Source of the DNA: Nannocystis bainbridge
Lineage (GTDB): Bacteria > Myxococcota_A > Polyangia > Nannocystales > Nannocystaceae
Direction of reading: 5' to 3'
Assembly: GCF_028368995.1 (NCBI RefSeq)
Contig: NZ_JAQNDL010000001.1
Location: forward strand, 1,280,001 to 1,344,000
Length of the DNA stretch: 64,000 bases
Under the pieces are notes generated by a model. The model made no database searches and was not told the DNA's origin. It saw only the letters and a program-made list of their open reading frames with translations. Positions 1 to 64,000 of this stretch are shown here, in pieces (position 1 is the first letter of the stretch; each line of letters starts with the position of its first letter). A program made the position numbers and the translations under genes.

Positions 1-227
1 CGACGATGACGATCTGCCCCTGCCCGAGCTGCCTCTTCACCGCGGCAACTCGCCAGGGAGCCTCGATACCGAGAATGCGGACGTAGAGTTCGGTCTATGC
101 CATGAGGATGACCGTGGATCGCCTCGTTGCTCGGCCGCGCCACGGTGCCGGCCGGCGAGCGGTCCGCGGTGTCGCCCTGGGGCGACCCGGAGACCGTACG
201 CCTTGCCGACGCCGCGGCGCGGCGCGC

Positions 228-1634
228 TCACGCCAGACTCAAGGTCCAGCGCTGGCCGGCGCTGCCATTCCAGGCGCGCTGGACCAGCACGGCGCCGTCG
301 GTCGATTCGCCGTTCTGCGCGTCCATCACCTTTCCGGAGAGCTTGCTCTGGACCCGGACGGTGCCGTCGTCGTTGGCGATCAACTGCCACAGCTGGTTGT
401 TGCCGCCGTGCCACCGAAACTGCTGGATCTCGGCGCCGTCGGCCTGCGAAGCCCCGGACACGTCGAGGGACAGACCGCTGTGCTTCACCATGAGCCGGAA
501 GCACCCTCCGCCCTGGTAGCTCAGCTCCCATTTCTGGTTGCCGCCGCCCCTGTAGGGCCACTGAATGACCCTGGTGCCCTGCGCCGTGGCTCCTCCGTTG
601 ACGTCGAGCGACTTGTCGAACTTGTTGACGAGCTTGTAGACCCCGTCGGCCGGCAGGCTCGGCTCCCCGGGCTTCTCGGGCTGGAACTCGGCCATGACGT
701 TGAAGAACGCCACCTGGTTGTACACGCCGGTCTTGACGACCTCCTGCGTCGTCCCGTCGTCGTACGTCACGTCGTAGATCGCGCGGAACGGCACGTCGAG
801 CTTGGCGTGCTGCATGAGCACGGAGGCCGTCACCCCCGAGTTCGCCGGCACCTTGACCGGCGAGTCCAGCGTGACCGTCTCGCTGGTCTCCTCCGTCCGG
901 CCGAAGGTGATCGACGTCGTCACCTTGGCCCCGAGCGTGACCGTGGTCGTCACGGCCAGCAGCTGTACCTTGGTCTCATAGATGGCGTTCAGCTCCAACG
1001 CCGCGGACGCGCTGTACGTCTCGGTCCTCGTCTTCGACGTCGCGTAGGTGAAACGCAGCTCCTGCTCCGTGGCGGTGTTGTTCACGAGGCGCGTGCGATA
1101 CGCGATGACCGGCGGCATCTGAACCAGGGCGGCCTGGTCCAGCAAGAACTGGATGTTCTTCAGCACGACCTCGCGGTTCGCCGAGGCGAAGCGCCACAGC
1201 TCGTTGTCGGAGCCGCCGTCCCAGTGCCACGAGACGCACCGGGAGCCGCTGACGTACGGGCCGTCCCCGAAGATGTTGATCTTCTGCTCCCACTCCTGCA
1301 CCGACACCACGGCGTTGTACTGCCCGCCCACGTTGTCGTTCTGCCAGACGGCGAGATCGTCGCTCCCGATCCTGCCGATCGGCACCAGCTGCAACCCGGC
1401 GCCGTTGTCCGCCGAGGCCCGCGCCACGCACGTCCCGGTCGCCTTGTTCACCAGCCCGAACACTCCCGCGTTGCTGGCCTGGCGCGGCCGCTTCTCCCAC
1501 ATCTGTCGCTCGTCCTGGTACGAGTGGGTCGTCACCACGACGTCACTCCCGCTCGACGATGCGCTCAACGCCAGGGCGGCGTTCCCGGGACCACGAGCCT
1601 TGGAAATGATGAAGAAATACTCCACTGCAGACAT
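228..1634 (-). CDS. Ricin-B lectin / aerolysin-ETX-MTX2-like / ricin-B lectin protein (putative beta-pore-forming lectin)
   Basis: QxW-type motifs at both termini (RQMW, NELW, NQKW, NQLW, GQRW). The central Thr/Ser-rich alternating strand region ends in PVKVPANS...DVPF. AGAGGAG RBS precedes ATG 1634. Confidence 0.75.
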   Translation of the reverse strand: MSAVEYFFIISKARGPGNAALALSASSSGSDVVVTTHSYQDERQMWEKRPRQASNAGVFGLVNKATGTCVARASADNGAGLQLVPIGRIGSDDLAVWQNDNVGGQYNAVVSVQEWEQKINIFGDGPYVSGSRCVSWHWDGGSDNELWRFASANREVVLKNIQFLLDQAALVQMPPVIAYRTRLVNNTATEQELRFTYATSKTRTETYSASAALELNAIYETKVQLLAVTTTVTLGAKVTTSITFGRTEETSETVTLDSPVKVPANSGVTASVLMQHAKLDVPFRAIYDVTYDDGTTQEVVKTGVYNQVAFFNVMAEFQPEKPGEPSLPADGVYKLVNKFDKSLDVNGGATAQGTRVIQWPYRGGGNQKWELSYQGGGCFRLMVKHSGLSLDVSGASQADGAEIQQFRWHGGNNQLWQLIANDDGTVRVQSKLSGKVMDAQNGESTDGAVLVQRAWNGSAGQRWTLSLA

Positions 1635-1891
1635 TTTCACTCCTCTTTCGGATCGATCGGACCGCTCGCCGAGCCCCGCGCGATGCTGGGCCCCGAGCGT
1701 CATTTCAAGCCACAATGCGTCAAAGATCAGGATCGCCGGGCGAAGCGCTCTCGCATGATTCGGCCGCGCAGCTCGCTCTCATGGCACCCAGCGTCCGCGC
1801 CGAGGCCCATGATTCCGCTCCGGCGCGCGCCCCCGCGAGATGTCGAATTGCACGCAGTCTCGCCCGGCATTTCGCTTCGTCGCCAGCATTC

Positions 1892-1907
1892 AGCAAGCGA
1901 CGTGCCA
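1892..1907 (-). promoter_or_regulatory. sigma54 -24/-12 promoter facing the lectin/pore-forming gene
   Basis: Minus strand reads TGGCACGTCGCTTGCT, matching TGGCACG-N4-TTGCW. A sigma54 activator gene is adjacent. Confidence 0.8.
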
Positions 1908-2034
1908 CGCGTCGATGCGGCGGCGCCTCGGCTTCCAGCGGGCCCTGCACGCGCGTTTGTGGCCTCGGACGCTCACTGAACGTTCAACGGGCCGCGCTTG
2001 AACGGCCCGGGACGATGCCGTACGCTCGCGGCCC

Positions 2035-3531
2035 GTGGACAGCATCACCACGTTGACGCCGGCCGATGCGCGCGATGGCGAATGTTCACAGCGCAAGGCC
2101 GGCGTGACGATGACGATCGTCGGTCATCCCGATCCGAGCCGGATCGGCGAGATCGCCGCGGTCGAGTTCGACGCGCAGCAGCGCGTGCCGCTGTCGCGCC
2201 GCGAGCCGCTGTTCGCCGCCGCGGGCCAGCCCGGACGCCCGCTCGAGGACCCGCACCTCAGTCGCTCGCCCGCATACCTGTCTTTAAAGGCAGGTGAGAT
2301 GCCGGTCTGGTCGGAGCTCGCGCACGCGCCGTGCGAGATCCGGCCGCTGCACGGCGCGCAGGGTCGCGCGTGGTACGTCGTGCTGAGGCGGCGGGTCGGG
2401 CTGCTGATCGAGCTGGGCCTGCGCGCGCCGCCGCCACGCGAACAGCACGGGCTCGTCGGAGTGAGCGCCGCGACGGAGCGTCTGCGCGAGCAGATCGAAG
2501 CGACGGCGGGGAGCGAGCTGCCGGTGCTGCTCATCGGCGAGACCGGCACCGGGAAGGAGCTCGCGGCGCAGGCGATCCACGCGTGCGGGCGGCGGCGCGG
2601 CCAGCCGCTCGTCACCGTCAACCTGTCGGCGATCCCCGACAGCACCGCGGCGAGCCAGCTGTTCGGCCACGCGCGCGGCGCCTTCACCGACGCGGCTCGC
2701 GCTCACGACGGCTACTTTCTCCAGGCCGACGGCGGCACGCTCTTCCTCGACGAGATCGGAGATGCGCCGATCAGCCTGCAAGTGCAGCTTCTGCGGGCGC
2801 TCGAGCAAGGCGAGATCCAGCCGATCGGCGGTCGCGTCCGCGCCGTCGACGTACGGATGCTCGCCGCCACCGACACCGACCTCGAGGACGCCGTCGCGGC
2901 CGGGCGCTTCCGCAAGGCGCTGCTGTTCCGCCTGTGCAGCCAGACGCTGCGACTCTTGCCACTGCGCGATCGACCGGCCGACATCGCCGTGCAGTTGATC
3001 CACTTCCTCGATCAGGCGCTCGCAGGGCTTGGGCGACGCGAGCGTCTGCGCATGCGTGCATGGACCGACAGCCCGTGGCTCGATCTCGAGGCGGTCGAGG
3101 CCGCGCTGTTCGCTCGCTGGCCCGGCAACTCCCGCGAGTTGCGCGGGGCCGCCAGTCAAGCCGCGCTGCTCGCTGCGAACCAGCCGAAGCTGGTGCTCAC
3201 AACAAGCGCGCCACCCGCGATGGCGTCGACGCCGGCGCCGGACGTCGCGGCGCCCGTGGAGGTCGTCGCGCAGGCGCTGACGGAGTCCGTCATCCGCGAG
3301 ACCCTCGCGGCGCACCAGCACTCGGTGCGTGGGGCTGCGCGGGCGCTCCAGGTCGCGCCGAATACGCTCTATGCGCGCATGCGCGATCTGGGGATCCCGC
3401 TCGCGGGGAGCCTCTCCGACGAGGAGGTTGCCGCCGCGCACGCGGCGTCGGGCGGAAATGTCATGAGGATGGCGCGCGCGCTCGGCGTGTCCGTACGGGG
3501 CATTCAACGGCGTCTCGGTCGCGCGCGATAG
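2035..3531 (+). CDS. sigma54-dependent enhancer-binding protein (AAA+, C-terminal HTH, no receiver domain)
   Basis: GETGTGKE Walker A, GAFTDA loop, TLFLDEIG Walker [10 protein letters not shown]-terminal HTH segments. Confidence 0.9.
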
Positions 3532-3561
3532 CTCGTCGATTCGTGGTAGGACGAGCGCGCG

Positions 3562-6500
3562 TTGCAAGACAACCCGCCAACCGACGGGTCGCAGGTGACC
3601 CTGGTGCCCGCGCCCGAATCGATTGTGACATCGAACCGGGGTCCCGCGCCCGAGGCGGTGCCGTCCCGGATCGGCCGCTTCGTGATCATCGGTCGCCTCG
3701 GCGCAGGCGGGATGGGCGTGGTCTATGCGGCGTACGACCCCGAGCTCGACCGCAAGGTCGCGATCAAGCTGATGTACCCGGAGGAGGGCGAGGTCGGCCC
3801 GCGGCGCGGCCAGGCGCTGCTACTGCGGGAGGCCCGGGCGCTGGCGAAGCTGTCTCACCCCAACATCGTGGCCATCCACGACGTCGGCGTGCACGCCGGG
3901 CAGGTGTTCGTGGCCATGGAGTTCGTCGACGGGCGCACGCTGCGACACTGGCTCGCGGAGGCCCCGCGCGCGTGGCAGACGATCGTCGACGTGTTCGTGC
4001 AGGCCGGCCGCGGTCTCATGGCGGCACACGCAGCCGGCCTCGTGCATCGCGACGTGAAGCCCGACAACCTGCTGGTCGGCAAGGACGGTCGGGTGCGCGT
4101 GGCCGACTTCGGCGTCGCCCGCTACCGCGACCCGGACGAGGCCGCGTGGACGGAGAACGGCGCGCTCCGGATGATGGCGACGGTGGCCGGACGCGGGGCC
4201 CGGATCGGCACGCCGGCATACATGGCCCCCGAGCAGCACGAGAACGAGGGGGTCGGCCCGCACAGCGATCAATTCAGCTTTTGCGTCGCGCTCTACGAGG
4301 CGCTGTACGAAGTGCGACCGTTCGCCGGCAAGACGCCGCACGAGATGGTCGCGCAGATCCGCGCGGGAGCATTGTGCAGACCGCCCGAGCCGCCGCGGCT
4401 GCCGGGTTGGCTCGATCGCGCGGTCCAGCGCGGCCTCGCGGCGCAACCGGCCTCGCGCTGGCCGTCGCTGTCGGCGCTGCTGTCGGCGCTCACGCCCGAG
4501 CAAGGCCAGCGGCGCGCGAAGTGGGGCTGGCGGGCCTTCTACGCCGCGCTCGTGGTCATCGGCGGGGTCGCGCTGTACCTCGGCGCGCGCGAATGGCAGC
4601 ACCGCGACGCGCGCGAGCAGGCCGAGCTTGCGGCCGCGGAGCGCCTGGAGGTCGTGACCGCCGGCGTCGATCGCCTGCTCGCGCGCGGTCGACGGAGCGA
4701 GGCCGAGGAGGCGCTGCGGGCCTTCGTCGGCGAACCCGAGCACCGCGCCTCGCGGGCTGCCGTCGACGCCTGGCTGATGTGGGCCGACCGCATGGACGCG
4801 GCCCGCGATCGCGAAGCCGCCCTGTCCGCTCTGGTCGAGGCGTACACCACCCTGCCGGCGAAGGACCCACGCGAGGCCGCGATCTTCCTGCGGATCGCCG
4901 AGCTGTTCCGCGTGCAGTGGCGCTTCCAGGAGCTGGCGACGCTGGCCCACACGGCCGGCCAGCGATCGCCGCAGGCCGTCCATAGCGAGACCTGGTCGCG
5001 GCTGCGCGCCGACGCGGCCCTGGGGCTGCGCGACGTGAGCGGCTTCCTCGCGGAGGTCGATGGCGGCCGCGCCGGACGCGAGCGCGAAGACGTCGCGCCC
5101 GTGCTGCGCGCCCTGAACACGGCCAGCTTCCCCGGGGTCCGCGGCGAGCATGTCGTCGCGCTCGACCTCGAGGGCGACGGGCAGGACGAGTTGGCCGTGT
5201 TCCCCCGCGACGGCGAGCGCGGACCGGTGAGCGTGCGTCGCATGAACCGCGACCTGTCCCCGATGTTCGACCTGACGGGGGACGACGCGATCGGCCGCGT
5301 CGGCGCCGTCCTCGACTCGCTGCGTCGCAGCCCCGACGGACCCGCTTTCTTGCTCGGGCGCAGGGACGACACGGCGATGTTGTACGCGCTCGACACGGGC
5401 AAGCCGCAGATCGTGTTCACCTGGCCCTACGATCAGCTGCACGCGGCGGCCGCGGCCGACCTCGACGGCGACGGCCTGCGCGAGTTCTACGTCGGGACCG
5501 CCGCCTACACGCGCAAGTTGTATCGCCTGGGGCCCGACGCGAGCGGGACCTGGCAGCGCAGCGTGGCCCACCCCGCGATCGATGAGCTCAGCAGCGACAT
5601 CAACGCGCTGGCCACCGGCGACTTCGACGGCGACGGCCGCGACGAGCTGGCGGTCGCCGTCGGCCCCTGGCGCGCCTACGACGTGCGGATCTTGCAAGCA
5701 GGGCCGGACGGTGGGCTCGAGCTCGCGGCACGCCGGCGCATCGGGCACGTGCGCGCGCTGACGACCCTGCGGGGGGTCGGCGGCGAGACGTTGCTGGCGA
5801 TCGCCAAGGACAACGACGCCGCCAACAAGCTCGCATTCTCGCCCGACACCCCGCACGGAGAGCCGCCTGGCCTGTACATCGTCCGTCGCGCCGGCGAGGC
5901 GCTCGAGACCGTGTTCTTCGCGCCCTTTCCGGCGGCCGACGGTGCGCAGGAGGTCGGGAAGGTGCGCGCGATGTTCCGCGGCGACTTCGACGGCGACGGC
6001 CGCGACGACCTGCTCCTCCGCTACCGGGCGCCGTCCAGGAGCGAGGCGGCGGCCCTGTTGTGGCGACAGCGCGAGGACGGCAGCTTCGTGTCGGGGCTGG
6101 TCGAGCACGTCGTGCCGCTCGCCGTCGGCAACTTCGACGACGACGCCGCCGACGAGGTGCTCGTGACGACCCCGCACGGCGACGGCGACGCGCTGGCGGT
6201 GCTCGGCGCCGGCGGTGCACCGCTCGCGTCGGTCCTGCCCCCACGCGTGCACGTGACGCCGCCGCTGGTCGCCGATCCGTCACTGGCCCGCGCCTGGGCC
6301 CGCGCCGAGGATCTGGTCGGCTTCGGCCTCTACGCCGCGGCCGCCGACGCGCTCGCCCGCCGCAGCGCGCTCGCACCGTCGCCGGAGGACGGCCGGGCGG
6401 CGCAGCAGCGGGCCGCCGCGCTCTACGAGGCCGCCGGCGACCACGCGCGCGCGGCCGCCAGCCACGCGGTGCTGGCCCAGGACGGCAACGTCGACGCCGC

Positions 6501-7980
6501 GCTGGCGGCGATCGTCAGCTACGAGCGGGCCCTCGATCTCGACGACGCGCTGTGCGTGGCGCGAACGGTCCTGGCGAGCGACGCGCTGACTCCGTCGCAG
6601 CGCCGCCTGGCGAGCGCCGCCAGCGAACGCCTCACGGCAGCCGTCGAACCCCGCGACTCGATCGAGCTGCGCTTCGACCAGCCGCTGGCGCCGTCGTGGC
6701 AGATCCACGAGCCGCTGGCGCTGCGCATGGATCGCGTGCGGGGCAACCTGGCGATCGACGCCTACGCCGATACCGGCGATCTTATGACGCTGCCGATCGA
6801 GCTCGGCGACGGTGCTCTCGGCCTCGAGATCGAGCTCGAGGTGGAGCGCGCCGAGTGGGCCGCGCAGCTGGCCGTCAGCGTGCGCGCGCCCGACGGCGAG
6901 GAAGTCATGACGCTGGGCGTCGCCGCGAGCGGCGGCGGCGGCTACCTGCGGCGCCACGGGAGCTTCAGCGCGCCGAGCCTGCATCGTCGCCTGGACATCG
7001 CCGGGAGGCCGACCGACGACCCGAGCACCGGCTCGCATCACTTGTTGCGGGCGCGCCTGCTACCGCACCAGGGCATGCTGGACGTCGAGGAACGCGGCGA
7101 CCTCGCGGAGCGGCGCTCGTTCCCCCTCAAGCAGACGCTACGGCCGGGCCCGCACCTGCTCGTGCTGCGCGCCAGCGGGGTCGAGGAGCACGGCGCGCTC
7201 CAGCTCCGTGCCCGGCTCCGGCGCGTCTCGCTCGTCGGCGCACGACTCTCCGAAACGGCACCGACAGCGCCGGGCTCGCAACTCGCGCGCGCGCTGGTGA
7301 CGGGCCAGCTGCGCGAGGCGGCGACCTCGTCGGCCGCCGAGGAGTTGGCGCCGTTGTGGCGAGCCGCCGCCGCCGCGGAGCTCGGCCGCCTCGACGACGC
7401 GCTCGCATGGCTGTCGACCCTCGACATCACGCGGCCTGCGATCCGCCAGCGTTTGCGGCACCTGTTGCGCGGGCAGCCGACGCGGTTCTTGCCGCTGATG
7501 CGCGCGGCCTTCGGCGCGGCCCACGGCGCGCTGCTGCGCGAGGCGCTGACGAACGCGGCGCGCATGCACCTCGACGCCGAGCAGCAGCAGATGTGGCTGA
7601 GTCAGACCGTGGACGTGGACAGCTTGCCGACGTCCGACGCCGTGCAGCTCGACACCAAGGCCGAACTGCTGACGATGCGCGCCGCGGCGTGGCAGGCCGC
7701 GGGCGAGCTCGAGCAGGCCGCGGCGGACCTCGACGCCGCGACCACCCTGCGCGCGAGCCACAGCGACGAGCCCGACGATCGCCTCGCCGAACTCGAGCTC
7801 CTCGTCGCCGAAGTCGCGGCGGCCCGCCATCGACCGGACGAGGCGATGGCCGCAGCGACCCGCGCGCTGGCCCGCTCGCGCGAGCCGACGGCGATGAAGG
7901 AGCGCCTGCGGCTCCACCCGCGTCTCCAGGCCATGCAGGCCGATCCGCGCTGGCATCGATTGCTCTCCGCCAGGCCGTAG
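3562..7980 (+). CDS. Membrane Ser/Thr protein kinase with FG-GAP/VCBS-like and TPR-like regions
   Basis: GAGGMGVV, VAIK, HRDVKPDN, DFG, GTPAYMAPE; TM segment; repeated GDFDGDGRD motifs. Confidence 0.9.
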   Translation: MQDNPPTDGSQVTLVPAPESIVTSNRGPAPEAVPSRIGRFVIIGRLGAGGMGVVYAAYDPELDRKVAIKLMYPEEGEVGPRRGQALLLREARALAKLSHPNIVAIHDVGVHAGQVFVAMEFVDGRTLRHWLAEAPRAWQTIVDVFVQAGRGLMAAHAAGLVHRDVKPDNLLVGKDGRVRVADFGVARYRDPDEAAWTENGALRMMATVAGRGARIGTPAYMAPEQHENEGVGPHSDQFSFCVALYEALYEVRPFAGKTPHEMVAQIRAGALCRPPEPPRLPGWLDRAVQRGLAAQPASRWPSLSALLSALTPEQGQRRAKWGWRAFYAALVVIGGVALYLGAREWQHRDAREQAELAAAERLEVVTAGVDRLLARGRRSEAEEALRAFVGEPEHRASRAAVDAWLMWADRMDAARDREAALSALVEAYTTLPAKDPREAAIFLRIAELFRVQWRFQELATLAHTAGQRSPQAVHSETWSRLRADAALGLRDVSGFLAEVDGGRAGREREDVAPVLRALNTASFPGVRGEHVVALDLEGDGQDELAVFPRDGERGPVSVRRMNRDLSPMFDLTGDDAIGRVGAVLDSLRRSPDGPAFLLGRRDDTAMLYALDTGKPQIVFTWPYDQLHAAAAADLDGDGLREFYVGTAAYTRKLYRLGPDASGTWQRSVAHPAIDELSSDINALATGDFDGDGRDELAVAVGPWRAYDVRILQAGPDGGLELAARRRIGHVRALTTLRGVGGETLLAIAKDNDAANKLAFSPDTPHGEPPGLYIVRRAGEALETVFFAPFPAADGAQEVGKVRAMFRGDFDGDGRDDLLLRYRAPSRSEAAALLWRQREDGSFVSGLVEHVVPLAVGNFDDDAADEVLVTTPHGDGDALAVLGAGGAPLASVLPPRVHVTPPLVADPSLARAWARAEDLVGFGLYAAAADALARRSALAPSPEDGRAAQQRAAALYEAAGDHARAAASHAVLAQDGNVDAALAAIVSYERALDLDDALCVARTVLASDALTPSQRRLASAASERLTAAVEPRDSIELRFDQPLAPSWQIHEPLALRMDRVRGNLAIDAYADTGDLMTLPIELGDGALGLEIELEVERAEWAAQLAVSVRAPDGEEVMTLGVAASGGGGYLRRHGSFSAPSLHRRLDIAGRPTDDPSTGSHHLLRARLLPHQGMLDVEERGDLAERRSFPLKQTLRPGPHLLVLRASGVEEHGALQLRARLRRVSLVGARLSETAPTAPGSQLARALVTGQLREAATSSAAEELAPLWRAAAAAELGRLDDALAWLSTLDITRPAIRQRLRHLLRGQPTRFLPLMRAAFGAAHGALLREALTNAARMHLDAEQQQMWLSQTVDVDSLPTSDAVQLDTKAELLTMRAAAWQAAGELEQAAADLDAATTLRASHSDEPDDRLAELELLVAEVAAARHRPDEAMAAATRALARSREPTAMKERLRLHPRLQAMQADPRWHRLLSARP

Positions 7981-8018
7981 CGCTCACCGGCACCTCGTCG
8001 GTGCCGTCATGGCTCCGC

Positions 8019-9701
8019 TCACTGACACACGAACGTGGCGAGCAGGTTGAGCGCCGAGTCGATCAGCGGCTGGCCCTGCTGCGGCGTCACGAGCTCGGCG
8101 TCGATCCAGCCGTCCACCTGATCGACGATGCCCTCGAGCTTGTTGCACAGCTGGTTGTGCTTGTTCTTCTCGATCGCCGACATCACGATCCCGAGGTGGA
8201 CGAGCAGGCTGTTGAGCTGGCCGTGGTTGAGGCTGCCCGCCAGCGCGGCCGCGGCCGACTCCATGTTCTCGACCACCTCCTCGGGCGTGTACACCTTGAC
8301 GTGCAGGCTGCACACGTCCTGATGGCCGGCGGCGTCGGTCGCGGTGCAGAACACCTCGGTCTCGCTGCCGATCTCGAAGGTCTCGCCGGACGTCGGGCAC
8401 ACCACCGCAGGCGCGCCGTCGCACACGTCGACCGCGGCGGCCGTGAAGGTCACCACGGTGCCCCCGGGGCTCTCGGGGTCGACGGCGATGTCCGGCGGGC
8501 ATTCGATCTGCGGCGCCTGGGTGTCCTGCACCGTCACGCTGGCGGTGCACGAGTTCGTCGGGCTGCACACGCCGGCGTCGGTCGCCGTGAAGGTGACCTC
8601 GGTCGCCTGGCCGACGCCGTAGAACAGCGGGCTGTCGTCGACCACCGTGACCTCGTCGCAATTGTCGATCGACGCGCCGGCCGCGGCGTAGAACTCGGCG
8701 AGCTGGGTGTCGCCGGCCCAGGCGCCGCCGGGCGAGGCACACTCGATGACCTGGTCGTCGGGACAGGCGATGTCGGGCGTCGCGTAGCGGAACGGGTTCG
8801 CCTCCGGGGCGGCGAACACGGTCCCGGTCAGGGTCTTGGCGAAGTTCACCGCCTCGAGCGGGGTCCACACGCCGTCGCCGATGCCGACGATGTCGTGGCA
8901 CTCGTCGGCGTTCATCATCACGCCGTTGACGCCCTCGAGCAAGAATCCGGTGATCGTGCTCTCCTTCTCGTAGGTCCAGGTGTACACGCCGTGGAACGCC
9001 TCGCAGTGGGCGCCCGAGTCACGGATGTCGATCGCGTCGGCCACGTTGTCCTCGACGCTCTGCGGCGTCTCGACGGTGACGTTGTAGCCGTCGCCGAACC
9101 AGTACTTGTCGAAGCCGGTGGTGCGGAAGTAGTTGTCGACGGCCGACATGGTCTGCTCGTCGCCCGACAGGTAGTCGACCGCCACGGCGGCGCGCGGGTC
9201 GGCGTTGATCTGGCTCAAGATCGCCTCGAACTGCTCCTTCTCCTCGAAGTCAGGGATCGAGAACAGCAGGTTGATGTCGGGGCCGAGGCTGCCGCGCACG
9301 TGGTTATAGAGGTCGAGCAGCGGGCCGTCCGGGTCCTTGATGTCGAGGATGACGAGGCCGAGCGGCGAGTCCCCGAGGCCCAGGGTCAAGCTCACGCCCC
9401 CTAGCCAATCATCGATGTCGGTCGACCAGGCGAACACGCCGTCGTGATCGACGACCCACCGGTCGGGCACGAACTCGGTGGGGCTGCCCCACGAGAAGTC
9501 GGCCTCGATCGCGTTCACGTCCTGCGCGAGCACGACATTGGGCACGTCGGCCGGGTCGTTGCACCGGTGGGCGATGATATACAGCGGCTGCTCGCAATCG
9601 GCCCACGCCGGCGCGGCCGGCAACACCGTCGCCACCCCGGCGATCACGGCCGCGAGGCCGATTCGCCGCTTGCATGCTCCCATTCTCCTCGTACGTGTCA
9701 C
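8019..9701 (-). CDS. Secreted sphingomyelinase D/phospholipase D-like (GDPD-like barrel) protein with HYR-like domains
   Basis: Signal peptide (APAWA); PLYIIAHR, NAIEADF, DHDG, LDIK, YTWT, GVNGVM and ANPF tail; then DTQAPQIECPPDI HYR-like repeats. Confidence 0.7.
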   Translation of the reverse strand: MTRTRRMGACKRRIGLAAVIAGVATVLPAAPAWADCEQPLYIIAHRCNDPADVPNVVLAQDVNAIEADFSWGSPTEFVPDRWVVDHDGVFAWSTDIDDWLGGVSLTLGLGDSPLGLVILDIKDPDGPLLDLYNHVRGSLGPDINLLFSIPDFEEKEQFEAILSQINADPRAAVAVDYLSGDEQTMSAVDNYFRTTGFDKYWFGDGYNVTVETPQSVEDNVADAIDIRDSGAHCEAFHGVYTWTYEKESTITGFLLEGVNGVMMNADECHDIVGIGDGVWTPLEAVNFAKTLTGTVFAAPEANPFRYATPDIACPDDQVIECASPGGAWAGDTQLAEFYAAAGASIDNCDEVTVVDDSPLFYGVGQATEVTFTATDAGVCSPTNSCTASVTVQDTQAPQIECPPDIAVDPESPGGTVVTFTAAAVDVCDGAPAVVCPTSGETFEIGSETEVFCTATDAAGHQDVCSLHVKVYTPEEVVENMESAAAALAGSLNHGQLNSLLVHLGIVMSAIEKNKHNQLCNKLEGIVDQVDGWIDAELVTPQQGQPLIDSALNLLATFVCQ

Positions 9702-9975
9702 GGATCCCTCCAGTCGCGCGCCTCGGCGCGCGGATCAATTCATGATGTCGACAGCTCGCAACGTGCCGTCGGGGACGCACCCGCACTTGCGCGGGCCGAC
9801 CGTCATCGGAGCAGTGGCCGCAGCGGCGCGAACGATCGCGGTCGCCGGAAAATTCCGCCGCGCACCTGGCTTCACGGCCCGGAGCTCGGGCCGCCGCGCT
9901 CCCTGGCCCGCGCATCGCCTGAACCTCGGCGAGCATCGGCCCCGCGGCTCCCGGGCTCGCGCGCCGGGCCGCGGC

Positions 9976-10557
9976 TCACTTCTGAAGCATGAAGAGCTGC
10001 ACGATGGGCACCCCGACGTGACCCATGTCCCCGATCGTGATCCTCGTCGCTCGCACGAAGCCCGACTCCAGGCCGTCGCAGAACCCGCCGTCCAGGAAGA
10101 GCTCGTAGACGTTGTCCGCGACGTACCCGAAGCCGATCGCGTTGCCGCGCGCGAACTTCTCGATCGTGCATACCCGGTTCTGCAGGGCCTGGTCCGAGTA
10201 AACGTCGAGCCGGGCGAAGGCCACGTGCTCCGAGGCCAGCGCCAGGCCGTCGGCGAGGCACGGCGCGTCGATCGACCCGGTGCCCTCGTCGAGGTCGAGG
10301 TCGAACGCGCCATCTTTGTGCTGGTACACGATCGCCGGCGAGTCCGGGAGCCCGGTGAGCAGGTAGCGCTGCCCCTGCTCGACGGAGAGCGCGACGCCGC
10401 CGGAGGGGTTGAGGAACTCGAAGTCCTCGATGAACGTGGCGATGCAGTAGCCCGCGAGCTCGTCGCTGACCTGACCGTTGTTGCTCTCGAAGTCGCCGCC
10501 GTCACCGCCGCACGCAGCGAACGCGAGGGCGCCTACGAGCGCCTTGAAGTCACGCAT
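9976..10557 (-). CDS. Hypothetical lipoprotein
   Basis: MRDFKALVGALAFAAC lipobox, GAGGAG upstream, protein-like composition; 3' part of ORF 9976..11994. Confidence 0.75.
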   Translation of the reverse strand: MRDFKALVGALAFAACGGDGGDFESNNGQVSDELAGYCIATFIEDFEFLNPSGGVALSVEQGQRYLLTGLPDSPAIVYQHKDGAFDLDLDEGTGSIDAPCLADGLALASEHVAFARLDVYSDQALQNRVCTIEKFARGNAIGFGYVADNVYELFLDGGFCDGLESGFVRATRITIGDMGHVGVPIVQLFMLQK

Positions 10558-11007
10558 GGGTCTCTCCTCGGATGGACGCGATCCAGAGTGCATCGCGCGC
10601 GCGCGGCGGCTGAAGGTCCACGGGTGAGGGTCCTGTGGCGCCCAGTAACGACGCTCCGGCCACCGCGAGGGATTACGAGGGGAACGTCGCAGTCGGGCGC
10701 GGAATCGTCGCTCGTCGCGCTGGGCGAAGATCTGCCAGGGGCTCCGCGCAGCTCGCACCAGGCATACACCCGGGCCGAGCTCGCTCGCCCCGATCGCGGC
10801 CGCACCGGCGAGTCCCGCTGCCGCACCATCGACGCGTTCCCGACCGCATCGAGGATGTCCATCGCTCGTTCCTTCCGTCGCCGCCGCTGTCCCCATCCGC
10901 CGCGCGCCCAGGCGGCCCCTCCCTCGCAGAATTGCATTCGTGCGAACTCGGGTCGCACAGACCGCGAATGTGCGCGAATGACCGCGATGCTCTGTTAGGG
11001 GTTGCCC

Positions 11008-12282
<1,275 letters not shown>

Positions 12283-12342
12283 CCCGCCGCGACCAGCGGT
12301 GAGCGGTGCATCGGCGCGTGCGCCGTCGGGCCGCGGTTCCGG

Positions 12343-13434
12343 TCACGACGCCTCGAACATGTCGATGATCGCGCGAGCCTGATCGGTATCCGGCATCTCC
12401 GGCGCCTCGTACAGCACGTGATTCGCGCCGTCGACGACGATGCCAGCCAGCGTACCCGCGAAACCCTGGACGATCTCGACGCGCGGCGTCAGCGTCGCGC
12501 CGGGGATCGAGAGCTCGTCGATGCGATCCTCGCCGGCCCAAAGCGGATCACCCTGATGCGCGACGAACATGCGGCTGCCGTCGGGCGCGACGGCCAGGCC
12601 GCTCGGGTTGCTGATCCCGGTGAAAAACGGCGTGATGACGCCGTCGGCGGTGACCGTGACGATGCTATCGCTGTTCCAACCGGTCACATAGAGCGTCCCG
12701 TCGGCGCCGAACGCCGCCACGCCGAACCCGATGTCCGACTGCGCGAAGGTGGTGATCACGCCGGTCTCGACATCGATCGCCTGCAGAGCCGACGCGTTCG
12801 GCGCCGGCCTGGTGGTGGCGATCAGCTGGCCGCCGAAGCCACCGAAGCCCTCCGGCGCGACCGTCAGCGAGGTGACGGTGTCCTCGAACGTCAGGATCTC
12901 GTGGACCTGATCCTGATCGTCCACGGCGTAGAGAGTGGCGAAAAGCTCGGGGGGGTCATGGAGCCCCGTCGCGTAGTAGATGCTGTCGTCGCTCGCGCGG
13001 TAGGTCAAGGCCGAGGCCACCTGATAATGAATGTGCGGAGCCACGATCGAGACGGACCCGTCGTCCTTGTCGACGCGGTACACGTTCGAAGTCTCCTCGC
13101 CGCCGCTGACGATCAGGTCGCAATCGCCGTCGAACGCGATCTGGCCGTATACCGCCTGCCCCTGCCACACGACGATGGGGAACGTGTGCGCGGCGACGTC
13201 CCACGCGCACGCCTCGATCATGCACGTGTCGCTGCAACGGTCGCCCGACACCGTCCCGCCGTCGTCGCACTCCTCGCCCGGATCGACGTTACTATCACCG
13301 CATACACCCATGCCTGTGGCCTCACCGCCGTCCCCCCAATCGTCTTCACAGGTGAATCCCGGCCCGTGGCACGGGCAGGACGGAATGAACGAGACGACGC
13401 TACCGACCAGAATCGTGAACCGTAGCATGACCAC
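12343..13434 (-). CDS. Secreted protein with Myxococcus Cys-rich repeat and beta-propeller domain
   Basis: CGDSNVDPGEECDDGGTVSGDRCSDTC repeat; PSGLAVAPDG blades. Confidence 0.75.
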   Translation of the reverse strand: MVMLRFTILVGSVVSFIPSCPCHGPGFTCEDDWGDGGEATGMGVCGDSNVDPGEECDDGGTVSGDRCSDTCMIEACAWDVAAHTFPIVVWQGQAVYGQIAFDGDCDLIVSGGEETSNVYRVDKDDGSVSIVAPHIHYQVASALTYRASDDSIYYATGLHDPPELFATLYAVDDQDQVHEILTFEDTVTSLTVAPEGFGGFGGQLIATTRPAPNASALQAIDVETGVITTFAQSDIGFGVAAFGADGTLYVTGWNSDSIVTVTADGVITPFFTGISNPSGLAVAPDGSRMFVAHQGDPLWAGEDRIDELSIPGATLTPRVEIVQGFAGTLAGIVVDGANHVLYEAPEMPDTDQARAIIDMFEAS

Positions 13435-13783
13435 CTGGCGCTCAGGCTGCTCGAGCTTTTACGGCGTGCATCCTCGTTCGAGACAACATGCGTCTTTCGT
13501 GCGTCTGGCACTCCTCGCCCGCGCTGTCCGCCCGATAAGCGCGGAGAGCGCCGATTGTACATAGGGCTCAATCGCAGGATCCACGCCTCTCGTATCGCCA
13601 GAACCCGGCGGCAACACCTTCGCATCCGCCGCCGCGCATGGCCGCTCACCGATTCGCCGAGATTCCCGCCGAACCCGCGCGGCGCGTTGCGGGGCCCCGG
13701 CCCGCAGGCTGACCGGGTAGCCCACCCACGGGACGCTCAACGATGCGCCGCGGATCCAGTCACGGAACTCGCGGTCCCAAGCC

Positions 13784-15121
13784 TCACGGCTGCGGGACCG
13801 CCGTCGAGGCAGGTGTCGCCGGGGGCGGGCTGGGCGACGGGCGCTCTGGCAGCGGGAGCGCCGTGCCGACCTGAAACAGCGGCGTCCCGGTGGCCTGATC
13901 GACCGCGAGCAGCATGCCCGGTTTCAGAATATAGAGATTCCGGACCGGCGAGTCCGGGTGTGATGCGAGCAGCAGCGAGCGGTATTGGAGCATATTGTCG
14001 TGAATCGAGTCCGTCGTGGCGGCCATCGGGCCGTGGTACATGCTCCGCGCCCAGGCCAGCGCGCCATCGCGGGTGATGGAGGCCACGATCTCGATCACCT
14101 CGTCGCGCTGCTCGACGCGCTTTGGTTCGAAGGAGTCCGCCGATGGGCGATTCTCCATGGTCTGGCTGCGATGCTCCACCATGTCGAAGAAGGCGTGCGG
14201 CCATGCGAGCTCGAAGCCGAGGATCCTCGGCTCGAAGTCGACCTCGCGGTTCATGACATCCCCTGAGAAATCGACGTGCCGCCAGCCTCCATCCTCACGA
14301 AACACCGGGTCGAAGGTCTTGAGCATCACCGTGCGCTCAGGGCCGCCGTCGCTGCGCATGTCGGAGCACCACGCGTTCCCCTCGCTCCTTCGGTTTATCT
14401 TATTGTACTTCCCGCAGACCTCCGGCGGGTAGGTTTCGCTGCTGGCGTGCGCGTTCTGCAGCGGGCTCATCATCTCGACGTTCTTGCGGGCCCCCGCCGG
14501 GAGGCAGTCCGGCGGTCGATCGCTGCGCCCGCTGGCGAGCTCGCCGGCGGCGCCGAGCACGATGCCGCCGTCACGGTCGTCCTCGACGCCGATCCAGAAG
14601 CCCTCGGCGATGCGGCAGACGCCGCCGACTGCCGATACGGGGGGCACCTTCTCGGGAAAGCTGCCGCGCTTGCGGAGAGTGCCGTCGGCGCTCGAAACGA
14701 GGACCCAGTCGCGCGACCAGGCGATCAGATACACGCCGTCGCCCGCGAGCGTCAGCGGGACCGCCGGGAACACCTCCTCGACACGCCATCCATCGATCCG
14801 CGCGAAGCTCGGGGGCTGCGGGTCAAGGGCGACCCGCCAGAGCACGCGACCGGTGGCCTCGTCGAGCTTCACGAGGGCACCGGCGCCGTTGCTCTGGACC
14901 AAGCCGAACAGCGAGCCGTCGGCGTCGCGCGTAGGGATCGAGGCCCACGTGTCCGGCAGCGTGACGGGCGCGGCGGGGAATGAGACGACGTCCCAGGTGT
15001 TGGTGACGGCGCCCGTCAAAAAGACCTTGTGGTCGTCGCTCGCGAAGAAGCGCGACGCCCCGACCGCGAGCACTCCCGAGATGGCAAGGAGGACTATGAT
15101 AAAAGTGCGCGATTTCGCCAT
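13784..15121 (-). CDS. Exported protein with PQQ-like propeller motifs
   Basis: N-terminal hydrophobic segment; LVKLDEATGRVLW and LLAVDQATGTPLF motifs. Confidence 0.65.
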   Translation of the reverse strand: MAKSRTFIIVLLAISGVLAVGASRFFASDDHKVFLTGAVTNTWDVVSFPAAPVTLPDTWASIPTRDADGSLFGLVQSNGAGALVKLDEATGRVLWRVALDPQPPSFARIDGWRVEEVFPAVPLTLAGDGVYLIAWSRDWVLVSSADGTLRKRGSFPEKVPPVSAVGGVCRIAEGFWIGVEDDRDGGIVLGAAGELASGRSDRPPDCLPAGARKNVEMMSPLQNAHASSETYPPEVCGKYNKINRRSEGNAWCSDMRSDGGPERTVMLKTFDPVFREDGGWRHVDFSGDVMNREVDFEPRILGFELAWPHAFFDMVEHRSQTMENRPSADSFEPKRVEQRDEVIEIVASITRDGALAWARSMYHGPMAATTDSIHDNMLQYRSLLLASHPDSPVRNLYILKPGMLLAVDQATGTPLFQVGTALPLPERPSPSPPPATPASTAVPQP

Positions 15122-15491
15122 CGTGAGGCCCTGCAGCGGGCGGGAAGCATAGCGAGTTCCCAGCGGCGCAGCGACCTGCATCGTGGTCTCGAACGTGACG
15201 GCCGCGCCGAGGTCGAGGCCGCGTATATGATGCTCGAGCGCAACGATCCCACGCGAAGCCGTCGCACCGTCGCCGCTGACAGGGGCGCGGGCGCCCGCCC
15301 AGCACAATTCGACATGCTCGTCACAGTGCGGTTCGGCGACAGCGCGCTGGCGAGGTCGCTTGCGCGCCTCGTGGACGGTGCGCAGCGGCGCCGGCGGCAT
15401 GGGGCTCGCCGAGGCGATGCGCGCCGGGCCGGCGTGGTTCCGGGCGGCGTTCGGCGCCGGCGCATCCGCCTGCCTCGACTTGGGTCGATGC

Positions 15492-15772
15492 TCAGTATAG
15501 AGCCGGGTTGCCCTCCTCACGCAGGAGGGCGCCGATCTGCCCCTCGCTGGCGTGATCGGTCCGCGCGAGGATCTTCCGCTTGTACGCGGGCGTGAACTTG
15601 CGACGCGTCGCCTTCTCGGCGGTCTCGGGGTCGTGGCCGACGACCTCGGCGTGGGCTCGACCCGCCAACTCGATTGCTCCTCCTTGCCCCTTTTTTTGAT
15701 GGTTTGGTTGCTCATGCTCTTGATTCACGGACTCGCCCTGCTCTCTAAACTTCGTGGGGTCCACGTCTCACA
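15492..15772 (-). mobile_element. Truncated IS3-family element (left end plus partial OrfA)
   Basis: DPETAEKATRRKFTPAYKRKILA...GQIGALLREEG resembles the IS3 OrfA HTH. Lower-GC segment begins TGTG. No integrase ORF follows. Confidence 0.7.
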
Positions 15773-16206
15773 CGATATTATGAGGTAGGGCGCTTCTGCG
15801 TCCGCTTCGTCGACGGCTACAACCATCACCACCGCCACTCCCGCATCGCCTTTCTGGCGCGGAGGGCGGACACTGGGACGGCATGGCCATCGCCGAGCAC
15901 GGTGGGTGCTCGGTGCGCGAGCCGGGCGTGAGCGCCATCGCCGAACCCGACCGCACGCGTGATCATGGATCGGGTGCGAACCGCCTGCGATCCCGTGGAG
16001 ATCACGGACCCCAGCATCACGGCGCGCCTGCTGCGCCGGGAATTGTTCATGATATGGCTGCCGCGATGCGCGGATACGGTGAAGGGCCCCGTGATTCGAC
16101 TGGCGATATTGCTATGCGCGCGAAGCGGAGCCCGATTGACAGCGTGCAATGACCGTGGGCAGTATGCGCCCGCCGAAGCGCCGCGGCGATCGCGGTCAGA
16201 GGTATC

Positions 16207-18600
16207 ATGACCATGCATCGTTTCTCACTCCGTGTCTCCGCGATCACCAGCGTCGCCCTGCTCGCCCCGATCTCCGTGACGCTCGCCGCGTGCGGCGACT
16301 CCGGCGGCTCGCCCGCGACGGAATCGGCCGGCACCGACACCGACACCCAGGCGGGGACGACGAACTCGACGACCGCGCCGAGCACCACCGCCGTCGAGCC
16401 CACCTCTACCGGCACCACCGAGGGCACCAGCACCACCGAGGATCCCTCCACCACCGGCACCACCGAGGGCACCACCTCCACCGGCACCACCGAGAGCCCC
16501 ACGACCGAGGGCACCACCTCCGGGACCACCGGCGATCCCGTGACGCCCGAGGGTTCGCGAGCCGTCCTCGCGCTGCTGGAGACGACCGATCTCCACACCA
16601 CGATCCTCAGCTTCGACTACTACAAGCTGACCGACGATCCCTCGTACGGCCTCGAGCGCACGGCGACCCTGATCCAGCAGGCGCGCGAGGCGTTCGCCAA
16701 CACCGTGCTCGTCGACAACGGCGACACCATCCAGGGGACGGTGCTCGCCGACTACCAGGCGCTCGTCGAGCCGCTCGCCTGCGCCGACACCCTGGCGATG
16801 TACAAGGTGATGAATCACCTCGAGTTCGACGTCGGCGGCATCGGCAACCACGAATTCAACTTTGGCTTGCCCTTCCTGTCGCAGGTGACGCATACGCCGT
16901 TCGACGTCGCCGACCTCGACCTCGCCGGCTCCGACGCGTGCGCCGGGCCGACGTTCCCGCAGCTGTCGAGCAACGTCTTCAGCGCCAAGACAGACGCCAC
17001 GCTGTTCCCGCCGACCGCGCTCCTGTCGCGCACGATCGCCGCCGTCGGGCCCGACGACGTCCCGGTCACCTCGACCCTCACGATCGGCTTCGTCGACATC
17101 ACGCCGCCGCCGATCCTCAACTGGGACAAGAAGTGGCTGGACGGCAAGGTCTACACCCAGGGCGTGCAGGAGACCGTGCCGCCGCTGGTCGAGGCGCTGC
17201 GGGCCCAGGGCGCGGAGATCGTGGTGGCGATCGTCCACGGCGGCCTCGACGATTCGATGTACACGCCCGCGCTCGAGAACCAGGCCTGGTACCTGGCCCA
17301 GATCGCCGGCATCGACGCGATGCTGATGGGCCACTCGCACCAGATCTTCCCCAACCCGGCCAGCAAGGTGCCGCAGTTCGACCTGCCGATGGTGGACAAG
17401 GCGGCCGGCACCGTGGCGGACGTGCCGGCGGTGATGGCGAACTTCTGGGGGCAGCACCTCGGCGTGATCAAGACGGGGCTCGTCTACACCGACGGTCGCT
17501 GGACGATCGACGCCGAGCAGACGATCGTCGAGGCGCGACCGATCGCCACCACCTGCGTGGGCGGCCTGCCCGCGGCGTGCGACGCCGAGCAGCGCTGGCG
17601 CACCGGCGAGCCGTGCGCCTTCACCGGCATGTGCGAGGCCAAGGCCGACGGCACCAAGATCTACGTCGAAGTCGAGCCCTCGATCGCGCCGCTCGTGGAC
17701 GCGGAGCACCAGGGGACGGTCGCGTACGTCAAGACGCCGATCGGCACCACCGACTTCGAGATGACGACGCTGTTCGCCGACCTCGGCGACGTCGGCGCCA
17801 TCCAGATCGTCAACCAGGCGCAGGCCGATCACGTCTCCGCGTACATCCAGGCCAACCTGCCGGAGTACGCGACCCTGCCGGTGCTGTCGGTCAGCGCGCC
17901 GTTCAAGACCGGCTTCGCCGGCGGCAACGACTTCACCGACGTCCCCGCGGGCAACATCGCCATCAACAACGCGGCCGACCTCTACCTCTACGCCAATACG
18001 CTCCAGGCGGTGAAGGTGACCGGCGCGGAGCTCCACGACTGGCTCGAGACCGCGGCGACTCGCTTCAACCACATCGACCCGCAGGTGGTGACGCCGCAGC
18101 CGCTGATCAACCTGTCGATGCCGGGCTACAACTTCGACATGATCACCGATCCGCGGGTCACCTACGAGATCGACGTCACCCAGCCTCTGCCGCCGATGGG
18201 CGAGAAGGCCAGCGGCCGGATCAAGAACCTCACGTTCGACGGCGCCCCCATCGACCTCGACGCCGAATTCATCGTTGCCACCAACAACTACCGCGCCAGC
18301 GGCGGCGGGCAGTTCCCCGGGCTGGACGGCAGCAAGACGATCTATGCCTCGCCGGACACCAACCGCGAGGTCCTGATCGCCTACATCAAGAAGATCGCGA
18401 CCCTCACCCGCCAGGACCACGGCTCCGCCCAGAGCTGGAGCTTCACCAAGGTCGCGACGATGGGCCCCGTGGTCTTCTCCTCGGCGCAGAACGCCCTGAC
18501 CTCAGCGCAGGACGCGGGCCTCGACAACATCTCGCTGGTCCAGCAGGACGACGGCAGCAACAAGATGCTGTCGCTCTACGCGATCGACCTCGCGCAGTGA
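16207..18600 (+). CDS. cpdB: 2',3'-cyclic-nucleotide 2'-phosphodiesterase/3'-nucleotidase, lipoprotein
   Basis: ETTDLH, DNGDTIQG, GNHEFNFG, GHSH, ADLYLYANTL, YNFD, ATNNYRA. Confidence 0.9.
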   Translation: MTMHRFSLRVSAITSVALLAPISVTLAACGDSGGSPATESAGTDTDTQAGTTNSTTAPSTTAVEPTSTGTTEGTSTTEDPSTTGTTEGTTSTGTTESPTTEGTTSGTTGDPVTPEGSRAVLALLETTDLHTTILSFDYYKLTDDPSYGLERTATLIQQAREAFANTVLVDNGDTIQGTVLADYQALVEPLACADTLAMYKVMNHLEFDVGGIGNHEFNFGLPFLSQVTHTPFDVADLDLAGSDACAGPTFPQLSSNVFSAKTDATLFPPTALLSRTIAAVGPDDVPVTSTLTIGFVDITPPPILNWDKKWLDGKVYTQGVQETVPPLVEALRAQGAEIVVAIVHGGLDDSMYTPALENQAWYLAQIAGIDAMLMGHSHQIFPNPASKVPQFDLPMVDKAAGTVADVPAVMANFWGQHLGVIKTGLVYTDGRWTIDAEQTIVEARPIATTCVGGLPAACDAEQRWRTGEPCAFTGMCEAKADGTKIYVEVEPSIAPLVDAEHQGTVAYVKTPIGTTDFEMTTLFADLGDVGAIQIVNQAQADHVSAYIQANLPEYATLPVLSVSAPFKTGFAGGNDFTDVPAGNIAINNAADLYLYANTLQAVKVTGAELHDWLETAATRFNHIDPQVVTPQPLINLSMPGYNFDMITDPRVTYEIDVTQPLPPMGEKASGRIKNLTFDGAPIDLDAEFIVATNNYRASGGGQFPGLDGSKTIYASPDTNREVLIAYIKKIATLTRQDHGSAQSWSFTKVATMGPVVFSSAQNALTSAQDAGLDNISLVQQDDGSNKMLSLYAIDLAQ

Positions 18601-18604
18601 CCTC

Positions 18605-19270
18605 ATGCGGATGACGCCGACCCTCGTCGTCCTCGTGGCCGCGCTGGCCCTGTGCCGGTGCGCGCGGGAGGAGAGCCCGGTGCCCGGCCCGCGCGAGGCC
18701 GCCGCACGAGCCGGGCTCTCGTCACACGACGAACACGCGCCCCACGACGCGCACGCGCCCCACGACGCGCCCGAAGCCGAGCTCGCGGCCCTGACGGCCG
18801 CGGCCGAGTCCGGCGATGTCGACGCGCAGGTGTCGCTCGGGCGGCGATACCTGAGCGGCTCGGCCCGGCTGCCCGCCGACGTGGGCCAGGCCCGGGCCTG
18901 GTTCCTGCGCGCCGAGGCGGCGCGTCCGGGCAGCGCGGCCTACGACCTCGGGCGCATGAGCCAGAGCGGCAAGGGCGGGCCGGCGGACCCCGTCGAGGCC
19001 GTGCGGTGGTTCGAGCTGGCGGCCAGCGCCGGCTCGGCCGACGCGATGTTCCTGCTCGCGGGGGCGGCCCGCAGCGGGACCGGCCTGCCGCGCGACGACG
19101 CCCGCGCGATCGCGCTGTATCAACGCGCCGCCGCCATGGAGCACCCCGAAGCCTTGCAGGCGCTCGCGCTCGCGTACCTCCACGGGGAGCTCGGCCTGAC
19201 GATCGACGAGGCCGAGTCACGCCGCTACATGGCCGCCGCCGGTCACGCGCTGCAACACCATCACCGGTGA
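18605..19270 (+). CDS. Sel1-repeat exported protein
   Basis: AQVSLG...A..WF..A repeats; signal peptide. Confidence 0.85.
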   Translation: MRMTPTLVVLVAALALCRCAREESPVPGPREAAARAGLSSHDEHAPHDAHAPHDAPEAELAALTAAAESGDVDAQVSLGRRYLSGSARLPADVGQARAWFLRAEAARPGSAAYDLGRMSQSGKGGPADPVEAVRWFELAASAGSADAMFLLAGAARSGTGLPRDDARAIALYQRAAAMEHPEALQALALAYLHGELGLTIDEAESRRYMAAAGHALQHHHR

Positions 19271-19564
19271 GCGCGCTCTGTCGGTGGTATGGGGCCCGCC
19301 GAGGTCGAGCCCGCCGGCGATGCCGGCGCTCGCCGTCCGTCACCGGTACATTTGGCCATGTCCTTGAGTACATGTCCCGACGGCCACGATGCCCCCGCCG
19401 AGGCCGCCGGGTTCACGGCGAGGCGGGCCAGAGATGGCGAAGGCCGCCACCTGCATCATCGCGCAATCCCCCCGAGGACCCCGAGGGCGGCCACGGCGGC
19501 CACGGCGGCCACGGCGGCCACGGGCGGCTTGGCGTGCAGGGCGCGGCCTGCTAGCCTCGGCGGT

Positions 19565-20674
19565 ATGACTTCGAATCCGCTTATCTCTTCTTCTTTCAAT
19601 AAACTCGATGTGTCCTTGGCGGCGCTGTTCTCGGTCTTGCTGTCAGGCTGCTATCCCCCGCTCGGTAACTGCTCGGCGACCTACGAGGACGAGATCGAGA
19701 TGACGCCCGAGGAATTCGCGGAGTTTCAGCATGGCGGCATGCCGGTCCTCGACGGTGACACGACCGCCGGGCCGACTACCTCCGCGGGGGCGACGGACGC
19801 GAGCACGACGGACGCGAGCACGACGGACGCGAGCACGACGGACGCGAGCACGACGGACGCGAGCACGACGGACACGACGGGCGGCGTCGTGCTCTCCGAC
19901 GAGGAGACCTGCCAGGTCGTCTGCCAGTCTGTGGGCGAAGAGCACGGAGCTCTGCGATCGTGCGAGGTCGCCAAGGCCCCCACCAAGGTGACGGTCACGT
20001 GCGTCTACCCGGCCTACTGCGAGGGCCGGCGGCACGCGAGCGTGGCGTCGCGGGGGCACGGGAGCGACGCCGAAGCGGCCGCGGCCTGGCTGGCGCGCGC
20101 GGCTCACGACGAGGCGGCCTCGGTTCACGCGTTCCATGCGCTCGCGCAGGAGCTGGCAGGCCTTGGCGCGCCGGCCGAGCTGCTGGCGCGCATCGATGCC
20201 GCCGCCGCGGACGAGGTCCGCCACGCCCGGGTCGTCGCCGACGCCGCGCGGGCCCGCGGCGCCGAGGTCACGCCGCCGGCCTGCGTCGCGGTGGCCGAGC
20301 GCGATCTGCTGGCGATCGCCGTCGAGAACGCGGTCGAGGGCTGCGTGCGCGAGACCTGGGCGGCGCTGTCGGCGGCCCATCAGGCCCGCTTCGCCGCCGA
20401 GCCTGCGATGCGCAGCATGTACGTCGAGATCGCCGCCGACGAGGCGCGTCACGCCGAGCTGGCGTGGGCGATCGACGCCTGGCTCATGGGACAGCTCGAT
20501 GTCGCCGGCAGAGCCGAGGTCGCAGCCGCGCGACAGGCGGCGATCGCGGAGCTGGACGCGTCGCTGCAGCGGCTCGAGGTGCCGGCGCTGCAGCGGCTCG
20601 GCGTGCCCTCGGCCGCGGTGGCCACGCGGCTATGCGCCGAGCTCGACGCGGCGCTGTGGTCGCGCGCAGCGTGA
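19565..20674 (+). CDS. Ferritin-like domain lipoprotein
   Basis: LSGC lipobox; EAASV, DEVRH, ENAVEGCVRET, DEARH di-iron ligand pattern. Confidence 0.8.
   Translation: MTSNPLISSSFNKLDVSLAALFSVLLSGCYPPLGNCSATYEDEIEMTPEEFAEFQHGGMPVLDGDTTAGPTTSAGATDASTTDASTTDASTTDASTTDASTTDTTGGVVLSDEETCQVVCQSVGEEHGALRSCEVAKAPTKVTVTCVYPAYCEGRRHASVASRGHGSDAEAAAAWLARAAHDEAASVHAFHALAQELAGLGAPAELLARIDAAAADEVRHARVVADAARARGAEVTPPACVAVAERDLLAIAVENAVEGCVRETWAALSAAHQARFAAEPAMRSMYVEIAADEARHAELAWAIDAWLMGQLDVAGRAEVAAARQAAIAELDASLQRLEVPALQRLGVPSAAVATRLCAELDAALWSRAA
19796..19870 (+). repeat. 15-bp tandem repeat x5 (DASTT)
   Basis: GACGCGAGCACGACG, five perfect copies in frame. Confidence 0.95.
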
Positions 20675-21001
20675 GCGAGGCGCGTCAGCGTGCTCGTCCC
20701 GCAATCGTCGAGCGTCGAGGCGCGACCGACGACCTCGTCGCCGGTCACGCCTCACGCGGTCGCGCCGACGATCGGCGACATGGCCGAAGAGCCAGCCGCT
20801 GCCCGGCGGGTGCGCCCGCGAAGGTCCACGACGTGGATGGCCGCCGGTGAACCACCGCGGGCCCCGATCGCCCGCTCCCTGCCGGGCACGTGCGTGAGCG
20901 ACGAGGCGAATGCGCGCATGCGGGCCACGAACGCGCGGTATGGAACTGGGCGACCCTCGCGCGGATTGCCTCGAGCGTCGCGCGCATGCAACGATGCCAT
21001 C

Positions 21002-21271
21002 ATGACCAGAAAGAGCATCGGCATGAGCTTCGTCGCGGCCCTGATCTCCGGGGCCGCCTGCGGCGGCGGGATGGAAAGCCAGGCCTGCAAGGACTACTTC
21101 GCGGCCGTCGAGACTTGCGCCGCCAAAGCGCCGGCGCCGAAGGGCGACATCTTGCGCAAGATGGCCGCCACTTCGAAAGAAGGCTTCGCCAAGAACAGCA
21201 ACCCCATGGCTGTCAGCGAGAGTTGCAAGGCGATGCTCACCAGCCTTCAAGCCGATCCAGACTGCAAGTAA
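21002..21271 (+). CDS. Small Cys-containing lipoprotein
   Basis: GAAC lipobox, four further Cys, 89 aa. Confidence 0.75.
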   Translation: MTRKSIGMSFVAALISGAACGGGMESQACKDYFAAVETCAAKAPAPKGDILRKMAATSKEGFAKNSNPMAVSESCKAMLTSLQADPDCK

Positions 21272-21417
21272 TTCAGCGAGCGAAGCGCGTGAGGCTCAGC
21301 GCCGGGCGGCGCCCGTGCAGCGCCCGCGCCGGCTCCGAGCGCGACTGGCACGCCCGGCGCCGCGTCATGGGCCCGCCGCGCTTGCAGCCCTGCCCGCGCC
21401 GGGTTACGAGCAACACC

Positions 21418-22302
21418 GTGCACGACCCTGTCCCCGCCATCGAAGTCGGCCCCGCCGATCGCAGCGACCGCCTCACCCTCGCGGACGGTCGCGTGCTCGC
21501 CTGGCGCGAGTGGGGCCCCGAGGCCGGCGCGCCCGTGCTGCTGTGCACGGGCGCCGGCATGAGCAGCGCGCTCGGCCTCGATCGCGCCGTCCTGGCGGAG
21601 CTCGAAGTCCGCCTCATCGCCGTCGACCGTCCCGGCCTCGGTGGCTCGAGCCCCGATCGTCGCAAGACCCTGTTCAGCGTCGCCACCGACATCGGCGCCC
21701 TGGCCGAGGCCCGCGGCCTCTCCGACCTGCGCGCGCTCGGCTTCTCGCAGGGGGGCCCGTTCGCCCTCGCGCTCGCGGCCGGCGAGGTCGTGCGCGCCGC
21801 GTCGATCGTCTCCGGCCAGGACGAGCTGGGGCACCCGGATATCTACAAACAGCTCCCGGCCGAGGTCGCGGTCATGGTCGACGCGGCCCGCACCGACCCC
21901 GCCCGCCTCGAGGCCGACATCGCCGCGATCGCCAGCGCCGAATGGCTGACGACCATGACGCGGGTGATGAGCAGCGACATCGACCGCGCCGCGTACGAGC
22001 GGCCGCCGTTCGCCGAATTTTATCGTCAGAGCCTGGTCGAAGGTTTTCAGCAGGGGCCCGCCGGCTACGCCCGCGACCTCGCCATCGCCATGGCGCCGTG
22101 GCCGTTCACCGTCGAGGACATCACCGTGCCCGTACACCTGTGGTACGGCACGCACGACATCAGCCCGGTGCATTCGCCCGACCACGGCCGCACCCTCGCT
22201 CGCCGCCTCGACGATGCTCCGCATCTGATCGATCCGGAGGCAGGCAGCGCGGTGCTCTGGACCCGCACCCGCGACATCCTCGACGCCTTGCTGGCCGAGT
22301 GA
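21418..22302 (+). CDS. Alpha/beta fold hydrolase
   Basis: LADGRVLAWREWG, DRPGLGGS, GFSQGG nucleophile elbow; start uncertain. Confidence 0.85.
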   Translation: MHDPVPAIEVGPADRSDRLTLADGRVLAWREWGPEAGAPVLLCTGAGMSSALGLDRAVLAELEVRLIAVDRPGLGGSSPDRRKTLFSVATDIGALAEARGLSDLRALGFSQGGPFALALAAGEVVRAASIVSGQDELGHPDIYKQLPAEVAVMVDAARTDPARLEADIAAIASAEWLTTMTRVMSSDIDRAAYERPPFAEFYRQSLVEGFQQGPAGYARDLAIAMAPWPFTVEDITVPVHLWYGTHDISPVHSPDHGRTLARRLDDAPHLIDPEAGSAVLWTRTRDILDALLAE

Positions 22303-22470
22303 TTCCCGGGCGTCGGTGTATCGGCATCAGGTAGTACCTGGACCGAGGCCCCGGAGAATCGGGCGCTGCGAGGCGAGCCGTCGTCATGCTGCACGAGGCT
22401 TGTCGCGAGCGGGCCGTCGCGGCATGTTCCTGCGTGCTGAGCTCCGCGCTCTCGAGCTCGAGGAGGATCG

Positions 22471-24057
22471 ATGAAAAAGACGGCGAAGAAGACCGGGGCG
22501 AAGACGGAGACCACCGCGAAGGCGAAGCCCGCGAAGGCGACGGCGAAGCAGGCCGCGTCCTCCGGCGCGCGCAAGGGCTCCACCACCAGGACCGGCGCGA
22601 GCGCGAAGAAGCCCGCTGCCGCGAAGCGAGCGACCGCGAAGAAGTCGGCGAGCAAGACCGCCGCGAAGAAATCCTCCGCGAAGAAGACCGCGAGCAAGAC
22701 CGCCGCGAAGAAGACTGCGAGCAAGACCGCCGCGAAGAAAGCCTCCACCACTCGCCCCAGCAAGGCTCCTGGCGCGAAGAAGCCCGCGCCCGCGGGCAAG
22801 GCCGCCAACAAGCCCATCCCCGATTCGCCGAGTCCTGCGTCCATCAAAGCGGCCGCCGACAACGCCGCTGGCCACTGGAAGTTCATCGACGCCTGGTTCA
22901 CCGACAACGACCCGGGGACCGACTACCGCCCCGACCTGCCGGCGAAGCCGAAGGACGCCAGCGCCGCGCTCGCCCGCTGGGAGCAGGAGTTCGGCGAGAG
23001 CTTCGAGGCCTCCTTGCACGTGCATTTCGCCCGCGGCTTCGCCCATCCGGGCCGGACCTTCATGGAGTACACCTTGCTCGAGCTGCGGCTCGCGCACGAT
23101 CGCTGGCGCGGCCTCAACGAGCTCGTCGACGAGGGAGCCTTCGCGCGCGCCCGGCCGCGCGCCCTCGACAAGAACGACGACCAGATCCAGTTCGTCTGGT
23201 GGAGCCGCGGCTTCATCCCGATCGCCGAGGATGGCGGTGGCAACCTGATCTGCGCTGACATGAATCCCGGGCCCGGCGGGACCCGGGGCCAGATCATCCA
23301 GTGGGAGAAGACCGAGGGCCCGCTCGGCCCGCTCGCGGAGACCCTGGGCGTCTATATTGCCGACTACCGCCAAGCGCTCGCAGAGGGTTCGCTGGCCTAC
23401 GACGCGTACGGCACGCTCGAGCGCCGGAAGGTCCGCGCCAGGGGCACCAATTCGCAAGAGGCCCTGTTCGCCGCCGTCGAGGCCGGCGACGGGGCAGAGG
23501 TGGCGCGCCTTGTCGCGGCCGACAAGAAGCTGCTCGCCGTCCGCAACCAGTACGACGAGCCGCTGATCATCCCGGCGATCCAGCAGAAGCACACCGAGGT
23601 CGTGCGGGCCTACCTCGACGCTGGCGTCGACGCCAACACCCGCGGCCCCGGCGGCGCCATCCTCGGTTATGCCATCAGCGCCGCCTCGTCGGGCAGCGTC
23701 GCCCTGCTGCTGCAGCGCGGCGCCGTCCCGCGGGTCGACAAGCAAGGCGCGCCCGAGGGCATCATCGCCGACATGCTTTACGGTTCCAACTTCTCGGATC
23801 ACGCCCCCGAGGCCGACTACGTCGCCATGCTCGACAGCCTGCTCGCGGCGGGCGCCGATCCCAACGTCGCCTGCTACGGCGAGACGCCGCTGATGAAGGC
23901 CGCCGCGTTCGGCAGCATGACCCTCGTGAAGCGGCTGCTCGCGGCCGGCGCCCGGCCCGACATCGTCGACGACAAGGGCAAGAACGCCGCCGCCTACGCC
24001 AGATCGAAGCGTCGCAAGGAGGTCGCGGAGTTCCTCGGCGGGCTCGCGGCCCGCTGA
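22471..24057 (+). CDS. Histone-H1-like / SMI1-KNR4 (SUKH) / ankyrin fusion
   Basis: Lys/Ala-rich AKK repeats; WWSRGFIPIAEDGGGNLICADMNPGPGGTRGQII; GETPLMKAA ankyrin repeats; GGAGG RBS. Confidence 0.8.
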   Translation: MKKTAKKTGAKTETTAKAKPAKATAKQAASSGARKGSTTRTGASAKKPAAAKRATAKKSASKTAAKKSSAKKTASKTAAKKTASKTAAKKASTTRPSKAPGAKKPAPAGKAANKPIPDSPSPASIKAAADNAAGHWKFIDAWFTDNDPGTDYRPDLPAKPKDASAALARWEQEFGESFEASLHVHFARGFAHPGRTFMEYTLLELRLAHDRWRGLNELVDEGAFARARPRALDKNDDQIQFVWWSRGFIPIAEDGGGNLICADMNPGPGGTRGQIIQWEKTEGPLGPLAETLGVYIADYRQALAEGSLAYDAYGTLERRKVRARGTNSQEALFAAVEAGDGAEVARLVAADKKLLAVRNQYDEPLIIPAIQQKHTEVVRAYLDAGVDANTRGPGGAILGYAISAASSGSVALLLQRGAVPRVDKQGAPEGIIADMLYGSNFSDHAPEADYVAMLDSLLAAGADPNVACYGETPLMKAAAFGSMTLVKRLLAAGARPDIVDDKGKNAAAYARSKRRKEVAEFLGGLAAR

Positions 24058-24305
24058 CTTCGTCTCACCCGCGACGACCCCGACGCCGCATTCTTAAAGA
24101 TGTCCCCGGGGACAGGCGGCGAAGTCGCCTCACGCAACTTCACCACATGTCCCTGAGGCCATATCGTCGCCTCTGCCTCGCAGCGCCTCCGACGTAGCTC
24201 TCGTCGCCCAGGGTCGCCACGGCTGCCGGCGAAGCAACCGTCCCGCCTCGCCGCGAGCGCGCGGCCGCTCGCGCCGTCGCGCCCCGATGAACCTCCCCGT
24301 CACAG

Positions 24306-25583
24306 TCAGTCCCCGCAGCAGGCCTTCCAGCAGCACGAGCCGTCGTCTTGCCCGCAGTTCTGCCCGCCGTTGGTCCAGCTGCAGTCGCACGCGTCCATCT
24401 CTTGCTGCGAGCACGAGCCGCCGCCGCCCTTGCAGGACTTCACGTCATCGAGCGGGCCGCGGTCGATGCCCGAGACTGCCACCAATTGCGGCGGGCACGG
24501 CACCTCTTGATAATGCAGGTTCGGGTTGTCGGCCGCCTCGTACCAATTCACGTACCACTCGCAGCCGGCGACCAGGTCGGCCATCCCGGGCTCGTCGAAC
24601 ACGGCCGCGCAGCGGGCCAGCACGCACTGCTTCTGCTGCGCGTGGTCCCCGCCCTGTTGCTGGCAGAACGTCATGAACCCGCCGTACGTCGCCCCGAGCT
24701 CCGCCGTGTTCACGCCCCATTGATAGGAGCACGCGTCGAACAGCCCGACCCCGCCGCCGGGCGTCAGGATGTCGAACTGACCGCCGCCGACATCGTGGCC
24801 GATGTTGGTCGCCTGCACGATCATCGTCTTGTTGGCCAGCGCCACCGACCCCGGGTCCTGCGGGTTGTAATGGCCGGTCCCGTCGAAATCGAGCTGGTAG
24901 CAGCGGCCGCAGATGTCGCCCTGCGCCGGCACGGCCGCGAAGCCGTAGGCCAGCGTGGCCGACACCGCCCACGGCGCCTCGTCGTAACAGGTGAAGGCGC
25001 TGTTGGCGGTCGGGGCCGGGCACGAGCTCGCCACGTCGTACGACGCGCCGAGGCTCTGGTTCGAGTTGCTGCAGCTCTGCAGCGGCTCGGTGGCGGGGTT
25101 GACGTTGCCCTCCCAGCCGCAGTGGGCCTTGCAGCAGTCCCAGTAGCGCGTCGCGTAGCCCTGGCACGCCGTGTCGTCGAGCGGCGGCGGATCGCCGGTC
25201 GTCTCGCTGGTGGCCGGCTCGCTCGACGCCGACGCGTTGCCGGTCGTCTCGCCGTCGCTCGTCGTGCCCGGCCCCGTCGTCCCTGGGTTCGTCGTCTCCG
25301 CGCTCGTCGTGCCCGGCCCCGTCGTCCCGGGGTTCGTCGTCTCCGTGCTCGTCGTGCCCGCGCTCGTCGTGCCCGGCCCGGTCGTGCCCGCGCTCGTCAC
25401 TCCGCCGGTCGTCGGCGGGCTGTCCGTCGTCGGCGACTCGGTGCCCGCCGTGTTGCCGCTGGCCTCGCTCGCGCTCGCGGGCGAATCGCTGCCGCCCGTC
25501 GATCCCGTGACCTCGCCGCCGCCGGAGCACGCCACCAGCCAGCCCGAGAGCAGCACCCATGCCTGATTCGTTCGCTTCGACAC
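24306..25583 (-). CDS. GH45 endoglucanase lipoprotein
   Basis: TRYWDCCK signature, QFDILTPGGGVG, LVAC lipobox, Thr-rich linker; GTG start inferred. Confidence 0.88.
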   Translation of the reverse strand: MSKRTNQAWVLLSGWLVACSGGGEVTGSTGGSDSPASASEASGNTAGTESPTTDSPPTTGGVTSAGTTGPGTTSAGTTSTETTNPGTTGPGTTSAETTNPGTTGPGTTSDGETTGNASASSEPATSETTGDPPPLDDTACQGYATRYWDCCKAHCGWEGNVNPATEPLQSCSNSNQSLGASYDVASSCPAPTANSAFTCYDEAPWAVSATLAYGFAAVPAQGDICGRCYQLDFDGTGHYNPQDPGSVALANKTMIVQATNIGHDVGGGQFDILTPGGGVGLFDACSYQWGVNTAELGATYGGFMTFCQQQGGDHAQQKQCVLARCAAVFDEPGMADLVAGCEWYVNWYEAADNPNLHYQEVPCPPQLVAVSGIDRGPLDDVKSCKGGGGSCSQQEMDACDCSWTNGGQNCGQDDGSCCWKACCGD

Positions 25584-25812
25584 ATCGTGATTGTCGGCCA
25601 AGCCGGCGGCGAAATCACCGTTACGGCAGCCCCGATCGGCAGTTCCGTGGATGCCCCGAGCAGGGCCCGAGAGGCGATCCCCGACGACACGTGCGCCCGG
25701 GCGACCCCACCTCGGCCGCTCGCGCTCCGAATGCCCGTGCGCGGCCCTTCTCCCGGTTGCAGCGGCGCGCACGGGCGTACTTTCGCGCGCTCATCAGCGA
25801 TACCCTGAACCC

Positions 25813-26457
25813 GTGAAGATACCTGCGTGGATGTTTCTCGCCGTCCTCCCTCTCTGCGCCTGCGCTGGCATGCTCGACAAATCGGTGCGAAAGCGGGCCG
25901 CCGCCGACCTCTCGTGCGGCGCCGATACGCTGAAGATCGACAGGGTCGAGGATCGCGGCTTCAACGAGGGCCTCTATCGCGCCCAGGGTTGTGAGCGCAG
26001 CCAGCAGTACAGCTCCCGCTGCACTTTGTTCGGCTGCCGCACCCACTCCCTCGAGGAGGTCGCCGCGCACGAGGCCGAGGAGCAGGCCCGCGCCGACGCC
26101 TATCGCCAGCAACAGGCCGAGCGCCAGGCCGCCGGCGACGCCGGTAACGACGGCGGCAGCAACGGCAGCAGCAGCAGCAGCAGCGGCGACGCGGCGTCGC
26201 GGTTCGTGTCGACGCGGCTGCACAACGAGTGCCCGCGCAAGGTGCTGCTGTTCCACGGGAGCAAGCCCAAATACGGCAGCGGCCGCTCCGACTCGATCGG
26301 CTCCAACACGACCATGAGCGTCCAGGGCAACGAGGGCGACACGCTGTGGATCGTCGACGAGAAGGGCGAGGGCGTCAGCAACTTCACCTACAGCAAGTCG
26401 ATCTCGCAGGTCTTCATCACCAAGTCGTGCATGGGCTTCAGCACCAGTCGCTCCTGA
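25813..26457 (+). CDS. Hypothetical lipoprotein
   Basis: LCAC lipobox, RAAADLSC motif. Confidence 0.75.
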   Translation: MKIPAWMFLAVLPLCACAGMLDKSVRKRAAADLSCGADTLKIDRVEDRGFNEGLYRAQGCERSQQYSSRCTLFGCRTHSLEEVAAHEAEEQARADAYRQQQAERQAAGDAGNDGGSNGSSSSSSGDAASRFVSTRLHNECPRKVLLFHGSKPKYGSGRSDSIGSNTTMSVQGNEGDTLWIVDEKGEGVSNFTYSKSISQVFITKSCMGFSTSRS

Positions 26458-26613
26458 CCTTTCGGCCAGGTCCGGGCGCGGCCGCGTGAATCCCTGCTGC
26501 CCGCCCGGGCACCCGCTGTCGCCCGGAGTCGACGCGGCTTCGGTCGACGCTGCCGCGTCGCCACGGATGGCGCCGGTTGGCAGCCGGCGCCCGGCTTGCT
26601 AGCGTCGCCGCCG

Positions 26614-27243
26614 ATGCACACCTCGTCTGGTCGGGTCCTCGTCGTCGGCGGCACCGGTCGCACCGGTCGCCACGTCGTTTCGCTGCTGCGCGCGACCGGC
26701 GTCCCGCTGCGCCTGCTCGTCCGCGACCGCGCGCGCGCCGAGGCCGAGCTGGGCCCCGGCCTCGAGCTCGTCGTCGGCGACGCCCTGGACCTCGACCTCG
26801 GCCCCGCCTTCGCCGGCGTCGACGCCGTCGTCAGCACCCTCGGCAGCCGCGACGTGCACGGCGGCCTGCGCACCGTCGACCTGCCCGCCACCACCCGCCT
26901 GGTCGCCGCCGCGCGCGACGCCGGCGTCGCCCGCTTCGTGCTGTGCTCGACCATCGGCGCCGTACCCACGCCCGGCATCCCGCCGCACATGCTCGAGTGG
27001 TTCGCGCCCAAGGGCGAGGCCGAGGCCGTGCTGCGCGCCAGCGGCGTGCCCTTCACCATCATCCGCCCGGGCGGCCTCCACGAGGGACCCACCGCCGACC
27101 CGCGCATGATCGACTGCGGCCACGTCGCCCGCGCCCTGGTCGCCGCGCTCACCCGCGACGACGCCCTCGGCGCCACCTTCGAGCTCAGCAACGCCCGCCT
27201 GCAGCGCCCGGACGCCGACCCGCTGCTCGGCGCGCGCGTCTGA
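26614..27243 (+). CDS. Atypical SDR / NAD(P)H-binding protein
   Basis: VLVVGGTGRTG, IIRPGGL. Confidence 0.85.
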   Translation: MHTSSGRVLVVGGTGRTGRHVVSLLRATGVPLRLLVRDRARAEAELGPGLELVVGDALDLDLGPAFAGVDAVVSTLGSRDVHGGLRTVDLPATTRLVAAARDAGVARFVLCSTIGAVPTPGIPPHMLEWFAPKGEAEAVLRASGVPFTIIRPGGLHEGPTADPRMIDCGHVARALVAALTRDDALGATFELSNARLQRPDADPLLGARV

Positions 27244-27245
27244 AG

Positions 27246-27325
27246 CGAGGTGTCTCGCGGGACATGTCCCGAAGCGCATGTCCCCCAGGACATGCCTCTA
27301 ACAACATGTCCTCTCGGGCATGCGA
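27246..27325. repeat. 14-bp-period CATG array
   Basis: CATG cores at 27263, 27277, 27291, 27305, 27319. Confidence 0.9.
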
Positions 27326-27570
27326 TCGAGCGTCCTGCGAAGCCGGACCGACGAGCCTGCCGCGGACCTCGTGGGCGACGATCACCAGGGCTCGCCGCCG
27401 CGACCCGCTCGAACGTCAGGCCCTCCGGGCCCAGGCCATCGGCCGTCCCGGCCTCGATATCGCCGGAGAATCGTACCCGGGCTCGCTGCGGGCCCTCGTC
27501 GCGATCCGCGACTCTCGGGCTCGCTCGCCGGGGCTTGCATGCGCGAGCGACCGCGGCAATGCTCGCCCGC

Positions 27571-28152
27571 ATGGACGAGGACCTCCGCGCCGACCTCCTG
27601 CGATGGATCGCCGAGGATGACGACACGCGCGAGCGGCTGGCGCGCGACGGCAGCCTGTTCGCCGGCTACCACCCCGAGATGGAGGCGGTGCACCGCCGCA
27701 ACGCGGCGCACCTGCGCGAGGTCCTGGCGCGGGTCGGCTGGCCGGGGCGAGCGCGGGTCGGGGAGGACGGGGCGAGCGCGGCGTGGCGGATCGTGCAACA
27801 CGCGATCGGCGAGCCGGCGCTGCTGCGCGGCTGCTTGCCCCTCCTGCAGGCGGCCGCGGCCGAAGGCGAGGCCGATCCGGCCGAGGTGGCGAAGCTCGAG
27901 GACCGGATCCGCGTGTCCGAGGGCCGGCCGCAGCGCTACGGCACCCAGTACGACTGGAGCGACGACGGCACGGCGATGGTGCCGATGGTCGGGGTCGAGG
28001 CGCCGGAGTCGCTGGCGGAGCGGCGCGCAGCCGTCGGCCTGCCGCCGATGGTGTGGCGCCAGCCACCGCCGCCCGACCAGCCGCCGCCTGCGGACCCCGC
28101 GGCCCGCAAGGCCGAGATGGAGGCGTGGGCGCGCCGCGTCGGCTGGCGCTGA
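27571..28152 (+). CDS. DUF6624-like protein
   Basis: GWPG...GEDGASAAWRIVQHA, LEDRIRVSEGRPQRYGTQ. Confidence 0.8.
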   Translation: MDEDLRADLLRWIAEDDDTRERLARDGSLFAGYHPEMEAVHRRNAAHLREVLARVGWPGRARVGEDGASAAWRIVQHAIGEPALLRGCLPLLQAAAAEGEADPAEVAKLEDRIRVSEGRPQRYGTQYDWSDDGTAMVPMVGVEAPESLAERRAAVGLPPMVWRQPPPPDQPPPADPAARKAEMEAWARRVGWR

Positions 28153-28190
28153 GGACATGTCCTCGAAGACATGTCCCTCAGGGACATGGA
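28153..28190. repeat. 14-bp-period CATG array between convergent genes
   Basis: GACATG units with cores at 28156, 28170, 28185. Confidence 0.8.
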
Positions 28191-28257
28191 CACAGGCCCA
28201 GACGCCCGCCTGGTCGCTCGCGCTTGAGCGACTGCACGCGGCCCGGCGCCCTGGGCG

Positions 28258-28671
28258 CTAGCGCTTGAGCGACGCGTGGTCGTGGCCGGGCAGCGTCGCC
28301 GTCGTCGACGGCCCGCCGCCGGCGGCCCACCCGCCGTCGCCGTTGCCGCCGCTCCAGCCGCCGACCTGGTCGAGCAGGCGCGTATAGCCGAGGCCCTCGA
28401 GCACCGCCGCCGCGCGGGCCGAGCGGCCGCCTGCCTTGCACGACACCAGGATCTCCTGGTCCTTATTATTAAAATGGGCCTGGACCTCGGCGGCGAAGTC
28501 CGGGTTCGGCACCATCCCGCCGGCGCCCATGTGCATCAGCGGGATGTTGTAGGCGTTCGGCGCGTGGCCGGCCTCGAACTCGGGGATGCTGCGGACATCG
28601 ATGTGCACGAGGTCGCCCGAGGACGCGACCTTGGCGATCGCTTCGGGCGTGCTGAGGCGCTGGATCGGCAT
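28258..28671 (-). CDS. Rhodanese-like sulfurtransferase
   Basis: IDVRSIPEFEAGH, active-site loop CKAGGRS. Confidence 0.9.
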   Translation of the reverse strand: MPIQRLSTPEAIAKVASSGDLVHIDVRSIPEFEAGHAPNAYNIPLMHMGAGGMVPNPDFAAEVQAHFNNKDQEILVSCKAGGRSARAAAVLEGLGYTRLLDQVGGWSGGNGDGGWAAGGGPSTTATLPGHDHASLKR

Positions 28672-28704
28672 GTCCGACCTTCGTAGCCCGGCCGGGCCGC
28701 GCCT

Positions 28705-29820
28705 TCAACCCCCGGCCGGCTCGGCCTTCGCGGGCTCGGCCGCGGCTTTGCCAGCATTCTCGCGCTTCGCCGGCTCCTTCGCCTCGCCGGTCGCCGGCGT
28801 CGCCTCGCCGGCCGGCTGCTGGTTGATCGTCGGCGTCTCCGGGAACGGCTTGCCGTCGGTGCGCACCGCCACCTCCTTGCCGTCGGGGCCCGGCACCAGC
28901 TTGGCGAACTGATACGCCAGCGTCGTGTGCGTCACGTACGTGCTGGCCTTGTCGGTCTGGGTCGTGAACTCCTCGCGCAGCAGGTGCGGCTCGCCCGAGT
29001 CGACGAAGAACAGCAGCGTCCCGCGGACCACGCCTTCGAGCGGCGTCTTGGCGCCCGGCGACGTGTACTCGCCGATGTACGCCACCTCCGCGCGCAGGCC
29101 CGTGTCCGGGTCCCGCTCGAGCTTCTTCAGCTCCCACAGCACGTCGCGGGTGTCGATCACCCCGCCGGTGCGCATCTGGCACTTCGAGCGCCACTTGGCC
29201 CCGACCCCGATCGCCTGGTCCGGGAAGCGGATGCAGAACAGCCGGTGGGCGTCGGCCAGCGCCAGCCCCGGCTTGCTCTCGGCTTGCGCCTTGGGGCCGG
29301 TGACCGTCGTCGCCCCCGGGCGATCGCCGGTCGCCAGCACCTTGTGGCTCGTCACCAGCTGCTTGACCGCGTCCTCGTCGGTGGTGAGGAACTTGCCGCC
29401 CGGCGGCTCGGCCTCGAAGTTCACGTAGCGGTGCTCGAGCGTGCACGCGCGGGTGAAGCCCTCGCCCTCGCAGTCCTTGAGGCTCAGCCGCTCCTCGCGG
29501 GCGAACCCGGTCGGCTGCACGAGCGAGCCGAAGCGCACGTTGCCGATCGTCGTCACCCGGTAGTTCGAACCTTCCCGAAGGGCCAGGCGGATCTCCGCCT
29601 GCTCGGACGGCGGCGGCGGGCTCGTCGGCTGGCCTGGATCGGTCGCTCCGGGCGCCGCGGGGCTCTCGGCCCCCACGGGCTTCTGGACCTCCGCCACGGG
29701 CTTTTCGGGCGCCGCGCCGCCCTCTCGCTGTTGCAGGCGCGAAGGGCCTGGATCGCCGCAGGCGGCCACGAAAGCCATGAGAAAGCCGGTCGAGTAGGGG
29801 CGAAGCACGGCGCGGAGCAT
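28705..29820 (-). CDS. Hypothetical lipoprotein
   Basis: FVAAC lipobox, protein-like composition; start uncertain. Confidence 0.7.
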   Translation of the reverse strand: MLRAVLRPYSTGFLMAFVAACGDPGPSRLQQREGGAAPEKPVAEVQKPVGAESPAAPGATDPGQPTSPPPPSEQAEIRLALREGSNYRVTTIGNVRFGSLVQPTGFAREERLSLKDCEGEGFTRACTLEHRYVNFEAEPPGGKFLTTDEDAVKQLVTSHKVLATGDRPGATTVTGPKAQAESKPGLALADAHRLFCIRFPDQAIGVGAKWRSKCQMRTGGVIDTRDVLWELKKLERDPDTGLRAEVAYIGEYTSPGAKTPLEGVVRGTLLFFVDSGEPHLLREEFTTQTDKASTYVTHTTLAYQFAKLVPGPDGKEVAVRTDGKPFPETPTINQQPAGEATPATGEAKEPAKRENAGKAAAEPAKAEPAGG

Positions 29821-29925
29821 CGCACGCCCGGTCGTGCGTCGCACGGTCGGGCGCCGCATTCGCCGGGTGCGAGATCGCGCCCTGCATGTCACACACCCAC
29901 CCCGGTTTTCGCTATCCTCCGCCGC

Positions 29926-32043
29926 ATGTCGAACCCCCGCTTCGCCCTCCCTCTGAGCACGCTGGTGCTGCTCGTCGCGTGCAATCAAGTCAACTCCGCG
30001 CTCAGCAGGGGAGGCGAAGAGAAGGCCGCCGACAGCAACACCGAGGTCGTGGACGCCAAGGCGCCGCCCGCTCCGGCGGTGGCCGCGCCGCCGGCTCCGA
30101 CCGGGCCGGCGTCGGTCGACGAGCTGCTCGGCCTCGTCCACGACGGCGCGGCCTCGTACGTCATTTTCAAGGCTCCGGACGCGCTCCTCTCGCTGGCCGA
30201 GACCACCGCGAGCACCTTCGAGCAGCCGCTCACCACCCTCGTCGGCGCCACTTCGCCCACCGATCTTTCGCGGCTGACCGAGAGCTTCGCCCTTTTCAAG
30301 CACGGCGTCGCCGACGCCAAGGAGGCGCTCGCCAAGTCCGGCACCGACCTCGCGCGCGGCATCGTCGTCACCAGCACCTCGCTGAGCGACGACGACACCG
30401 TCATCACCTTCTCCGCCAGCAGCGGCGAGGCCGCCAAGGGCCTGCTCGCCGCCCTGAAGATCCCCGACGCCGCCACCATCGAGTGTCAGCCGACCGCCGC
30501 TCGCCCCGGCTACGTCACCTGCGCCAAGGACCAGGCCACCCTCGCCACCTACAAGCCCGGCGACGGCAAGGCCGCGCGCACCCGCCTGGGCGCCGCCCTG
30601 CCCGCGGTGGCGCTCGATGACCTGGCCCTGTTCGGCTACGTCACCGACGGCGACGTCCACTTCGGCCTCGACAAGCCGGCCGGCGGCGCGACCTTCCACC
30701 TCAGCGCCCCGCCGGACGCCCGCGAGCTCGTCACCACCCTCGCCCCCGGCCCCGCCGACCTCTTGAAGTTCGCCCCCGCCGGCACCGGCTTCATGTGGAT
30801 GAAGCTCGACCTCGACGAGCTCAAGAAGAAGGGCATGAACGACATCCCCCCGCCGTTCAGCGCCACCGTCAGCGCCTTTACCGGCGAGGTCCTGTTCGGC
30901 GGCAGCGCCGACCCGGCGGCCCTGCAGGCCCGCTTCGGCTTCAGCGACACCAGCACCCTGGCCCCGCTGGCCGACCTCGCGGTCGCGTTCGGCGGCCCGG
31001 CGATCCACAACAAGCCGATCCCCGACGTCCCCGGCAGCAAGGTCTCCTTCAAGGCCGAGAACGTCGAAGTCGGGGCCGTCAAGGTCAAGGCCCTGCACTT
31101 CGGCGCCAGCGGCGTCCCGCAGGCCAAGACCCTGGCCGACCAGCTCGGCCTGTCGCTCGACGCCTGGGTGTTCCCGGCCGAGGGCACCCTCGCCGCGGTC
31201 GTCGGCGCCGACGCCAGCAAGGTCGGCCTGATCAAGGCCGCCGCCAGCAGCGACGCCACCATCGCCGCCCTGCCGCCCGCCCTGGCCGCCTCCCTGCGCG
31301 CCGGCGAGGTCGGCTTCGTCGGCCACGTCCCGCTCGACGGCCTGCAGAGCCCCGCTCTGCTCAAGCTCCTCGACAGCGCCCTCGCCACCGTCCCCGGCTA
31401 CTCCTCCGCGAACGCCCGCTCGGCCCTGGGCGTGGTCGCCTCGCTGTCGAGCACCACCGTGTGGATCAGCGAGCACGCCAACACCGGCGTGATCCACTTC
31501 GCCCTGCAGTCGATCGGCAACACCACCGACGACGAGGGCAAGGAAGCCCTCGCCGCGGCCGCCAGCGCCGACCCCGTCAAGGCCTTCGCCGACCTCGCCA
31601 CCAAGTACCCGAGCTCGCCGCGGCTCGCCGCCTACCAGACCCGCGCTGGCCAGGGTGGCGCCGGCGCGCTGGTCGGCGGCTCGGCCCCGGCCCTGCTGCT
31701 CGCCGCCGGTGGCATGGCCGCCTTCTTCCGCTCGTCCGTCGACGCCCCGCCGCCGCCGGTGGTGGTCGAGGCCCCGGTGGCCGAGCCCCCGAAGCCCGAG
31801 AAGACCGAGCCGGCCAAGACCGAGACTCCGAAGACCGAGACTCCGAAGACCGAGACTCCGAAGACCGAGACTCCGAAGACCGAGACTCCGAAGACCGAGA
31901 CCCCGAAGACCGAGACCCCGAAGACCGAGACTCCGAAGACCGAGACTCCGAAGACCGAGACCCCGAAGACCGGCGGGATCAAGATCGACACCACGAAGGT
32001 CGAGCCGCGGGTGCCGCCGAAGCGCGTCGGCATCGAGAAGTGA
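29926..32043 (+). CDS. Large hypothetical lipoprotein with C-terminal KTETP repeats
   Basis: LVAC lipobox, strong GC3 codon bias. Confidence 0.8.
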   Translation: MSNPRFALPLSTLVLLVACNQVNSALSRGGEEKAADSNTEVVDAKAPPAPAVAAPPAPTGPASVDELLGLVHDGAASYVIFKAPDALLSLAETTASTFEQPLTTLVGATSPTDLSRLTESFALFKHGVADAKEALAKSGTDLARGIVVTSTSLSDDDTVITFSASSGEAAKGLLAALKIPDAATIECQPTAARPGYVTCAKDQATLATYKPGDGKAARTRLGAALPAVALDDLALFGYVTDGDVHFGLDKPAGGATFHLSAPPDARELVTTLAPGPADLLKFAPAGTGFMWMKLDLDELKKKGMNDIPPPFSATVSAFTGEVLFGGSADPAALQARFGFSDTSTLAPLADLAVAFGGPAIHNKPIPDVPGSKVSFKAENVEVGAVKVKALHFGASGVPQAKTLADQLGLSLDAWVFPAEGTLAAVVGADASKVGLIKAAASSDATIAALPPALAASLRAGEVGFVGHVPLDGLQSPALLKLLDSALATVPGYSSANARSALGVVASLSSTTVWISEHANTGVIHFALQSIGNTTDDEGKEALAAAASADPVKAFADLATKYPSSPRLAAYQTRAGQGGAGALVGGSAPALLLAAGGMAAFFRSSVDAPPPPVVVEAPVAEPPKPEKTEPAKTETPKTETPKTETPKTETPKTETPKTETPKTETPKTETPKTETPKTETPKTGGIKIDTTKVEPRVPPKRVGIEK
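31816..31965 (+). repeat. 15-bp tandem repeat x10 (KTETP)
   Basis: AAGACCGAGACYCCG, ten copies. Confidence 0.95.
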
Positions 32044-32238
32044 CGGCGAGGCGCGCGCGACTCCGAGCGAAAATCGCTCCGACTCGCACGTGCACGTACG
32101 ATTGATGCCCTCGACCTCGGGCGATCGCGGACCGGCCCCGGCCATTCCGCGGTCGCCCTTGGCCTTTTCCATCGCGTTTCCTCGCGCGGAACGGCGGTTG
32201 ACAGCGGCTCGGCCGCGTGTCAGTTTTTGACCACCGCC

Positions 32239-32269
32239 TCAACTCTTACGTGTACGTAAGAGATACTTT
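32239..32269 (+). promoter_or_regulatory. MerR-type operator palindrome within a candidate 19-bp-spacer promoter
   Basis: CTCTTACGT-GT-ACGTAAGAG at 32243-32262; TCAACT-N19-TACTTT. Confidence 0.7.
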
Positions 32270-32300
32270 CCTCCGCACGACGGCACAGGTTGAGGGTCTC

Positions 32301-33047
32301 ATGAGCATCAGTGAAGCCAAGCCCACGCTCGCGGCGACCGCCGGGGTCACCCGCCCCGGCCGGATCAAGATCGGCGAGCTCGCGCGCAAGACCGGCAAGA
32401 CCCCGCGGGCCCTGCACCTTTACGAGGAGATGGGCCTGCTCGTCCCGAGCGCGCGGACCGAGGGCGGTTTCCGCCTCTACGGGCCCGACGAGGTCGCCCG
32501 GGTCTACTGGATCACCAAGCTCCAGGACATCGGCTTCAGCTTGCCGCAGATCCAGAGCCTCCTGGGCACGGTGGCCGCCTCGCAGACCGCCCCCGAGGCG
32601 ATGAACAGCGTGCGCGAGCTGTTCCGCGGCAAGCTCGACGACACGCGGGCTCAGGTCACCCGGCTCTTGCAGCTCGAGCGCGACCTGTCCGAGAGTCTCG
32701 CCTACCTCGAGGGTTGTCGCCTCTGCCAGGAGCCTGCCAAGCCGGACGCCTGCACCAACTGCATCAGCGAGCGCCGCAGCGACGAGCCGACCCCGTCGCT
32801 GGTGGTCGGCATCCACCGCAAGCCGGGCGTCGAGCCCGGCGCGCGGGCCTGCGCGATCGAGTCGGCCGCCGGCGGCCGCCTCGCCGACCTGTCCCCCAGG
32901 ACATCCGACCTGTCCCTGCGGACATCCGCGCCCGACCTGTCCCCGAGGACATCCGGGCCCGAGCTGGCCGCTCGCCCCGCCGAATTCGCCGCCCGCCCCG
33001 ACGGGCGCGCCGCCGCCGCCAACGAGCCCGAGGGCACCTTCCCATGA
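32301..33047 (+). CDS. MerR-family regulator with CxxC-x7-CxxC motif
   Basis: [33 protein letters not shown]; CRLC...CTNC; stop overlaps iscS ATG. Confidence 0.9.
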
Positions 33048-34270
33048 CCGACATCAAGCGCCCGATCTACCTCGACTACGCCGCCACGTGCCCCGTGGAC
33101 CCACGTGTCCTCGAGGCCATGTTGCCGTATTTCAGCGACCGCTACGGCAACGCCGCCAGCCGCACCCACGTGTTCGGCTGGCAGGCGGAGGAGGCCGTCG
33201 AGGCCGCGCGCCGCGAGATCGCCACCTCGCTCAACGCCGACCCGAAGGAGATCACCTTCACGAGCGGCGCCACCGAGTCCAACAACCTGGCGATCAAGGG
33301 CGTCGTCGAGTACCTGGCCGAGACCGGCAAGAAGCACATCGTCACCGCCGTCACCGAGCACAAGGCGGTCCTCGACACCTGCAAGCACCTCGAGCGTCAC
33401 GGCTGCGAGGTCACTTACTTGCAGGTCGCGATCGACGGCCGGATCACCCCGGAGCAGGTCGCGGCGGCCCTGCGGCCCGACACCGCGATCGTCTCGCTGA
33501 TGTTCGCCAACAACGAGACCGGCGTGATCCAGCCGATCACCGAGATCGGCGCCGCCTGCCGCGCGGCGGGGGTGCTGTTCCACACCGACGCCGTGCAGGC
33601 GTTCGGCAAGATCCCGGTCGACGTCGAGGCCATGAACATCGACCTCGCCAGCCTCAGCGCCCACAAGCTCTACGGGCCCAAGGGCGTCGGCGCCCTGTAC
33701 ATCCGTCGCCGCAAGCCGCGCGTCCGGATCGCCCCGCAGATCCACGGCGGCGGCCACGAGCGCGGCACCCGCTCGGGCACCCTCAACGTCCCGGGCATCG
33801 TCGGCTTCGGCTACGCGGCCAAGCTGGCGCGCGAGGAGCTGGCCAGCGAGTCGGCCCGCCTGTTCGAGCTGCGCGAGCACCTGCGCCGGCGCCTGGTCAC
33901 GGAGATCCCGCACGCGATCGTCAACGGTTCGCTCGAGCATCGCCTGCCCGGAACCCTCAACATCAGCTTCGCCTACGTCGAGGGCGAGAGCCTGCTCATG
34001 GGACTCAAGGACATCGCAGTCTCCTCGGGCTCGGCCTGCACCTCGGCCAGCCTGGAGCCGAGCTACGTCCTGAAAGCCATGGGCCTCGACGACGAGATGG
34101 CGCACTCGAGCCTGCGCATCACGATGGGCCGGTTCACCACCCGTGAGGAACTCGACTTCGTCGCCGACCTCATCGGGCGCGAGGTCGCCCGCCTGCGCGA
34201 CATGTCCCCGCTGTGGGAGATGGTCCAGGAGGGCGTCGACCTCCGCACCATCGAGTGGACCCCGCACTGA
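33044..34270 (+). CDS. iscS: Cysteine desulfurase IscS
   Basis: [33 protein letters not shown]-terminal SPLWEM. Confidence 0.95.
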
Positions 34271-34337
34271 TTGACTTCCGGGGCCGCCGGCCCCAATCAC
34301 TACCCGGCACGAGAGCCCCGGGCCCGAGACAACCGCC

Positions 34338-34748
34338 ATGGCATACAGCAACAAAGTCATCGAGCACTACGAGCACCCGCGCAACGTCGGCAGCCTCGAC
34401 AAGGGCGACGCCACCGTCGGCACCGGCATCGTCGGCGCCCCCGCCTGCGGCGACGTGATGAAGCTGCAGATCAAGGTCGAGAACGGCGTCATCACCGACG
34501 CCAAGTTCAAGACCTACGGCTGCGGCTCCGCCATCGCCAGCTCGAGCCTGGTCACCGAGTGGGTCAAGGGCATGAGCGTCGACCAGGCCATGCAGATCAA
34601 GAACAGCCAGATCGCCGAGGAGCTGTCGCTCCCGCCGGTCAAGATCCACTGCTCGGTCCTCGCCGAGGACGCGATCAAGGCCGCCATCCGCGACTTCCAG
34701 CAGAAGCAGGGCGGCGCGCCCGCCGGCGAAGACGAGCCCCAGCACTGA
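34338..34748 (+). CDS. iscU: Fe-S scaffold IscU
   Basis: [22 protein letters not shown]. Confidence 0.97.
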
Positions 34749-34753
34749 CCGCC

Positions 34754-35086
34754 ATGCCGAGCCTCACCGTCACCTCGCGCGCCGCCAAGATCATGCGCGA
34801 CCAGCTGGCCCGCCGCGGCACCCCGCAGGCGGCGATCCGCCTCGGTATCCGCGGCGGCGGCTGCACCGGCTACTCGTACCTGTTCGAGTTCGAGGACAAG
34901 CCGCCGCGGGCCAACGACCTGGTCGTCGAGCAGGACGGCGTGCGCGTCGTCGTCGACCCCAAGAGCCTGTTCTACCTCGACGGCACCGAGGTCGACTTCG
35001 AGACCGGCATGCGCGGCCACGGGTTCAAGTTCAAGAACCCGAACACCAAGGACGCGTGCGGCTGCGGCGAGTCGATCTCGTTCTGA
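34754..35086 (+). CDS. iscA: A-type Fe-S carrier IscA
   Basis: [14 protein letters not shown]. Confidence 0.92.
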
Positions 35087-35117
35087 CCGCGGCTGCCCTG
35101 CCCCCGCCTCTCCTGAG

Positions 35118-35170
35118 CGACCTGTCCCTTCGGACCTGCCCGATCGAGCCTGTCCCTTCGGACCTGTCCT
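35118..35170. repeat. 14-bp-period CCTG array
   Basis: Cores at 35121, 35135, 35149, 35163 between iscA and hscB. Confidence 0.85.
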
Positions 35171-35188
35171 TACGATCTCCCCCCGGCC

Positions 35189-35701
35189 ATGTCCGTCGAC
35201 ACCGACCCATTCGCCCTGTTCGACCTGCCGCGCCGGCACGCCGCCGCGCGCGAGGCGATCGAGCAGCGTTACCTCGAGCTGTCGCGGGCAGCCCACCCCG
35301 ACAACGTCGTCGGCGAGGGCACCGCGGCCCGCCGCGCCGCGGTCGAGCGCGCCAGCGCCATCAACGCCGCCTACCGGACCTTGCGCGACCCGGCCCTGCG
35401 CGCCGAGGCGCTGGTCAAGCTCGGCGGCATCGACCTCGACAGCACCGACGCCGAGCGCGGCGCGCCGCACCCGACCCAGGCGTTCCTGCTCGAGATGATC
35501 GACCTGCGCGAGCGCCTCGAAGACGGCGGCCCGGCCGGCGTCGCCGCCGTGCGCGACGACGTCGAGGCCCGCAGCGACGCCGCCCTCGACGCCGCGGTCG
35601 CGGCCCTCGACGCCGGCGAGGTCCGCCGCGCCGCCGAGCAGCTGGTCGCGCGCCGCTACTTCCAGCGCTTCCTCGACGAGACCGACAGCAGCGCCCCATG
35701 A
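35189..35701 (+). CDS. hscB: Co-chaperone HscB
   Basis: J-domain [24 protein letters not shown]; operon position. Confidence 0.9.
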
Positions 35702-37731
35702 CCAGCGTCTCCATCCACGACACCGGCGCGCTGTTCCAGATCGCCGAGCCGACCGACTCGCGCCGCGCCCCACGCCGTCCTGGCCGCGGGATCGGCATCG
35801 ACCTCGGCACTACCAACAGCCTGGTCGCGCTCGCCCCCCACGGCGCCGCCCCGCGGGTCCTCCGCGACAGCGCGGGCAGCGGCCTGGTCCCCTCGGTGGT
35901 CGCCTACACCGCCGATCCCCCGCTGGTCGGCCGCGCCGCCCAGGCGCTGCAGGCGGAGCACCCGAGCCAGGTGCTGAGCAGCGTCAAGCGGCTGATGGGC
36001 CGCGGCCTCGCCGACATCAACTTCGCCCACCCGTATCACCTGTCCGAAGAGACACCCGGTCTCCTGCGCATTTGTGTAGGCTCGCCTCCCGGCTCGCAGG
36101 TCGGCTCGCTTCCCGGCTCGCAGGACGCACCTGGCCTTTCGGCCAGCTCGCGCCGCGTCACCCCGACGGAGGTGTCGGCGGCGATCTTGCGCGAGCTCAA
36201 GCTGCGCGCCGAGGCCGAGCTGGGCGAGCCGTGCGACGGCGCCGTGATCACGGTGCCGGCCTACTTCGACGACGCCCAGCGCCAGGCCACCCGCGACGCC
36301 GGGCGCATCGCCGGCCTGCAGGTCTACCGCCTGCTCGCCGAACCGACCGCGGCCGCGCTCGCCTACGGCCTCGACCGCGGCGGCGAGGGCCTGTTCGCCG
36401 TCTACGACCTCGGCGGCGGCACCTTCGACGTCTCGATCCTGCGCCTTCACAAGGGCGTGTTCCAGGTCCTGGCGACCGGGGGCGACAGCGCCCTCGGCGG
36501 CGACGACTTCGACCGCGCGCTCGCGGCTCACCTGCTCCAAAAGGCAGGTTCTTCCGAGCCCTCGCCCAACCAGCTCGACGCCGCCCGCCTGGCTGCCCGC
36601 GCGGCCAAGGAGCGCCTGACCGAAGAGACAGCCACGCGCGTCGCCCTGCCCGGCCTGCCCGAGCTCGAGGTCACGCGCGCCGAGTTCGACGCGCTGATCG
36701 AGCCGTTGGCCCAGCGGACCCTCCGCGCCTGCCGCCAGGCGCTCAAGGACGCCGGCCTGCGGGCCCCCGAGCTCGACGGCGTGGTCCTCGTCGGCGGCTC
36801 GACGCGGGTGCCGAAGGTCCGCGAGCTGGTGGCCGAAACCTTCAAGCGCCCGCCGCTGGCCGACATCGACCCCGACGAGGTCGTCGCCTGGGGCGCGGCG
36901 ATCCAGGCCGACATCCTCAGCGGCTCGGCGCGCGAGGGCGTCACCCTGCTCGACGTCGTCCCGCTCTCGCTCGGCCTCGAGACGATGGGCGGCATCGTCG
37001 AGAAGATCATCCCGCGCAACGCGACCATCCCGATCGCCGCGCGCCAGGTGTTCACCAACTACGCCGAGCACCAGACCGGCATGGTCATCCACGCGGTCCA
37101 GGGCGAGCGCGAGCTGGCCCGCGACTGCCGCAGCCTGGCCCGCTTCGACCTCAAGGGCATCCCGCGGCTGCCGCCGTCGATGGCCCGCGTCGAGGTCACC
37201 TTCCAGCTCGACGCCGACGCCCTGCTCACCGTCTCGGCGCGCGAGCTGATGACCGGCGTGCGCCAGTCGGTCGAGGTCAAGCCGACCTACGGCCTGTCCG
37301 AGGAGGAGGTCGACCGCCTCGTCATGGACAGCCTCGACCACGCCGGCGACGACTACGCCCGCCGCAACGCCGCCGAGGCGCGCGTCGAGCTCGGCCGCGT
37401 CGTCCTGGCCCTGCGCACCGCCGTCACCGAGGTCGGCCACCTGCGCGACCTGCTGCCCGACGACGAGCGCGTCCGCCTCGAGGCCGCGCTGGCCGCCGCC
37501 GACGCCGCCATGGCCGACCCCGACGCCGTCGCCGAGCCGCTGAACCGCGCCCGCACTGCGCTCGAGAAGATCAGCGAGCCGTTCGCCCGCCGCCGCATGG
37601 AGCGGGCCCTCAACGCCGGCATGGCCGGCAAGAGCCTCCACGACATCGAGCGCGCGCTGGCCGACGAAGAGGCGCTGCAAGAGAAGCGCGCCGGCCACTC
37701 CCCCGAGCTGCTCGAACCCGAAGAGCCCTGA
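35698..37731 (+). CDS. hscA: Fe-S chaperone HscA
   Basis: [36 protein letters not shown]; operon position. Confidence 0.92.
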
Positions 37732-37738
37732 GAATCGC

Positions 37739-38083
37739 ATGCCGACCGTCACCTTCATCGGCCCCCATGGCACCAAGGTCGTCGAGGCCGAGCCCGACGA
37801 GACCCTGCTCGATCTCGCCGAGCGCCACGACATCATGATGGGCTCCGCCTGCGGAGGCGTGTGCGCCTGCTCGTCGTGCCACTGCTACGTCCGCCAGGGC
37901 CTCCCGACCCTGCCCGAGATGTCCGACGCCGAGAGCGACCGCCTCGACATGGGCTTCGACGTCCGCCCCTACAGCCGCCTCGGCTGCCAGGTCAAGATCG
38001 GCAAGGCCGACCTCGTCGTCGAGCTCACGCAAGAGTCGATCCGCACCTGGTACGACGAGCACCCCCAGGCGCGCAAGCCCTGA
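37739..38083 (+). CDS. fdx: ISC 2Fe-2S ferredoxin
   Basis: ACGGVCACSSCH, SRLGCQ. Confidence 0.92.
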   Translation: MPTVTFIGPHGTKVVEAEPDETLLDLAERHDIMMGSACGGVCACSSCHCYVRQGLPTLPEMSDAESDRLDMGFDVRPYSRLGCQVKIGKADLVVELTQESIRTWYDEHPQARKP

Positions 38084-38098
38084 GCGTCCTGCTGTAAG

Positions 38099-38150
38099 GG
38101 ACATGCTCGTGAGGCCATGTCCTTCGGGACATGGCGAAAAGAGCATGCCC
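38099..38150. repeat. 14-bp-period CATG array
   Basis: Cores at 38102, 38116, 38130, 38144; includes the perfect hairpin CATGTCC-TTCG-GGACATG. Confidence 0.9.
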
Positions 38151-38181
38151 GCTAGCGCACCTTCGGGTCGTGCGCCGCGAG

Positions 38182-38366
38182 TCATCGGCGCAACCGAGTA
38201 GCGACCCAGCTAGCAGTCGGCGCTGCCACGACCTGTCCGGGTCGCGGCTCATCGGCGCAACCGAGTAGCGCTTCAGCACGAAGCCGGCGCTGCCACGTCC
38301 TGCCCGTCGGTTCGCGGGACAACGGCGCAACCGACTGGCGGCCCGCTCGAGGTCGGCGCTGTCACG
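38182..38366. repeat. Three imperfect ~67-70-bp tandem repeats
   Basis: CGGCGCAACCGA...CGGCGCTGYCACG recurs in units starting near 38182, 38249 and 38320. Confidence 0.75.
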
Positions 38367-38741
38367 CCCGATCCGGAACAGCTGATCCCGTCCAGCGAGC
38401 TCCGAATCATCGTTCGCTACGAACGCGACGTCGCATCGGAGCGTCGGCTCCTGTGTCGACTTGCCCGAGCCGCTCTCGTGAGCGGCCGACGATCTCGGCG
38501 AGCCCGCCGCCACATCCTCTTGAACAGCGTCTCGCGTGCGCTGCGGGCGGCGTGCCGCCATCTGTGCGTCACATTTGGGGCGCTAATCGGGCCCCGTTGT
38601 TTGGGGACAAGAGCGGTGTTGCCGCCCGCAGCGTCCGCGAGGTCTGGCGAGCATGGGCCACGTGCGTGATCTGTTGAGGAACACGCGGCCTCACCTTCGC
38701 GTCGCCGCGCGCGCCTGCGGTGTGGGGGCTATAGTCGCCGC

Positions 38742-40001
38742 GTGCACCGTCGCGCCTTTGTCACCGGCACGCTCGCTGCCCTGTCTCTTGGGTCATGTCG
38801 CCGCGCTCCCGGCTCGCCCGCCGGCGTTCCCGTCGTCGACTCGCGCTTCGCCGCGCTCGCCGGCTTCTGCGACGGCCTCGCTCCGATAGGCGACGACGAG
38901 CGGGCGCGCCGGCGCGAGCGGGCCCAGGCGCTGATGCAAGAACATGGCCTTTCGGCCATGCTCTTCGAGCCAGGTGACTCCCTCACCTACTTCGCCGGCA
39001 TCCGCTGGGGGCGGAGCGAGCGGCCCATGCTCTATCTATTGCCGGCGCGCGGAGCTGCGGCCCTCGTCGCCCCCGCCTTCGAGTCGCGCACCCTCGCGGA
39101 GCGGGCCGGCGACGGCCTCGCCCAGCACCTGTGGCACGAGCACGAATCACCGTTCAGCAAGCTCGCCGAGGCGCTGCGGGCCGCCGGGGTCGAGCGCGGC
39201 AAGCTCGGCGTCGACCCTTGGATCCGTCAGTTCATCGTCGACGGGGCGCGCGCGGCCTGCGAGGTCGAGATCGCTCCGGCCACCGACGTGCTCCGCGGCT
39301 GTCGCATGATCAAGAGCGCGAGCGAACTCGCGCTCCTGCGGCGCGCCAACGAGGCGAGCAAGGCCGCGCTCAAGGCCGTTTCCGCGCATGTCTCCGAGGG
39401 CATGTCCGAAGGACAACTCGCCGAGCTCGTGCATGCCGCCCAGACCGCAGCTGGCCTCGCGGACACGTGGGTGCTCGCGCTGTTCGGCGCCAACGCCTCC
39501 TTCCCACACGGCACCCAGGGCGAGAAGCGGCTCGTTCGCGGCGAGCTCGTGCTCGTCGACGCCGGCGGCTCGCTCCACGGCTACCAATCGGACGTCACGC
39601 GAACATGGCCTTTCGGACCTGTCTCTTCGGCGCAGGCACGCGCGTGGCAGGCGGTGCATCGGGCCCAGACGGCGGCGCTGGCCGAGCTGCGTCCGGGTCG
39701 TCCGTGCGACGCCGCCGACGCCGCGGCGCGCGCGGCGATCGCTGCGGCCGGTTACGCCGCCGACTACGGCAACTTCACGCATCGACTCGGCCACGGCATC
39801 GGCCTTCAGACCCACGAGGACCCCTACCTCGTGCGCGGCAATCGCTACCTGCTGCGACCGGGCATGACCATGTCCGACGAGCCAGGTGTCTACTTGGTTG
39901 GTGAACTCGGAGTCCGCCTCGAGGACATCGTCGCCATCACCGACGGGGAGCCCGAGGTATTCGGCCCGCGGGCCGGTTCGATCGAAGCGCCGTTCGGGTG
40001 A
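38742..40001 (+). CDS. Xaa-Pro peptidase (M24), Tat/lipoprotein signal
   Basis: HRRAFV Tat-like motif; PHG, DAGG...SDVTRT, HRLGHGIGLQTHEDP, EPG, GVRLED. Confidence 0.9.
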   Translation: MHRRAFVTGTLAALSLGSCRRAPGSPAGVPVVDSRFAALAGFCDGLAPIGDDERARRRERAQALMQEHGLSAMLFEPGDSLTYFAGIRWGRSERPMLYLLPARGAAALVAPAFESRTLAERAGDGLAQHLWHEHESPFSKLAEALRAAGVERGKLGVDPWIRQFIVDGARAACEVEIAPATDVLRGCRMIKSASELALLRRANEASKAALKAVSAHVSEGMSEGQLAELVHAAQTAAGLADTWVLALFGANASFPHGTQGEKRLVRGELVLVDAGGSLHGYQSDVTRTWPFGPVSSAQARAWQAVHRAQTAALAELRPGRPCDAADAAARAAIAAAGYAADYGNFTHRLGHGIGLQTHEDPYLVRGNRYLLRPGMTMSDEPGVYLVGELGVRLEDIVAITDGEPEVFGPRAGSIEAPFG

Positions 40002-40086
40002 CGAGCCTCCGCTCCGCGTGCGCGTCCTTGATCTCCCATGGCCGCAGGTCGGGGTGGTATAGGCCCTGACACACCGGAGAAGGAAA

Positions 40087-40287
40087 TTGCCGCAGCTCAT
40101 CCTTGAAGACCTGAACCTCGAGACCGCGGAGCGGCGTCTGTGCTCCGAGGCGCTCAACACCGCCGGTAACATCGTCGGCGCTGCGGACCTGCTGGGCATC
40201 ACCCGTCACGCGTTGAAGCGACGGATCATCAAGCTCGGCATCGAGTGGCCGCCCGCGCGCGGCAGCCGTCCCGAGCCCACGACCTAG
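40087..40287 (+). CDS. Small Fis-type HTH protein
   Basis: EALNTAGNIVGAADLLGITRHALKRRIIKLG; AAGGA RBS, TTG start. Confidence 0.8.
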   Translation: MPQLILEDLNLETAERRLCSEALNTAGNIVGAADLLGITRHALKRRIIKLGIEWPPARGSRPEPTT

Positions 40288-40403
40288 GAATTACGGCGGA
40301 GCGGCGGCGCGGGTGACATGGCTCTTGGGCCAGGTGAGCACCGACGCTGACGCTCCGCGATCGACGAGCGCGCGGACGGGGGCGCCCGCGCGCGCGGACC
40401 GTG

Positions 40404-41195
40404 TCAGCGCCCGGTGAAGTTCGGCGTCCGCTTCTCCACGTACGCCACCAACCCCTCGGTCGCGTCGCTGCTCTGGAACAGCCGCTGCTGCAGCTCGCGC
40501 TCGAGCGCCAGCCCGTCGAGCAGGCTGAGCTCGCCGCCCGTCTGACACGCGCGCTTGAGCAGGCCGACCGCCATCGACGCCTTGGCCGGCGGCACGAACC
40601 GCTTGGCGTACTCGCGGACCTGGCCGACGAAGTCCGCCGCGCTCGGGGCGTCGAACACCTTGTTGACGATGCCGAGCTTGAGCGCCTCGTCGAAGTCCAT
40701 CGTCCGGCCCTCGGCCATCATCTCGATCGCCGCCGACTTGCCGATCAGCCGCGTCAGTCGCTGCGTGCCGCCGGTGCCGGGCAGCACCCCGAGCGCCACC
40801 TCGGGCAGCCCGCACTGACCGGCGCCGCGGCGGGCGATCCGGAGGTCGGCGGCCAGCGCGATCTCGAGGCCGCCGCCGACGCAGTGGCCGTTGAGCGCCG
40901 CGATGACCAGCTTCGGCGTCTGCTCGAGCCGCCCGATCGTCTCGTTGGCGTGCAGGCAGAAGTTGTACTTGAACGTCGGGTCGGCGCCCTTGAGCATGCG
41001 GATGTCGGCGCCCGCGCAGAAGAACTTCTCGCCCGCGCCGACGATCACGATCACGTGCGCCTCCGCGTCGAAGCGGGCGCGCAGGATCGCCGCGTCGAGG
41101 TCCTGCATCATCGCGTACGAGTAGCAGTTGGCGGGCGGGACGTTGATCGTGAGCTGGGCGACGCCGCCCTCGGCGTGGTATTCGACGTGAGGCAT
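40404..41195 (-). CDS. Enoyl-CoA hydratase/isomerase
   Basis: FCAGADI, GGGLEIALAAD, PEVALGVLPGTGGTQRL. Confidence 0.93.
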   Translation of the reverse strand: MPHVEYHAEGGVAQLTINVPPANCYSYAMMQDLDAAILRARFDAEAHVIVIVGAGEKFFCAGADIRMLKGADPTFKYNFCLHANETIGRLEQTPKLVIAALNGHCVGGGLEIALAADLRIARRGAGQCGLPEVALGVLPGTGGTQRLTRLIGKSAAIEMMAEGRTMDFDEALKLGIVNKVFDAPSAADFVGQVREYAKRFVPPAKASMAVGLLKRACQTGGELSLLDGLALERELQQRLFQSSDATEGLVAYVEKRTPNFTGR

Positions 41196-41217
41196 GCCCG
41201 GGCTTATACCCGATCCT

Positions 41218-41655
41218 GTGCACGTTCACCGCGTCCGCGTCGGCTTCGGCGACTGCGATCCCGCAGGCATCGTCTACTTCCCGCGCTTCTTCCACTTCTT
41301 CCACGAGGCGATGGAGACGTGGTTCGGTGAGGTGCTGGGCCTGCCGTACGCCGAGATGATCCGCGGCCGCGGCCTCGGCTTCCCCGCCGTCCACACCGAG
41401 GCCGACTTCGCCATTCCATGCGCCTTTGGCGACGAGATCGCGGTCGAGCAACGCGTCATCGGCCTCGGCCGCACCTCGATCCGCTTCGCCTACCGCGTGC
41501 GCACCCACGGCGTCCCCGACTCGCCCGTCCGCCTCACCGGCACCACGGTTTCGGTCGTCATGGACCTCGACCCGAGCCGCCCGACCTTCCGCCGCCCCGT
41601 CGAGCTGCCGGCCGACCTGCGCGCCCGCATCGAGCCGCTGCTCGTCGCCTCGTGA
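41218..41655 (+). CDS. Acyl-CoA thioesterase (4HBT/hotdog)
   Basis: FGDCDPAGIVYFPRFF; GTG 41218 preferred over overlapping ATG 41194. Confidence 0.88.
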   Translation: MHVHRVRVGFGDCDPAGIVYFPRFFHFFHEAMETWFGEVLGLPYAEMIRGRGLGFPAVHTEADFAIPCAFGDEIAVEQRVIGLGRTSIRFAYRVRTHGVPDSPVRLTGTTVSVVMDLDPSRPTFRRPVELPADLRARIEPLLVAS

Positions 41656-41942
41656 CGCTGTCGGGTCGCGTCGACGACACGGCCGACGCGTGACCGAGCA
41701 ACCGTCGCTCGGCTCGACGGGCGGGGCGTCGTTGGCACGGGAGCCGCCACGATGTCATCGGGGGAGCAGCCGCGCTCCGTAGCGACGGCTTGGTCGGCCT
41801 GGTCGTCGGTCAGCGTGGTCGGCGGTCGACGTCGATCTTTGCGTTTCGCCGCCCTCGCGGCCTCACCGCCGCGACGCTGCGGGCTCGTCGAACATCCTCC
41901 CGCTCGACAGGCCGCGCGCCGCTTGGCACAGTCCGCCGCACG

Positions 41943-42623
41943 ATGAGCGAGTCGCTGACCCTCGCCCCGACCGCCGACCCGCAGGTGTTCCTCGCGCCTG
42001 ACGGCCGCCGCCTCTCACCACCCCCGGGCTGGACTTGCCTGCCGCCTGGCGACGCCGCCCTGACCCGCCGCGTCAAGCTGGCCGGCCCGTCGTGGGCCGT
42101 CGTCGAGAAGAAGGGCCGCAAGCTGTTCTCGCGCGGCCTGTGGGCCCCCGCCGCCACCATCGAATCGCTGCGGGTCACCCTCGACGCCGAGCGCTCGACC
42201 GAGGCCCACGCCAAGAAGCGCGCCGCCGACGTCGCTCGCCGCGAGCGGACCCAGGCCGCCTACGTCGTCACCTTCGAGCAGTCCGTGCTCGAGTTCCTGC
42301 GCTTCGCTCCGCTCTGGGACACGCTCGCCCGCACCGTCGCCGCCCGCGTCGCCGCCCACGCCACCCCGGTCGGCAGCGGCACCGTCGCCCGCACCGAGCG
42401 GATCCCCGTCGAGGAACGGGCCCGCGCCGCCGTCATCGCCTGGATGCGCCACCAGACCACCGGCTACGACGACATGCAGATCGCCCGGGTCAAGGGCGCC
42501 CGCCGCGAGGTCCGCCGCGAGCTCGCCGACATCTCTCGCGCCGTGCTCGACCTCCACCGCCGCGACGAGGCCCACACCGCCCGCGCCTGCCCGCTGTGCC
42601 AGGCCGCCGCCGCGCCCGCGTGA
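41943..42623 (+). CDS. DUF2293-like protein
   Basis: PVGSGTVART...AAVIAWMRHQTTGYD. Confidence 0.75.
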   Translation: MSESLTLAPTADPQVFLAPDGRRLSPPPGWTCLPPGDAALTRRVKLAGPSWAVVEKKGRKLFSRGLWAPAATIESLRVTLDAERSTEAHAKKRAADVARRERTQAAYVVTFEQSVLEFLRFAPLWDTLARTVAARVAAHATPVGSGTVARTERIPVEERARAAVIAWMRHQTTGYDDMQIARVKGARREVRRELADISRAVLDLHRRDEAHTARACPLCQAAAAPA

Positions 42624-42700
42624 CCGCCTGCGCTTCGGGACATGCCCCAAAGCGCATGTCCCTTTGAACATGGCGCCGAGGCCATGCTCTCCGGGCCAGG
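42624..42700. repeat. 14-bp-period array between convergent genes
   Basis: Cores at 42627, 42641, 42655, 42669, 42683, 42697. Confidence 0.9.
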
Positions 42701-42768
42701 TACGCGAATGCCTGGACTCCCGCCGTCGAGCTCCCGGCCGCCCAGCGCGTGACGTGCGGTCCCCGCCC

Positions 42769-43197
42769 TCACTCCGTCAACCCGAGCGCCGCCACGAACG
42801 CCGCGAAGACGGGCGCCGCCACGATCCAGCGGTTGCCCTCGCTCCGGGACCACCGCAGCCGCAGCACCTGCGGCTGGACGGCATCGAAGCGATAGTCGAG
42901 CACGATCGGCGCGTCGGAGCCGGGCCCGAAGTCGCCGACGATCAGCGCGAGGTCCGGATCGATGCCATCCGGGTCGGCCATGGGGTCGCGCCAAAAGCTC
43001 GGGTACTTCGACATCGCCGCCCGGACCGTCGTGAACGGCGGTCGCGCCAGACAGAGCCCGTCCTCCTCGGGCGCGAGCGCCTGGATCCGCGCCAACTTGG
43101 CCCACGGCGCTCGCTGCTGGCTCAGCACCTCCTCGCGGGTGCGAGGCCAGCGGCCCGCGTCGAGCAGCACCTGCAGCAGCGGCGGCGGCGGCAGCAC
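42769..43197 (-). CDS. Hypothetical protein, SUKH/SMI1-like
   Basis: IVGDFGPGSDAPIVLDYR...WIVAAPVFAAFVAALGL. Confidence 0.6.
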   Translation of the reverse strand: MLPPPPLLQVLLDAGRWPRTREEVLSQQRAPWAKLARIQALAPEEDGLCLARPPFTTVRAAMSKYPSFWRDPMADPDGIDPDLALIVGDFGPGSDAPIVLDYRFDAVQPQVLRLRWSRSEGNRWIVAAPVFAAFVAALGLTE

Positions 43198-43290
43198 GAT
43201 CGCAGCCTAGCACCCCGCGAGTCGGCATCGTCGCTCTTCTCGAAGTCCCTGCCGCTCGCATTTTCTCGCCGCGCGCGGCTACCATCGTCG

Positions 43291-44784
43291 GTGGTGACCC
43301 GCCCCTCGCCCTTCGTCCGCCTCGGGTTCGCCGTGCGTCGCGGCTTCGGGCGCTTCACCCCCGATCCCTTCGTCGTCGCCGTCGCCATGACGCTCGTCAC
43401 CCTCGTCGCCGGCCTCGTCGCCCTCGGTGACGGCGCCGGCGGCCTCGTCCCCGTCCTCCGCCTGTGGAGCGCCAGCGGCGGCCTGTGGTCGCTGCTGGCC
43501 TTCGCCGGCCAGATGGCGCTCATGCTGACCCTCGGCACCGCCCTCGCCGCCGCCCCGCCCGTGCGGCGCGGCCTCGAAGCCCTCGCCCGTCGGGCCAGCG
43601 GCCCGCGCGGCCTCGTCGGCCTGGTCGCCTTTGGCTCCTGCACCCTCTGCCTCTTCAACTGGTCGCTCGGCCTCGTCTGCGGCGCCATGTTCGCCCGCAC
43701 CGCCGGCGACGAGGCGCGCCGTCGCGGCCTCGCCGTGCACTACCCGCTCCTGTGCGCCGCCGGCTACGCCGGCATGATGGTGTGGCACGGCGGCCTGTCC
43801 GGCACCGCCCCGCTCAAGGCCACCACCCTCGCCGACCTCACCGAGGTCCTCGGCCCCGAGCTCGCCGCTCGCGTCGGCCCGATCGGCCTCGACGCCAGTC
43901 TGCTCGGCGGCCTCAACCTCGCCGTCACCGGCGGCCTGTGGCTGCTGGCCCCGCTCGTGTTCATGGCCCTCACCCCGGCCGCCGGCGCCGACCCCGACCC
44001 GCAGCCCGCCCCGCCCCCGGGACATGTCCTCCTCGACATTGTTGAAGGGACATGTCCCGAGGAACATGCCCCTTCGACCACGGGCGCCCCCTCGACCGGA
44101 GCCACCAGCGCTCTGCCCGCCCCGTCCGGCCCGCGGGCTCCCGCCGCCCCGCCCGTGAGCGGTCTCGACTGGCTCGAGCGCTCGCCGCTGGTCGTGTGGG
44201 CGCTGGCGCTGCCGGCCGCGGCCGCGCTGGTATTTGCGCTCGGCGACACCGCCGGCCCGGCGCTCGACCTCAACGCCATCAACCTCGCGCTGTGGGTGCT
44301 CGCCCTGGTCCTGCACGGCCGCCCCGACGCCTTCGTGCGCGCCTGCGACGGCGGAGCCCGGGCCTCCGCCGGCATCCTGCTGCTGTTCCCGCTCTACGGC
44401 GGCATCATGGGCGTCATGAAGGGCACCGGCCTGGCCGCGGCGCTCGCCGGCGCGTTCGCGGCCGCCGACCCGCGCGTCTTCACCACCCTCACCTTCGTCT
44501 CGGCCGGCTTCCTCAACCTCTTCATCCCCTCGGGCGGCGGCCAGTGGGCCGTGCAGGGGCCGATCGTCATGAGCGCGGCGCTCGAGCGCGGCGTCGACCC
44601 GACCCACGCGATGCTGGCGATCGCCTACGGCGACCAGTGGACCAACATGCTGCAGCCGTTCTGGGCCGTCCCGCTGCTGGCGATCACCGGCGTGCGCGCG
44701 CGCGACATCATCGGTTACTGCACCCTGTGGCTGCTCGCCGGCGGCCTGTGGATCGCCGCCTGCCTGTTCCTCGCCTCGCTGTGA
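43291..44784 (+). CDS. atoE: Short-chain fatty acid transporter (AtoE family)
   Basis: PDPFV, WHGGLSG, FPLYGGIMG, IPSGGGQWAVQGP, GDQWTNMLQPFW. Confidence 0.85.
   Translation: MVTRPSPFVRLGFAVRRGFGRFTPDPFVVAVAMTLVTLVAGLVALGDGAGGLVPVLRLWSASGGLWSLLAFAGQMALMLTLGTALAAAPPVRRGLEALARRASGPRGLVGLVAFGSCTLCLFNWSLGLVCGAMFARTAGDEARRRGLAVHYPLLCAAGYAGMMVWHGGLSGTAPLKATTLADLTEVLGPELAARVGPIGLDASLLGGLNLAVTGGLWLLAPLVFMALTPAAGADPDPQPAPPPGHVLLDIVEGTCPEEHAPSTTGAPSTGATSALPAPSGPRAPAAPPVSGLDWLERSPLVVWALALPAAAALVFALGDTAGPALDLNAINLALWVLALVLHGRPDAFVRACDGGARASAGILLLFPLYGGIMGVMKGTGLAAALAGAFAAADPRVFTTLTFVSAGFLNLFIPSGGGQWAVQGPIVMSAALERGVDPTHAMLAIAYGDQWTNMLQPFWAVPLLAITGVRARDIIGYCTLWLLAGGLWIAACLFLASL
44020..44082. repeat. 14-bp-period array inside a CDS
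   Basis: Cores at 44023, 44037, 44051, 44065, 44079 in a transporter loop. Confidence 0.85.
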
Positions 44785-44902
44785 CCGCAGGGCGTGATTC
44801 CGGCGCCTCCCGCTGTGGGCCTCGCCAGTCGCCGCATCCTCGTCGCTGCTTCGCTGTGATCCACGGCCCCGCCTCGCGGGGACTCGCAGTCCGCGAGTCG
44901 CC

Positions 44903-44968
44903 AGAAATGTCCCTTCGAGCATGCCCCTTAAAACATGTCTCTTCGAGCATGCCCTTTCAGACATGCTC
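44903..44968. repeat. 14-bp-period array between convergent genes
   Basis: Cores at 44906, 44920, 44934, 44948, 44962. Confidence 0.9.
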
Positions 44969-44984
44969 TCTCACACCGCCGGCC

Positions 44985-45686
44985 TCACAGGCACAGCGAC
45001 ACCAGATCGCCGATCACTTCCTTGCACGTCGTCCCCTCCGCGCACACCGGCGCGTCGGGCGAGCCCGTGCACAGGGCCGCGCACATCCCGGTGAGCGTCC
45101 CCGCGTCGACCTCGAAGCACACCAGGCCCTTCGCGCAGTCGTCGAGCCCGCTGTGCGGCTGGTCCTGGACCGTGCACGCCTCACCGACCGCCGCGCCCGG
45201 ATTGGCCGCCGGCACGCACGCGATCGCCGTCAATGTCCCGTCGTCGCCGACGGGCGCGCACTTCTGACCGTCGGGGCAGTCCTGCACCCACGGATCGCAG
45301 TCGAGCTGCACGCCCATGTCGGGCGCCGCGTAGATGAACGCCCCGCCCTCGCTCGAGCTGCTGCAGCTCACGCACTCGGTCGTGCTCGTCTCGCCGCCCT
45401 CGCTGCCGCTGCTCGTCCCGGTCCCGCCGATCGTCCCGCTCGACGTCGGCGCGCTCGTCAGCGTCGTCCCCTCGGTCGTCGAGGACGTCGAGCCTGTCAC
45501 TTCGGTGGTCGCGTCGCCCGACTCGCTGTCGCCCTTGTCGGTCCCGCAGGCCGCCCCGAGCAGCGCCAGCCCGACCGCCCAGCCCCACCCGCCCGGGGCT
45601 GTCCCTTCGGCCAGATGAGTCCCGCAGAACGGGCACACGGACTCGGCGATGCGGAGATGGCGGGCACAGCCGGAGCAGGGCTTCAT
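44985..45686 (-). CDS. Cys-rich lipoprotein-like protein, candidate splicease substrate
   Basis: N-terminal CSGCARH...CPFCG, GAAC lipobox-like motif, Thr/Ser linker, FIYAAP, Cys-rich C-terminus. Confidence 0.8.
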   Translation of the reverse strand: MKPCSGCARHLRIAESVCPFCGTHLAEGTAPGGWGWAVGLALLGAACGTDKGDSESGDATTEVTGSTSSTTEGTTLTSAPTSSGTIGGTGTSSGSEGGETSTTECVSCSSSSEGGAFIYAAPDMGVQLDCDPWVQDCPDGQKCAPVGDDGTLTAIACVPAANPGAAVGEACTVQDQPHSGLDDCAKGLVCFEVDAGTLTGMCAALCTGSPDAPVCAEGTTCKEVIGDLVSLCL

Positions 45687-45832
45687 CACCCTCACGCTAC
45701 CGCCGCCGCCGCTTGCGGGCAACTCACGGGGCCGGGGCCGCGAGCGCCGTCGCCCTCACACGAATTCTCGAGCCGCCGAATGCCCCGATCGAGCTCGTCC
45801 TTCGCCCCGCGTCGAGCCGCGAGCGATCGCCG

Positions 45833-47149
45833 TCATAGCTCGCCGAGCGGCGTGCCCGGGCCGAAGAACGCCACCTCTCGCCCGCAGCGCGGCCCCTCGA
45901 TCGTCACCGGCCCCGCGCCGGCAGCCTTCGGCTCACGCACCACGCGGAACAGCCCGTGGGCGAACGCCTGATCGTCGGCGCCCGCGACCTGCTCGACGCG
46001 CTCGCGTAGGCCCATCCGATCCATCTCGAGCGCGCGGTGATGGCAATAGGGGTTGTTGCCCGGGCGCCCGAGCAGCGGCTCGCTCATCGCCGTGCAGCCG
46101 CCCATGCAAGTGTCGGCGTAATAGCACTCGCGGCAATAGCCCCACAGCGAATCGAGGCCGCGCTGCTCGACGTAGCGGATCTCCGGCGCCCGCTCCCACA
46201 GCGCGCGCAGCCCGTGGTCGCGCCAGTTGCCGCCGGCGTTGACCGCACCGCCGACGCTCGGGCACGACTTGATGGTCCCGTCGGCCTCGATCCCGAGCCC
46301 GGTGCGCCCCGCCGAGCAGCCCTTGTAATGCCCGTCCTCCTGCTGCAGGCGGCGCAGCTTGCCCTCGAGCGGGCCGAAGTAGCCGAGGTTGTTGCCCGGC
46401 CAGAACCGCAGCTTGCGGGCCGCGCAGCGGGCGATCACGCGGTCGAGCATGGGGAACAGCTCGAGCAGTTCGAATGGTTGCAGCAGCAGCTCGGGGTGGT
46501 CGGCCGCGTTGCCGTGCGGCATCGTCAAGAACATCTGCCACACCTCGGCCCCGGCGTCGGCCAGCAGCTCGCCGAGCGGCAGCAGCTCGCGCCAGGTCAG
46601 CCGGTTGATCTGCGTGTTGGCGGCGATGCGCGCCCCCGCCTTGCGGCTGTGCGCCAGCGCCTCGAAGCAGCGGCGCCACCCGCCCGGCGTCCCACGCAGC
46701 GTGTCGTGGCTGGCCTCGAGCCCGTCGATCGACACCGACACCAGCTGCAGCCCGGCCTCCACCAGGGCGTCGGCGCGGGTCTGGGTCAGCCCGAGCCCGC
46801 CGGTGGTCAGCGAGCAGCTCATGCCGCGCTCGCGGATGCGCCGGATGACCCAAAGGACATCTGCGCGCAGGTAGGCCTCGCCGCCGATCAGCGCCACCTC
46901 GCCGACACCGAGCTCGGCCAGCTCGTCGACCAGGCGCAGCGCCTCGTCGGTCGTCAGCTCGTCCGGCCGCGCGGTCCCGGCGCGAGGGCCGCACGCCTGA
47001 CAGCGCTGGTCGCAGGCGCGCGTGAACTCCCACACCGCCAGCGCTGGCCGCTGGACCGCGCCCCGCGGCGGCGGCAGCACGCGGCGGCCGCGACCCGGCG
47101 GCAGCGACTCCACCACCGGCAAGCGCCGGCGCGCCTCACGGAGCTTCAC
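45833..47149 (-). CDS. Radical SAM/SPASM protein of PlpX-like splicease type
   Basis: AVWEFTRACDQRCQACG, IGGEA, NTQINR, GNAAD..LLLQP, GNNLGYFGP, GIEADG.IK.CP, GNNPYCHHRA. Confidence 0.88.
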   Translation of the reverse strand: MKLREARRRLPVVESLPPGRGRRVLPPPRGAVQRPALAVWEFTRACDQRCQACGPRAGTARPDELTTDEALRLVDELAELGVGEVALIGGEAYLRADVLWVIRRIRERGMSCSLTTGGLGLTQTRADALVEAGLQLVSVSIDGLEASHDTLRGTPGGWRRCFEALAHSRKAGARIAANTQINRLTWRELLPLGELLADAGAEVWQMFLTMPHGNAADHPELLLQPFELLELFPMLDRVIARCAARKLRFWPGNNLGYFGPLEGKLRRLQQEDGHYKGCSAGRTGLGIEADGTIKSCPSVGGAVNAGGNWRDHGLRALWERAPEIRYVEQRGLDSLWGYCRECYYADTCMGGCTAMSEPLLGRPGNNPYCHHRALEMDRMGLRERVEQVAGADDQAFAHGLFRVVREPKAAGAGPVTIEGPRCGREVAFFGPGTPLGEL

Positions 47150-47266
47150 CAGGGCCACGCTAACACGGTCCCGGCGCCGCTCTTTCGCGTGTGATCCAAA
47201 TCGGCTCGCCGCGCTGCGAACAGTCTTGCACACCCGCCGCCCCGCCCTCACGTTCCAGGGAGCAAC

Positions 47267-48127
47267 ATGCCCGCACCCGAGACCTCTCCGCGACCTGCGA
47301 CGACGACTTCCCGTCTTCGAGAGCCCCCCTTCACCCTCCTGCGCAGGGCGATGGGCGACGGGCCCACGCGGCGGCGCAAGCTGCTCGGCCTGGCGCTGGC
47401 GCTGCGCAGCTACGGCGACGAGCGGCAGGTGATGCCGAGGCTGCAGCGCCTCAAGGAGCTGGGGTGGGTCGACGAGATCCCGACGCGGATCCAGCGAATG
47501 CTCGGCGCGATCGACATGATGCGGTTCTTCATCGTGCCATGCGCGGCCGACTATTACCGGTCGAAGGGCATCAACTTCTATTTTCACACCCTGCTGCGCT
47601 TCCTCGACGACCCCTCGTCGCTCATCGATCCCACGGGCTTCAACAGCGGGCGCGACACCATCATCGGCCACGTCCTCCAGGTCGTGCACGCCAACCCCGA
47701 CTACGACCTGCAGCTGCTCGACTCGTTCCCCGACGGCCTGCACGCGATGGAGGAGCAGATCCTGGCGATCCTCGGCGGCACCCACCCGCGCGCCGCCTCG
47801 CTGCTCGCCACCGTCGAGGACCCGGAGTACCACGCCCGCCTGCTCGACCACGTGCGCGAGTTCCGGCGCCGCCAGCCGACGAGCGCCTCGCTGGTCCGCG
47901 AGAACATCCTCGGCGACGCCCACTTCCGGGTGCTCGAGCGGACCTTCGGCGAGCTGCCCCGGGCCATGCGCTACTTCAGCAAGCTGCCCCGCAGCCCGCT
48001 CGCGGCCGCCCGCCACCTGCTGTCGGTGCGCGAGTTCCCGCTGCACCTGGCCGAGGCGCTCTACAGCGAGCGGCCGGCCCCGCCCGAGGCGCTCTACGCC
48101 GAGCCGCCGGCCCCGGCCGAGACATGA
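47267..48127 (+). CDS. Hypothetical protein
   Basis: Strong codon bias, GGAG RBS, no family recognised. Confidence 0.7.
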   Translation: MPAPETSPRPATTTSRLREPPFTLLRRAMGDGPTRRRKLLGLALALRSYGDERQVMPRLQRLKELGWVDEIPTRIQRMLGAIDMMRFFIVPCAADYYRSKGINFYFHTLLRFLDDPSSLIDPTGFNSGRDTIIGHVLQVVHANPDYDLQLLDSFPDGLHAMEEQILAILGGTHPRAASLLATVEDPEYHARLLDHVREFRRRQPTSASLVRENILGDAHFRVLERTFGELPRAMRYFSKLPRSPLAAARHLLSVREFPLHLAEALYSERPAPPEALYAEPPAPAET

Positions 48128-48185
48128 CCTTCAGGGCATGTCCACGAGGGCATGCCCCATGGGACATGCCTCCGGCGACATGTCC

Positions 48186-48196
<11 letters not shown>
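48120..48196. repeat. 14-bp-period array spanning both stops of convergent genes
   Basis: Cores at 48123, 48137, 48151, 48165, 48179, 48193. Confidence 0.9.
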
Positions 48197-48842
<646 letters not shown>

Positions 48843-48928
48843 GGCCCGGGTTATGGCACGACTCGCGCGCGGGCTGTAGTCCTCGTCCGCTCTCGCCGGC
48901 GCGTCGACTCACGGCGATCGGCCGGGCG

Positions 48929-48984
48929 GCCGCGGGGCCGCGGGGCCGCGGAGCCGCAGGGCCGCGGAGCCGCAGGGCCGCAGC
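48929..48984. repeat. 8-bp tandem repeat (GCCGCRGR)
   Basis: Run of gccgcggg/gccgcgga/gccgcagg units just beyond the stop at 48985. Confidence 0.8.
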
Positions 48985-50214
48985 TCATGGGTGCTTGTCG
49001 CCGACGTCGCAGAGGAAGCGGTAGCTGCTCGCGCCCTCGCCGAAGCTCACGGTCGCGTAGCTCTTGGCGGTGCCGTCCGGGTTCCACTTGTAGATCATCG
49101 AGCAGCCGGCGCAGTGGTCCTCGTCGGGCTGATCGGCGTAGGGAGTGTCGCGGACCCAGTAGGGTTGGTCGTCGCCGGCGCGCCAGCCGGGGCAGTCGTT
49201 CGAGTTGAGCGCCTTCATCTCGCAGGTGGCCCCGACCGCCGTGGGATAGATGGCGAGGATCGCCAGGTAGTCGACGTTCGCCGCCACCGAGCCGCCGCCG
49301 ACCGGGGCGATGTTGCTGGTGGTCGCGACCTCGTACGACGACTTCACGTGCGCCGGCGTGCGCGTGACGAGCAGGTGCATGCCGTACTTCTTGCACACCT
49401 CCTCGGCCTTCTTGGCGCCCTTGTCGCTCTCGAGGCCGAACTCGCTGTCGACCTTGAGGAACGTGTAGCCGCCGCCGTCGCTGTCCATGTCGCACCACGC
49501 CTCGACGCTGGTCTCGCCGCCGAGCGCCTCGGGCCACAGACGGTATTTGCCGGTGCTGGCGCGCGGCACCAGCGTCTTGACCTGCAGGCAGCTCCTGGCC
49601 TCGACGCACGACGACATGCAGCCGTCGGTCTCGTCGGTGTTGTTGTCGTCGCAGTCCTCTTCGCCGTTGATGATCGCGTCGCCGCAGCGGGGCCCCGGCT
49701 CGCACGCGGTGGTGCAGCCCTCGTAGGCCTCGTCGTCGTTGGCCGGGCCGGCGTCGCACTGCTCGAGCTCGGCGCGGACGAAGCCGTCGCCACAGCGGGC
49801 GTGCTGACACGCGCCGACGCACGCGTCGGTGTCGTCGTCGTTGCCGTCGTCGCACGCCTCGCCGGCCTGGAGCACCCCGTCGCCGCAGGTCGTCGGCGTG
49901 CAGTCCGACTTGCAGGCGTCGAGCTCGTCGTCGTTGCCGTCGTCGCACTGCTCGTCGCCGGCCACCACCCCGTCGCCGCACACCGGCGGCACTTCGGTCG
50001 TGACCGTCGGCTCGCTCGAAGTCGTCAGCGGCGGGGTCGAGGTCGTCGTCGCCTCGGTCGTCGTCGTGCCCGGATCGCCGGTGGTCGCGGTGTCGGCCAG
50101 CGCCGCGCAGGCGAAGTCGCCCTCGCGGCAGCCGGACGAGTGACAGGCGGGCACCGTCGCCAGCGCAGCGGCGGCGAAGAGACCAGGGAGGAGGGCTCGG
50201 GACGCGGCGGCCAT
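48985..50214 (-). CDS. Lipoprotein with Myxococcus Cys-rich repeats and fibrinogen-like domain
   Basis: Four CGD..E.CD repeats; WCDMDSDGGGYT. Confidence 0.82.
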   Translation of the reverse strand: MAAASRALLPGLFAAAALATVPACHSSGCREGDFACAALADTATTGDPGTTTTEATTTSTPPLTTSSEPTVTTEVPPVCGDGVVAGDEQCDDGNDDELDACKSDCTPTTCGDGVLQAGEACDDGNDDDTDACVGACQHARCGDGFVRAELEQCDAGPANDDEAYEGCTTACEPGPRCGDAIINGEEDCDDNNTDETDGCMSSCVEARSCLQVKTLVPRASTGKYRLWPEALGGETSVEAWCDMDSDGGGYTFLKVDSEFGLESDKGAKKAEEVCKKYGMHLLVTRTPAHVKSSYEVATTSNIAPVGGGSVAANVDYLAILAIYPTAVGATCEMKALNSNDCPGWRAGDDQPYWVRDTPYADQPDEDHCAGCSMIYKWNPDGTAKSYATVSFGEGASSYRFLCDVGDKHP

Positions 50215-50234
50215 GGCGAGTCGGAAGCAGCGGG

Positions 50235-50915
50235 TCAGAAGCGGGCCACGAGGCCGGCGCCGAACGGGGCGCCGGTGAGCGTGGCGCGGCCCGGGCGGAG
50301 CTGCCGGCGGGCCAGGAGGTAACGGGTCAGCAGCGCCACACCTGCCCCGAAGGCCAGGCCGACTCCGGCGCCGAGGAACATCGCCGCCGCCCCCTCGCGC
50401 CGCAGCGGCGAGAGGTCGAGCGCCGCGTCACTCTTGCCGCCGTCGTGGAGCATCTTCTGCACGCGCTGCCACTCGGTGACGTACCACGCCACCCCGACGA
50501 TGGCGAGCGTCCCCCCGCCCGCGAGCTCGCCCCACAGCGCCCGGTCGCGGGCTCCGAGCCCCGCGGTGAGCGCACTCGCCCCGAGCCCGAGCCCCGCGCC
50601 GATCATCGCCGTGCCGGTGTGGGTCGCGTTGACGGCGGACACGTACGCGGCGTTGTCGGGCGCCGGCGTGAACACGCGATAGACATGACGGTCGCGCAAG
50701 ACGAGGCCGATCCCCGTCCCCAGCGTCAGCCCGCCGGTGAGCCCGAGCCCGAGTCCGAGCCCCAGCCGCGCGTCCGGCGACAGCCGCACCTCCGGGGTCG
50801 GGGCCGCGGGGCCGCGGCGCGGCGCCTGGCCGGCCGGGACCTGGGGCGAGACGGCGACCACGAGCGCCAGCGCCGACGCGACGACCGAAGCGACCATCCG
50901 TCCCGGCAATAGCAT
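50235..50915 (-). CDS. Hypothetical membrane protein
   Basis: Several Gly-rich hydrophobic helices; start may be 50897. Confidence 0.65.
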   Translation of the reverse strand: MLLPGRMVASVVASALALVVAVSPQVPAGQAPRRGPAAPTPEVRLSPDARLGLGLGLGLTGGLTLGTGIGLVLRDRHVYRVFTPAPDNAAYVSAVNATHTGTAMIGAGLGLGASALTAGLGARDRALWGELAGGGTLAIVGVAWYVTEWQRVQKMLHDGGKSDAALDLSPLRREGAAAMFLGAGVGLAFGAGVALLTRYLLARRQLRPGRATLTGAPFGAGLVARF

Positions 50916-51004
50916 CCTTCCTCGCCGCTTGCACCCCCGGGGGCGTGCGCGCGGGCGCGTCCCCGGCGGCGCGGGACGTCGCCTGCATGTGGTACACGCG
51001 TCGT

Positions 51005-53335
51005 ATGGTCTCGCCCCAGGACCCGAGCGCGCCGGGCCCTTCCCCGTCGCCCCGCCCTGTCCCGCGCTGGTCGGTCGGCGCCCTCGCGCTCGTGCACGCG
51101 GGCATCTTCGCCTGGGCCGCCAGCGTGCTCCCGTGGCAGCGCTGGACCGCCTTCGCGGCGCTGACCGCCGGCCTCGCGCTCGCCCACGCCGTCACCGCCG
51201 CGTTCGCGCTCGCCGGCAGCCGCCACCGCGCCCGCGTGTGGCGGATCGGCTCCGCGCTGTCGCTGCTCTACCTCGCCATCCAGACCCTCATCGCCGCGCG
51301 CGCCGGCACCTACGTCGCCGCCCTCTACGGCGGCCTCGGCAAGGGCGTGTTCGCGGCCCTGGCCGCGCTGTGGGCCGTGCTCGTGCTCGTCACCTTGCCG
51401 TTCGCCGTGTGGGGCCTGGCCGCCACCGGCGGCCTCGGGTCCGGCCCCGGCCTGCGCCGCCGCGTCACTGGCGGCCTCGCGATCCTGCTCGCCCTGGTCA
51501 CCACCTCGCTGTGGCGGGCCGCCGCCGCCGCCGCCGCCGAGCCGATCGCCGTGATCGATCACGACCCCGCGGCCCTCGCCGCGGCGATCCAGGACGTCCT
51601 CCCGCGCGTGCCGGCGCGCAAGGGCGCCGACCTGTCCCTTTGGACACGTGCCCCGATCACCTGCGACTTCCCCGTCGACCGCCCGACCGCCTTCGTCGTC
51701 TACCCCGTCGCCGACAAGCCGGCCAAGAAGGGCCAGGGCATCAAGCTGCGCCCCGCGGCCCGCTGCGTCCAGGCCGACGACCCCGCCGGCCTCGTCGCCG
51801 CGCTCGGGGCCGTGGTCGCCGACGCCGGCGCGCCCGGGCCGATGAAGATCGACGTCGTCAGCGGCGCCCAGCCGCTGCGCGACGACTCGCCCGGCCCCTT
51901 GCCCCTGCTCCTCCGGCCCGGCCTCGACGGCGCCTGCGACGGCGCGCGCTGCCTGCTGCCGTGGCAGCTGCTCGGCCTCCATCAATTCCTCACCTACACC
52001 CCGCTGCCGTTCATCGAGGACCTGCGGTTCGGCGCCGCGCCGGCGGCCCTGCGCAAGGCCCTCGCACGCAAGGGCGACCCCGCCCCCGAGCCCGACGTCG
52101 GCATCGAGGGCCTCACCCGCCTCGCCACCGTCAGCCTCGTCGTCGACGGCGCCGGCGTCGTGCGCCCGCTGCCGCGCTTGCGCGACCCGATCGATCGACT
52201 CGACGCCGACCTGCTCGCCGACTCCGTCGCCGGCGCCGAGGCCCACATCCTCGCCGCCCAGGGCGACGACGGCCGCTTCCGCTACCTCCTGCACCCCTTC
52301 ACCGGCAAGGTCACCTGGCGCGGCTTCGCCGTCCCGCGCCAGGCCGGCACCACCCTCGCCCTGTGCGAGCTCGGCAGCGACGCCGCCGTGCCCGCCGCCC
52401 GCAAGTCGCTGGCGATGCTCGCCGGCCTGCGCAAGGACTACCCCGGACCTGGCCATTCGGTCCTGTCCTATCAGGAAGGTCGGCCGCCGACCCTCGGCGA
52501 CCTCGGCAGCACCGCCCTGCCGCTGATCGCCTTCCTCACCTGCCGCGATCGCACCGGCCCCGAGCACGACGAGCTCATCGGCGCGCTCGGCCGCTACCTC
52601 CTGGCGATGCAGCGCCCCGACGGCGGCTTTCATGCCCGCGTCACCCTCGCCACCGGCGAGGCCCACGTCGGCCCCGACCTGCTCTACGCCGCCGGCCAGG
52701 CGGTCTACGCCCTGGTCCTGCTCGAGCAGCTGACCGCGCGCGGCGCGAGCGAGCTGCTGCCCGCGCACGCCGAAGTCAAGGCCGCCGTCGCCCGCGCGAT
52801 GGACTACTTCGCCGACGACTACTGGGCCCACGGCCTCTACGGCTTCTTCTTCCTCGAGGAGAACTGGCACTGCCTGGCCGCCCGCGCCGCTCTCGGCGTC
52901 CACCGTCACCCCGGCTACGAGCGCTTCTGCCTCGACTACGTCGATTTCAAGCAGCGCCTGATCATGGACGAGTCGAGCGGCGTCGCCCCCGAGCTGGTCG
53001 GCTCGTACGGCTTCGGCAACGTGCTCATCCCCCACAACACCCCGTCGGCCGGCTTCGGCGAGGCCATGGCCGCGGCCATGGCCGTGCGCGCCGCCGACGG
53101 CCAGCCGCGCCCCGAGGACGCGGCGCTGATGACGAAGGTGCTGACCTTCCTGATCGAGCAACAATGGTCGGCCGCCAACTGCTTCGCGTGCTCGCGCGAG
53201 CAGAAAGTCATCGGCGGCTGGTCGGAGTCGATCGGCTCGCTCGACGTGCGCATCGACTACACCCAGCACGCCTGGTCGGCCCTCGGCCACGGCGGCCGCG
53301 AGCTCGGCCTGCTGCCGCGGAGCGGCGGTGGCTGA
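51005..53335 (+). CDS. Membrane-anchored protein with (alpha/alpha)-barrel-like C-terminal domain
   Basis: About five N-terminal TM helices; QGDDGRFRY, MQRPDGGF and RIDYTQH motifs. Confidence 0.7.
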   Translation: MVSPQDPSAPGPSPSPRPVPRWSVGALALVHAGIFAWAASVLPWQRWTAFAALTAGLALAHAVTAAFALAGSRHRARVWRIGSALSLLYLAIQTLIAARAGTYVAALYGGLGKGVFAALAALWAVLVLVTLPFAVWGLAATGGLGSGPGLRRRVTGGLAILLALVTTSLWRAAAAAAAEPIAVIDHDPAALAAAIQDVLPRVPARKGADLSLWTRAPITCDFPVDRPTAFVVYPVADKPAKKGQGIKLRPAARCVQADDPAGLVAALGAVVADAGAPGPMKIDVVSGAQPLRDDSPGPLPLLLRPGLDGACDGARCLLPWQLLGLHQFLTYTPLPFIEDLRFGAAPAALRKALARKGDPAPEPDVGIEGLTRLATVSLVVDGAGVVRPLPRLRDPIDRLDADLLADSVAGAEAHILAAQGDDGRFRYLLHPFTGKVTWRGFAVPRQAGTTLALCELGSDAAVPAARKSLAMLAGLRKDYPGPGHSVLSYQEGRPPTLGDLGSTALPLIAFLTCRDRTGPEHDELIGALGRYLLAMQRPDGGFHARVTLATGEAHVGPDLLYAAGQAVYALVLLEQLTARGASELLPAHAEVKAAVARAMDYFADDYWAHGLYGFFFLEENWHCLAARAALGVHRHPGYERFCLDYVDFKQRLIMDESSGVAPELVGSYGFGNVLIPHNTPSAGFGEAMAAAMAVRAADGQPRPEDAALMTKVLTFLIEQQWSAANCFACSREQKVIGGWSESIGSLDVRIDYTQHAWSALGHGGRELGLLPRSGGG

Positions 53336-54032
53336 CCCCCGCGGCGGCGCCGAGCGGCCTGCCCCCGGGGACATGTCCCACGGGCCAGCCGACTCCGCCG
53401 CCGTCGCGCCTGCCCTCGAGGTCATACATGCCCCCGGGGACATGTCCCACGGGCCAGCCGATACCGCCGCCTCCGCGCAGACGCCTGTCCCCCGAGACAT
53501 GTCCTCCGGGCCAGCCGATACCACCATCCATCCTGGCCCCATGCCTACCCCCCCGGGCATGTCCTCCGGGCCCTTCGACCCCCACGCCTCCGCCGTCTGG
53601 CCGTGGCTGGTCGGCCTGGTGCTGGTCGGCCTGTCGCTGTCGCCGATGCTGCGCCCGCTCGGCTACGACTCGTTCCCGTTCTCGAGCTTCCCGATGTTCG
53701 CCCACGGCCGCAAGGACGCCGTCACCAACGTGCACCGCGCCGTGGCCGTCGGGCCCGACGGCGCCAAGGTCTCGCTGCCCCCGCGCGCCCTCGGCAGCGA
53801 CGAGGTCCTGCAGGCCGACGTCACCCTGCGCCACGCCATCCGCCGCGGCAAAAAGGCCAGCGCCGCGCTGTGCCGCACCGTCGCCCGCCGGATCGCCGGC
53901 GACCCGGCCCACGCCGACGCCGTCGCCGTCGAGCTGCTGACCGAGCGCCACGACGCCCTCGCCTACTTCGCCGGCGACACCACCCCGCTGGCCCCACCCA
54001 AGCGGCAAGCCCGCTGCAAGATCGCGCGATGA
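53328..54032 (+). CDS. HTTM partner protein with repeat-derived N-terminus
   Basis: TM segment then DSFPFSSFPMF; coupled by overlaps to both neighbours. Confidence 0.65.
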   Translation: MADPRGGAERPAPGDMSHGPADSAAVAPALEVIHAPGDMSHGPADTAASAQTPVPRDMSSGPADTTIHPGPMPTPPGMSSGPFDPHASAVWPWLVGLVLVGLSLSPMLRPLGYDSFPFSSFPMFAHGRKDAVTNVHRAVAVGPDGAKVSLPPRALGSDEVLQADVTLRHAIRRGKKASAALCRTVARRIAGDPAHADAVAVELLTERHDALAYFAGDTTPLAPPKRQARCKIAR

Positions 54033-55021
54033 AGGACACGCCCTCCGACGCGACGCATGCCCCCAAGGACATGCCCCTGAAGCCAGGTCCGAACGGACAG
54101 GGCTGTTCGGACATGCTCTCCCGGGCAGCCCGCGCCGTCGACCGCTGGTACCGCCCGGTCGCCGCGCCCGAGCGCCTCGCGGCCCTGCGGATCCTCGTCG
54201 GCGGGTTCGCCGTCGCCTACCTCGCCCTGCGTCTGCCCAACCTGCTCGGCCTGCACGGCCTCGGCGGCTTCCGTCCGGTCGGCGTCGTCTCGGTCCTCGC
54301 CGCCCCGCTGACGACCGCCGCCGTGATCGTCCAGGCCGTGCTCGCCCTGCTGCTCGGCCTCGCCTTCGCCTTTGGCCTCGCCTTCCGCGTCAGCGGCCCC
54401 GCCTTCGCCTTCGTCCTGCTGTGGGTGCTGAGCTACCGCAACGCCTGGGGCATGATCTTCCACACCGAGAACCTGCTGGTCTTGCACACGCTCGCGCTCG
54501 GCTGCTCGCCCGCCGCCGACGTCTGGTCGCTCGACGCCCGCCGGGCCCGTCGCCGCGGCGCCCCCGAGCCTGTCCCTTCGACCAGGTACGGCTGGCCGGT
54601 GCGCCTGCTCGGCCTGCTCACCGTCGGCACCTACTTCGTCGCCGGGGTCGCCAAGCTGCGCCTGTCCGGCCTCGGCTGGGCCACCTCCGACCTGCTGCGC
54701 AACTACATCGCCTACGACAACCTGCGCAAGCACCTGCTCGGCGACTGGTACTCGCCGTTCGGCGCCTGGCTGGTCGGTCACGCCTGGCTGTTCCCGCCGC
54801 TGGCGACCGCCAGCCTCCTGCTCGAGCTGCTGGCCCCGATCGCCCTGCTCGGGCCCCGGATCGCCCGCGTCTGGTCGCTGCTGGCCTGGGGCTTCCACTT
54901 CGGCGTGTGGGCGATCATGGCGATCTTCTTCCCCTACCCGCTGCTCGGCCTCGCCTTCGCCCCGCTGTTCGCCGTCGAGCGCCTGCCGCTGCTGCGCCGC
55001 CTGGCCCGCAGCGCGGGCTGA
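54029..55021 (+). CDS. HTTM-domain membrane protein
   Basis: RLAALRILVG, WSLDA, YFVAGVAKL..SGLGW, GFHFG. Confidence 0.8.
   Translation: MKDTPSDATHAPKDMPLKPGPNGQGCSDMLSRAARAVDRWYRPVAAPERLAALRILVGGFAVAYLALRLPNLLGLHGLGGFRPVGVVSVLAAPLTTAAVIVQAVLALLLGLAFAFGLAFRVSGPAFAFVLLWVLSYRNAWGMIFHTENLLVLHTLALGCSPAADVWSLDARRARRRGAPEPVPSTRYGWPVRLLGLLTVGTYFVAGVAKLRLSGLGWATSDLLRNYIAYDNLRKHLLGDWYSPFGAWLVGHAWLFPPLATASLLLELLAPIALLGPRIARVWSLLAWGFHFGVWAIMAIFFPYPLLGLAFAPLFAVERLPLLRRLARSAG
54053..54118. repeat. 14-bp-period array at the 5' end of the HTTM gene
   Basis: Cores at 54056, 54070, 54084, 54098, 54112. Confidence 0.85.
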
Positions 55022-55222
55022 CCGCCGAGGCGTCGAGGGGACATGTCCCTCGGGACATCCTCCGCCTCTTCGCCTCGTCCGCGACCCGCCGGCCGCGGAC
55101 GCCCCCAGGTGCTACGCCGCCTGGCCCACAGCGCAGGCTGACCGCCGAGACCTCGAGTGACCTGTCCCTCGGGACATCCTCCGCGCCTCGTCGCATCCGT
55201 GATCCGCCGGCCGCGGACGCCC
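54992..55222 (+). repeat. ~120-bp imperfect tandem duplication of the HTTM gene 3' end
   Basis: CGCCGCCTGGCCC...GCTGACCGCCGAG...TGTCCCTCGGGACATCCTCCGC...CGCCGGCCGCGGACGCCC occurs twice. Confidence 0.8.
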
Positions 55223-55400
55223 GCCGGTACATGTCCCTTCGACCAGGTGATCCGCCCCCGCTCGACCACAGCGCCGTATCGTGACCTGTCCCTTCGGCCA
55301 GCCCCATCGCCCCATCGCTCCTTCCCCTTGGACCCGCCGTTCGCCGCCCGCCGCCCACCGCTGGACCGGGCCCGCCCGGTGTGCCACGCTACGCGCGCCG

Positions 55401-56240
55401 ATGTCCTTGCGCTCGCGCGTCTGTCACCTCCTCCTCGCCGCTCTGGCCGCCTGTGAGCCGCCAGTGGCGCCCGCGGCCGCCAGCACTCCGCCGGCGCCGC
55501 TCCCCGCTCCCGCGCCTGCTCCGGCGCCTGCTCCGGCTCCTGCGGCCCCGACCCCTGCCGCTCCGCCCGCCCCGGCCACCCCCTACCGCGCGCTGGCCGG
55601 CATCGAGTACGTCGAGCTGGTCACCGCCCGAGCTGACCCCGAGGCCAGGTTGCCGCTGATCGTCGTCATCCACGGCCTCGGTGACCGCCCCGAGCGGTTC
55701 TCCGTGCTCGTCGACGACCTCCCGGTCGCCGCGCGCATCATCCTCCCGCGCGGCCTCGACCCCGTCGAAAGCGGCTGGTCGTGGTTCCCGATCCGCGCCC
55801 GCAGCCCCGACGTCAGCGGTCTGGCCGGCGGCATCGCCCGCGCCGGCGACGCCCTGCTCCCGTTCGTGCGCGAGCTCGTCACCACCCGCCCCACCGTCGG
55901 CAAGCCGATCGTCACCGGCTTCTCGCAGGGCGGCATGCTCTCGTTCTACCTCGCCGTCCGCGCCCCCGAGCTGTTCGCGGCCGCCTTCCCGATCGGCGGC
56001 TGGCTGCCGCCGCCGCTGTGGCCGCGCAAGAAAGCGACCGTCACGATCCCGATCGAGGCCCTCCACGGCGCGGTCGATCAGGCCGTCAAGCTCGCGCCCA
56101 CCCAGCAGGCCGTCGAGCGCCTGCAAGACCTCGGCTGGCCGGCCAAGCTCGAGGTCTGGCCCGACGTCGGCCACGCCGTCCCTCCTGCCATGCGCCACGA
56201 CCTCCACCAGCGCATCAAGAAGGCCCTGCCATCGCCATGA
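55401..56240 (+). CDS. Phospholipase/carboxylesterase lipoprotein
   Basis: LAAC, HGLGD, GFSQGG, HGAVD, GH. Confidence 0.88.
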   Translation: MSLRSRVCHLLLAALAACEPPVAPAAASTPPAPLPAPAPAPAPAPAPAAPTPAAPPAPATPYRALAGIEYVELVTARADPEARLPLIVVIHGLGDRPERFSVLVDDLPVAARIILPRGLDPVESGWSWFPIRARSPDVSGLAGGIARAGDALLPFVRELVTTRPTVGKPIVTGFSQGGMLSFYLAVRAPELFAAAFPIGGWLPPPLWPRKKATVTIPIEALHGAVDQAVKLAPTQQAVERLQDLGWPAKLEVWPDVGHAVPPAMRHDLHQRIKKALPSP

Positions 56241-57112
56241 ACGACCCCAACCTCAACTCGGGCCCGGCCAAGAAGCAGCGCAAGCTGCGGACCTACCCCG
56301 GCCTCGGCCCCCGCGACTTCATGCACCCGTGGGACATCAAGGCCACCGCCGCGCTCCACCGCGTGCCCGGCTTCGACCGCCTGATCGCCAAGGTCATGGA
56401 GTACGGCCTCGAGCGGATCCTCTACCTCGAGAACATCGCCGACAACGTGCGCGTGACCGAGAAGATGTTCCCGCGGCTGTACCGCTACCTCAAGTGGAGC
56501 TGCGCCATCCTCGGGGTCGAGGAGCCGGAGCTGTACGTCAGCCTCGATCCGGCGCCCAACGCCTACACCTACGGCCACACGCGGCCCTTCATCGTCCTCA
56601 CCTCCGGCCTCATCGACGTGCTCGGCGAGCAGGAGCAGTTCTACGCGGTGGCCCACGAGGTCGGCCACATCAAGTGCGAGCACTCGCTCTACACCACGGT
56701 CGCCCGCAACATCGCCGCCGTGATCGAGATCTTCAGCCAGGCCACGCTCGGCCTCGGCTCTCTGCTCGGCAAGGGCATCGAGCTGCCGCTCTACGACTGG
56801 ATGCGCAAGAGCGAATTGTCGGCCGACCGCGCCGCGCTGATGTGCGTGCAGGACAAGGACGTCGCCCTCCGCACCTTCATGAAGCTCGCCGGCGGGGCCC
56901 AGAAGCTCTACGCCGAGATGGACCAGGACGAGTTCCTGCGCCAGATCCGGGCCTACGAGGAGGCCGACGAGTCGACCCTCAACAAGGTCTACAAGTTCCT
57001 CATCACCGCCATGCGCACCCACCCGTTCCCGATCCTGCGCGCCAAGCACCTCGACGAGTGGATCACCAGCGGCGACTACGACAAGCTCGCCCGCACCGCC
57101 AGCAGCGAGTGA
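56237..57112 (+). CDS. M48 family zinc metallopeptidase
   Basis: PNAYT, HEVGH, ELSADRA, THP. Confidence 0.9.
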   Translation: MNDPNLNSGPAKKQRKLRTYPGLGPRDFMHPWDIKATAALHRVPGFDRLIAKVMEYGLERILYLENIADNVRVTEKMFPRLYRYLKWSCAILGVEEPELYVSLDPAPNAYTYGHTRPFIVLTSGLIDVLGEQEQFYAVAHEVGHIKCEHSLYTTVARNIAAVIEIFSQATLGLGSLLGKGIELPLYDWMRKSELSADRAALMCVQDKDVALRTFMKLAGGAQKLYAEMDQDEFLRQIRAYEEADESTLNKVYKFLITAMRTHPFPILRAKHLDEWITSGDYDKLARTASSE

Positions 57113-57136
57113 CGGCCGCGCAGTCTCGCGCCCCGT

Positions 57137-57161
57137 GTAACTTCGCCGCCTCGCCCGCGTA
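57137..57161 (+). promoter_or_regulatory. Possible ECF-type promoter for msrA
   Basis: GTAAC-N16-CGTA ending 16 bp before the ATG. Confidence 0.35.
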
Positions 57162-57177
57162 GTCCCGAGCGCCCGCC

Positions 57178-57801
57178 ATGTTCACCACCACGCGAAGACT
57201 GTTCGTCGGTTTGCTCGCCCTCGCCGCCGCCTGCGGCACCACCGAGCCGGGCCACAAGAAGCCCGCCCCCGCGGCCACGCCCGCGCCCACGCCGAGCGGC
57301 GCCACCGAGCTCGGCTACTTCGCCGGCGGCTGCTTCTGGGGCGTCGAGCATTTCCTCGAGCAGATGCCCGGCGTGCTCGACGTCGAGTCGGGCTACATGG
57401 GCGGCGCCGTCGAGGCCCCCACCTACGAGCAGGTCTCGAGCGGCGTCAGCGGCCACGCCGAGACCGTGCGCGTCACCTTCGATCCGCAGCAGGTCGGCTA
57501 CGAGGCGGTGGCCAGGCGCTTCTTCGAGATCCACGACCCCACCGAGGTCGATCGCCAGGGCCCCGACATCGGCCCGCAGTACCGCTCGGCCGTGTTCGTC
57601 ACCGGCCCCGAACAGCGCGCCGCCGCCGAGTCGCTGATCGCTCGCCTCAAGGCCAATGGCTACGCGGTCGCCACCACGGTCGAGGACGCCGGCAAGTTCT
57701 GGTCGGCCGAGGAGTACCATCAAAATTATTATGTGCGCACCCGCAAGACCCCCTATTGCCACATGCCGGTGCCACGATTCGACCAGCCCTCCAGCTCGTG
57801 A
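57178..57801 (+). CDS. msrA: Peptide methionine-S-sulfoxide reductase, lipoprotein
   Basis: GGCFWG, GHAE, QGPDIGPQYRS, AEEYHQNY; AAAC lipobox. Confidence 0.93.
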   Translation: MFTTTRRLFVGLLALAAACGTTEPGHKKPAPAATPAPTPSGATELGYFAGGCFWGVEHFLEQMPGVLDVESGYMGGAVEAPTYEQVSSGVSGHAETVRVTFDPQQVGYEAVARRFFEIHDPTEVDRQGPDIGPQYRSAVFVTGPEQRAAAESLIARLKANGYAVATTVEDAGKFWSAEEYHQNYYVRTRKTPYCHMPVPRFDQPSSS

Positions 57802-57940
57802 TCGTGCGCCCCGGCTTTGACGGGCCCAGGGCTCGGTCCGCGGCGCCCGTGCGCGGCCCGAATCAGCGCACGCGACTGACAGCTTGACGCAGAGGTCCCG
57901 CGAGGCCGTGGTCGCTCAGTCTCGCCGATCGGCGGCCCTC

Positions 57941-58058
57941 GTGCGCGAGCACGACCTGAAATCCGCGCGCTCTCGGTGCCGCGATCGTCGGCCCCCGTGC
58001 GCGAGCACGACCTGAAATCCGCGCGCACTCGGTCCGCGATCGTCGGTCTCCGTGCGCG
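57941..58058. repeat. ~56-bp tandem duplication upstream of the ECF sigma gene
   Basis: GTGCGCGAGCACGACCTGAAATCCGCGCGC at 57941 and 57997. Confidence 0.85.
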
Positions 58059-58171
58059 CCCGCGGCCGCCTCGAACGACCGCCCGCCGCGCTCGCCCGCG
58101 CGCCCGGACCTCCCTCGCAGTTCGCGTGTAATGCCTCCGGCGCTCGCGGTAAGACGCTCTGAGCCCCTCGC

Positions 58172-58819
58172 ATGAGCGTCCCGAGCCCACGCGCCGCCCG
58201 CCTCGCGGCCAGTCACCTGCGCGCGGTCGAACCCGCCGGCGCGGAACTCGGCGCGCCCACCCCCGCCCTCGTCGCCCGCGCCTGCGCCGGTGAAGTCGCC
58301 GCCTGGGCCCACCTCTACCAGCTCTGTTACCCGGCCGTCTTTCGCCAGCTCCGCTACTACACCGGCGACACCGGCGTCGCCGAGGAGCTCGCCCAGGAGG
58401 CCTTCGCCCAGGCCATGGCCAGCCGCGAGCGCTTCGACCCTTCGCGCACCTTCCAGGCCTGGCTGCACGGCGTCGCCCTCAACGTCGTGCGCAAATACTG
58501 GCGCCGGCAACGCAACACCTCCGCTGCCCACGCCCGCCTCGAGGCCATGGGTCGCAGCTGCCCACCCGCCGGCGTCGGCCCCGACGACTTCCACCTCCAG
58601 CGCGAGCGCAGCCGCGTCCTCTACGCCGTGCTCGCCGAGCTGCCCGAGCGCCTGCGCGAGGCCTTCCTCGTGCGCGAGCTGCAGGGCCTGCCCAGCGACG
58701 AGGCCGCCGCCCTGCTCGGCATCTCGACCGGCAACCTCCACGTCCGGGTCTGCCGCGCCCGCGCCCACATCCACGCCGAGCTGCGCCGCCTGGGCTGGCT
58801 GCCCGGAGGTGCGCCGTGA
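58172..58819 (+). CDS. ECF RNA polymerase sigma factor
   Basis: AEELAQEAF, FQAWLHGVALN, LPERLREAF..REL region 4. Confidence 0.9.
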   Translation: MSVPSPRAARLAASHLRAVEPAGAELGAPTPALVARACAGEVAAWAHLYQLCYPAVFRQLRYYTGDTGVAEELAQEAFAQAMASRERFDPSRTFQAWLHGVALNVVRKYWRRQRNTSAAHARLEAMGRSCPPAGVGPDDFHLQRERSRVLYAVLAELPERLREAFLVRELQGLPSDEAAALLGISTGNLHVRVCRARAHIHAELRRLGWLPGGAP

Positions 58820-59934
58820 CCGACGATCGCCGCCTCGATCCGTTCCTCGCCGCCGCCGCCGCCGAGGCCGAGCGCAGCGCCACGCGCCCGCCGCCCAGCT
58901 TCGCCGCCGTGCTCGCGCGCGCCCACAGCCTCGCCCCCGACGCCGTGGCCCCGCCGGCCGCCGCGCCCACGCTCTCTGCATTGCCCTTCGGACATGTTCT
59001 TTACGACATGCCCGATGCGCCATCCTCCCCCGCCACCGCGCGGCCTCCCGGACACGCCCCGTCCGCCGGACCCGACGCGCCCCCGGCACGGACCGCAGGG
59101 CCATCCCCCGACCCGCACGCCGCCGACCTCGCGCCCTTCCTCACCGCCGCGCGCGGCCTCACCGACGCCGACGTGGCAGCGCAGCTGCGCCGCCCGCTCC
59201 CGCCGCTCCCGCGCCCGCGCCCACGCGTCCCCCTGCTCGTGTGGGCGGCCGCCGCCGCGCTGCTGCTGCTGGCCGGCGCCGGCGCCCTACGTCGCCTCGC
59301 CGATCCCGCCCACGCCGATCGCACCGCAGCCCAGGCCGACGACACCGTGCGCGGTCGCCCGCAGCAGCACCAATCCGAGCCGCGCGTCCCGTCCAGCAAT
59401 GTCCGTAACGACATGTCCGATAGAACAGGTCCGGAAGGCCATATCGCCGACCACCCCGCCGAACATGTCCCAGCGCCCCAGGCACCCGCCGCACCTGCCC
59501 AAAAAGACATCTCACCTCTCAAGCCCGCGCCATCCCCTGTCTCCGCGGCCCGCAAGCCGGTCACCGACGCGCTCGCCGATCAGCTCGCCCGCCTCGACGA
59601 CGAGGCCGAGGCCCTGCTCCTCGCCGGCGCTCTCGATCAGGCCGACGCGCGCTATCAGCAGATGATCGCCATCGGCGGGCGGCGAGCTGCCGTCGAGCAC
59701 GCCTTCGCCGATCGCTGGCTGCTGGCCCGGCGCCAGGGCGACGACGCCGGCCACCGCCAGCTCCTGCACGCCTACCTCAAAAAATTCCCGCGCGGTCGGT
59801 TCGCCGACGAGGCCAGCGCCGGCCTCTGTCGGCTCGCCGACGCCGACGCCCGCCCTGACTGCTGGCGGGCCTACCGCGAGCGCTTCCCCGCCGGCGCCTA
59901 CCGCCGCGAGGCCGACGAGGCGGCCGTCCCATGA
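58816..59934 (+). CDS. Putative membrane anti-sigma factor with TPR-like C-terminus
   Basis: Overlaps the sigma stop; one TM; YLKKFPRG and YRERFPAG motifs. Confidence 0.7.
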   Translation: MTDDRRLDPFLAAAAAEAERSATRPPPSFAAVLARAHSLAPDAVAPPAAAPTLSALPFGHVLYDMPDAPSSPATARPPGHAPSAGPDAPPARTAGPSPDPHAADLAPFLTAARGLTDADVAAQLRRPLPPLPRPRPRVPLLVWAAAAALLLLAGAGALRRLADPAHADRTAAQADDTVRGRPQQHQSEPRVPSSNVRNDMSDRTGPEGHIADHPAEHVPAPQAPAAPAQKDISPLKPAPSPVSAARKPVTDALADQLARLDDEAEALLLAGALDQADARYQQMIAIGGRRAAVEHAFADRWLLARRQGDDAGHRQLLHAYLKKFPRGRFADEASAGLCRLADADARPDCWRAYRERFPAGAYRREADEAAVP

Positions 59935-60794
59935 GCCCGCGTCGCCTGCTGCTCGTCCTCCCGCTGATGCTCGCCTGCGGCATCGACACCTACGTGCTCG
60001 AGTTCGAAAGCGCCGGCGAGCCCACCACCACCTCCTCCTCGTCCGCCGCCACCAGCGAACCTCCGACCACCGACGACCCCACCACGACCGAGCCCGGGCC
60101 CGACGACACCACTCAGGGACAGACCACCGACGTCTCCACCACCTGTCTCGGCCCCGCCTGCGAGGTCCTCCCCGACGGCGCCTGCGATCCCGAGAATCCC
60201 CTCGACCCCGACTGCGACGACCAGGTCTGCAACCTGGACGACCCGCTCGATCTCGACTGCGACGACGGCTGGTGTCCGATCGGCGACCCCGCCGACCCCG
60301 ACTGTCACGACGGCGACTGCAACCCGCAGAACATGGGCGACGGCGACTGCGACGACGATTACTGCGACAAGTTCGACGGCGACGACCTCGACTGCGACGA
60401 CGGCCGCTGCAACGTCATGCTCGATCCCGGCGATCCCGACTGCAGTGACGGCCAGTGCGACGGCGATCCCGGCGACCCTGAATGCATGCAGCCGTGCCAG
60501 CCGGGCGACCCGAATTGCAGCGACGGCACCTGCGATCCGATGAACCCCGCCGACCCCGACTGCATCGCGTGCATGGCCGACGCCGACTGCCCCCTCTCGC
60601 AGGTGTGCGTGAACGGCCTCTGTCAATGCAACGACGCCAACGACCCCGGCTGCGCCGGCGACGGCGTCTGCGATCCCGACCTCATGGGCGATCCCGACTG
60701 CGGCGACGGCGTCTGCGAGCCCATGCTGCCGGGCGATCCCGACTGCGGTGACGGCGTCTGCGATCCGATGAACCCCGCCGACCCAGACTGCTGA
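59931..60794 (+). CDS. Cys/Asp/Pro-rich repeat lipoprotein
   Basis: MLAC lipobox; DGxCDP..DPDC repeats. Confidence 0.8.
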   Translation: MSPRRLLLVLPLMLACGIDTYVLEFESAGEPTTTSSSSAATSEPPTTDDPTTTEPGPDDTTQGQTTDVSTTCLGPACEVLPDGACDPENPLDPDCDDQVCNLDDPLDLDCDDGWCPIGDPADPDCHDGDCNPQNMGDGDCDDDYCDKFDGDDLDCDDGRCNVMLDPGDPDCSDGQCDGDPGDPECMQPCQPGDPNCSDGTCDPMNPADPDCIACMADADCPLSQVCVNGLCQCNDANDPGCAGDGVCDPDLMGDPDCGDGVCEPMLPGDPDCGDGVCDPMNPADPDC

Positions 60795-60856
60795 AAATCA
60801 AACTCTCTGCCCGGGCACCCATCCCCGTCCGGCCGCCTCTGTCCCCAAGGAGCTCC

Positions 60857-62071
60857 ATGCGTCCCCAGTCCTTCCGCAACCCATCCTCAGTCCTGCTCTC
60901 ATTCGCCTTGCTGTTCGGCCTCGCCTGCCAGATCGAGCTCAAGGGCGGCGACACGGCCGGCCTCGACGACGACGACACCTCCGGCGGCATGCAGCCCGTC
61001 TGCGATCCCAATCAGGTCATGGACCCCGATTGTTGGGACGGCGCCTGCGACCCGAACAACGCCGACAACGACCCCGACTGCTGGACGCCGCCAGGCGACG
61101 GCGTCTGCGAGATGGAGCCGAACGACCCGGATTGTCAGCCGCCGTGCCAGGGCGACGAGTGCCCCGACAACGTCTGCGATCCGATGAACCCTGCCGATCC
61201 CGACTGCGGCAGCGGCGGCGACGGCTGGTGCGACCTCGACATCATGGGCGACCCCGACTGCGGCGACGGCGTCTGCAACCCGATGAACCCCGGCGACCCC
61301 GACTGCCAGAGCTGCGACCCCAACCTGCCCGGGTGCGGCGGCGACGGCATGTGCGATCCGATGGACCCCGCCGATCCCGACTGCCAGAACCAGTGCAGCG
61401 CCGACGCCGACTGCCCGCAAGCCCAGGTGTGCATCAACGGCGCCTGCCAGTGCGCCGACCCGATGGATCCGAATTGCGGCGGCGGCGACGGCTGGTGCGA
61501 CATCGACATCATGGGCGACCCCGACTGCGGCGACGGCGTGTGCAACCCGATGAACCCCGCCGATCCCGACTGCCAGAACAGCTGCCCGCCCGGCGATCCC
61601 AATTGCCCCGACAACGTCTGCGACCCCGCCAACCCCATGGACCCCGACTGCTGGTTCATGTGCGTCGCCGACTCCGACTGCCCCATGGGACAGGTGTGCA
61701 TCGAGGGCCTGTGCGGCTGCGCCGACCCGAACGACCCCCAGTGCGGCGGCTCCGACGGCGTGTGCGACCCGATGAACCCCGCCGATCCCGACTGCTTCCA
61801 GTGCGACCCCGCCGATCCCATGTGCTTCGACGGCTTCTGCGATCCCATGCTGCCGGGCGACCCCGACTGCGGCTTCGTCTGCACCAGCGACGCCGACTGC
61901 GGCCCCGGCAACGTGTGCGTCAACGGGGCCTGCGAGTGCTTCGGCGTGTCCTGCCCGGACGGCGTGTGCGACCCGAACGCGCCCCAGGACCCCGACTGCC
62001 AGCCCCCGGCCTGCATGAGCGACGCCGACTGCCCGCTCGCGCAGGCCTGCCTCATGGGTCTGTGCCTGTGA
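60857..62071 (+). CDS. Cys/Asp/Pro-rich repeat lipoprotein (paralog of the upstream gene)
   Basis: GLAC lipobox, AAGGAG RBS; DGVCDPMNPADPDC and C..DADC...QVC..G.C units. Confidence 0.85.
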   Translation: MRPQSFRNPSSVLLSFALLFGLACQIELKGGDTAGLDDDDTSGGMQPVCDPNQVMDPDCWDGACDPNNADNDPDCWTPPGDGVCEMEPNDPDCQPPCQGDECPDNVCDPMNPADPDCGSGGDGWCDLDIMGDPDCGDGVCNPMNPGDPDCQSCDPNLPGCGGDGMCDPMDPADPDCQNQCSADADCPQAQVCINGACQCADPMDPNCGGGDGWCDIDIMGDPDCGDGVCNPMNPADPDCQNSCPPGDPNCPDNVCDPANPMDPDCWFMCVADSDCPMGQVCIEGLCGCADPNDPQCGGSDGVCDPMNPADPDCFQCDPADPMCFDGFCDPMLPGDPDCGFVCTSDADCGPGNVCVNGACECFGVSCPDGVCDPNAPQDPDCQPPACMSDADCPLAQACLMGLCL

Positions 62072-62103
62072 GCCGCCCGCGCTGCTAACATCCGCCGCCC
62101 CGC

Positions 62104-63288
62104 ATGACGCAGGCGGCGCTCCTCCTCGCGGCGCTGCTCGCCGCTCCTGCTCCGGCGACGCCGACCCTCGCGCCGCCGGCCGCGGCCCTGCGCGCGCCCA
62201 CGCTCGTCGTGCGCGCGCGCGGCCTCGACGAGCGGGCCCTCGCCGGCGCCCTGCGGCCGCGCTCCGGCGGCGCCGAGGTCGTGCTCTTGCGCGACGTCGC
62301 CAGCGTCGACCCCGACCACACCTTCGTCGAGGTCGAGCAGCAGGCCGGCGAGCTCGCCGTCACCGTCATCCTCGGCGACGGTCGCGTGTTCGTCCGGCGC
62401 GGTCCCGGCGGCGGCCCGCGCGACGCCGCCCGCCTGTGCGCCTCGATGCTGGCCGCCATCGCCGACGACGCCCTCGCCCCCCTGCCCGAGCGGGCCGCCA
62501 GCCCCGCCCTCGCCGCAGCGCCTTCGGGACAGGTCCCCGAGGACATGTCCCAAGAGCCCGACGCTGCGGACGCCGGTCTCACCGTGACGACACCTCCCGC
62601 CCCGCCGCAGGTCGTCCCGCCACCACCTGACCCCGAGAACATGTCCCCCGCGCCAGCCGCCGAGGACCTCGTCGAGCCGACCCCCGCGCCGGTCGCTGCC
62701 TCACCTGGCCAGGAGGACAGGCGACTCGCGCTCACCGTCGGGCTCGCCGGCGGGCCGCTCTTTGGCCTCCGTCCCGACCCCGGCGTGCGCGGTGGCGGTG
62801 GCGAGGTCCGCGTCGATCTCCGCGGATCGCGGCCGTGGCTCGTCACCGCGGGCCTGCGCGCGATCGGTCAGACGGCCGTCAGCACGGGTTTGCAAAGTCG
62901 TGAAGAGCGCTTCGGGCTCGCCCGCGTGCGCGTCAGTTTTGGGGTCGGTGCGTGGCTCGTGCGGCGCCGGTTCGAGCTGCGCGCGACCGCGAGCCTCTCG
63001 CTCGAGCCGTGGTGGATCACCCACCATAGTCGTCGCGTCGCCCTCGGCGAATCCACAGTTCCCGCGCCGCTGCTCGGCGGGCTCGTCCGTATCACTCCGA
63101 CCTTCGTGGTCTCGCAGCGGATGAGTCTGGGCCTATTCGCCGAGCTGGCCGCCAGCGCGACCCCGACCGGCAACGCCGTGCGCGTCCGCTTCGGGGACGC
63201 GCGCATCTTCAGCGCAGGCGGCATCGAACTCGGCTTCGGCATCGAGCTGCGTGTGCGTGCGTGGTCGAAACCGCCAAAACAGGGGTAA
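62104..63288 (+). CDS. Exported protein with Pro-rich linker and amphipathic beta-strand C-terminus
   Basis: Signal peptide; alternating strands suggest a possible outer-membrane barrel. Confidence 0.6.
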   Translation: MTQAALLLAALLAAPAPATPTLAPPAAALRAPTLVVRARGLDERALAGALRPRSGGAEVVLLRDVASVDPDHTFVEVEQQAGELAVTVILGDGRVFVRRGPGGGPRDAARLCASMLAAIADDALAPLPERAASPALAAAPSGQVPEDMSQEPDAADAGLTVTTPPAPPQVVPPPPDPENMSPAPAAEDLVEPTPAPVAASPGQEDRRLALTVGLAGGPLFGLRPDPGVRGGGGEVRVDLRGSRPWLVTAGLRAIGQTAVSTGLQSREERFGLARVRVSFGVGAWLVRRRFELRATASLSLEPWWITHHSRRVALGESTVPAPLLGGLVRITPTFVVSQRMSLGLFAELAASATPTGNAVRVRFGDARIFSAGGIELGFGIELRVRAWSKPPKQG

Positions 63289-63461
63289 GCGCAGGGCGCC
63301 GCTGGCAGCCCCGTGTTCCCCGTGCGGGCCTCTGCATTCGAACGCCTGGCGCCCAGGCTCATCCGCAAAGTTGTGACGTGGACTACGGCCCCCGTGACAT
63401 GCGCGGTTGCTCGACCTCCGCCCCCCTCTTGTTCTTGCCACGACATTGGCCTATAGCGGCG

Positions 63462-64000
63462 ATGATGCTGCGGACCGTCTGTACACGCACCCTCATGATA
63501 CTGCCCCTGCTCGCGGTCGCCTGTGAAGGCGACGACGGCGGGCGATTCGGGGACGAGACCGGCAATCAGCCGATCGACGTCCCGGACCCGGCCGACCCGC
63601 CGGAGGCCGATCCGGGCGAGTTCCTCGAGGGCATCGACGGCGAGTTCGTCCGCGCCTCCGAGGAGTTCGGCGTCCCGGTCGTGATCCTCAAGGCCGTGGG
63701 CTTCGTCGAGTCGCGCTGGGAGATGGTCGAGGGCCAGGTCGAGTTCGAGGGCCGCGACGCGGCGTTCGGCACCATGGCGCTGCGCGGCGTCAACCTCGAG
63801 CGTGCCTCGCAGCTGCTCGATCTCCCGGTCGACGACATCAAGTCCGACCGCGAGACCAACATCCGCGCGGCCGCGGCTGTCCTGCGGGACATGGCCGACG
63901 CCGAGGGCATCGACCTCGACGACCTCGGCGCGTGGGCCCCGGCGATCGCCGCTCTGGCTGACATCGGCGACAAGGACGCCTCGATCGCCTACATCCACTA
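63462..64000 (+). CDS. Partial lipoprotein with lytic-transglycosylase-like N-terminal domain (possible peptidoglycan amidase)
   Basis: Own translation, open to the window end: AVAC lipobox, ASEEFGVPVVILKAVGFVESRW, NIRAAAAVL. Confidence 0.7.
   Translation, partial: MMLRTVCTRTLMILPLLAVACEGDDGGRFGDETGNQPIDVPDPADPPEADPGEFLEGIDGEFVRASEEFGVPVVILKAVGFVESRWEMVEGQVEFEGRDAAFGTMALRGVNLERASQLLDLPVDDIKSDRETNIRAAAAVLRDMADAEGIDLDDLGAWAPAIAALADIGDKDASIAYIH

Follow-up and report, generated by a model that had tools for sequence, protein, structure and literature searches.

The window analysed here, a 64,000-nucleotide stretch from the genome of a soil myxobacterium of the genus Nannocystis, carries short palindromic units repeated at an interval of 14 bp, which raises the questions of what the repeated element is, how it is maintained and whether it is read as DNA or as RNA. 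The preliminary description had reported such arrays as belonging to no motif known to it, and this still holds, as no Rfam match was found in the window and no relevant description in the literature searched.

The observation of motif arrays is confirmed as real and far above chance, the controls being dinucleotide shuffles, chains at other periods, alternative spacers and the motif pattern reversed. The arrays are built from the inverted repeat TGTCC-N4-GGACA, which is usually extended to C(A/C)TGTCC-N4-GGACA(T/G)G, i.e. CMTGTCC-N4-GGACAKG. A total of 1987 exact TGTCC-N4-GGACA copies were identified in the whole genome against about 9.5 expected, an excess of about 209-fold, while exact TGTCC/GGACA pairs at spacers of 0-3 and 5-12 number 0-16 each. 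An N4 partner matching at least 5 of 7 positions accompanies 54% of the 3806 CATGTCC arms, and any other spacer accounts for at most 42 arms. Within the window, the exact repeat occurs 11 times versus 0.04, CMTGTCC-N4-GGACAKG with up to two mismatches 55 times versus 1.01 +/- 0.95 and CATGTCC 48 times versus 6.7 +/- 2.75 in shuffles; N5 and N3 spacers (up to one mismatch, window) are at chance level (4 versus 1.6 and 3 versus 1.8, respectively).

Abutting copies share one CATG and thus form 14-bp arrays, which have the appearance of a 10-bp palindrome, GGACATGTCC, recurring at a 14-bp period. What is primary, however, is the N4 inverted repeat rather than the 14-bp unit as such, a point that the preliminary description missed although it wrote this repeat out. 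With chain units allowed up to three mismatches to GGACATGTCC, the whole genome holds 3916 period-14 chains of at least two units and 1198 of at least three, the longest arrays reaching 9 units, whereas the control periods of 12, 13, 15 and 16 give 142-448 pairs and at most 8 chains of at least three units. The 14-bp distance between cores claimed in the preliminary description is also borne out by the spacing of CATG-CATG pairs, of which the window has 25 at 14 bp, 15 at 28 and 11 at 42 (neighbouring distances 0-4) and contig C1 has 1546 at 14 bp, 25 at 13 and 113 at 15, with further peaks at 28, 42, 56 and 70. Good units lie 14 bp apart in 602 cases, 13 bp apart in one and 15 bp apart in none, and Tandem Repeats Finder independently reported period-14 arrays at 27260, 35119, 44046 and 44907. 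The loci in the window are as follows (strand is given where assigned):

19354..19388: two-unit array between tandem (+/+) genes, 84 nt past the called stop at 19270.
24099..24166: exact TGTCC-CCGG-GGACA (24101-24114) and a two-unit array (24143-24166), convergent gap 24057/24306.
27260..27322: array of 4-5 units beginning 17 nt past the called stop at 27243; the junction has 3 and 5 units in two congeners and none in a third.
28153..28188: array of 2-3 units beginning 1 nt past the TGA of a plus-strand gene, convergent gap 28152/28258.
32888..32953, plus strand: three exact TGTCC-N4-GGACA, 21 and 27 bp apart, within the called gene 32301-33047; retained in 4 congeners.
35118..35169: four-unit array, 32 nt past the stop at 35086, with cores of the CCTG type, which is non-palindromic; a CCTG-type array of 4-5 units is retained in 4/4 congeners.
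38099..38150: four-unit array with a perfect CATGTCC-TTCG-GGACATG (38116-38133), 16 nt past the stop at 38083; predicted RNA fold -40.9 kcal/mol, z -5.95.
40314..40345: degenerate CATG...CAGG pair, 14 bp apart, seen by eye and under the array threshold, convergent gap 40001/40404.
42627..42703: array of 5-6 units in the convergent gap 42623/42769, beginning 4-15 nt past the stop at 42623.
44020..44071: units at 44020, 44048 and 44062 within the called ORF 43291-44784; homology blocks with congeners break just past them, at 44081-44160.
44903..44968: five-unit array, 17 nt from the stop codon of the minus-strand gene, with a super-period of 28 bp.
48120..48196: array of 5-6 units that takes up the whole convergent gap 48127/48186 (59 bp), with unit 1 (GACATGACC) containing the plus-strand gene's TGA; retained in five congeners, with unit number varying in 14-bp steps.
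51628..51651, plus strand: one inverted repeat within the well-supported gene 51092-53335, with an exact TGTCC-CTTT-GGACA at 51633-51646; 4 congeners retain it, free of indels.
53358..53515: motif pairs at 53358, 53427 and 53484, tandem gap 53335/53559.
54056..54118: array of 4-5 units, 24 nt past the stop at 54032; four congeners have 4, 4, 2 and 4 units.
55039..55181: ...TGTCC-CTCG-GGACATCCTC, present twice at a distance of 119 bp, gap 55021/55650.
58979..59514: three arrays (58990, 59395, 59491) under a low-scoring ORF call (score 29); the region is probably non-coding.
62527..62550: two-unit array in a low-scoring called ORF (score 38); retained in 4 congeners.

Every example named in the preliminary description, including the perfect repeat at 38116-38133, is thus present. 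Its claim that every convergent junction checked beyond 19 kb carries an array stands, by the crude gene calls made for this analysis, for five of the six, but near 40.3 kb only the degenerate pair is found; before 19 kb there are convergent junctions at about 8.0 and 12.3 kb, and neither has an array. The placement just past stop codons, also claimed there, is seen genome-wide: arrays start at a median of 18.5 nt past the upstream stop versus 150 nt before the next start, and unit density at the stop codon rises from ~5 to ~430 per 10-nt bin over 6967 genes. With gene calls, and hence the division into coding and intergenic DNA, taken from a crude gene caller made for this analysis, arrays occur in 742 of the 1432 convergent gaps (52%), in 33-38% of the tandem gaps of at least 200 bp and in none of the 155 divergent gaps shorter than 100 bp; 7 of 102 tRNA genes have a downstream array. 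The copies survive in permissive DNA, just past stops (especially between convergent genes) and inside genes, and short promoter-bearing gaps are without them.

The motif is common within coding DNA, a point missed in the preliminary description, with 749 of the 1987 exact copies (~38%) falling within called genes. When genic copies could be aligned to outgroup homologs, 27 of 28 did so without a gap; single genic copies arise in place, by substitution. Arrays also lie in frame inside proteins, some of them essential, the hosts including CarA and Lhr, a Ser/Thr-kinase/histidine-kinase protein, a Glu/Leu-type dehydrogenase, a ferredoxin reductase and a DUF4178 protein. These inserts are runs of 14-bp units, which encode a 14-residue period of roughly GHVxEDMSxxTGPx and occupy protein linkers; through them CarA is ~15-20 residues longer than in nine other genera. 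In 6 species, the arrays within carA and lhr display conservation of the core over arms and linkers, and do so in all three reading frames.

Comparison with congeners shows that the copies are long-term residents at orthologous sites and not recent insertions. For arrays of at least three units, 11 of 12 orthologous sites in the congener G010 also hold an array, and over 17 orthologous intergenic arrays (55 units) identity between the study genome (G000) and G010 is 0.87-0.95 in the core, 0.58-0.80 in the arms, 0.58-0.68 in the linkers and 0.72 in the flanks. The CATG/CAKG core is thus held, with the arms drifting and the 4-nt linkers scrambling. Arrays lengthen and shorten by slippage in 14- or 28-bp steps: linkers are identical in 84 of 1886 adjacent cases versus 22.5 +/- 4.6 and in 58 alternate ones versus 13.8, and the array at G000 C1:1423496 consists of three near-identical, locally homogenised units. 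The motif is hugely amplified in the genus, where the two sampled genomes of large size have 1987 and 1793 exact copies and a fragmentary 6.6-Mb assembly has 333, and modestly enriched in two sister genera (67-169 copies versus 1-10 for the reversed-pattern control); eleven other genera have 2-20 copies, a background level. Clean triple units number 255 in G000 versus 43-102 in large congeners (2.5-6 times more).

The explanation tentatively favoured here is a DNA-level recognition motif, comparable to HIP1 or the uptake signal sequences (USS), for a putative dimeric protein, with arrays grown by slippage. Such a protein would read the motif sequence-specifically as duplex DNA, and abutting sites would let dimers align along an array. 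The DNA-binding alternative of the preliminary description, although its protein is putative, is the better fit to the strict N4 spacer, the greater conservation of core than arms, the weak covariation and the in-place genic copies. Against it, exact abutment of sites is not explained by a binding model alone, the tight position behind stops also fits an RNA role, and several features discussed next point to RNA.

The main rival, which we consider rather doubtful, is a REP/BIME-like RNA role, in which transcribed mRNA 3' ends fold into hairpins, either with tetraloops or long and nested, which block 3' exonucleases or aid the formation of transcript ends, array identity reflecting common descent and not recognition; as the unit is palindromic, an array would act both ways between convergent genes. 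The density jump at stop codons and the distribution over convergent, tandem and divergent gaps agree with this role, as do the predicted folds, several of which are stable (z between -4 and -6); for the 44903..44968 array, folding is much stronger on the minus strand, to which the nearer gene belongs (-30.2, z -4.4), than on the plus strand (-15.7, z -1.6). Wobble-compatible changes to G and U are in excess on the sense strand (G3 35% versus C8 22% in 283 oriented arrays), with linkers unskewed. Canonical hairpin-plus-T terminators are at chance level in 20 kb of the window (9 versus 5.1 +/- 2.5) and Rho, looked for in the family, was not found; both results are in favour of such a role. The wobble excess also counts against DNA binding, together with the higher information content of arms between two cores than of arms at array ends, the reverse-complementarity of alternate linkers (43 versus 13.9 by chance), the stable folds and the inter-unit covariation, which is small but real. 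This covariation is, however, weak for a pairing RNA: Watson-Crick pairs between neighbouring units are only 0.04-0.065 above independence, and homotypic non-complementary cores are tolerated and cluster (CCTG-CCTG 65 versus 19 expected; CAGG-CAGG 87 versus 17), complementary core pairs being 30 versus 20 and 24 versus 16 expected; a CCTG-type array is retained in 5 species. Folding is equally good on the sense and the antisense strand (189 versus 182 arrays), TTCG loops are as frequent on the sense strand as their complement CGAA (26 versus 24) and the core is more conserved than the pairing arms. No U-tract was found 3' of 396 arrays, TTTT occurring within 20 nt downstream in 15 and directly upstream in 35, so some arrays are placed behind a canonical terminator (e.g. 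locus L007). An RNA role is also at odds with the scarcity of arrays behind tRNA genes, with the 749 genic copies made in place and with the conserved arrays of carA and lhr, genes in which termination would do harm.

It is unlikely that the motif is a non-functional by-product, recreated by biased repair or mutation (for example, very-short-patch repair tied to a CATG-containing methyltransferase site) and built into arrays by slippage of the self-complementary unit wherever selection spares them. The in-place appearance of copies through substitution, the clear slippage signatures with locally homogenised arrays, the graded abundance over three genera and the distribution over permissive DNA are in keeping with such a process, and the genome has a D12-class adenine methyltransferase. 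However, the D12-class family is present in 25 of 31 relatives, including genera without the motif, and therefore does not track it; repair bias acts on a contiguous short site and leaves the strict N4 between 5-7 bp arms unexplained; and CATG outside arrays is near compositional expectation by our own estimate from the spacing data. Conservation of HIP1 within and between ORFs, a pattern like that seen here, is taken in PMC5861425 as favouring selection over biased repair. A non-autonomous mobile element (MITE- or REPIN-like), whose putative transposase would insert 14-bp units or small arrays with genic and gene-end copies as the survivors, is very improbable. Copies dispersed in thousands, the in-frame gain in CarA, which resembles Rickettsia palindromic elements (RPE), and the surplus of clean triple units in G000 could be read in its favour, but no Y1/RAYT transposase was found in the 11 genomes of the genus (the study genome and 10 congeners). 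Conserved flanks or terminal repeats are absent outside the units (information at most 0.4 bit, except one position at 0.8 bit for four-unit runs, read as degenerate neighbouring units), and no empty-site polymorphism was seen, given the occupancy in G010 and the presence of the carA and lhr arrays in 6/6 species. The 27 gapless genic copies are not insertions, and viral contigs gave one match, at a contig end.

Among known systems, HIP1 (GCGATCGC, cyanobacteria) is likewise a short, lineage-restricted palindrome, two orders of magnitude over-represented and of no settled function. PMC5861425 puts its over-representation at 15-300-fold, within and between ORFs, with interspecies conservation exceeding a coding explanation; the present motif also lies within and between ORFs and is conserved across species beyond coding. 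Unlike the contiguous HIP1 8-mer, it is made up of a pair of arms, 5-7 bp each, and a spacer of 4 nt that is obligatory, and excerpted accounts of HIP1 report neither head-to-tail arrays nor crowding in the first 30 nt past stops. Such accounts give HIP1 cognate orphan methyltransferases, whereas none is tied to the present motif by the comparison of the D12-class family in 31 relatives. The USS of Pasteurellaceae and the DUS of Neisseriaceae resemble it in copy number (hundreds to thousands), lineage specificity and a large coding share, 47-70% of USS copies lying in coding regions according to portions of PMC2346458, where intergenic USS/DUS are often hairpin-capable inverted repeats with a proposed but disputed terminator role. 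They are, however, asymmetric single motifs that pair only sometimes, while the inverted pair with fixed N4 is the unit here, and 14-bp arrays of up to 9 units are not part of their description there. ComEC and DprA homologs are present and say little on competence. REP/BIME of Proteobacteria, in the sections of PMC3184786 on them, are short palindromes, rich in G+C, that number in the hundreds and occur singly or in clusters. They are biased to convergent gaps and can affect mRNA stability, and IHF, DNA polymerase I and gyrase bind to them. The REP/BIME-like alternative of the preliminary description is upheld in the placement at gene 3' ends and convergent junctions and fails in the missing RAYT, the transposase by which REPs are defined, and in the arrays being resident, not visibly mobile; the present motif further differs in its strict 14-bp register, in having no conserved flanking tetranucleotide, in not being only extragenic and in arms that are themselves palindromic, so that direct repeats are inverted repeats too. 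RPE, in the same source (PMC3184786, in part), are palindromic repeat DNA in frame within functional protein genes. The in-frame repeats in CarA, Lhr and other proteins are similar, but RPE are elements of about 105-146 bp, whereas the inserts here are runs of 14-bp units and most motif copies lie outside genes. MetJ met-boxes and plasmid partition-site iterons are gapless head-to-tail units on which protein dimers touch along the DNA. Their short palindromic or repeated units offer a likeness in working only, being single loci before particular genes or on plasmids and not thousands at gene ends.

On the recognition-motif reading, the motif may be kept through constraint on the DNA sequence itself. 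Its genome-wide abundance would then be upheld by selection for binding or by molecular drive via the putative binding protein, by analogy with the upkeep thought to apply to HIP1 and to the Neisseria/Haemophilus uptake sequences. Array hairpins in 3' untranslated RNA would be incidental, although possibly co-opted where genes end, and candidate roles for the motif would include marking of the nucleoid or of boundaries, uptake or recombination of DNA, and a block to read-through.

The 14-bp-period array family proposed in the preliminary description is real, its counts in the window, in contig C1 and in the whole genome of Nannocystis bainbridge (11.05 Mb in 5 contigs, 71.5% G+C) being far above those of the controls. 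In the window, CATGTCC has 48 occurrences where shuffled sequences have 6.7 +/- 2.75, CMTGTCC-N4-GGACAKG with at most 2 mismatches occurs 55 times against 1.0, and the perfect palindrome at 38116-38133 is present as described. The regular spacing of the CATG cores was likewise confirmed on contig C1, where 1546 CATG pairs lie 14 bp apart, a spacing of 13 bp being found for 25 and one of 15 bp for 113, the last number being the usual level for distances divisible by three, and harmonics are seen at 28, 42, 56 and 70 bp. When chains were defined as successive units at a fixed period, each with at most 3 mismatches to GGACATGTCC, the genome was found to contain 3916 period-14 chains of at least 2 units and 1198 of at least 3 units (2718, 541, 298, 202, 115, 32, 6 and 4 chains of 2 to 9 units, respectively), compared with no more than 448 pairs and no more than 8 chains of at least 3 units for the control periods of 12, 13, 15 and 16.

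The inverted repeat TGTCC-N4-GGACA is a more basic description of the unit than a 10-bp palindrome with a 4-nt linker, although both fit. The exact repeat is present in 1987 copies genome-wide, about 209-fold above the approximately 9.5 expected from composition, while identical arms at spacers of 0-3 or 5-12 give only 0-16 copies each; perfect GGACATGTCC accounts for 956 copies. A partner with at least 5/7 matches lies at the N4 spacing for 2049 of the 3806 plus-strand CATGTCC arms (54%), and at any other spacer for at most 42. Successive good units (at most 1 mismatch) are 14 bp apart in 602 cases, 13 bp in 1 and 15 bp in none, and the register persists where degenerate units intervene, with 214 spacings of 28 bp (7 of 27 or 29 bp) and 146 of 42 bp (10 of 41 or 43 bp). 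The position weights are highest in the core (C4 0.96, A5 0.90, T6 0.92, G7 0.97) and lower in the arms (0.60-0.80). Linkers are variable except for an A/T-rich middle (about 60% vs 28.5% for the genome), with TT, AA, AT, CG, TC and GA as the preferred dinucleotides and a mutual information of 0.25. No conserved sequence was found around the arrays, the information outside the units being at most 0.4 bit save for one position of 0.8 in four-unit runs. The commonest partner form of CCTGTCC arms is CCTGTCC-N4-GGACATC, followed by GGACAGC (126 and 110 of the GGACA-bearing ones); the former occurs genome-wide, in the window at 32888-32953, 55042-55059 and 55161-55178, and recurs among the few arrays of short divergent gaps, and may be a separate class of site.

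The placement of the units relative to genes was examined with our own codon-usage gene caller, which is crude (79-83% of each contig called as coding) and whose errors are inherited by all the context counts. Over 6967 genes, each 10-nt bin of the final 150 nt holds about 5 units with at most 1 mismatch; the number rises to 229, 426 and 434 in the first three bins past the stop codon and then decays. A peak at +6 corresponds to arrays with the stop codon inside the first unit (GGACATGACC), as at 48125-48127 of the window. The occurrence of arrays in the three classes of intergenic gap is as follows.

Intergenic gaps containing an array
Convergent gaps: 742/1432 (52%); 57-68% for gaps of 50-400 bp
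Tandem gaps: 931/4918 (19%); 33-38% for gaps of at least 200 bp
Divergent gaps: 194/1441 (13.5%); 0/155 under 100 bp and 3.4% at 100-200 bp

For arrays in tandem gaps the median distances are 18.5 nt to the stop of the gene before and 150 nt to the start of the gene after; arrays in convergent gaps have one stop 16 nt away and the other 18 nt away. A search for an autoregulated binder listed 29 cases of arrays in short divergent gaps. All contigs carry arrays at an uneven density (6-47 per 200 kb), and neither an ori/ter pattern nor a single cluster was seen on inspection of the five unordered contigs. Positions 1-19000 of the window are nearly empty, with one CATGTCC at 10024, one weak match at 8750 and two convergent junctions lacking an array. 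Other repeats in the window include a 67-bp tandem repeat (38182-38366, 2.7 copies, 78% matches) in a stretch with no called gene directly downstream of the array at 38099-38150, a 56-bp repeat (57926-58058, 2.4 copies, 92% matches), and 45-bp and 267-bp repeats within called ORFs (60656-60791 and 61212-61768); in these last two, GAC, TGC and GGC codons abound, pointing to a repeated protein module of Asp, Cys and Gly. A sequence of several kb, detected through its matches to the sampled locus L007, lies near contig ends at C1:4519933-4527474 (twice, inverted) and C2:3020959-3025897, and probably represents a repeat at which the assembly broke.

The units are also frequent inside genes. Exact single copies fall within called genes in 749 of 1987 cases, and 234 arrays of at least 3 units lie in called genes, and in 131 of these the best coding strand and frame agree across the array. 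Pfam analysis of six array-host genes showed all six to encode genuine proteins, in which the array sits between domains or inside one.

Array-host proteins analysed with Pfam
Lhr helicase: array at residues 243-260, between DEAD and Helicase_C
CarA: array at residues 174-196, between its two domains
Kinase-AAA-GAF-histidine-kinase protein: two arrays
Glu/Leu-type dehydrogenase: in-gene array
Ferredoxin-FAD-NAD reductase: in-gene array
DUF4178 protein: in-gene array

Three units span 42 nt, and all frames therefore encode one and the same period of 14 residues, approximately GHVxEDMSxxTGPx. All 5 congeners examined carry the arrays of carA and lhr, with cores kept and linkers scrambled, and the codons around them are conserved far better than the arrays; the approximately 15-20 array-encoded residues are missing from CarA of nine other genera. 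Among 28 single copies spanned by a homologue from another genus, several of these alignments being to paralogues rather than orthologues, 27 show no gap at the copy site; the in-gene single copies arose in place by substitution.

At orthologous junctions of four or five congeners, where the flanking genes are 86-91% identical, the array is mostly kept, the number of units varies in 14-bp steps and the linkers are rewritten. In about 0.5 Mb of the congener G010, an array of at least 2 units occupies the same place for 11 of 12 N. bainbridge arrays of at least 3 units, and recognisable units remain at the site of the twelfth. Compared position by position between the two genomes, 17 intergenic arrays (55 units) have a core identity of 0.87-0.95, while the arms score 0.58-0.80, the linkers 0.58-0.68 and the flanking sequence 0.72. 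Within N. bainbridge, 84 of 1886 adjacent linker pairs are identical (22.5 +/- 4.6 expected), and alternate linkers are identical in 58 cases (13.8 expected) or reverse-complementary in 43 (13.9 expected); these excesses indicate that arrays grow by 14- and 28-bp slippage, sometimes as extended palindromes.

Of 10 congeners, 9 have the strict three-unit pattern, which did not turn up in any of 8 further genera of the family or 12 further families of the class (reversed control 0). With one genome per species, the only outside record of the exact three-unit pattern was L007, from a Nannocystis sp. MAG, which is syntenic with the N. bainbridge genome at 79-81% nucleotide identity. Counts of the exact motif are graded across lineages.

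Genome-wide copies of TGTCC-N4-GGACA, with the reversed control
Nannocystis, two large genomes: 1987 and 1793 (control 3 and 5)
Nannocystis, one fragmentary 6.6-Mb assembly: 333 (control 4)
Two sister genera, six genomes: 67-169 (control 1-10)
Eleven other genera: 2-20 (control 0-7)

Samples of two sister-genus genomes (166 kb of G011 and 99 kb of G013) revealed no comparable periodic palindrome, and the genome-wide counts show isolated exact copies in the sister genera. In G013, the matches listed fall at about 50 distinct places, every one isolated, three of them apparently in coding sequence as judged by eye; one, at about 1490-1560 of locus L118, lies by eye in the conserved ...GTPQGGVISPLL... 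stretch of a putative reverse-transcriptase-like ORF. By this distribution the motif is older than Nannocystis and was amplified there, with the formation of arrays. A phage origin was discarded, the one viral contig with a site carrying it at its very end, probably in host flank.

An RNA-level role was assessed from several features of the arrays. An intrinsic (Rho-independent) terminator was ruled out, as the hairpins have no directly following U-tract (TTTT within 20 nt downstream in 15 of 396 oriented arrays, and within 20 nt upstream in 35). Arrays lie within 150 nt downstream of 7 of 102 tRNA genes and upstream of 1; hairpin-plus-T terminators were read by eye behind tRNA genes, and an array in L007 sits after a canonical terminator. 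The tRNA genes include 25 within about 2.6 kb (C2:2556665-2559233, predicted by aragorn) and smaller clusters at C2:2356727-2357509 and C2:2134398-2134804. The G011 sample (L034-L042, 62% G+C) has T-runs such as CGGTTTTT and GGTTTTTT as its top over-represented 8-mers, the pattern expected of ordinary U-tract terminators, and none are among the top 8-mers of N. bainbridge. No Rfam family matched the 64-kb window at the gathering score.

Pairing is weakly supported as a selected feature. Watson-Crick pairs between neighbouring units are 0.036-0.065 above independence over 3736 unbiased CATG pairs (8:3, 0.484 vs 0.432; outer 3:8, 0.520 vs 0.455), and the same positions within a single unit are slightly anti-correlated. 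Core variants group with their own kind and not with the complement (CCTG-CCTG 65 vs 19 expected, CAGG-CAGG 87 vs 17, CCTG-CAGG 30 vs 20), and the all-CCTG array at 35118 retains its type across five species. In arrays oriented by the upstream gene, G3 (35%) exceeds C8 (22%) and T9/T10 exceed A2/A1, the direction tolerant of wobble pairing in the mRNA strand, with linkers unskewed. The sense strand folds more stably in 189 arrays and less so in 182, and the mean difference of -1.3 kcal/mol (p 0.04) is marginal beside that of control regions (-0.43, p 0.047). RNAalifold predicted a nested hairpin for the carA array from the few sequences of 3 species, with a double change in 1 of 32 pairs.

Rho (PF07497) gave no match in the N. 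bainbridge genome and 18 other genomes of the family, the genomes searched being 64-97% complete; elsewhere in the class, 10 of 12 families gave a match. The full Rho protein of a class relative found no match in N. bainbridge (G000), G001, G010 or G011, nor did TIGR00767 in N. bainbridge. A Rho rut site (14 nt x 6 units) was dropped, as the sense strand has no bias of C over G and Rho was not found; readings of CAUG as a pause signal, CsrA site or start codon were dropped because the positions do not fit.

In kind, the element stands nearest to HIP1 (PMC5861425), the uptake sequences USS/DUS (PMC2346458), REP/BIME and the in-frame palindromic repeats of RPE type (PMC3184786). The element resembles REP/BIME in being a short imperfect palindrome with many dispersed copies (1987 exact, thousands imperfect, 3916 arrays) at gene 3' ends and convergent junctions (52% of convergent gaps; median 18.5 nt from the stop). 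It differs in having no conserved flanking tetranucleotide of GTAG type and no RAYT among 11 Nannocystis genomes, and, REP/BIME being extragenic only, in its 749 of 1987 exact copies within called genes and 131 same-frame arrays; the lack of a RAYT transposase and the in-gene copies thus exclude it from the REP class. Like USS/DUS, it is a lineage-specific short motif at high density within and outside genes that arises by substitution, but USS/DUS are asymmetric and work as single copies, whereas here two inverted arms at a strict N4 spacing make up the unit. Uptake sequences also go with natural competence, in which DNA is taken up with a sequence bias through a specific receptor; ComEC and DprA homologues are present here, both being near-universal. 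The likeness to HIP1 lies in over-representation of at least 15-fold (about 209-fold here) and conservation within and between ORFs (core 0.87-0.95 vs flanks 0.72; kept inside carA and lhr). HIP1 has cognate orphan methyltransferases that track the motif; here a D12 methyltransferase (PF02086) is present, but it occurs in 25 of 31 relatives irrespective of the motif, and this one family was dropped as a lead. As in RPE, palindromic repeats lie in frame in functional genes, though this applies to the multi-unit arrays only and size and architecture differ. Its distinguishing traits are the strict interrupted-palindrome unit, the abundance within genes and the gradient over genera. No published description of the element was found in the full-text literature searched, which excluded subscription journals and supplementary files.

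Tentatively, we favour the reading that the unit is a DNA-level recognition motif for a putative dimeric protein, given the strict spacer, the context-independent conservation of core over arms, the strand symmetry, the in-place origin of in-gene copies and the graded pattern across lineages. The position after stop codons would then largely reflect "the only free DNA in compact gaps". A REP-like RNA hairpin, which we hold to be somewhat unlikely, explains that position as well as the small strand and covariation signals, but leaves unexplained the in-gene copies and the weakness of the pairing constraint. DNA recognition and a hairpin role could both be true together, a dual role being likewise argued for uptake sequences in terminators (PMC2346458).

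That the arrays are a by-product of repair together with slippage, a process to which the linker identities point, appears improbable. Mobility, as in the REP/BIME-like mobile element entertained in the preliminary description, is very improbable: the Y1 transposase domain of RAYT (PF01797) has 0 matches in the genome and in 0 of 11 Nannocystis genomes, the same search matching 6 of 14 reference genomes, and a MITE was rejected for want of conserved ends, with 11 of 12 orthologous sites occupied and in-gene copies that are not insertions. A more specific proposal, to which we give little credence, is that the arrays are lattices for a putative dedicated sequence-specific protein that marks where transcription units end, which would make up a boundary or termination system that is protein-based and works in both directions. 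Such a system would have been amplified in Nannocystis from a small ancestral set of sites, two sister genera having approximately 70-170, in a family without detectable Rho, and in-gene copies would be weaker, tolerated sites.

If recognition at the DNA level holds, the element would join cyanobacterial HIP1 as the second well-marked case of a short palindrome held at extreme abundance by DNA-level constraint. The strict spacer, the strict 14-bp register and a host group that is culturable and non-pathogenic make it experimentally tractable, and copy numbers that fall steeply between related genera (about 2000, about 100 and about 5) permit phylogenetic profiling for a partner protein. For annotation, one element accounts for about 2% of the intergenic sequence and half of the convergent junctions in genomes of 11-13 Mb. 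The repeat DNA also shapes proteins, with a 14-residue periodic peptide in CarA, Lhr and more than 100 other ORFs, and the findings raise the question by what means transcripts end in a lineage of 72% G+C with few U-tract terminators and no detectable Rho.
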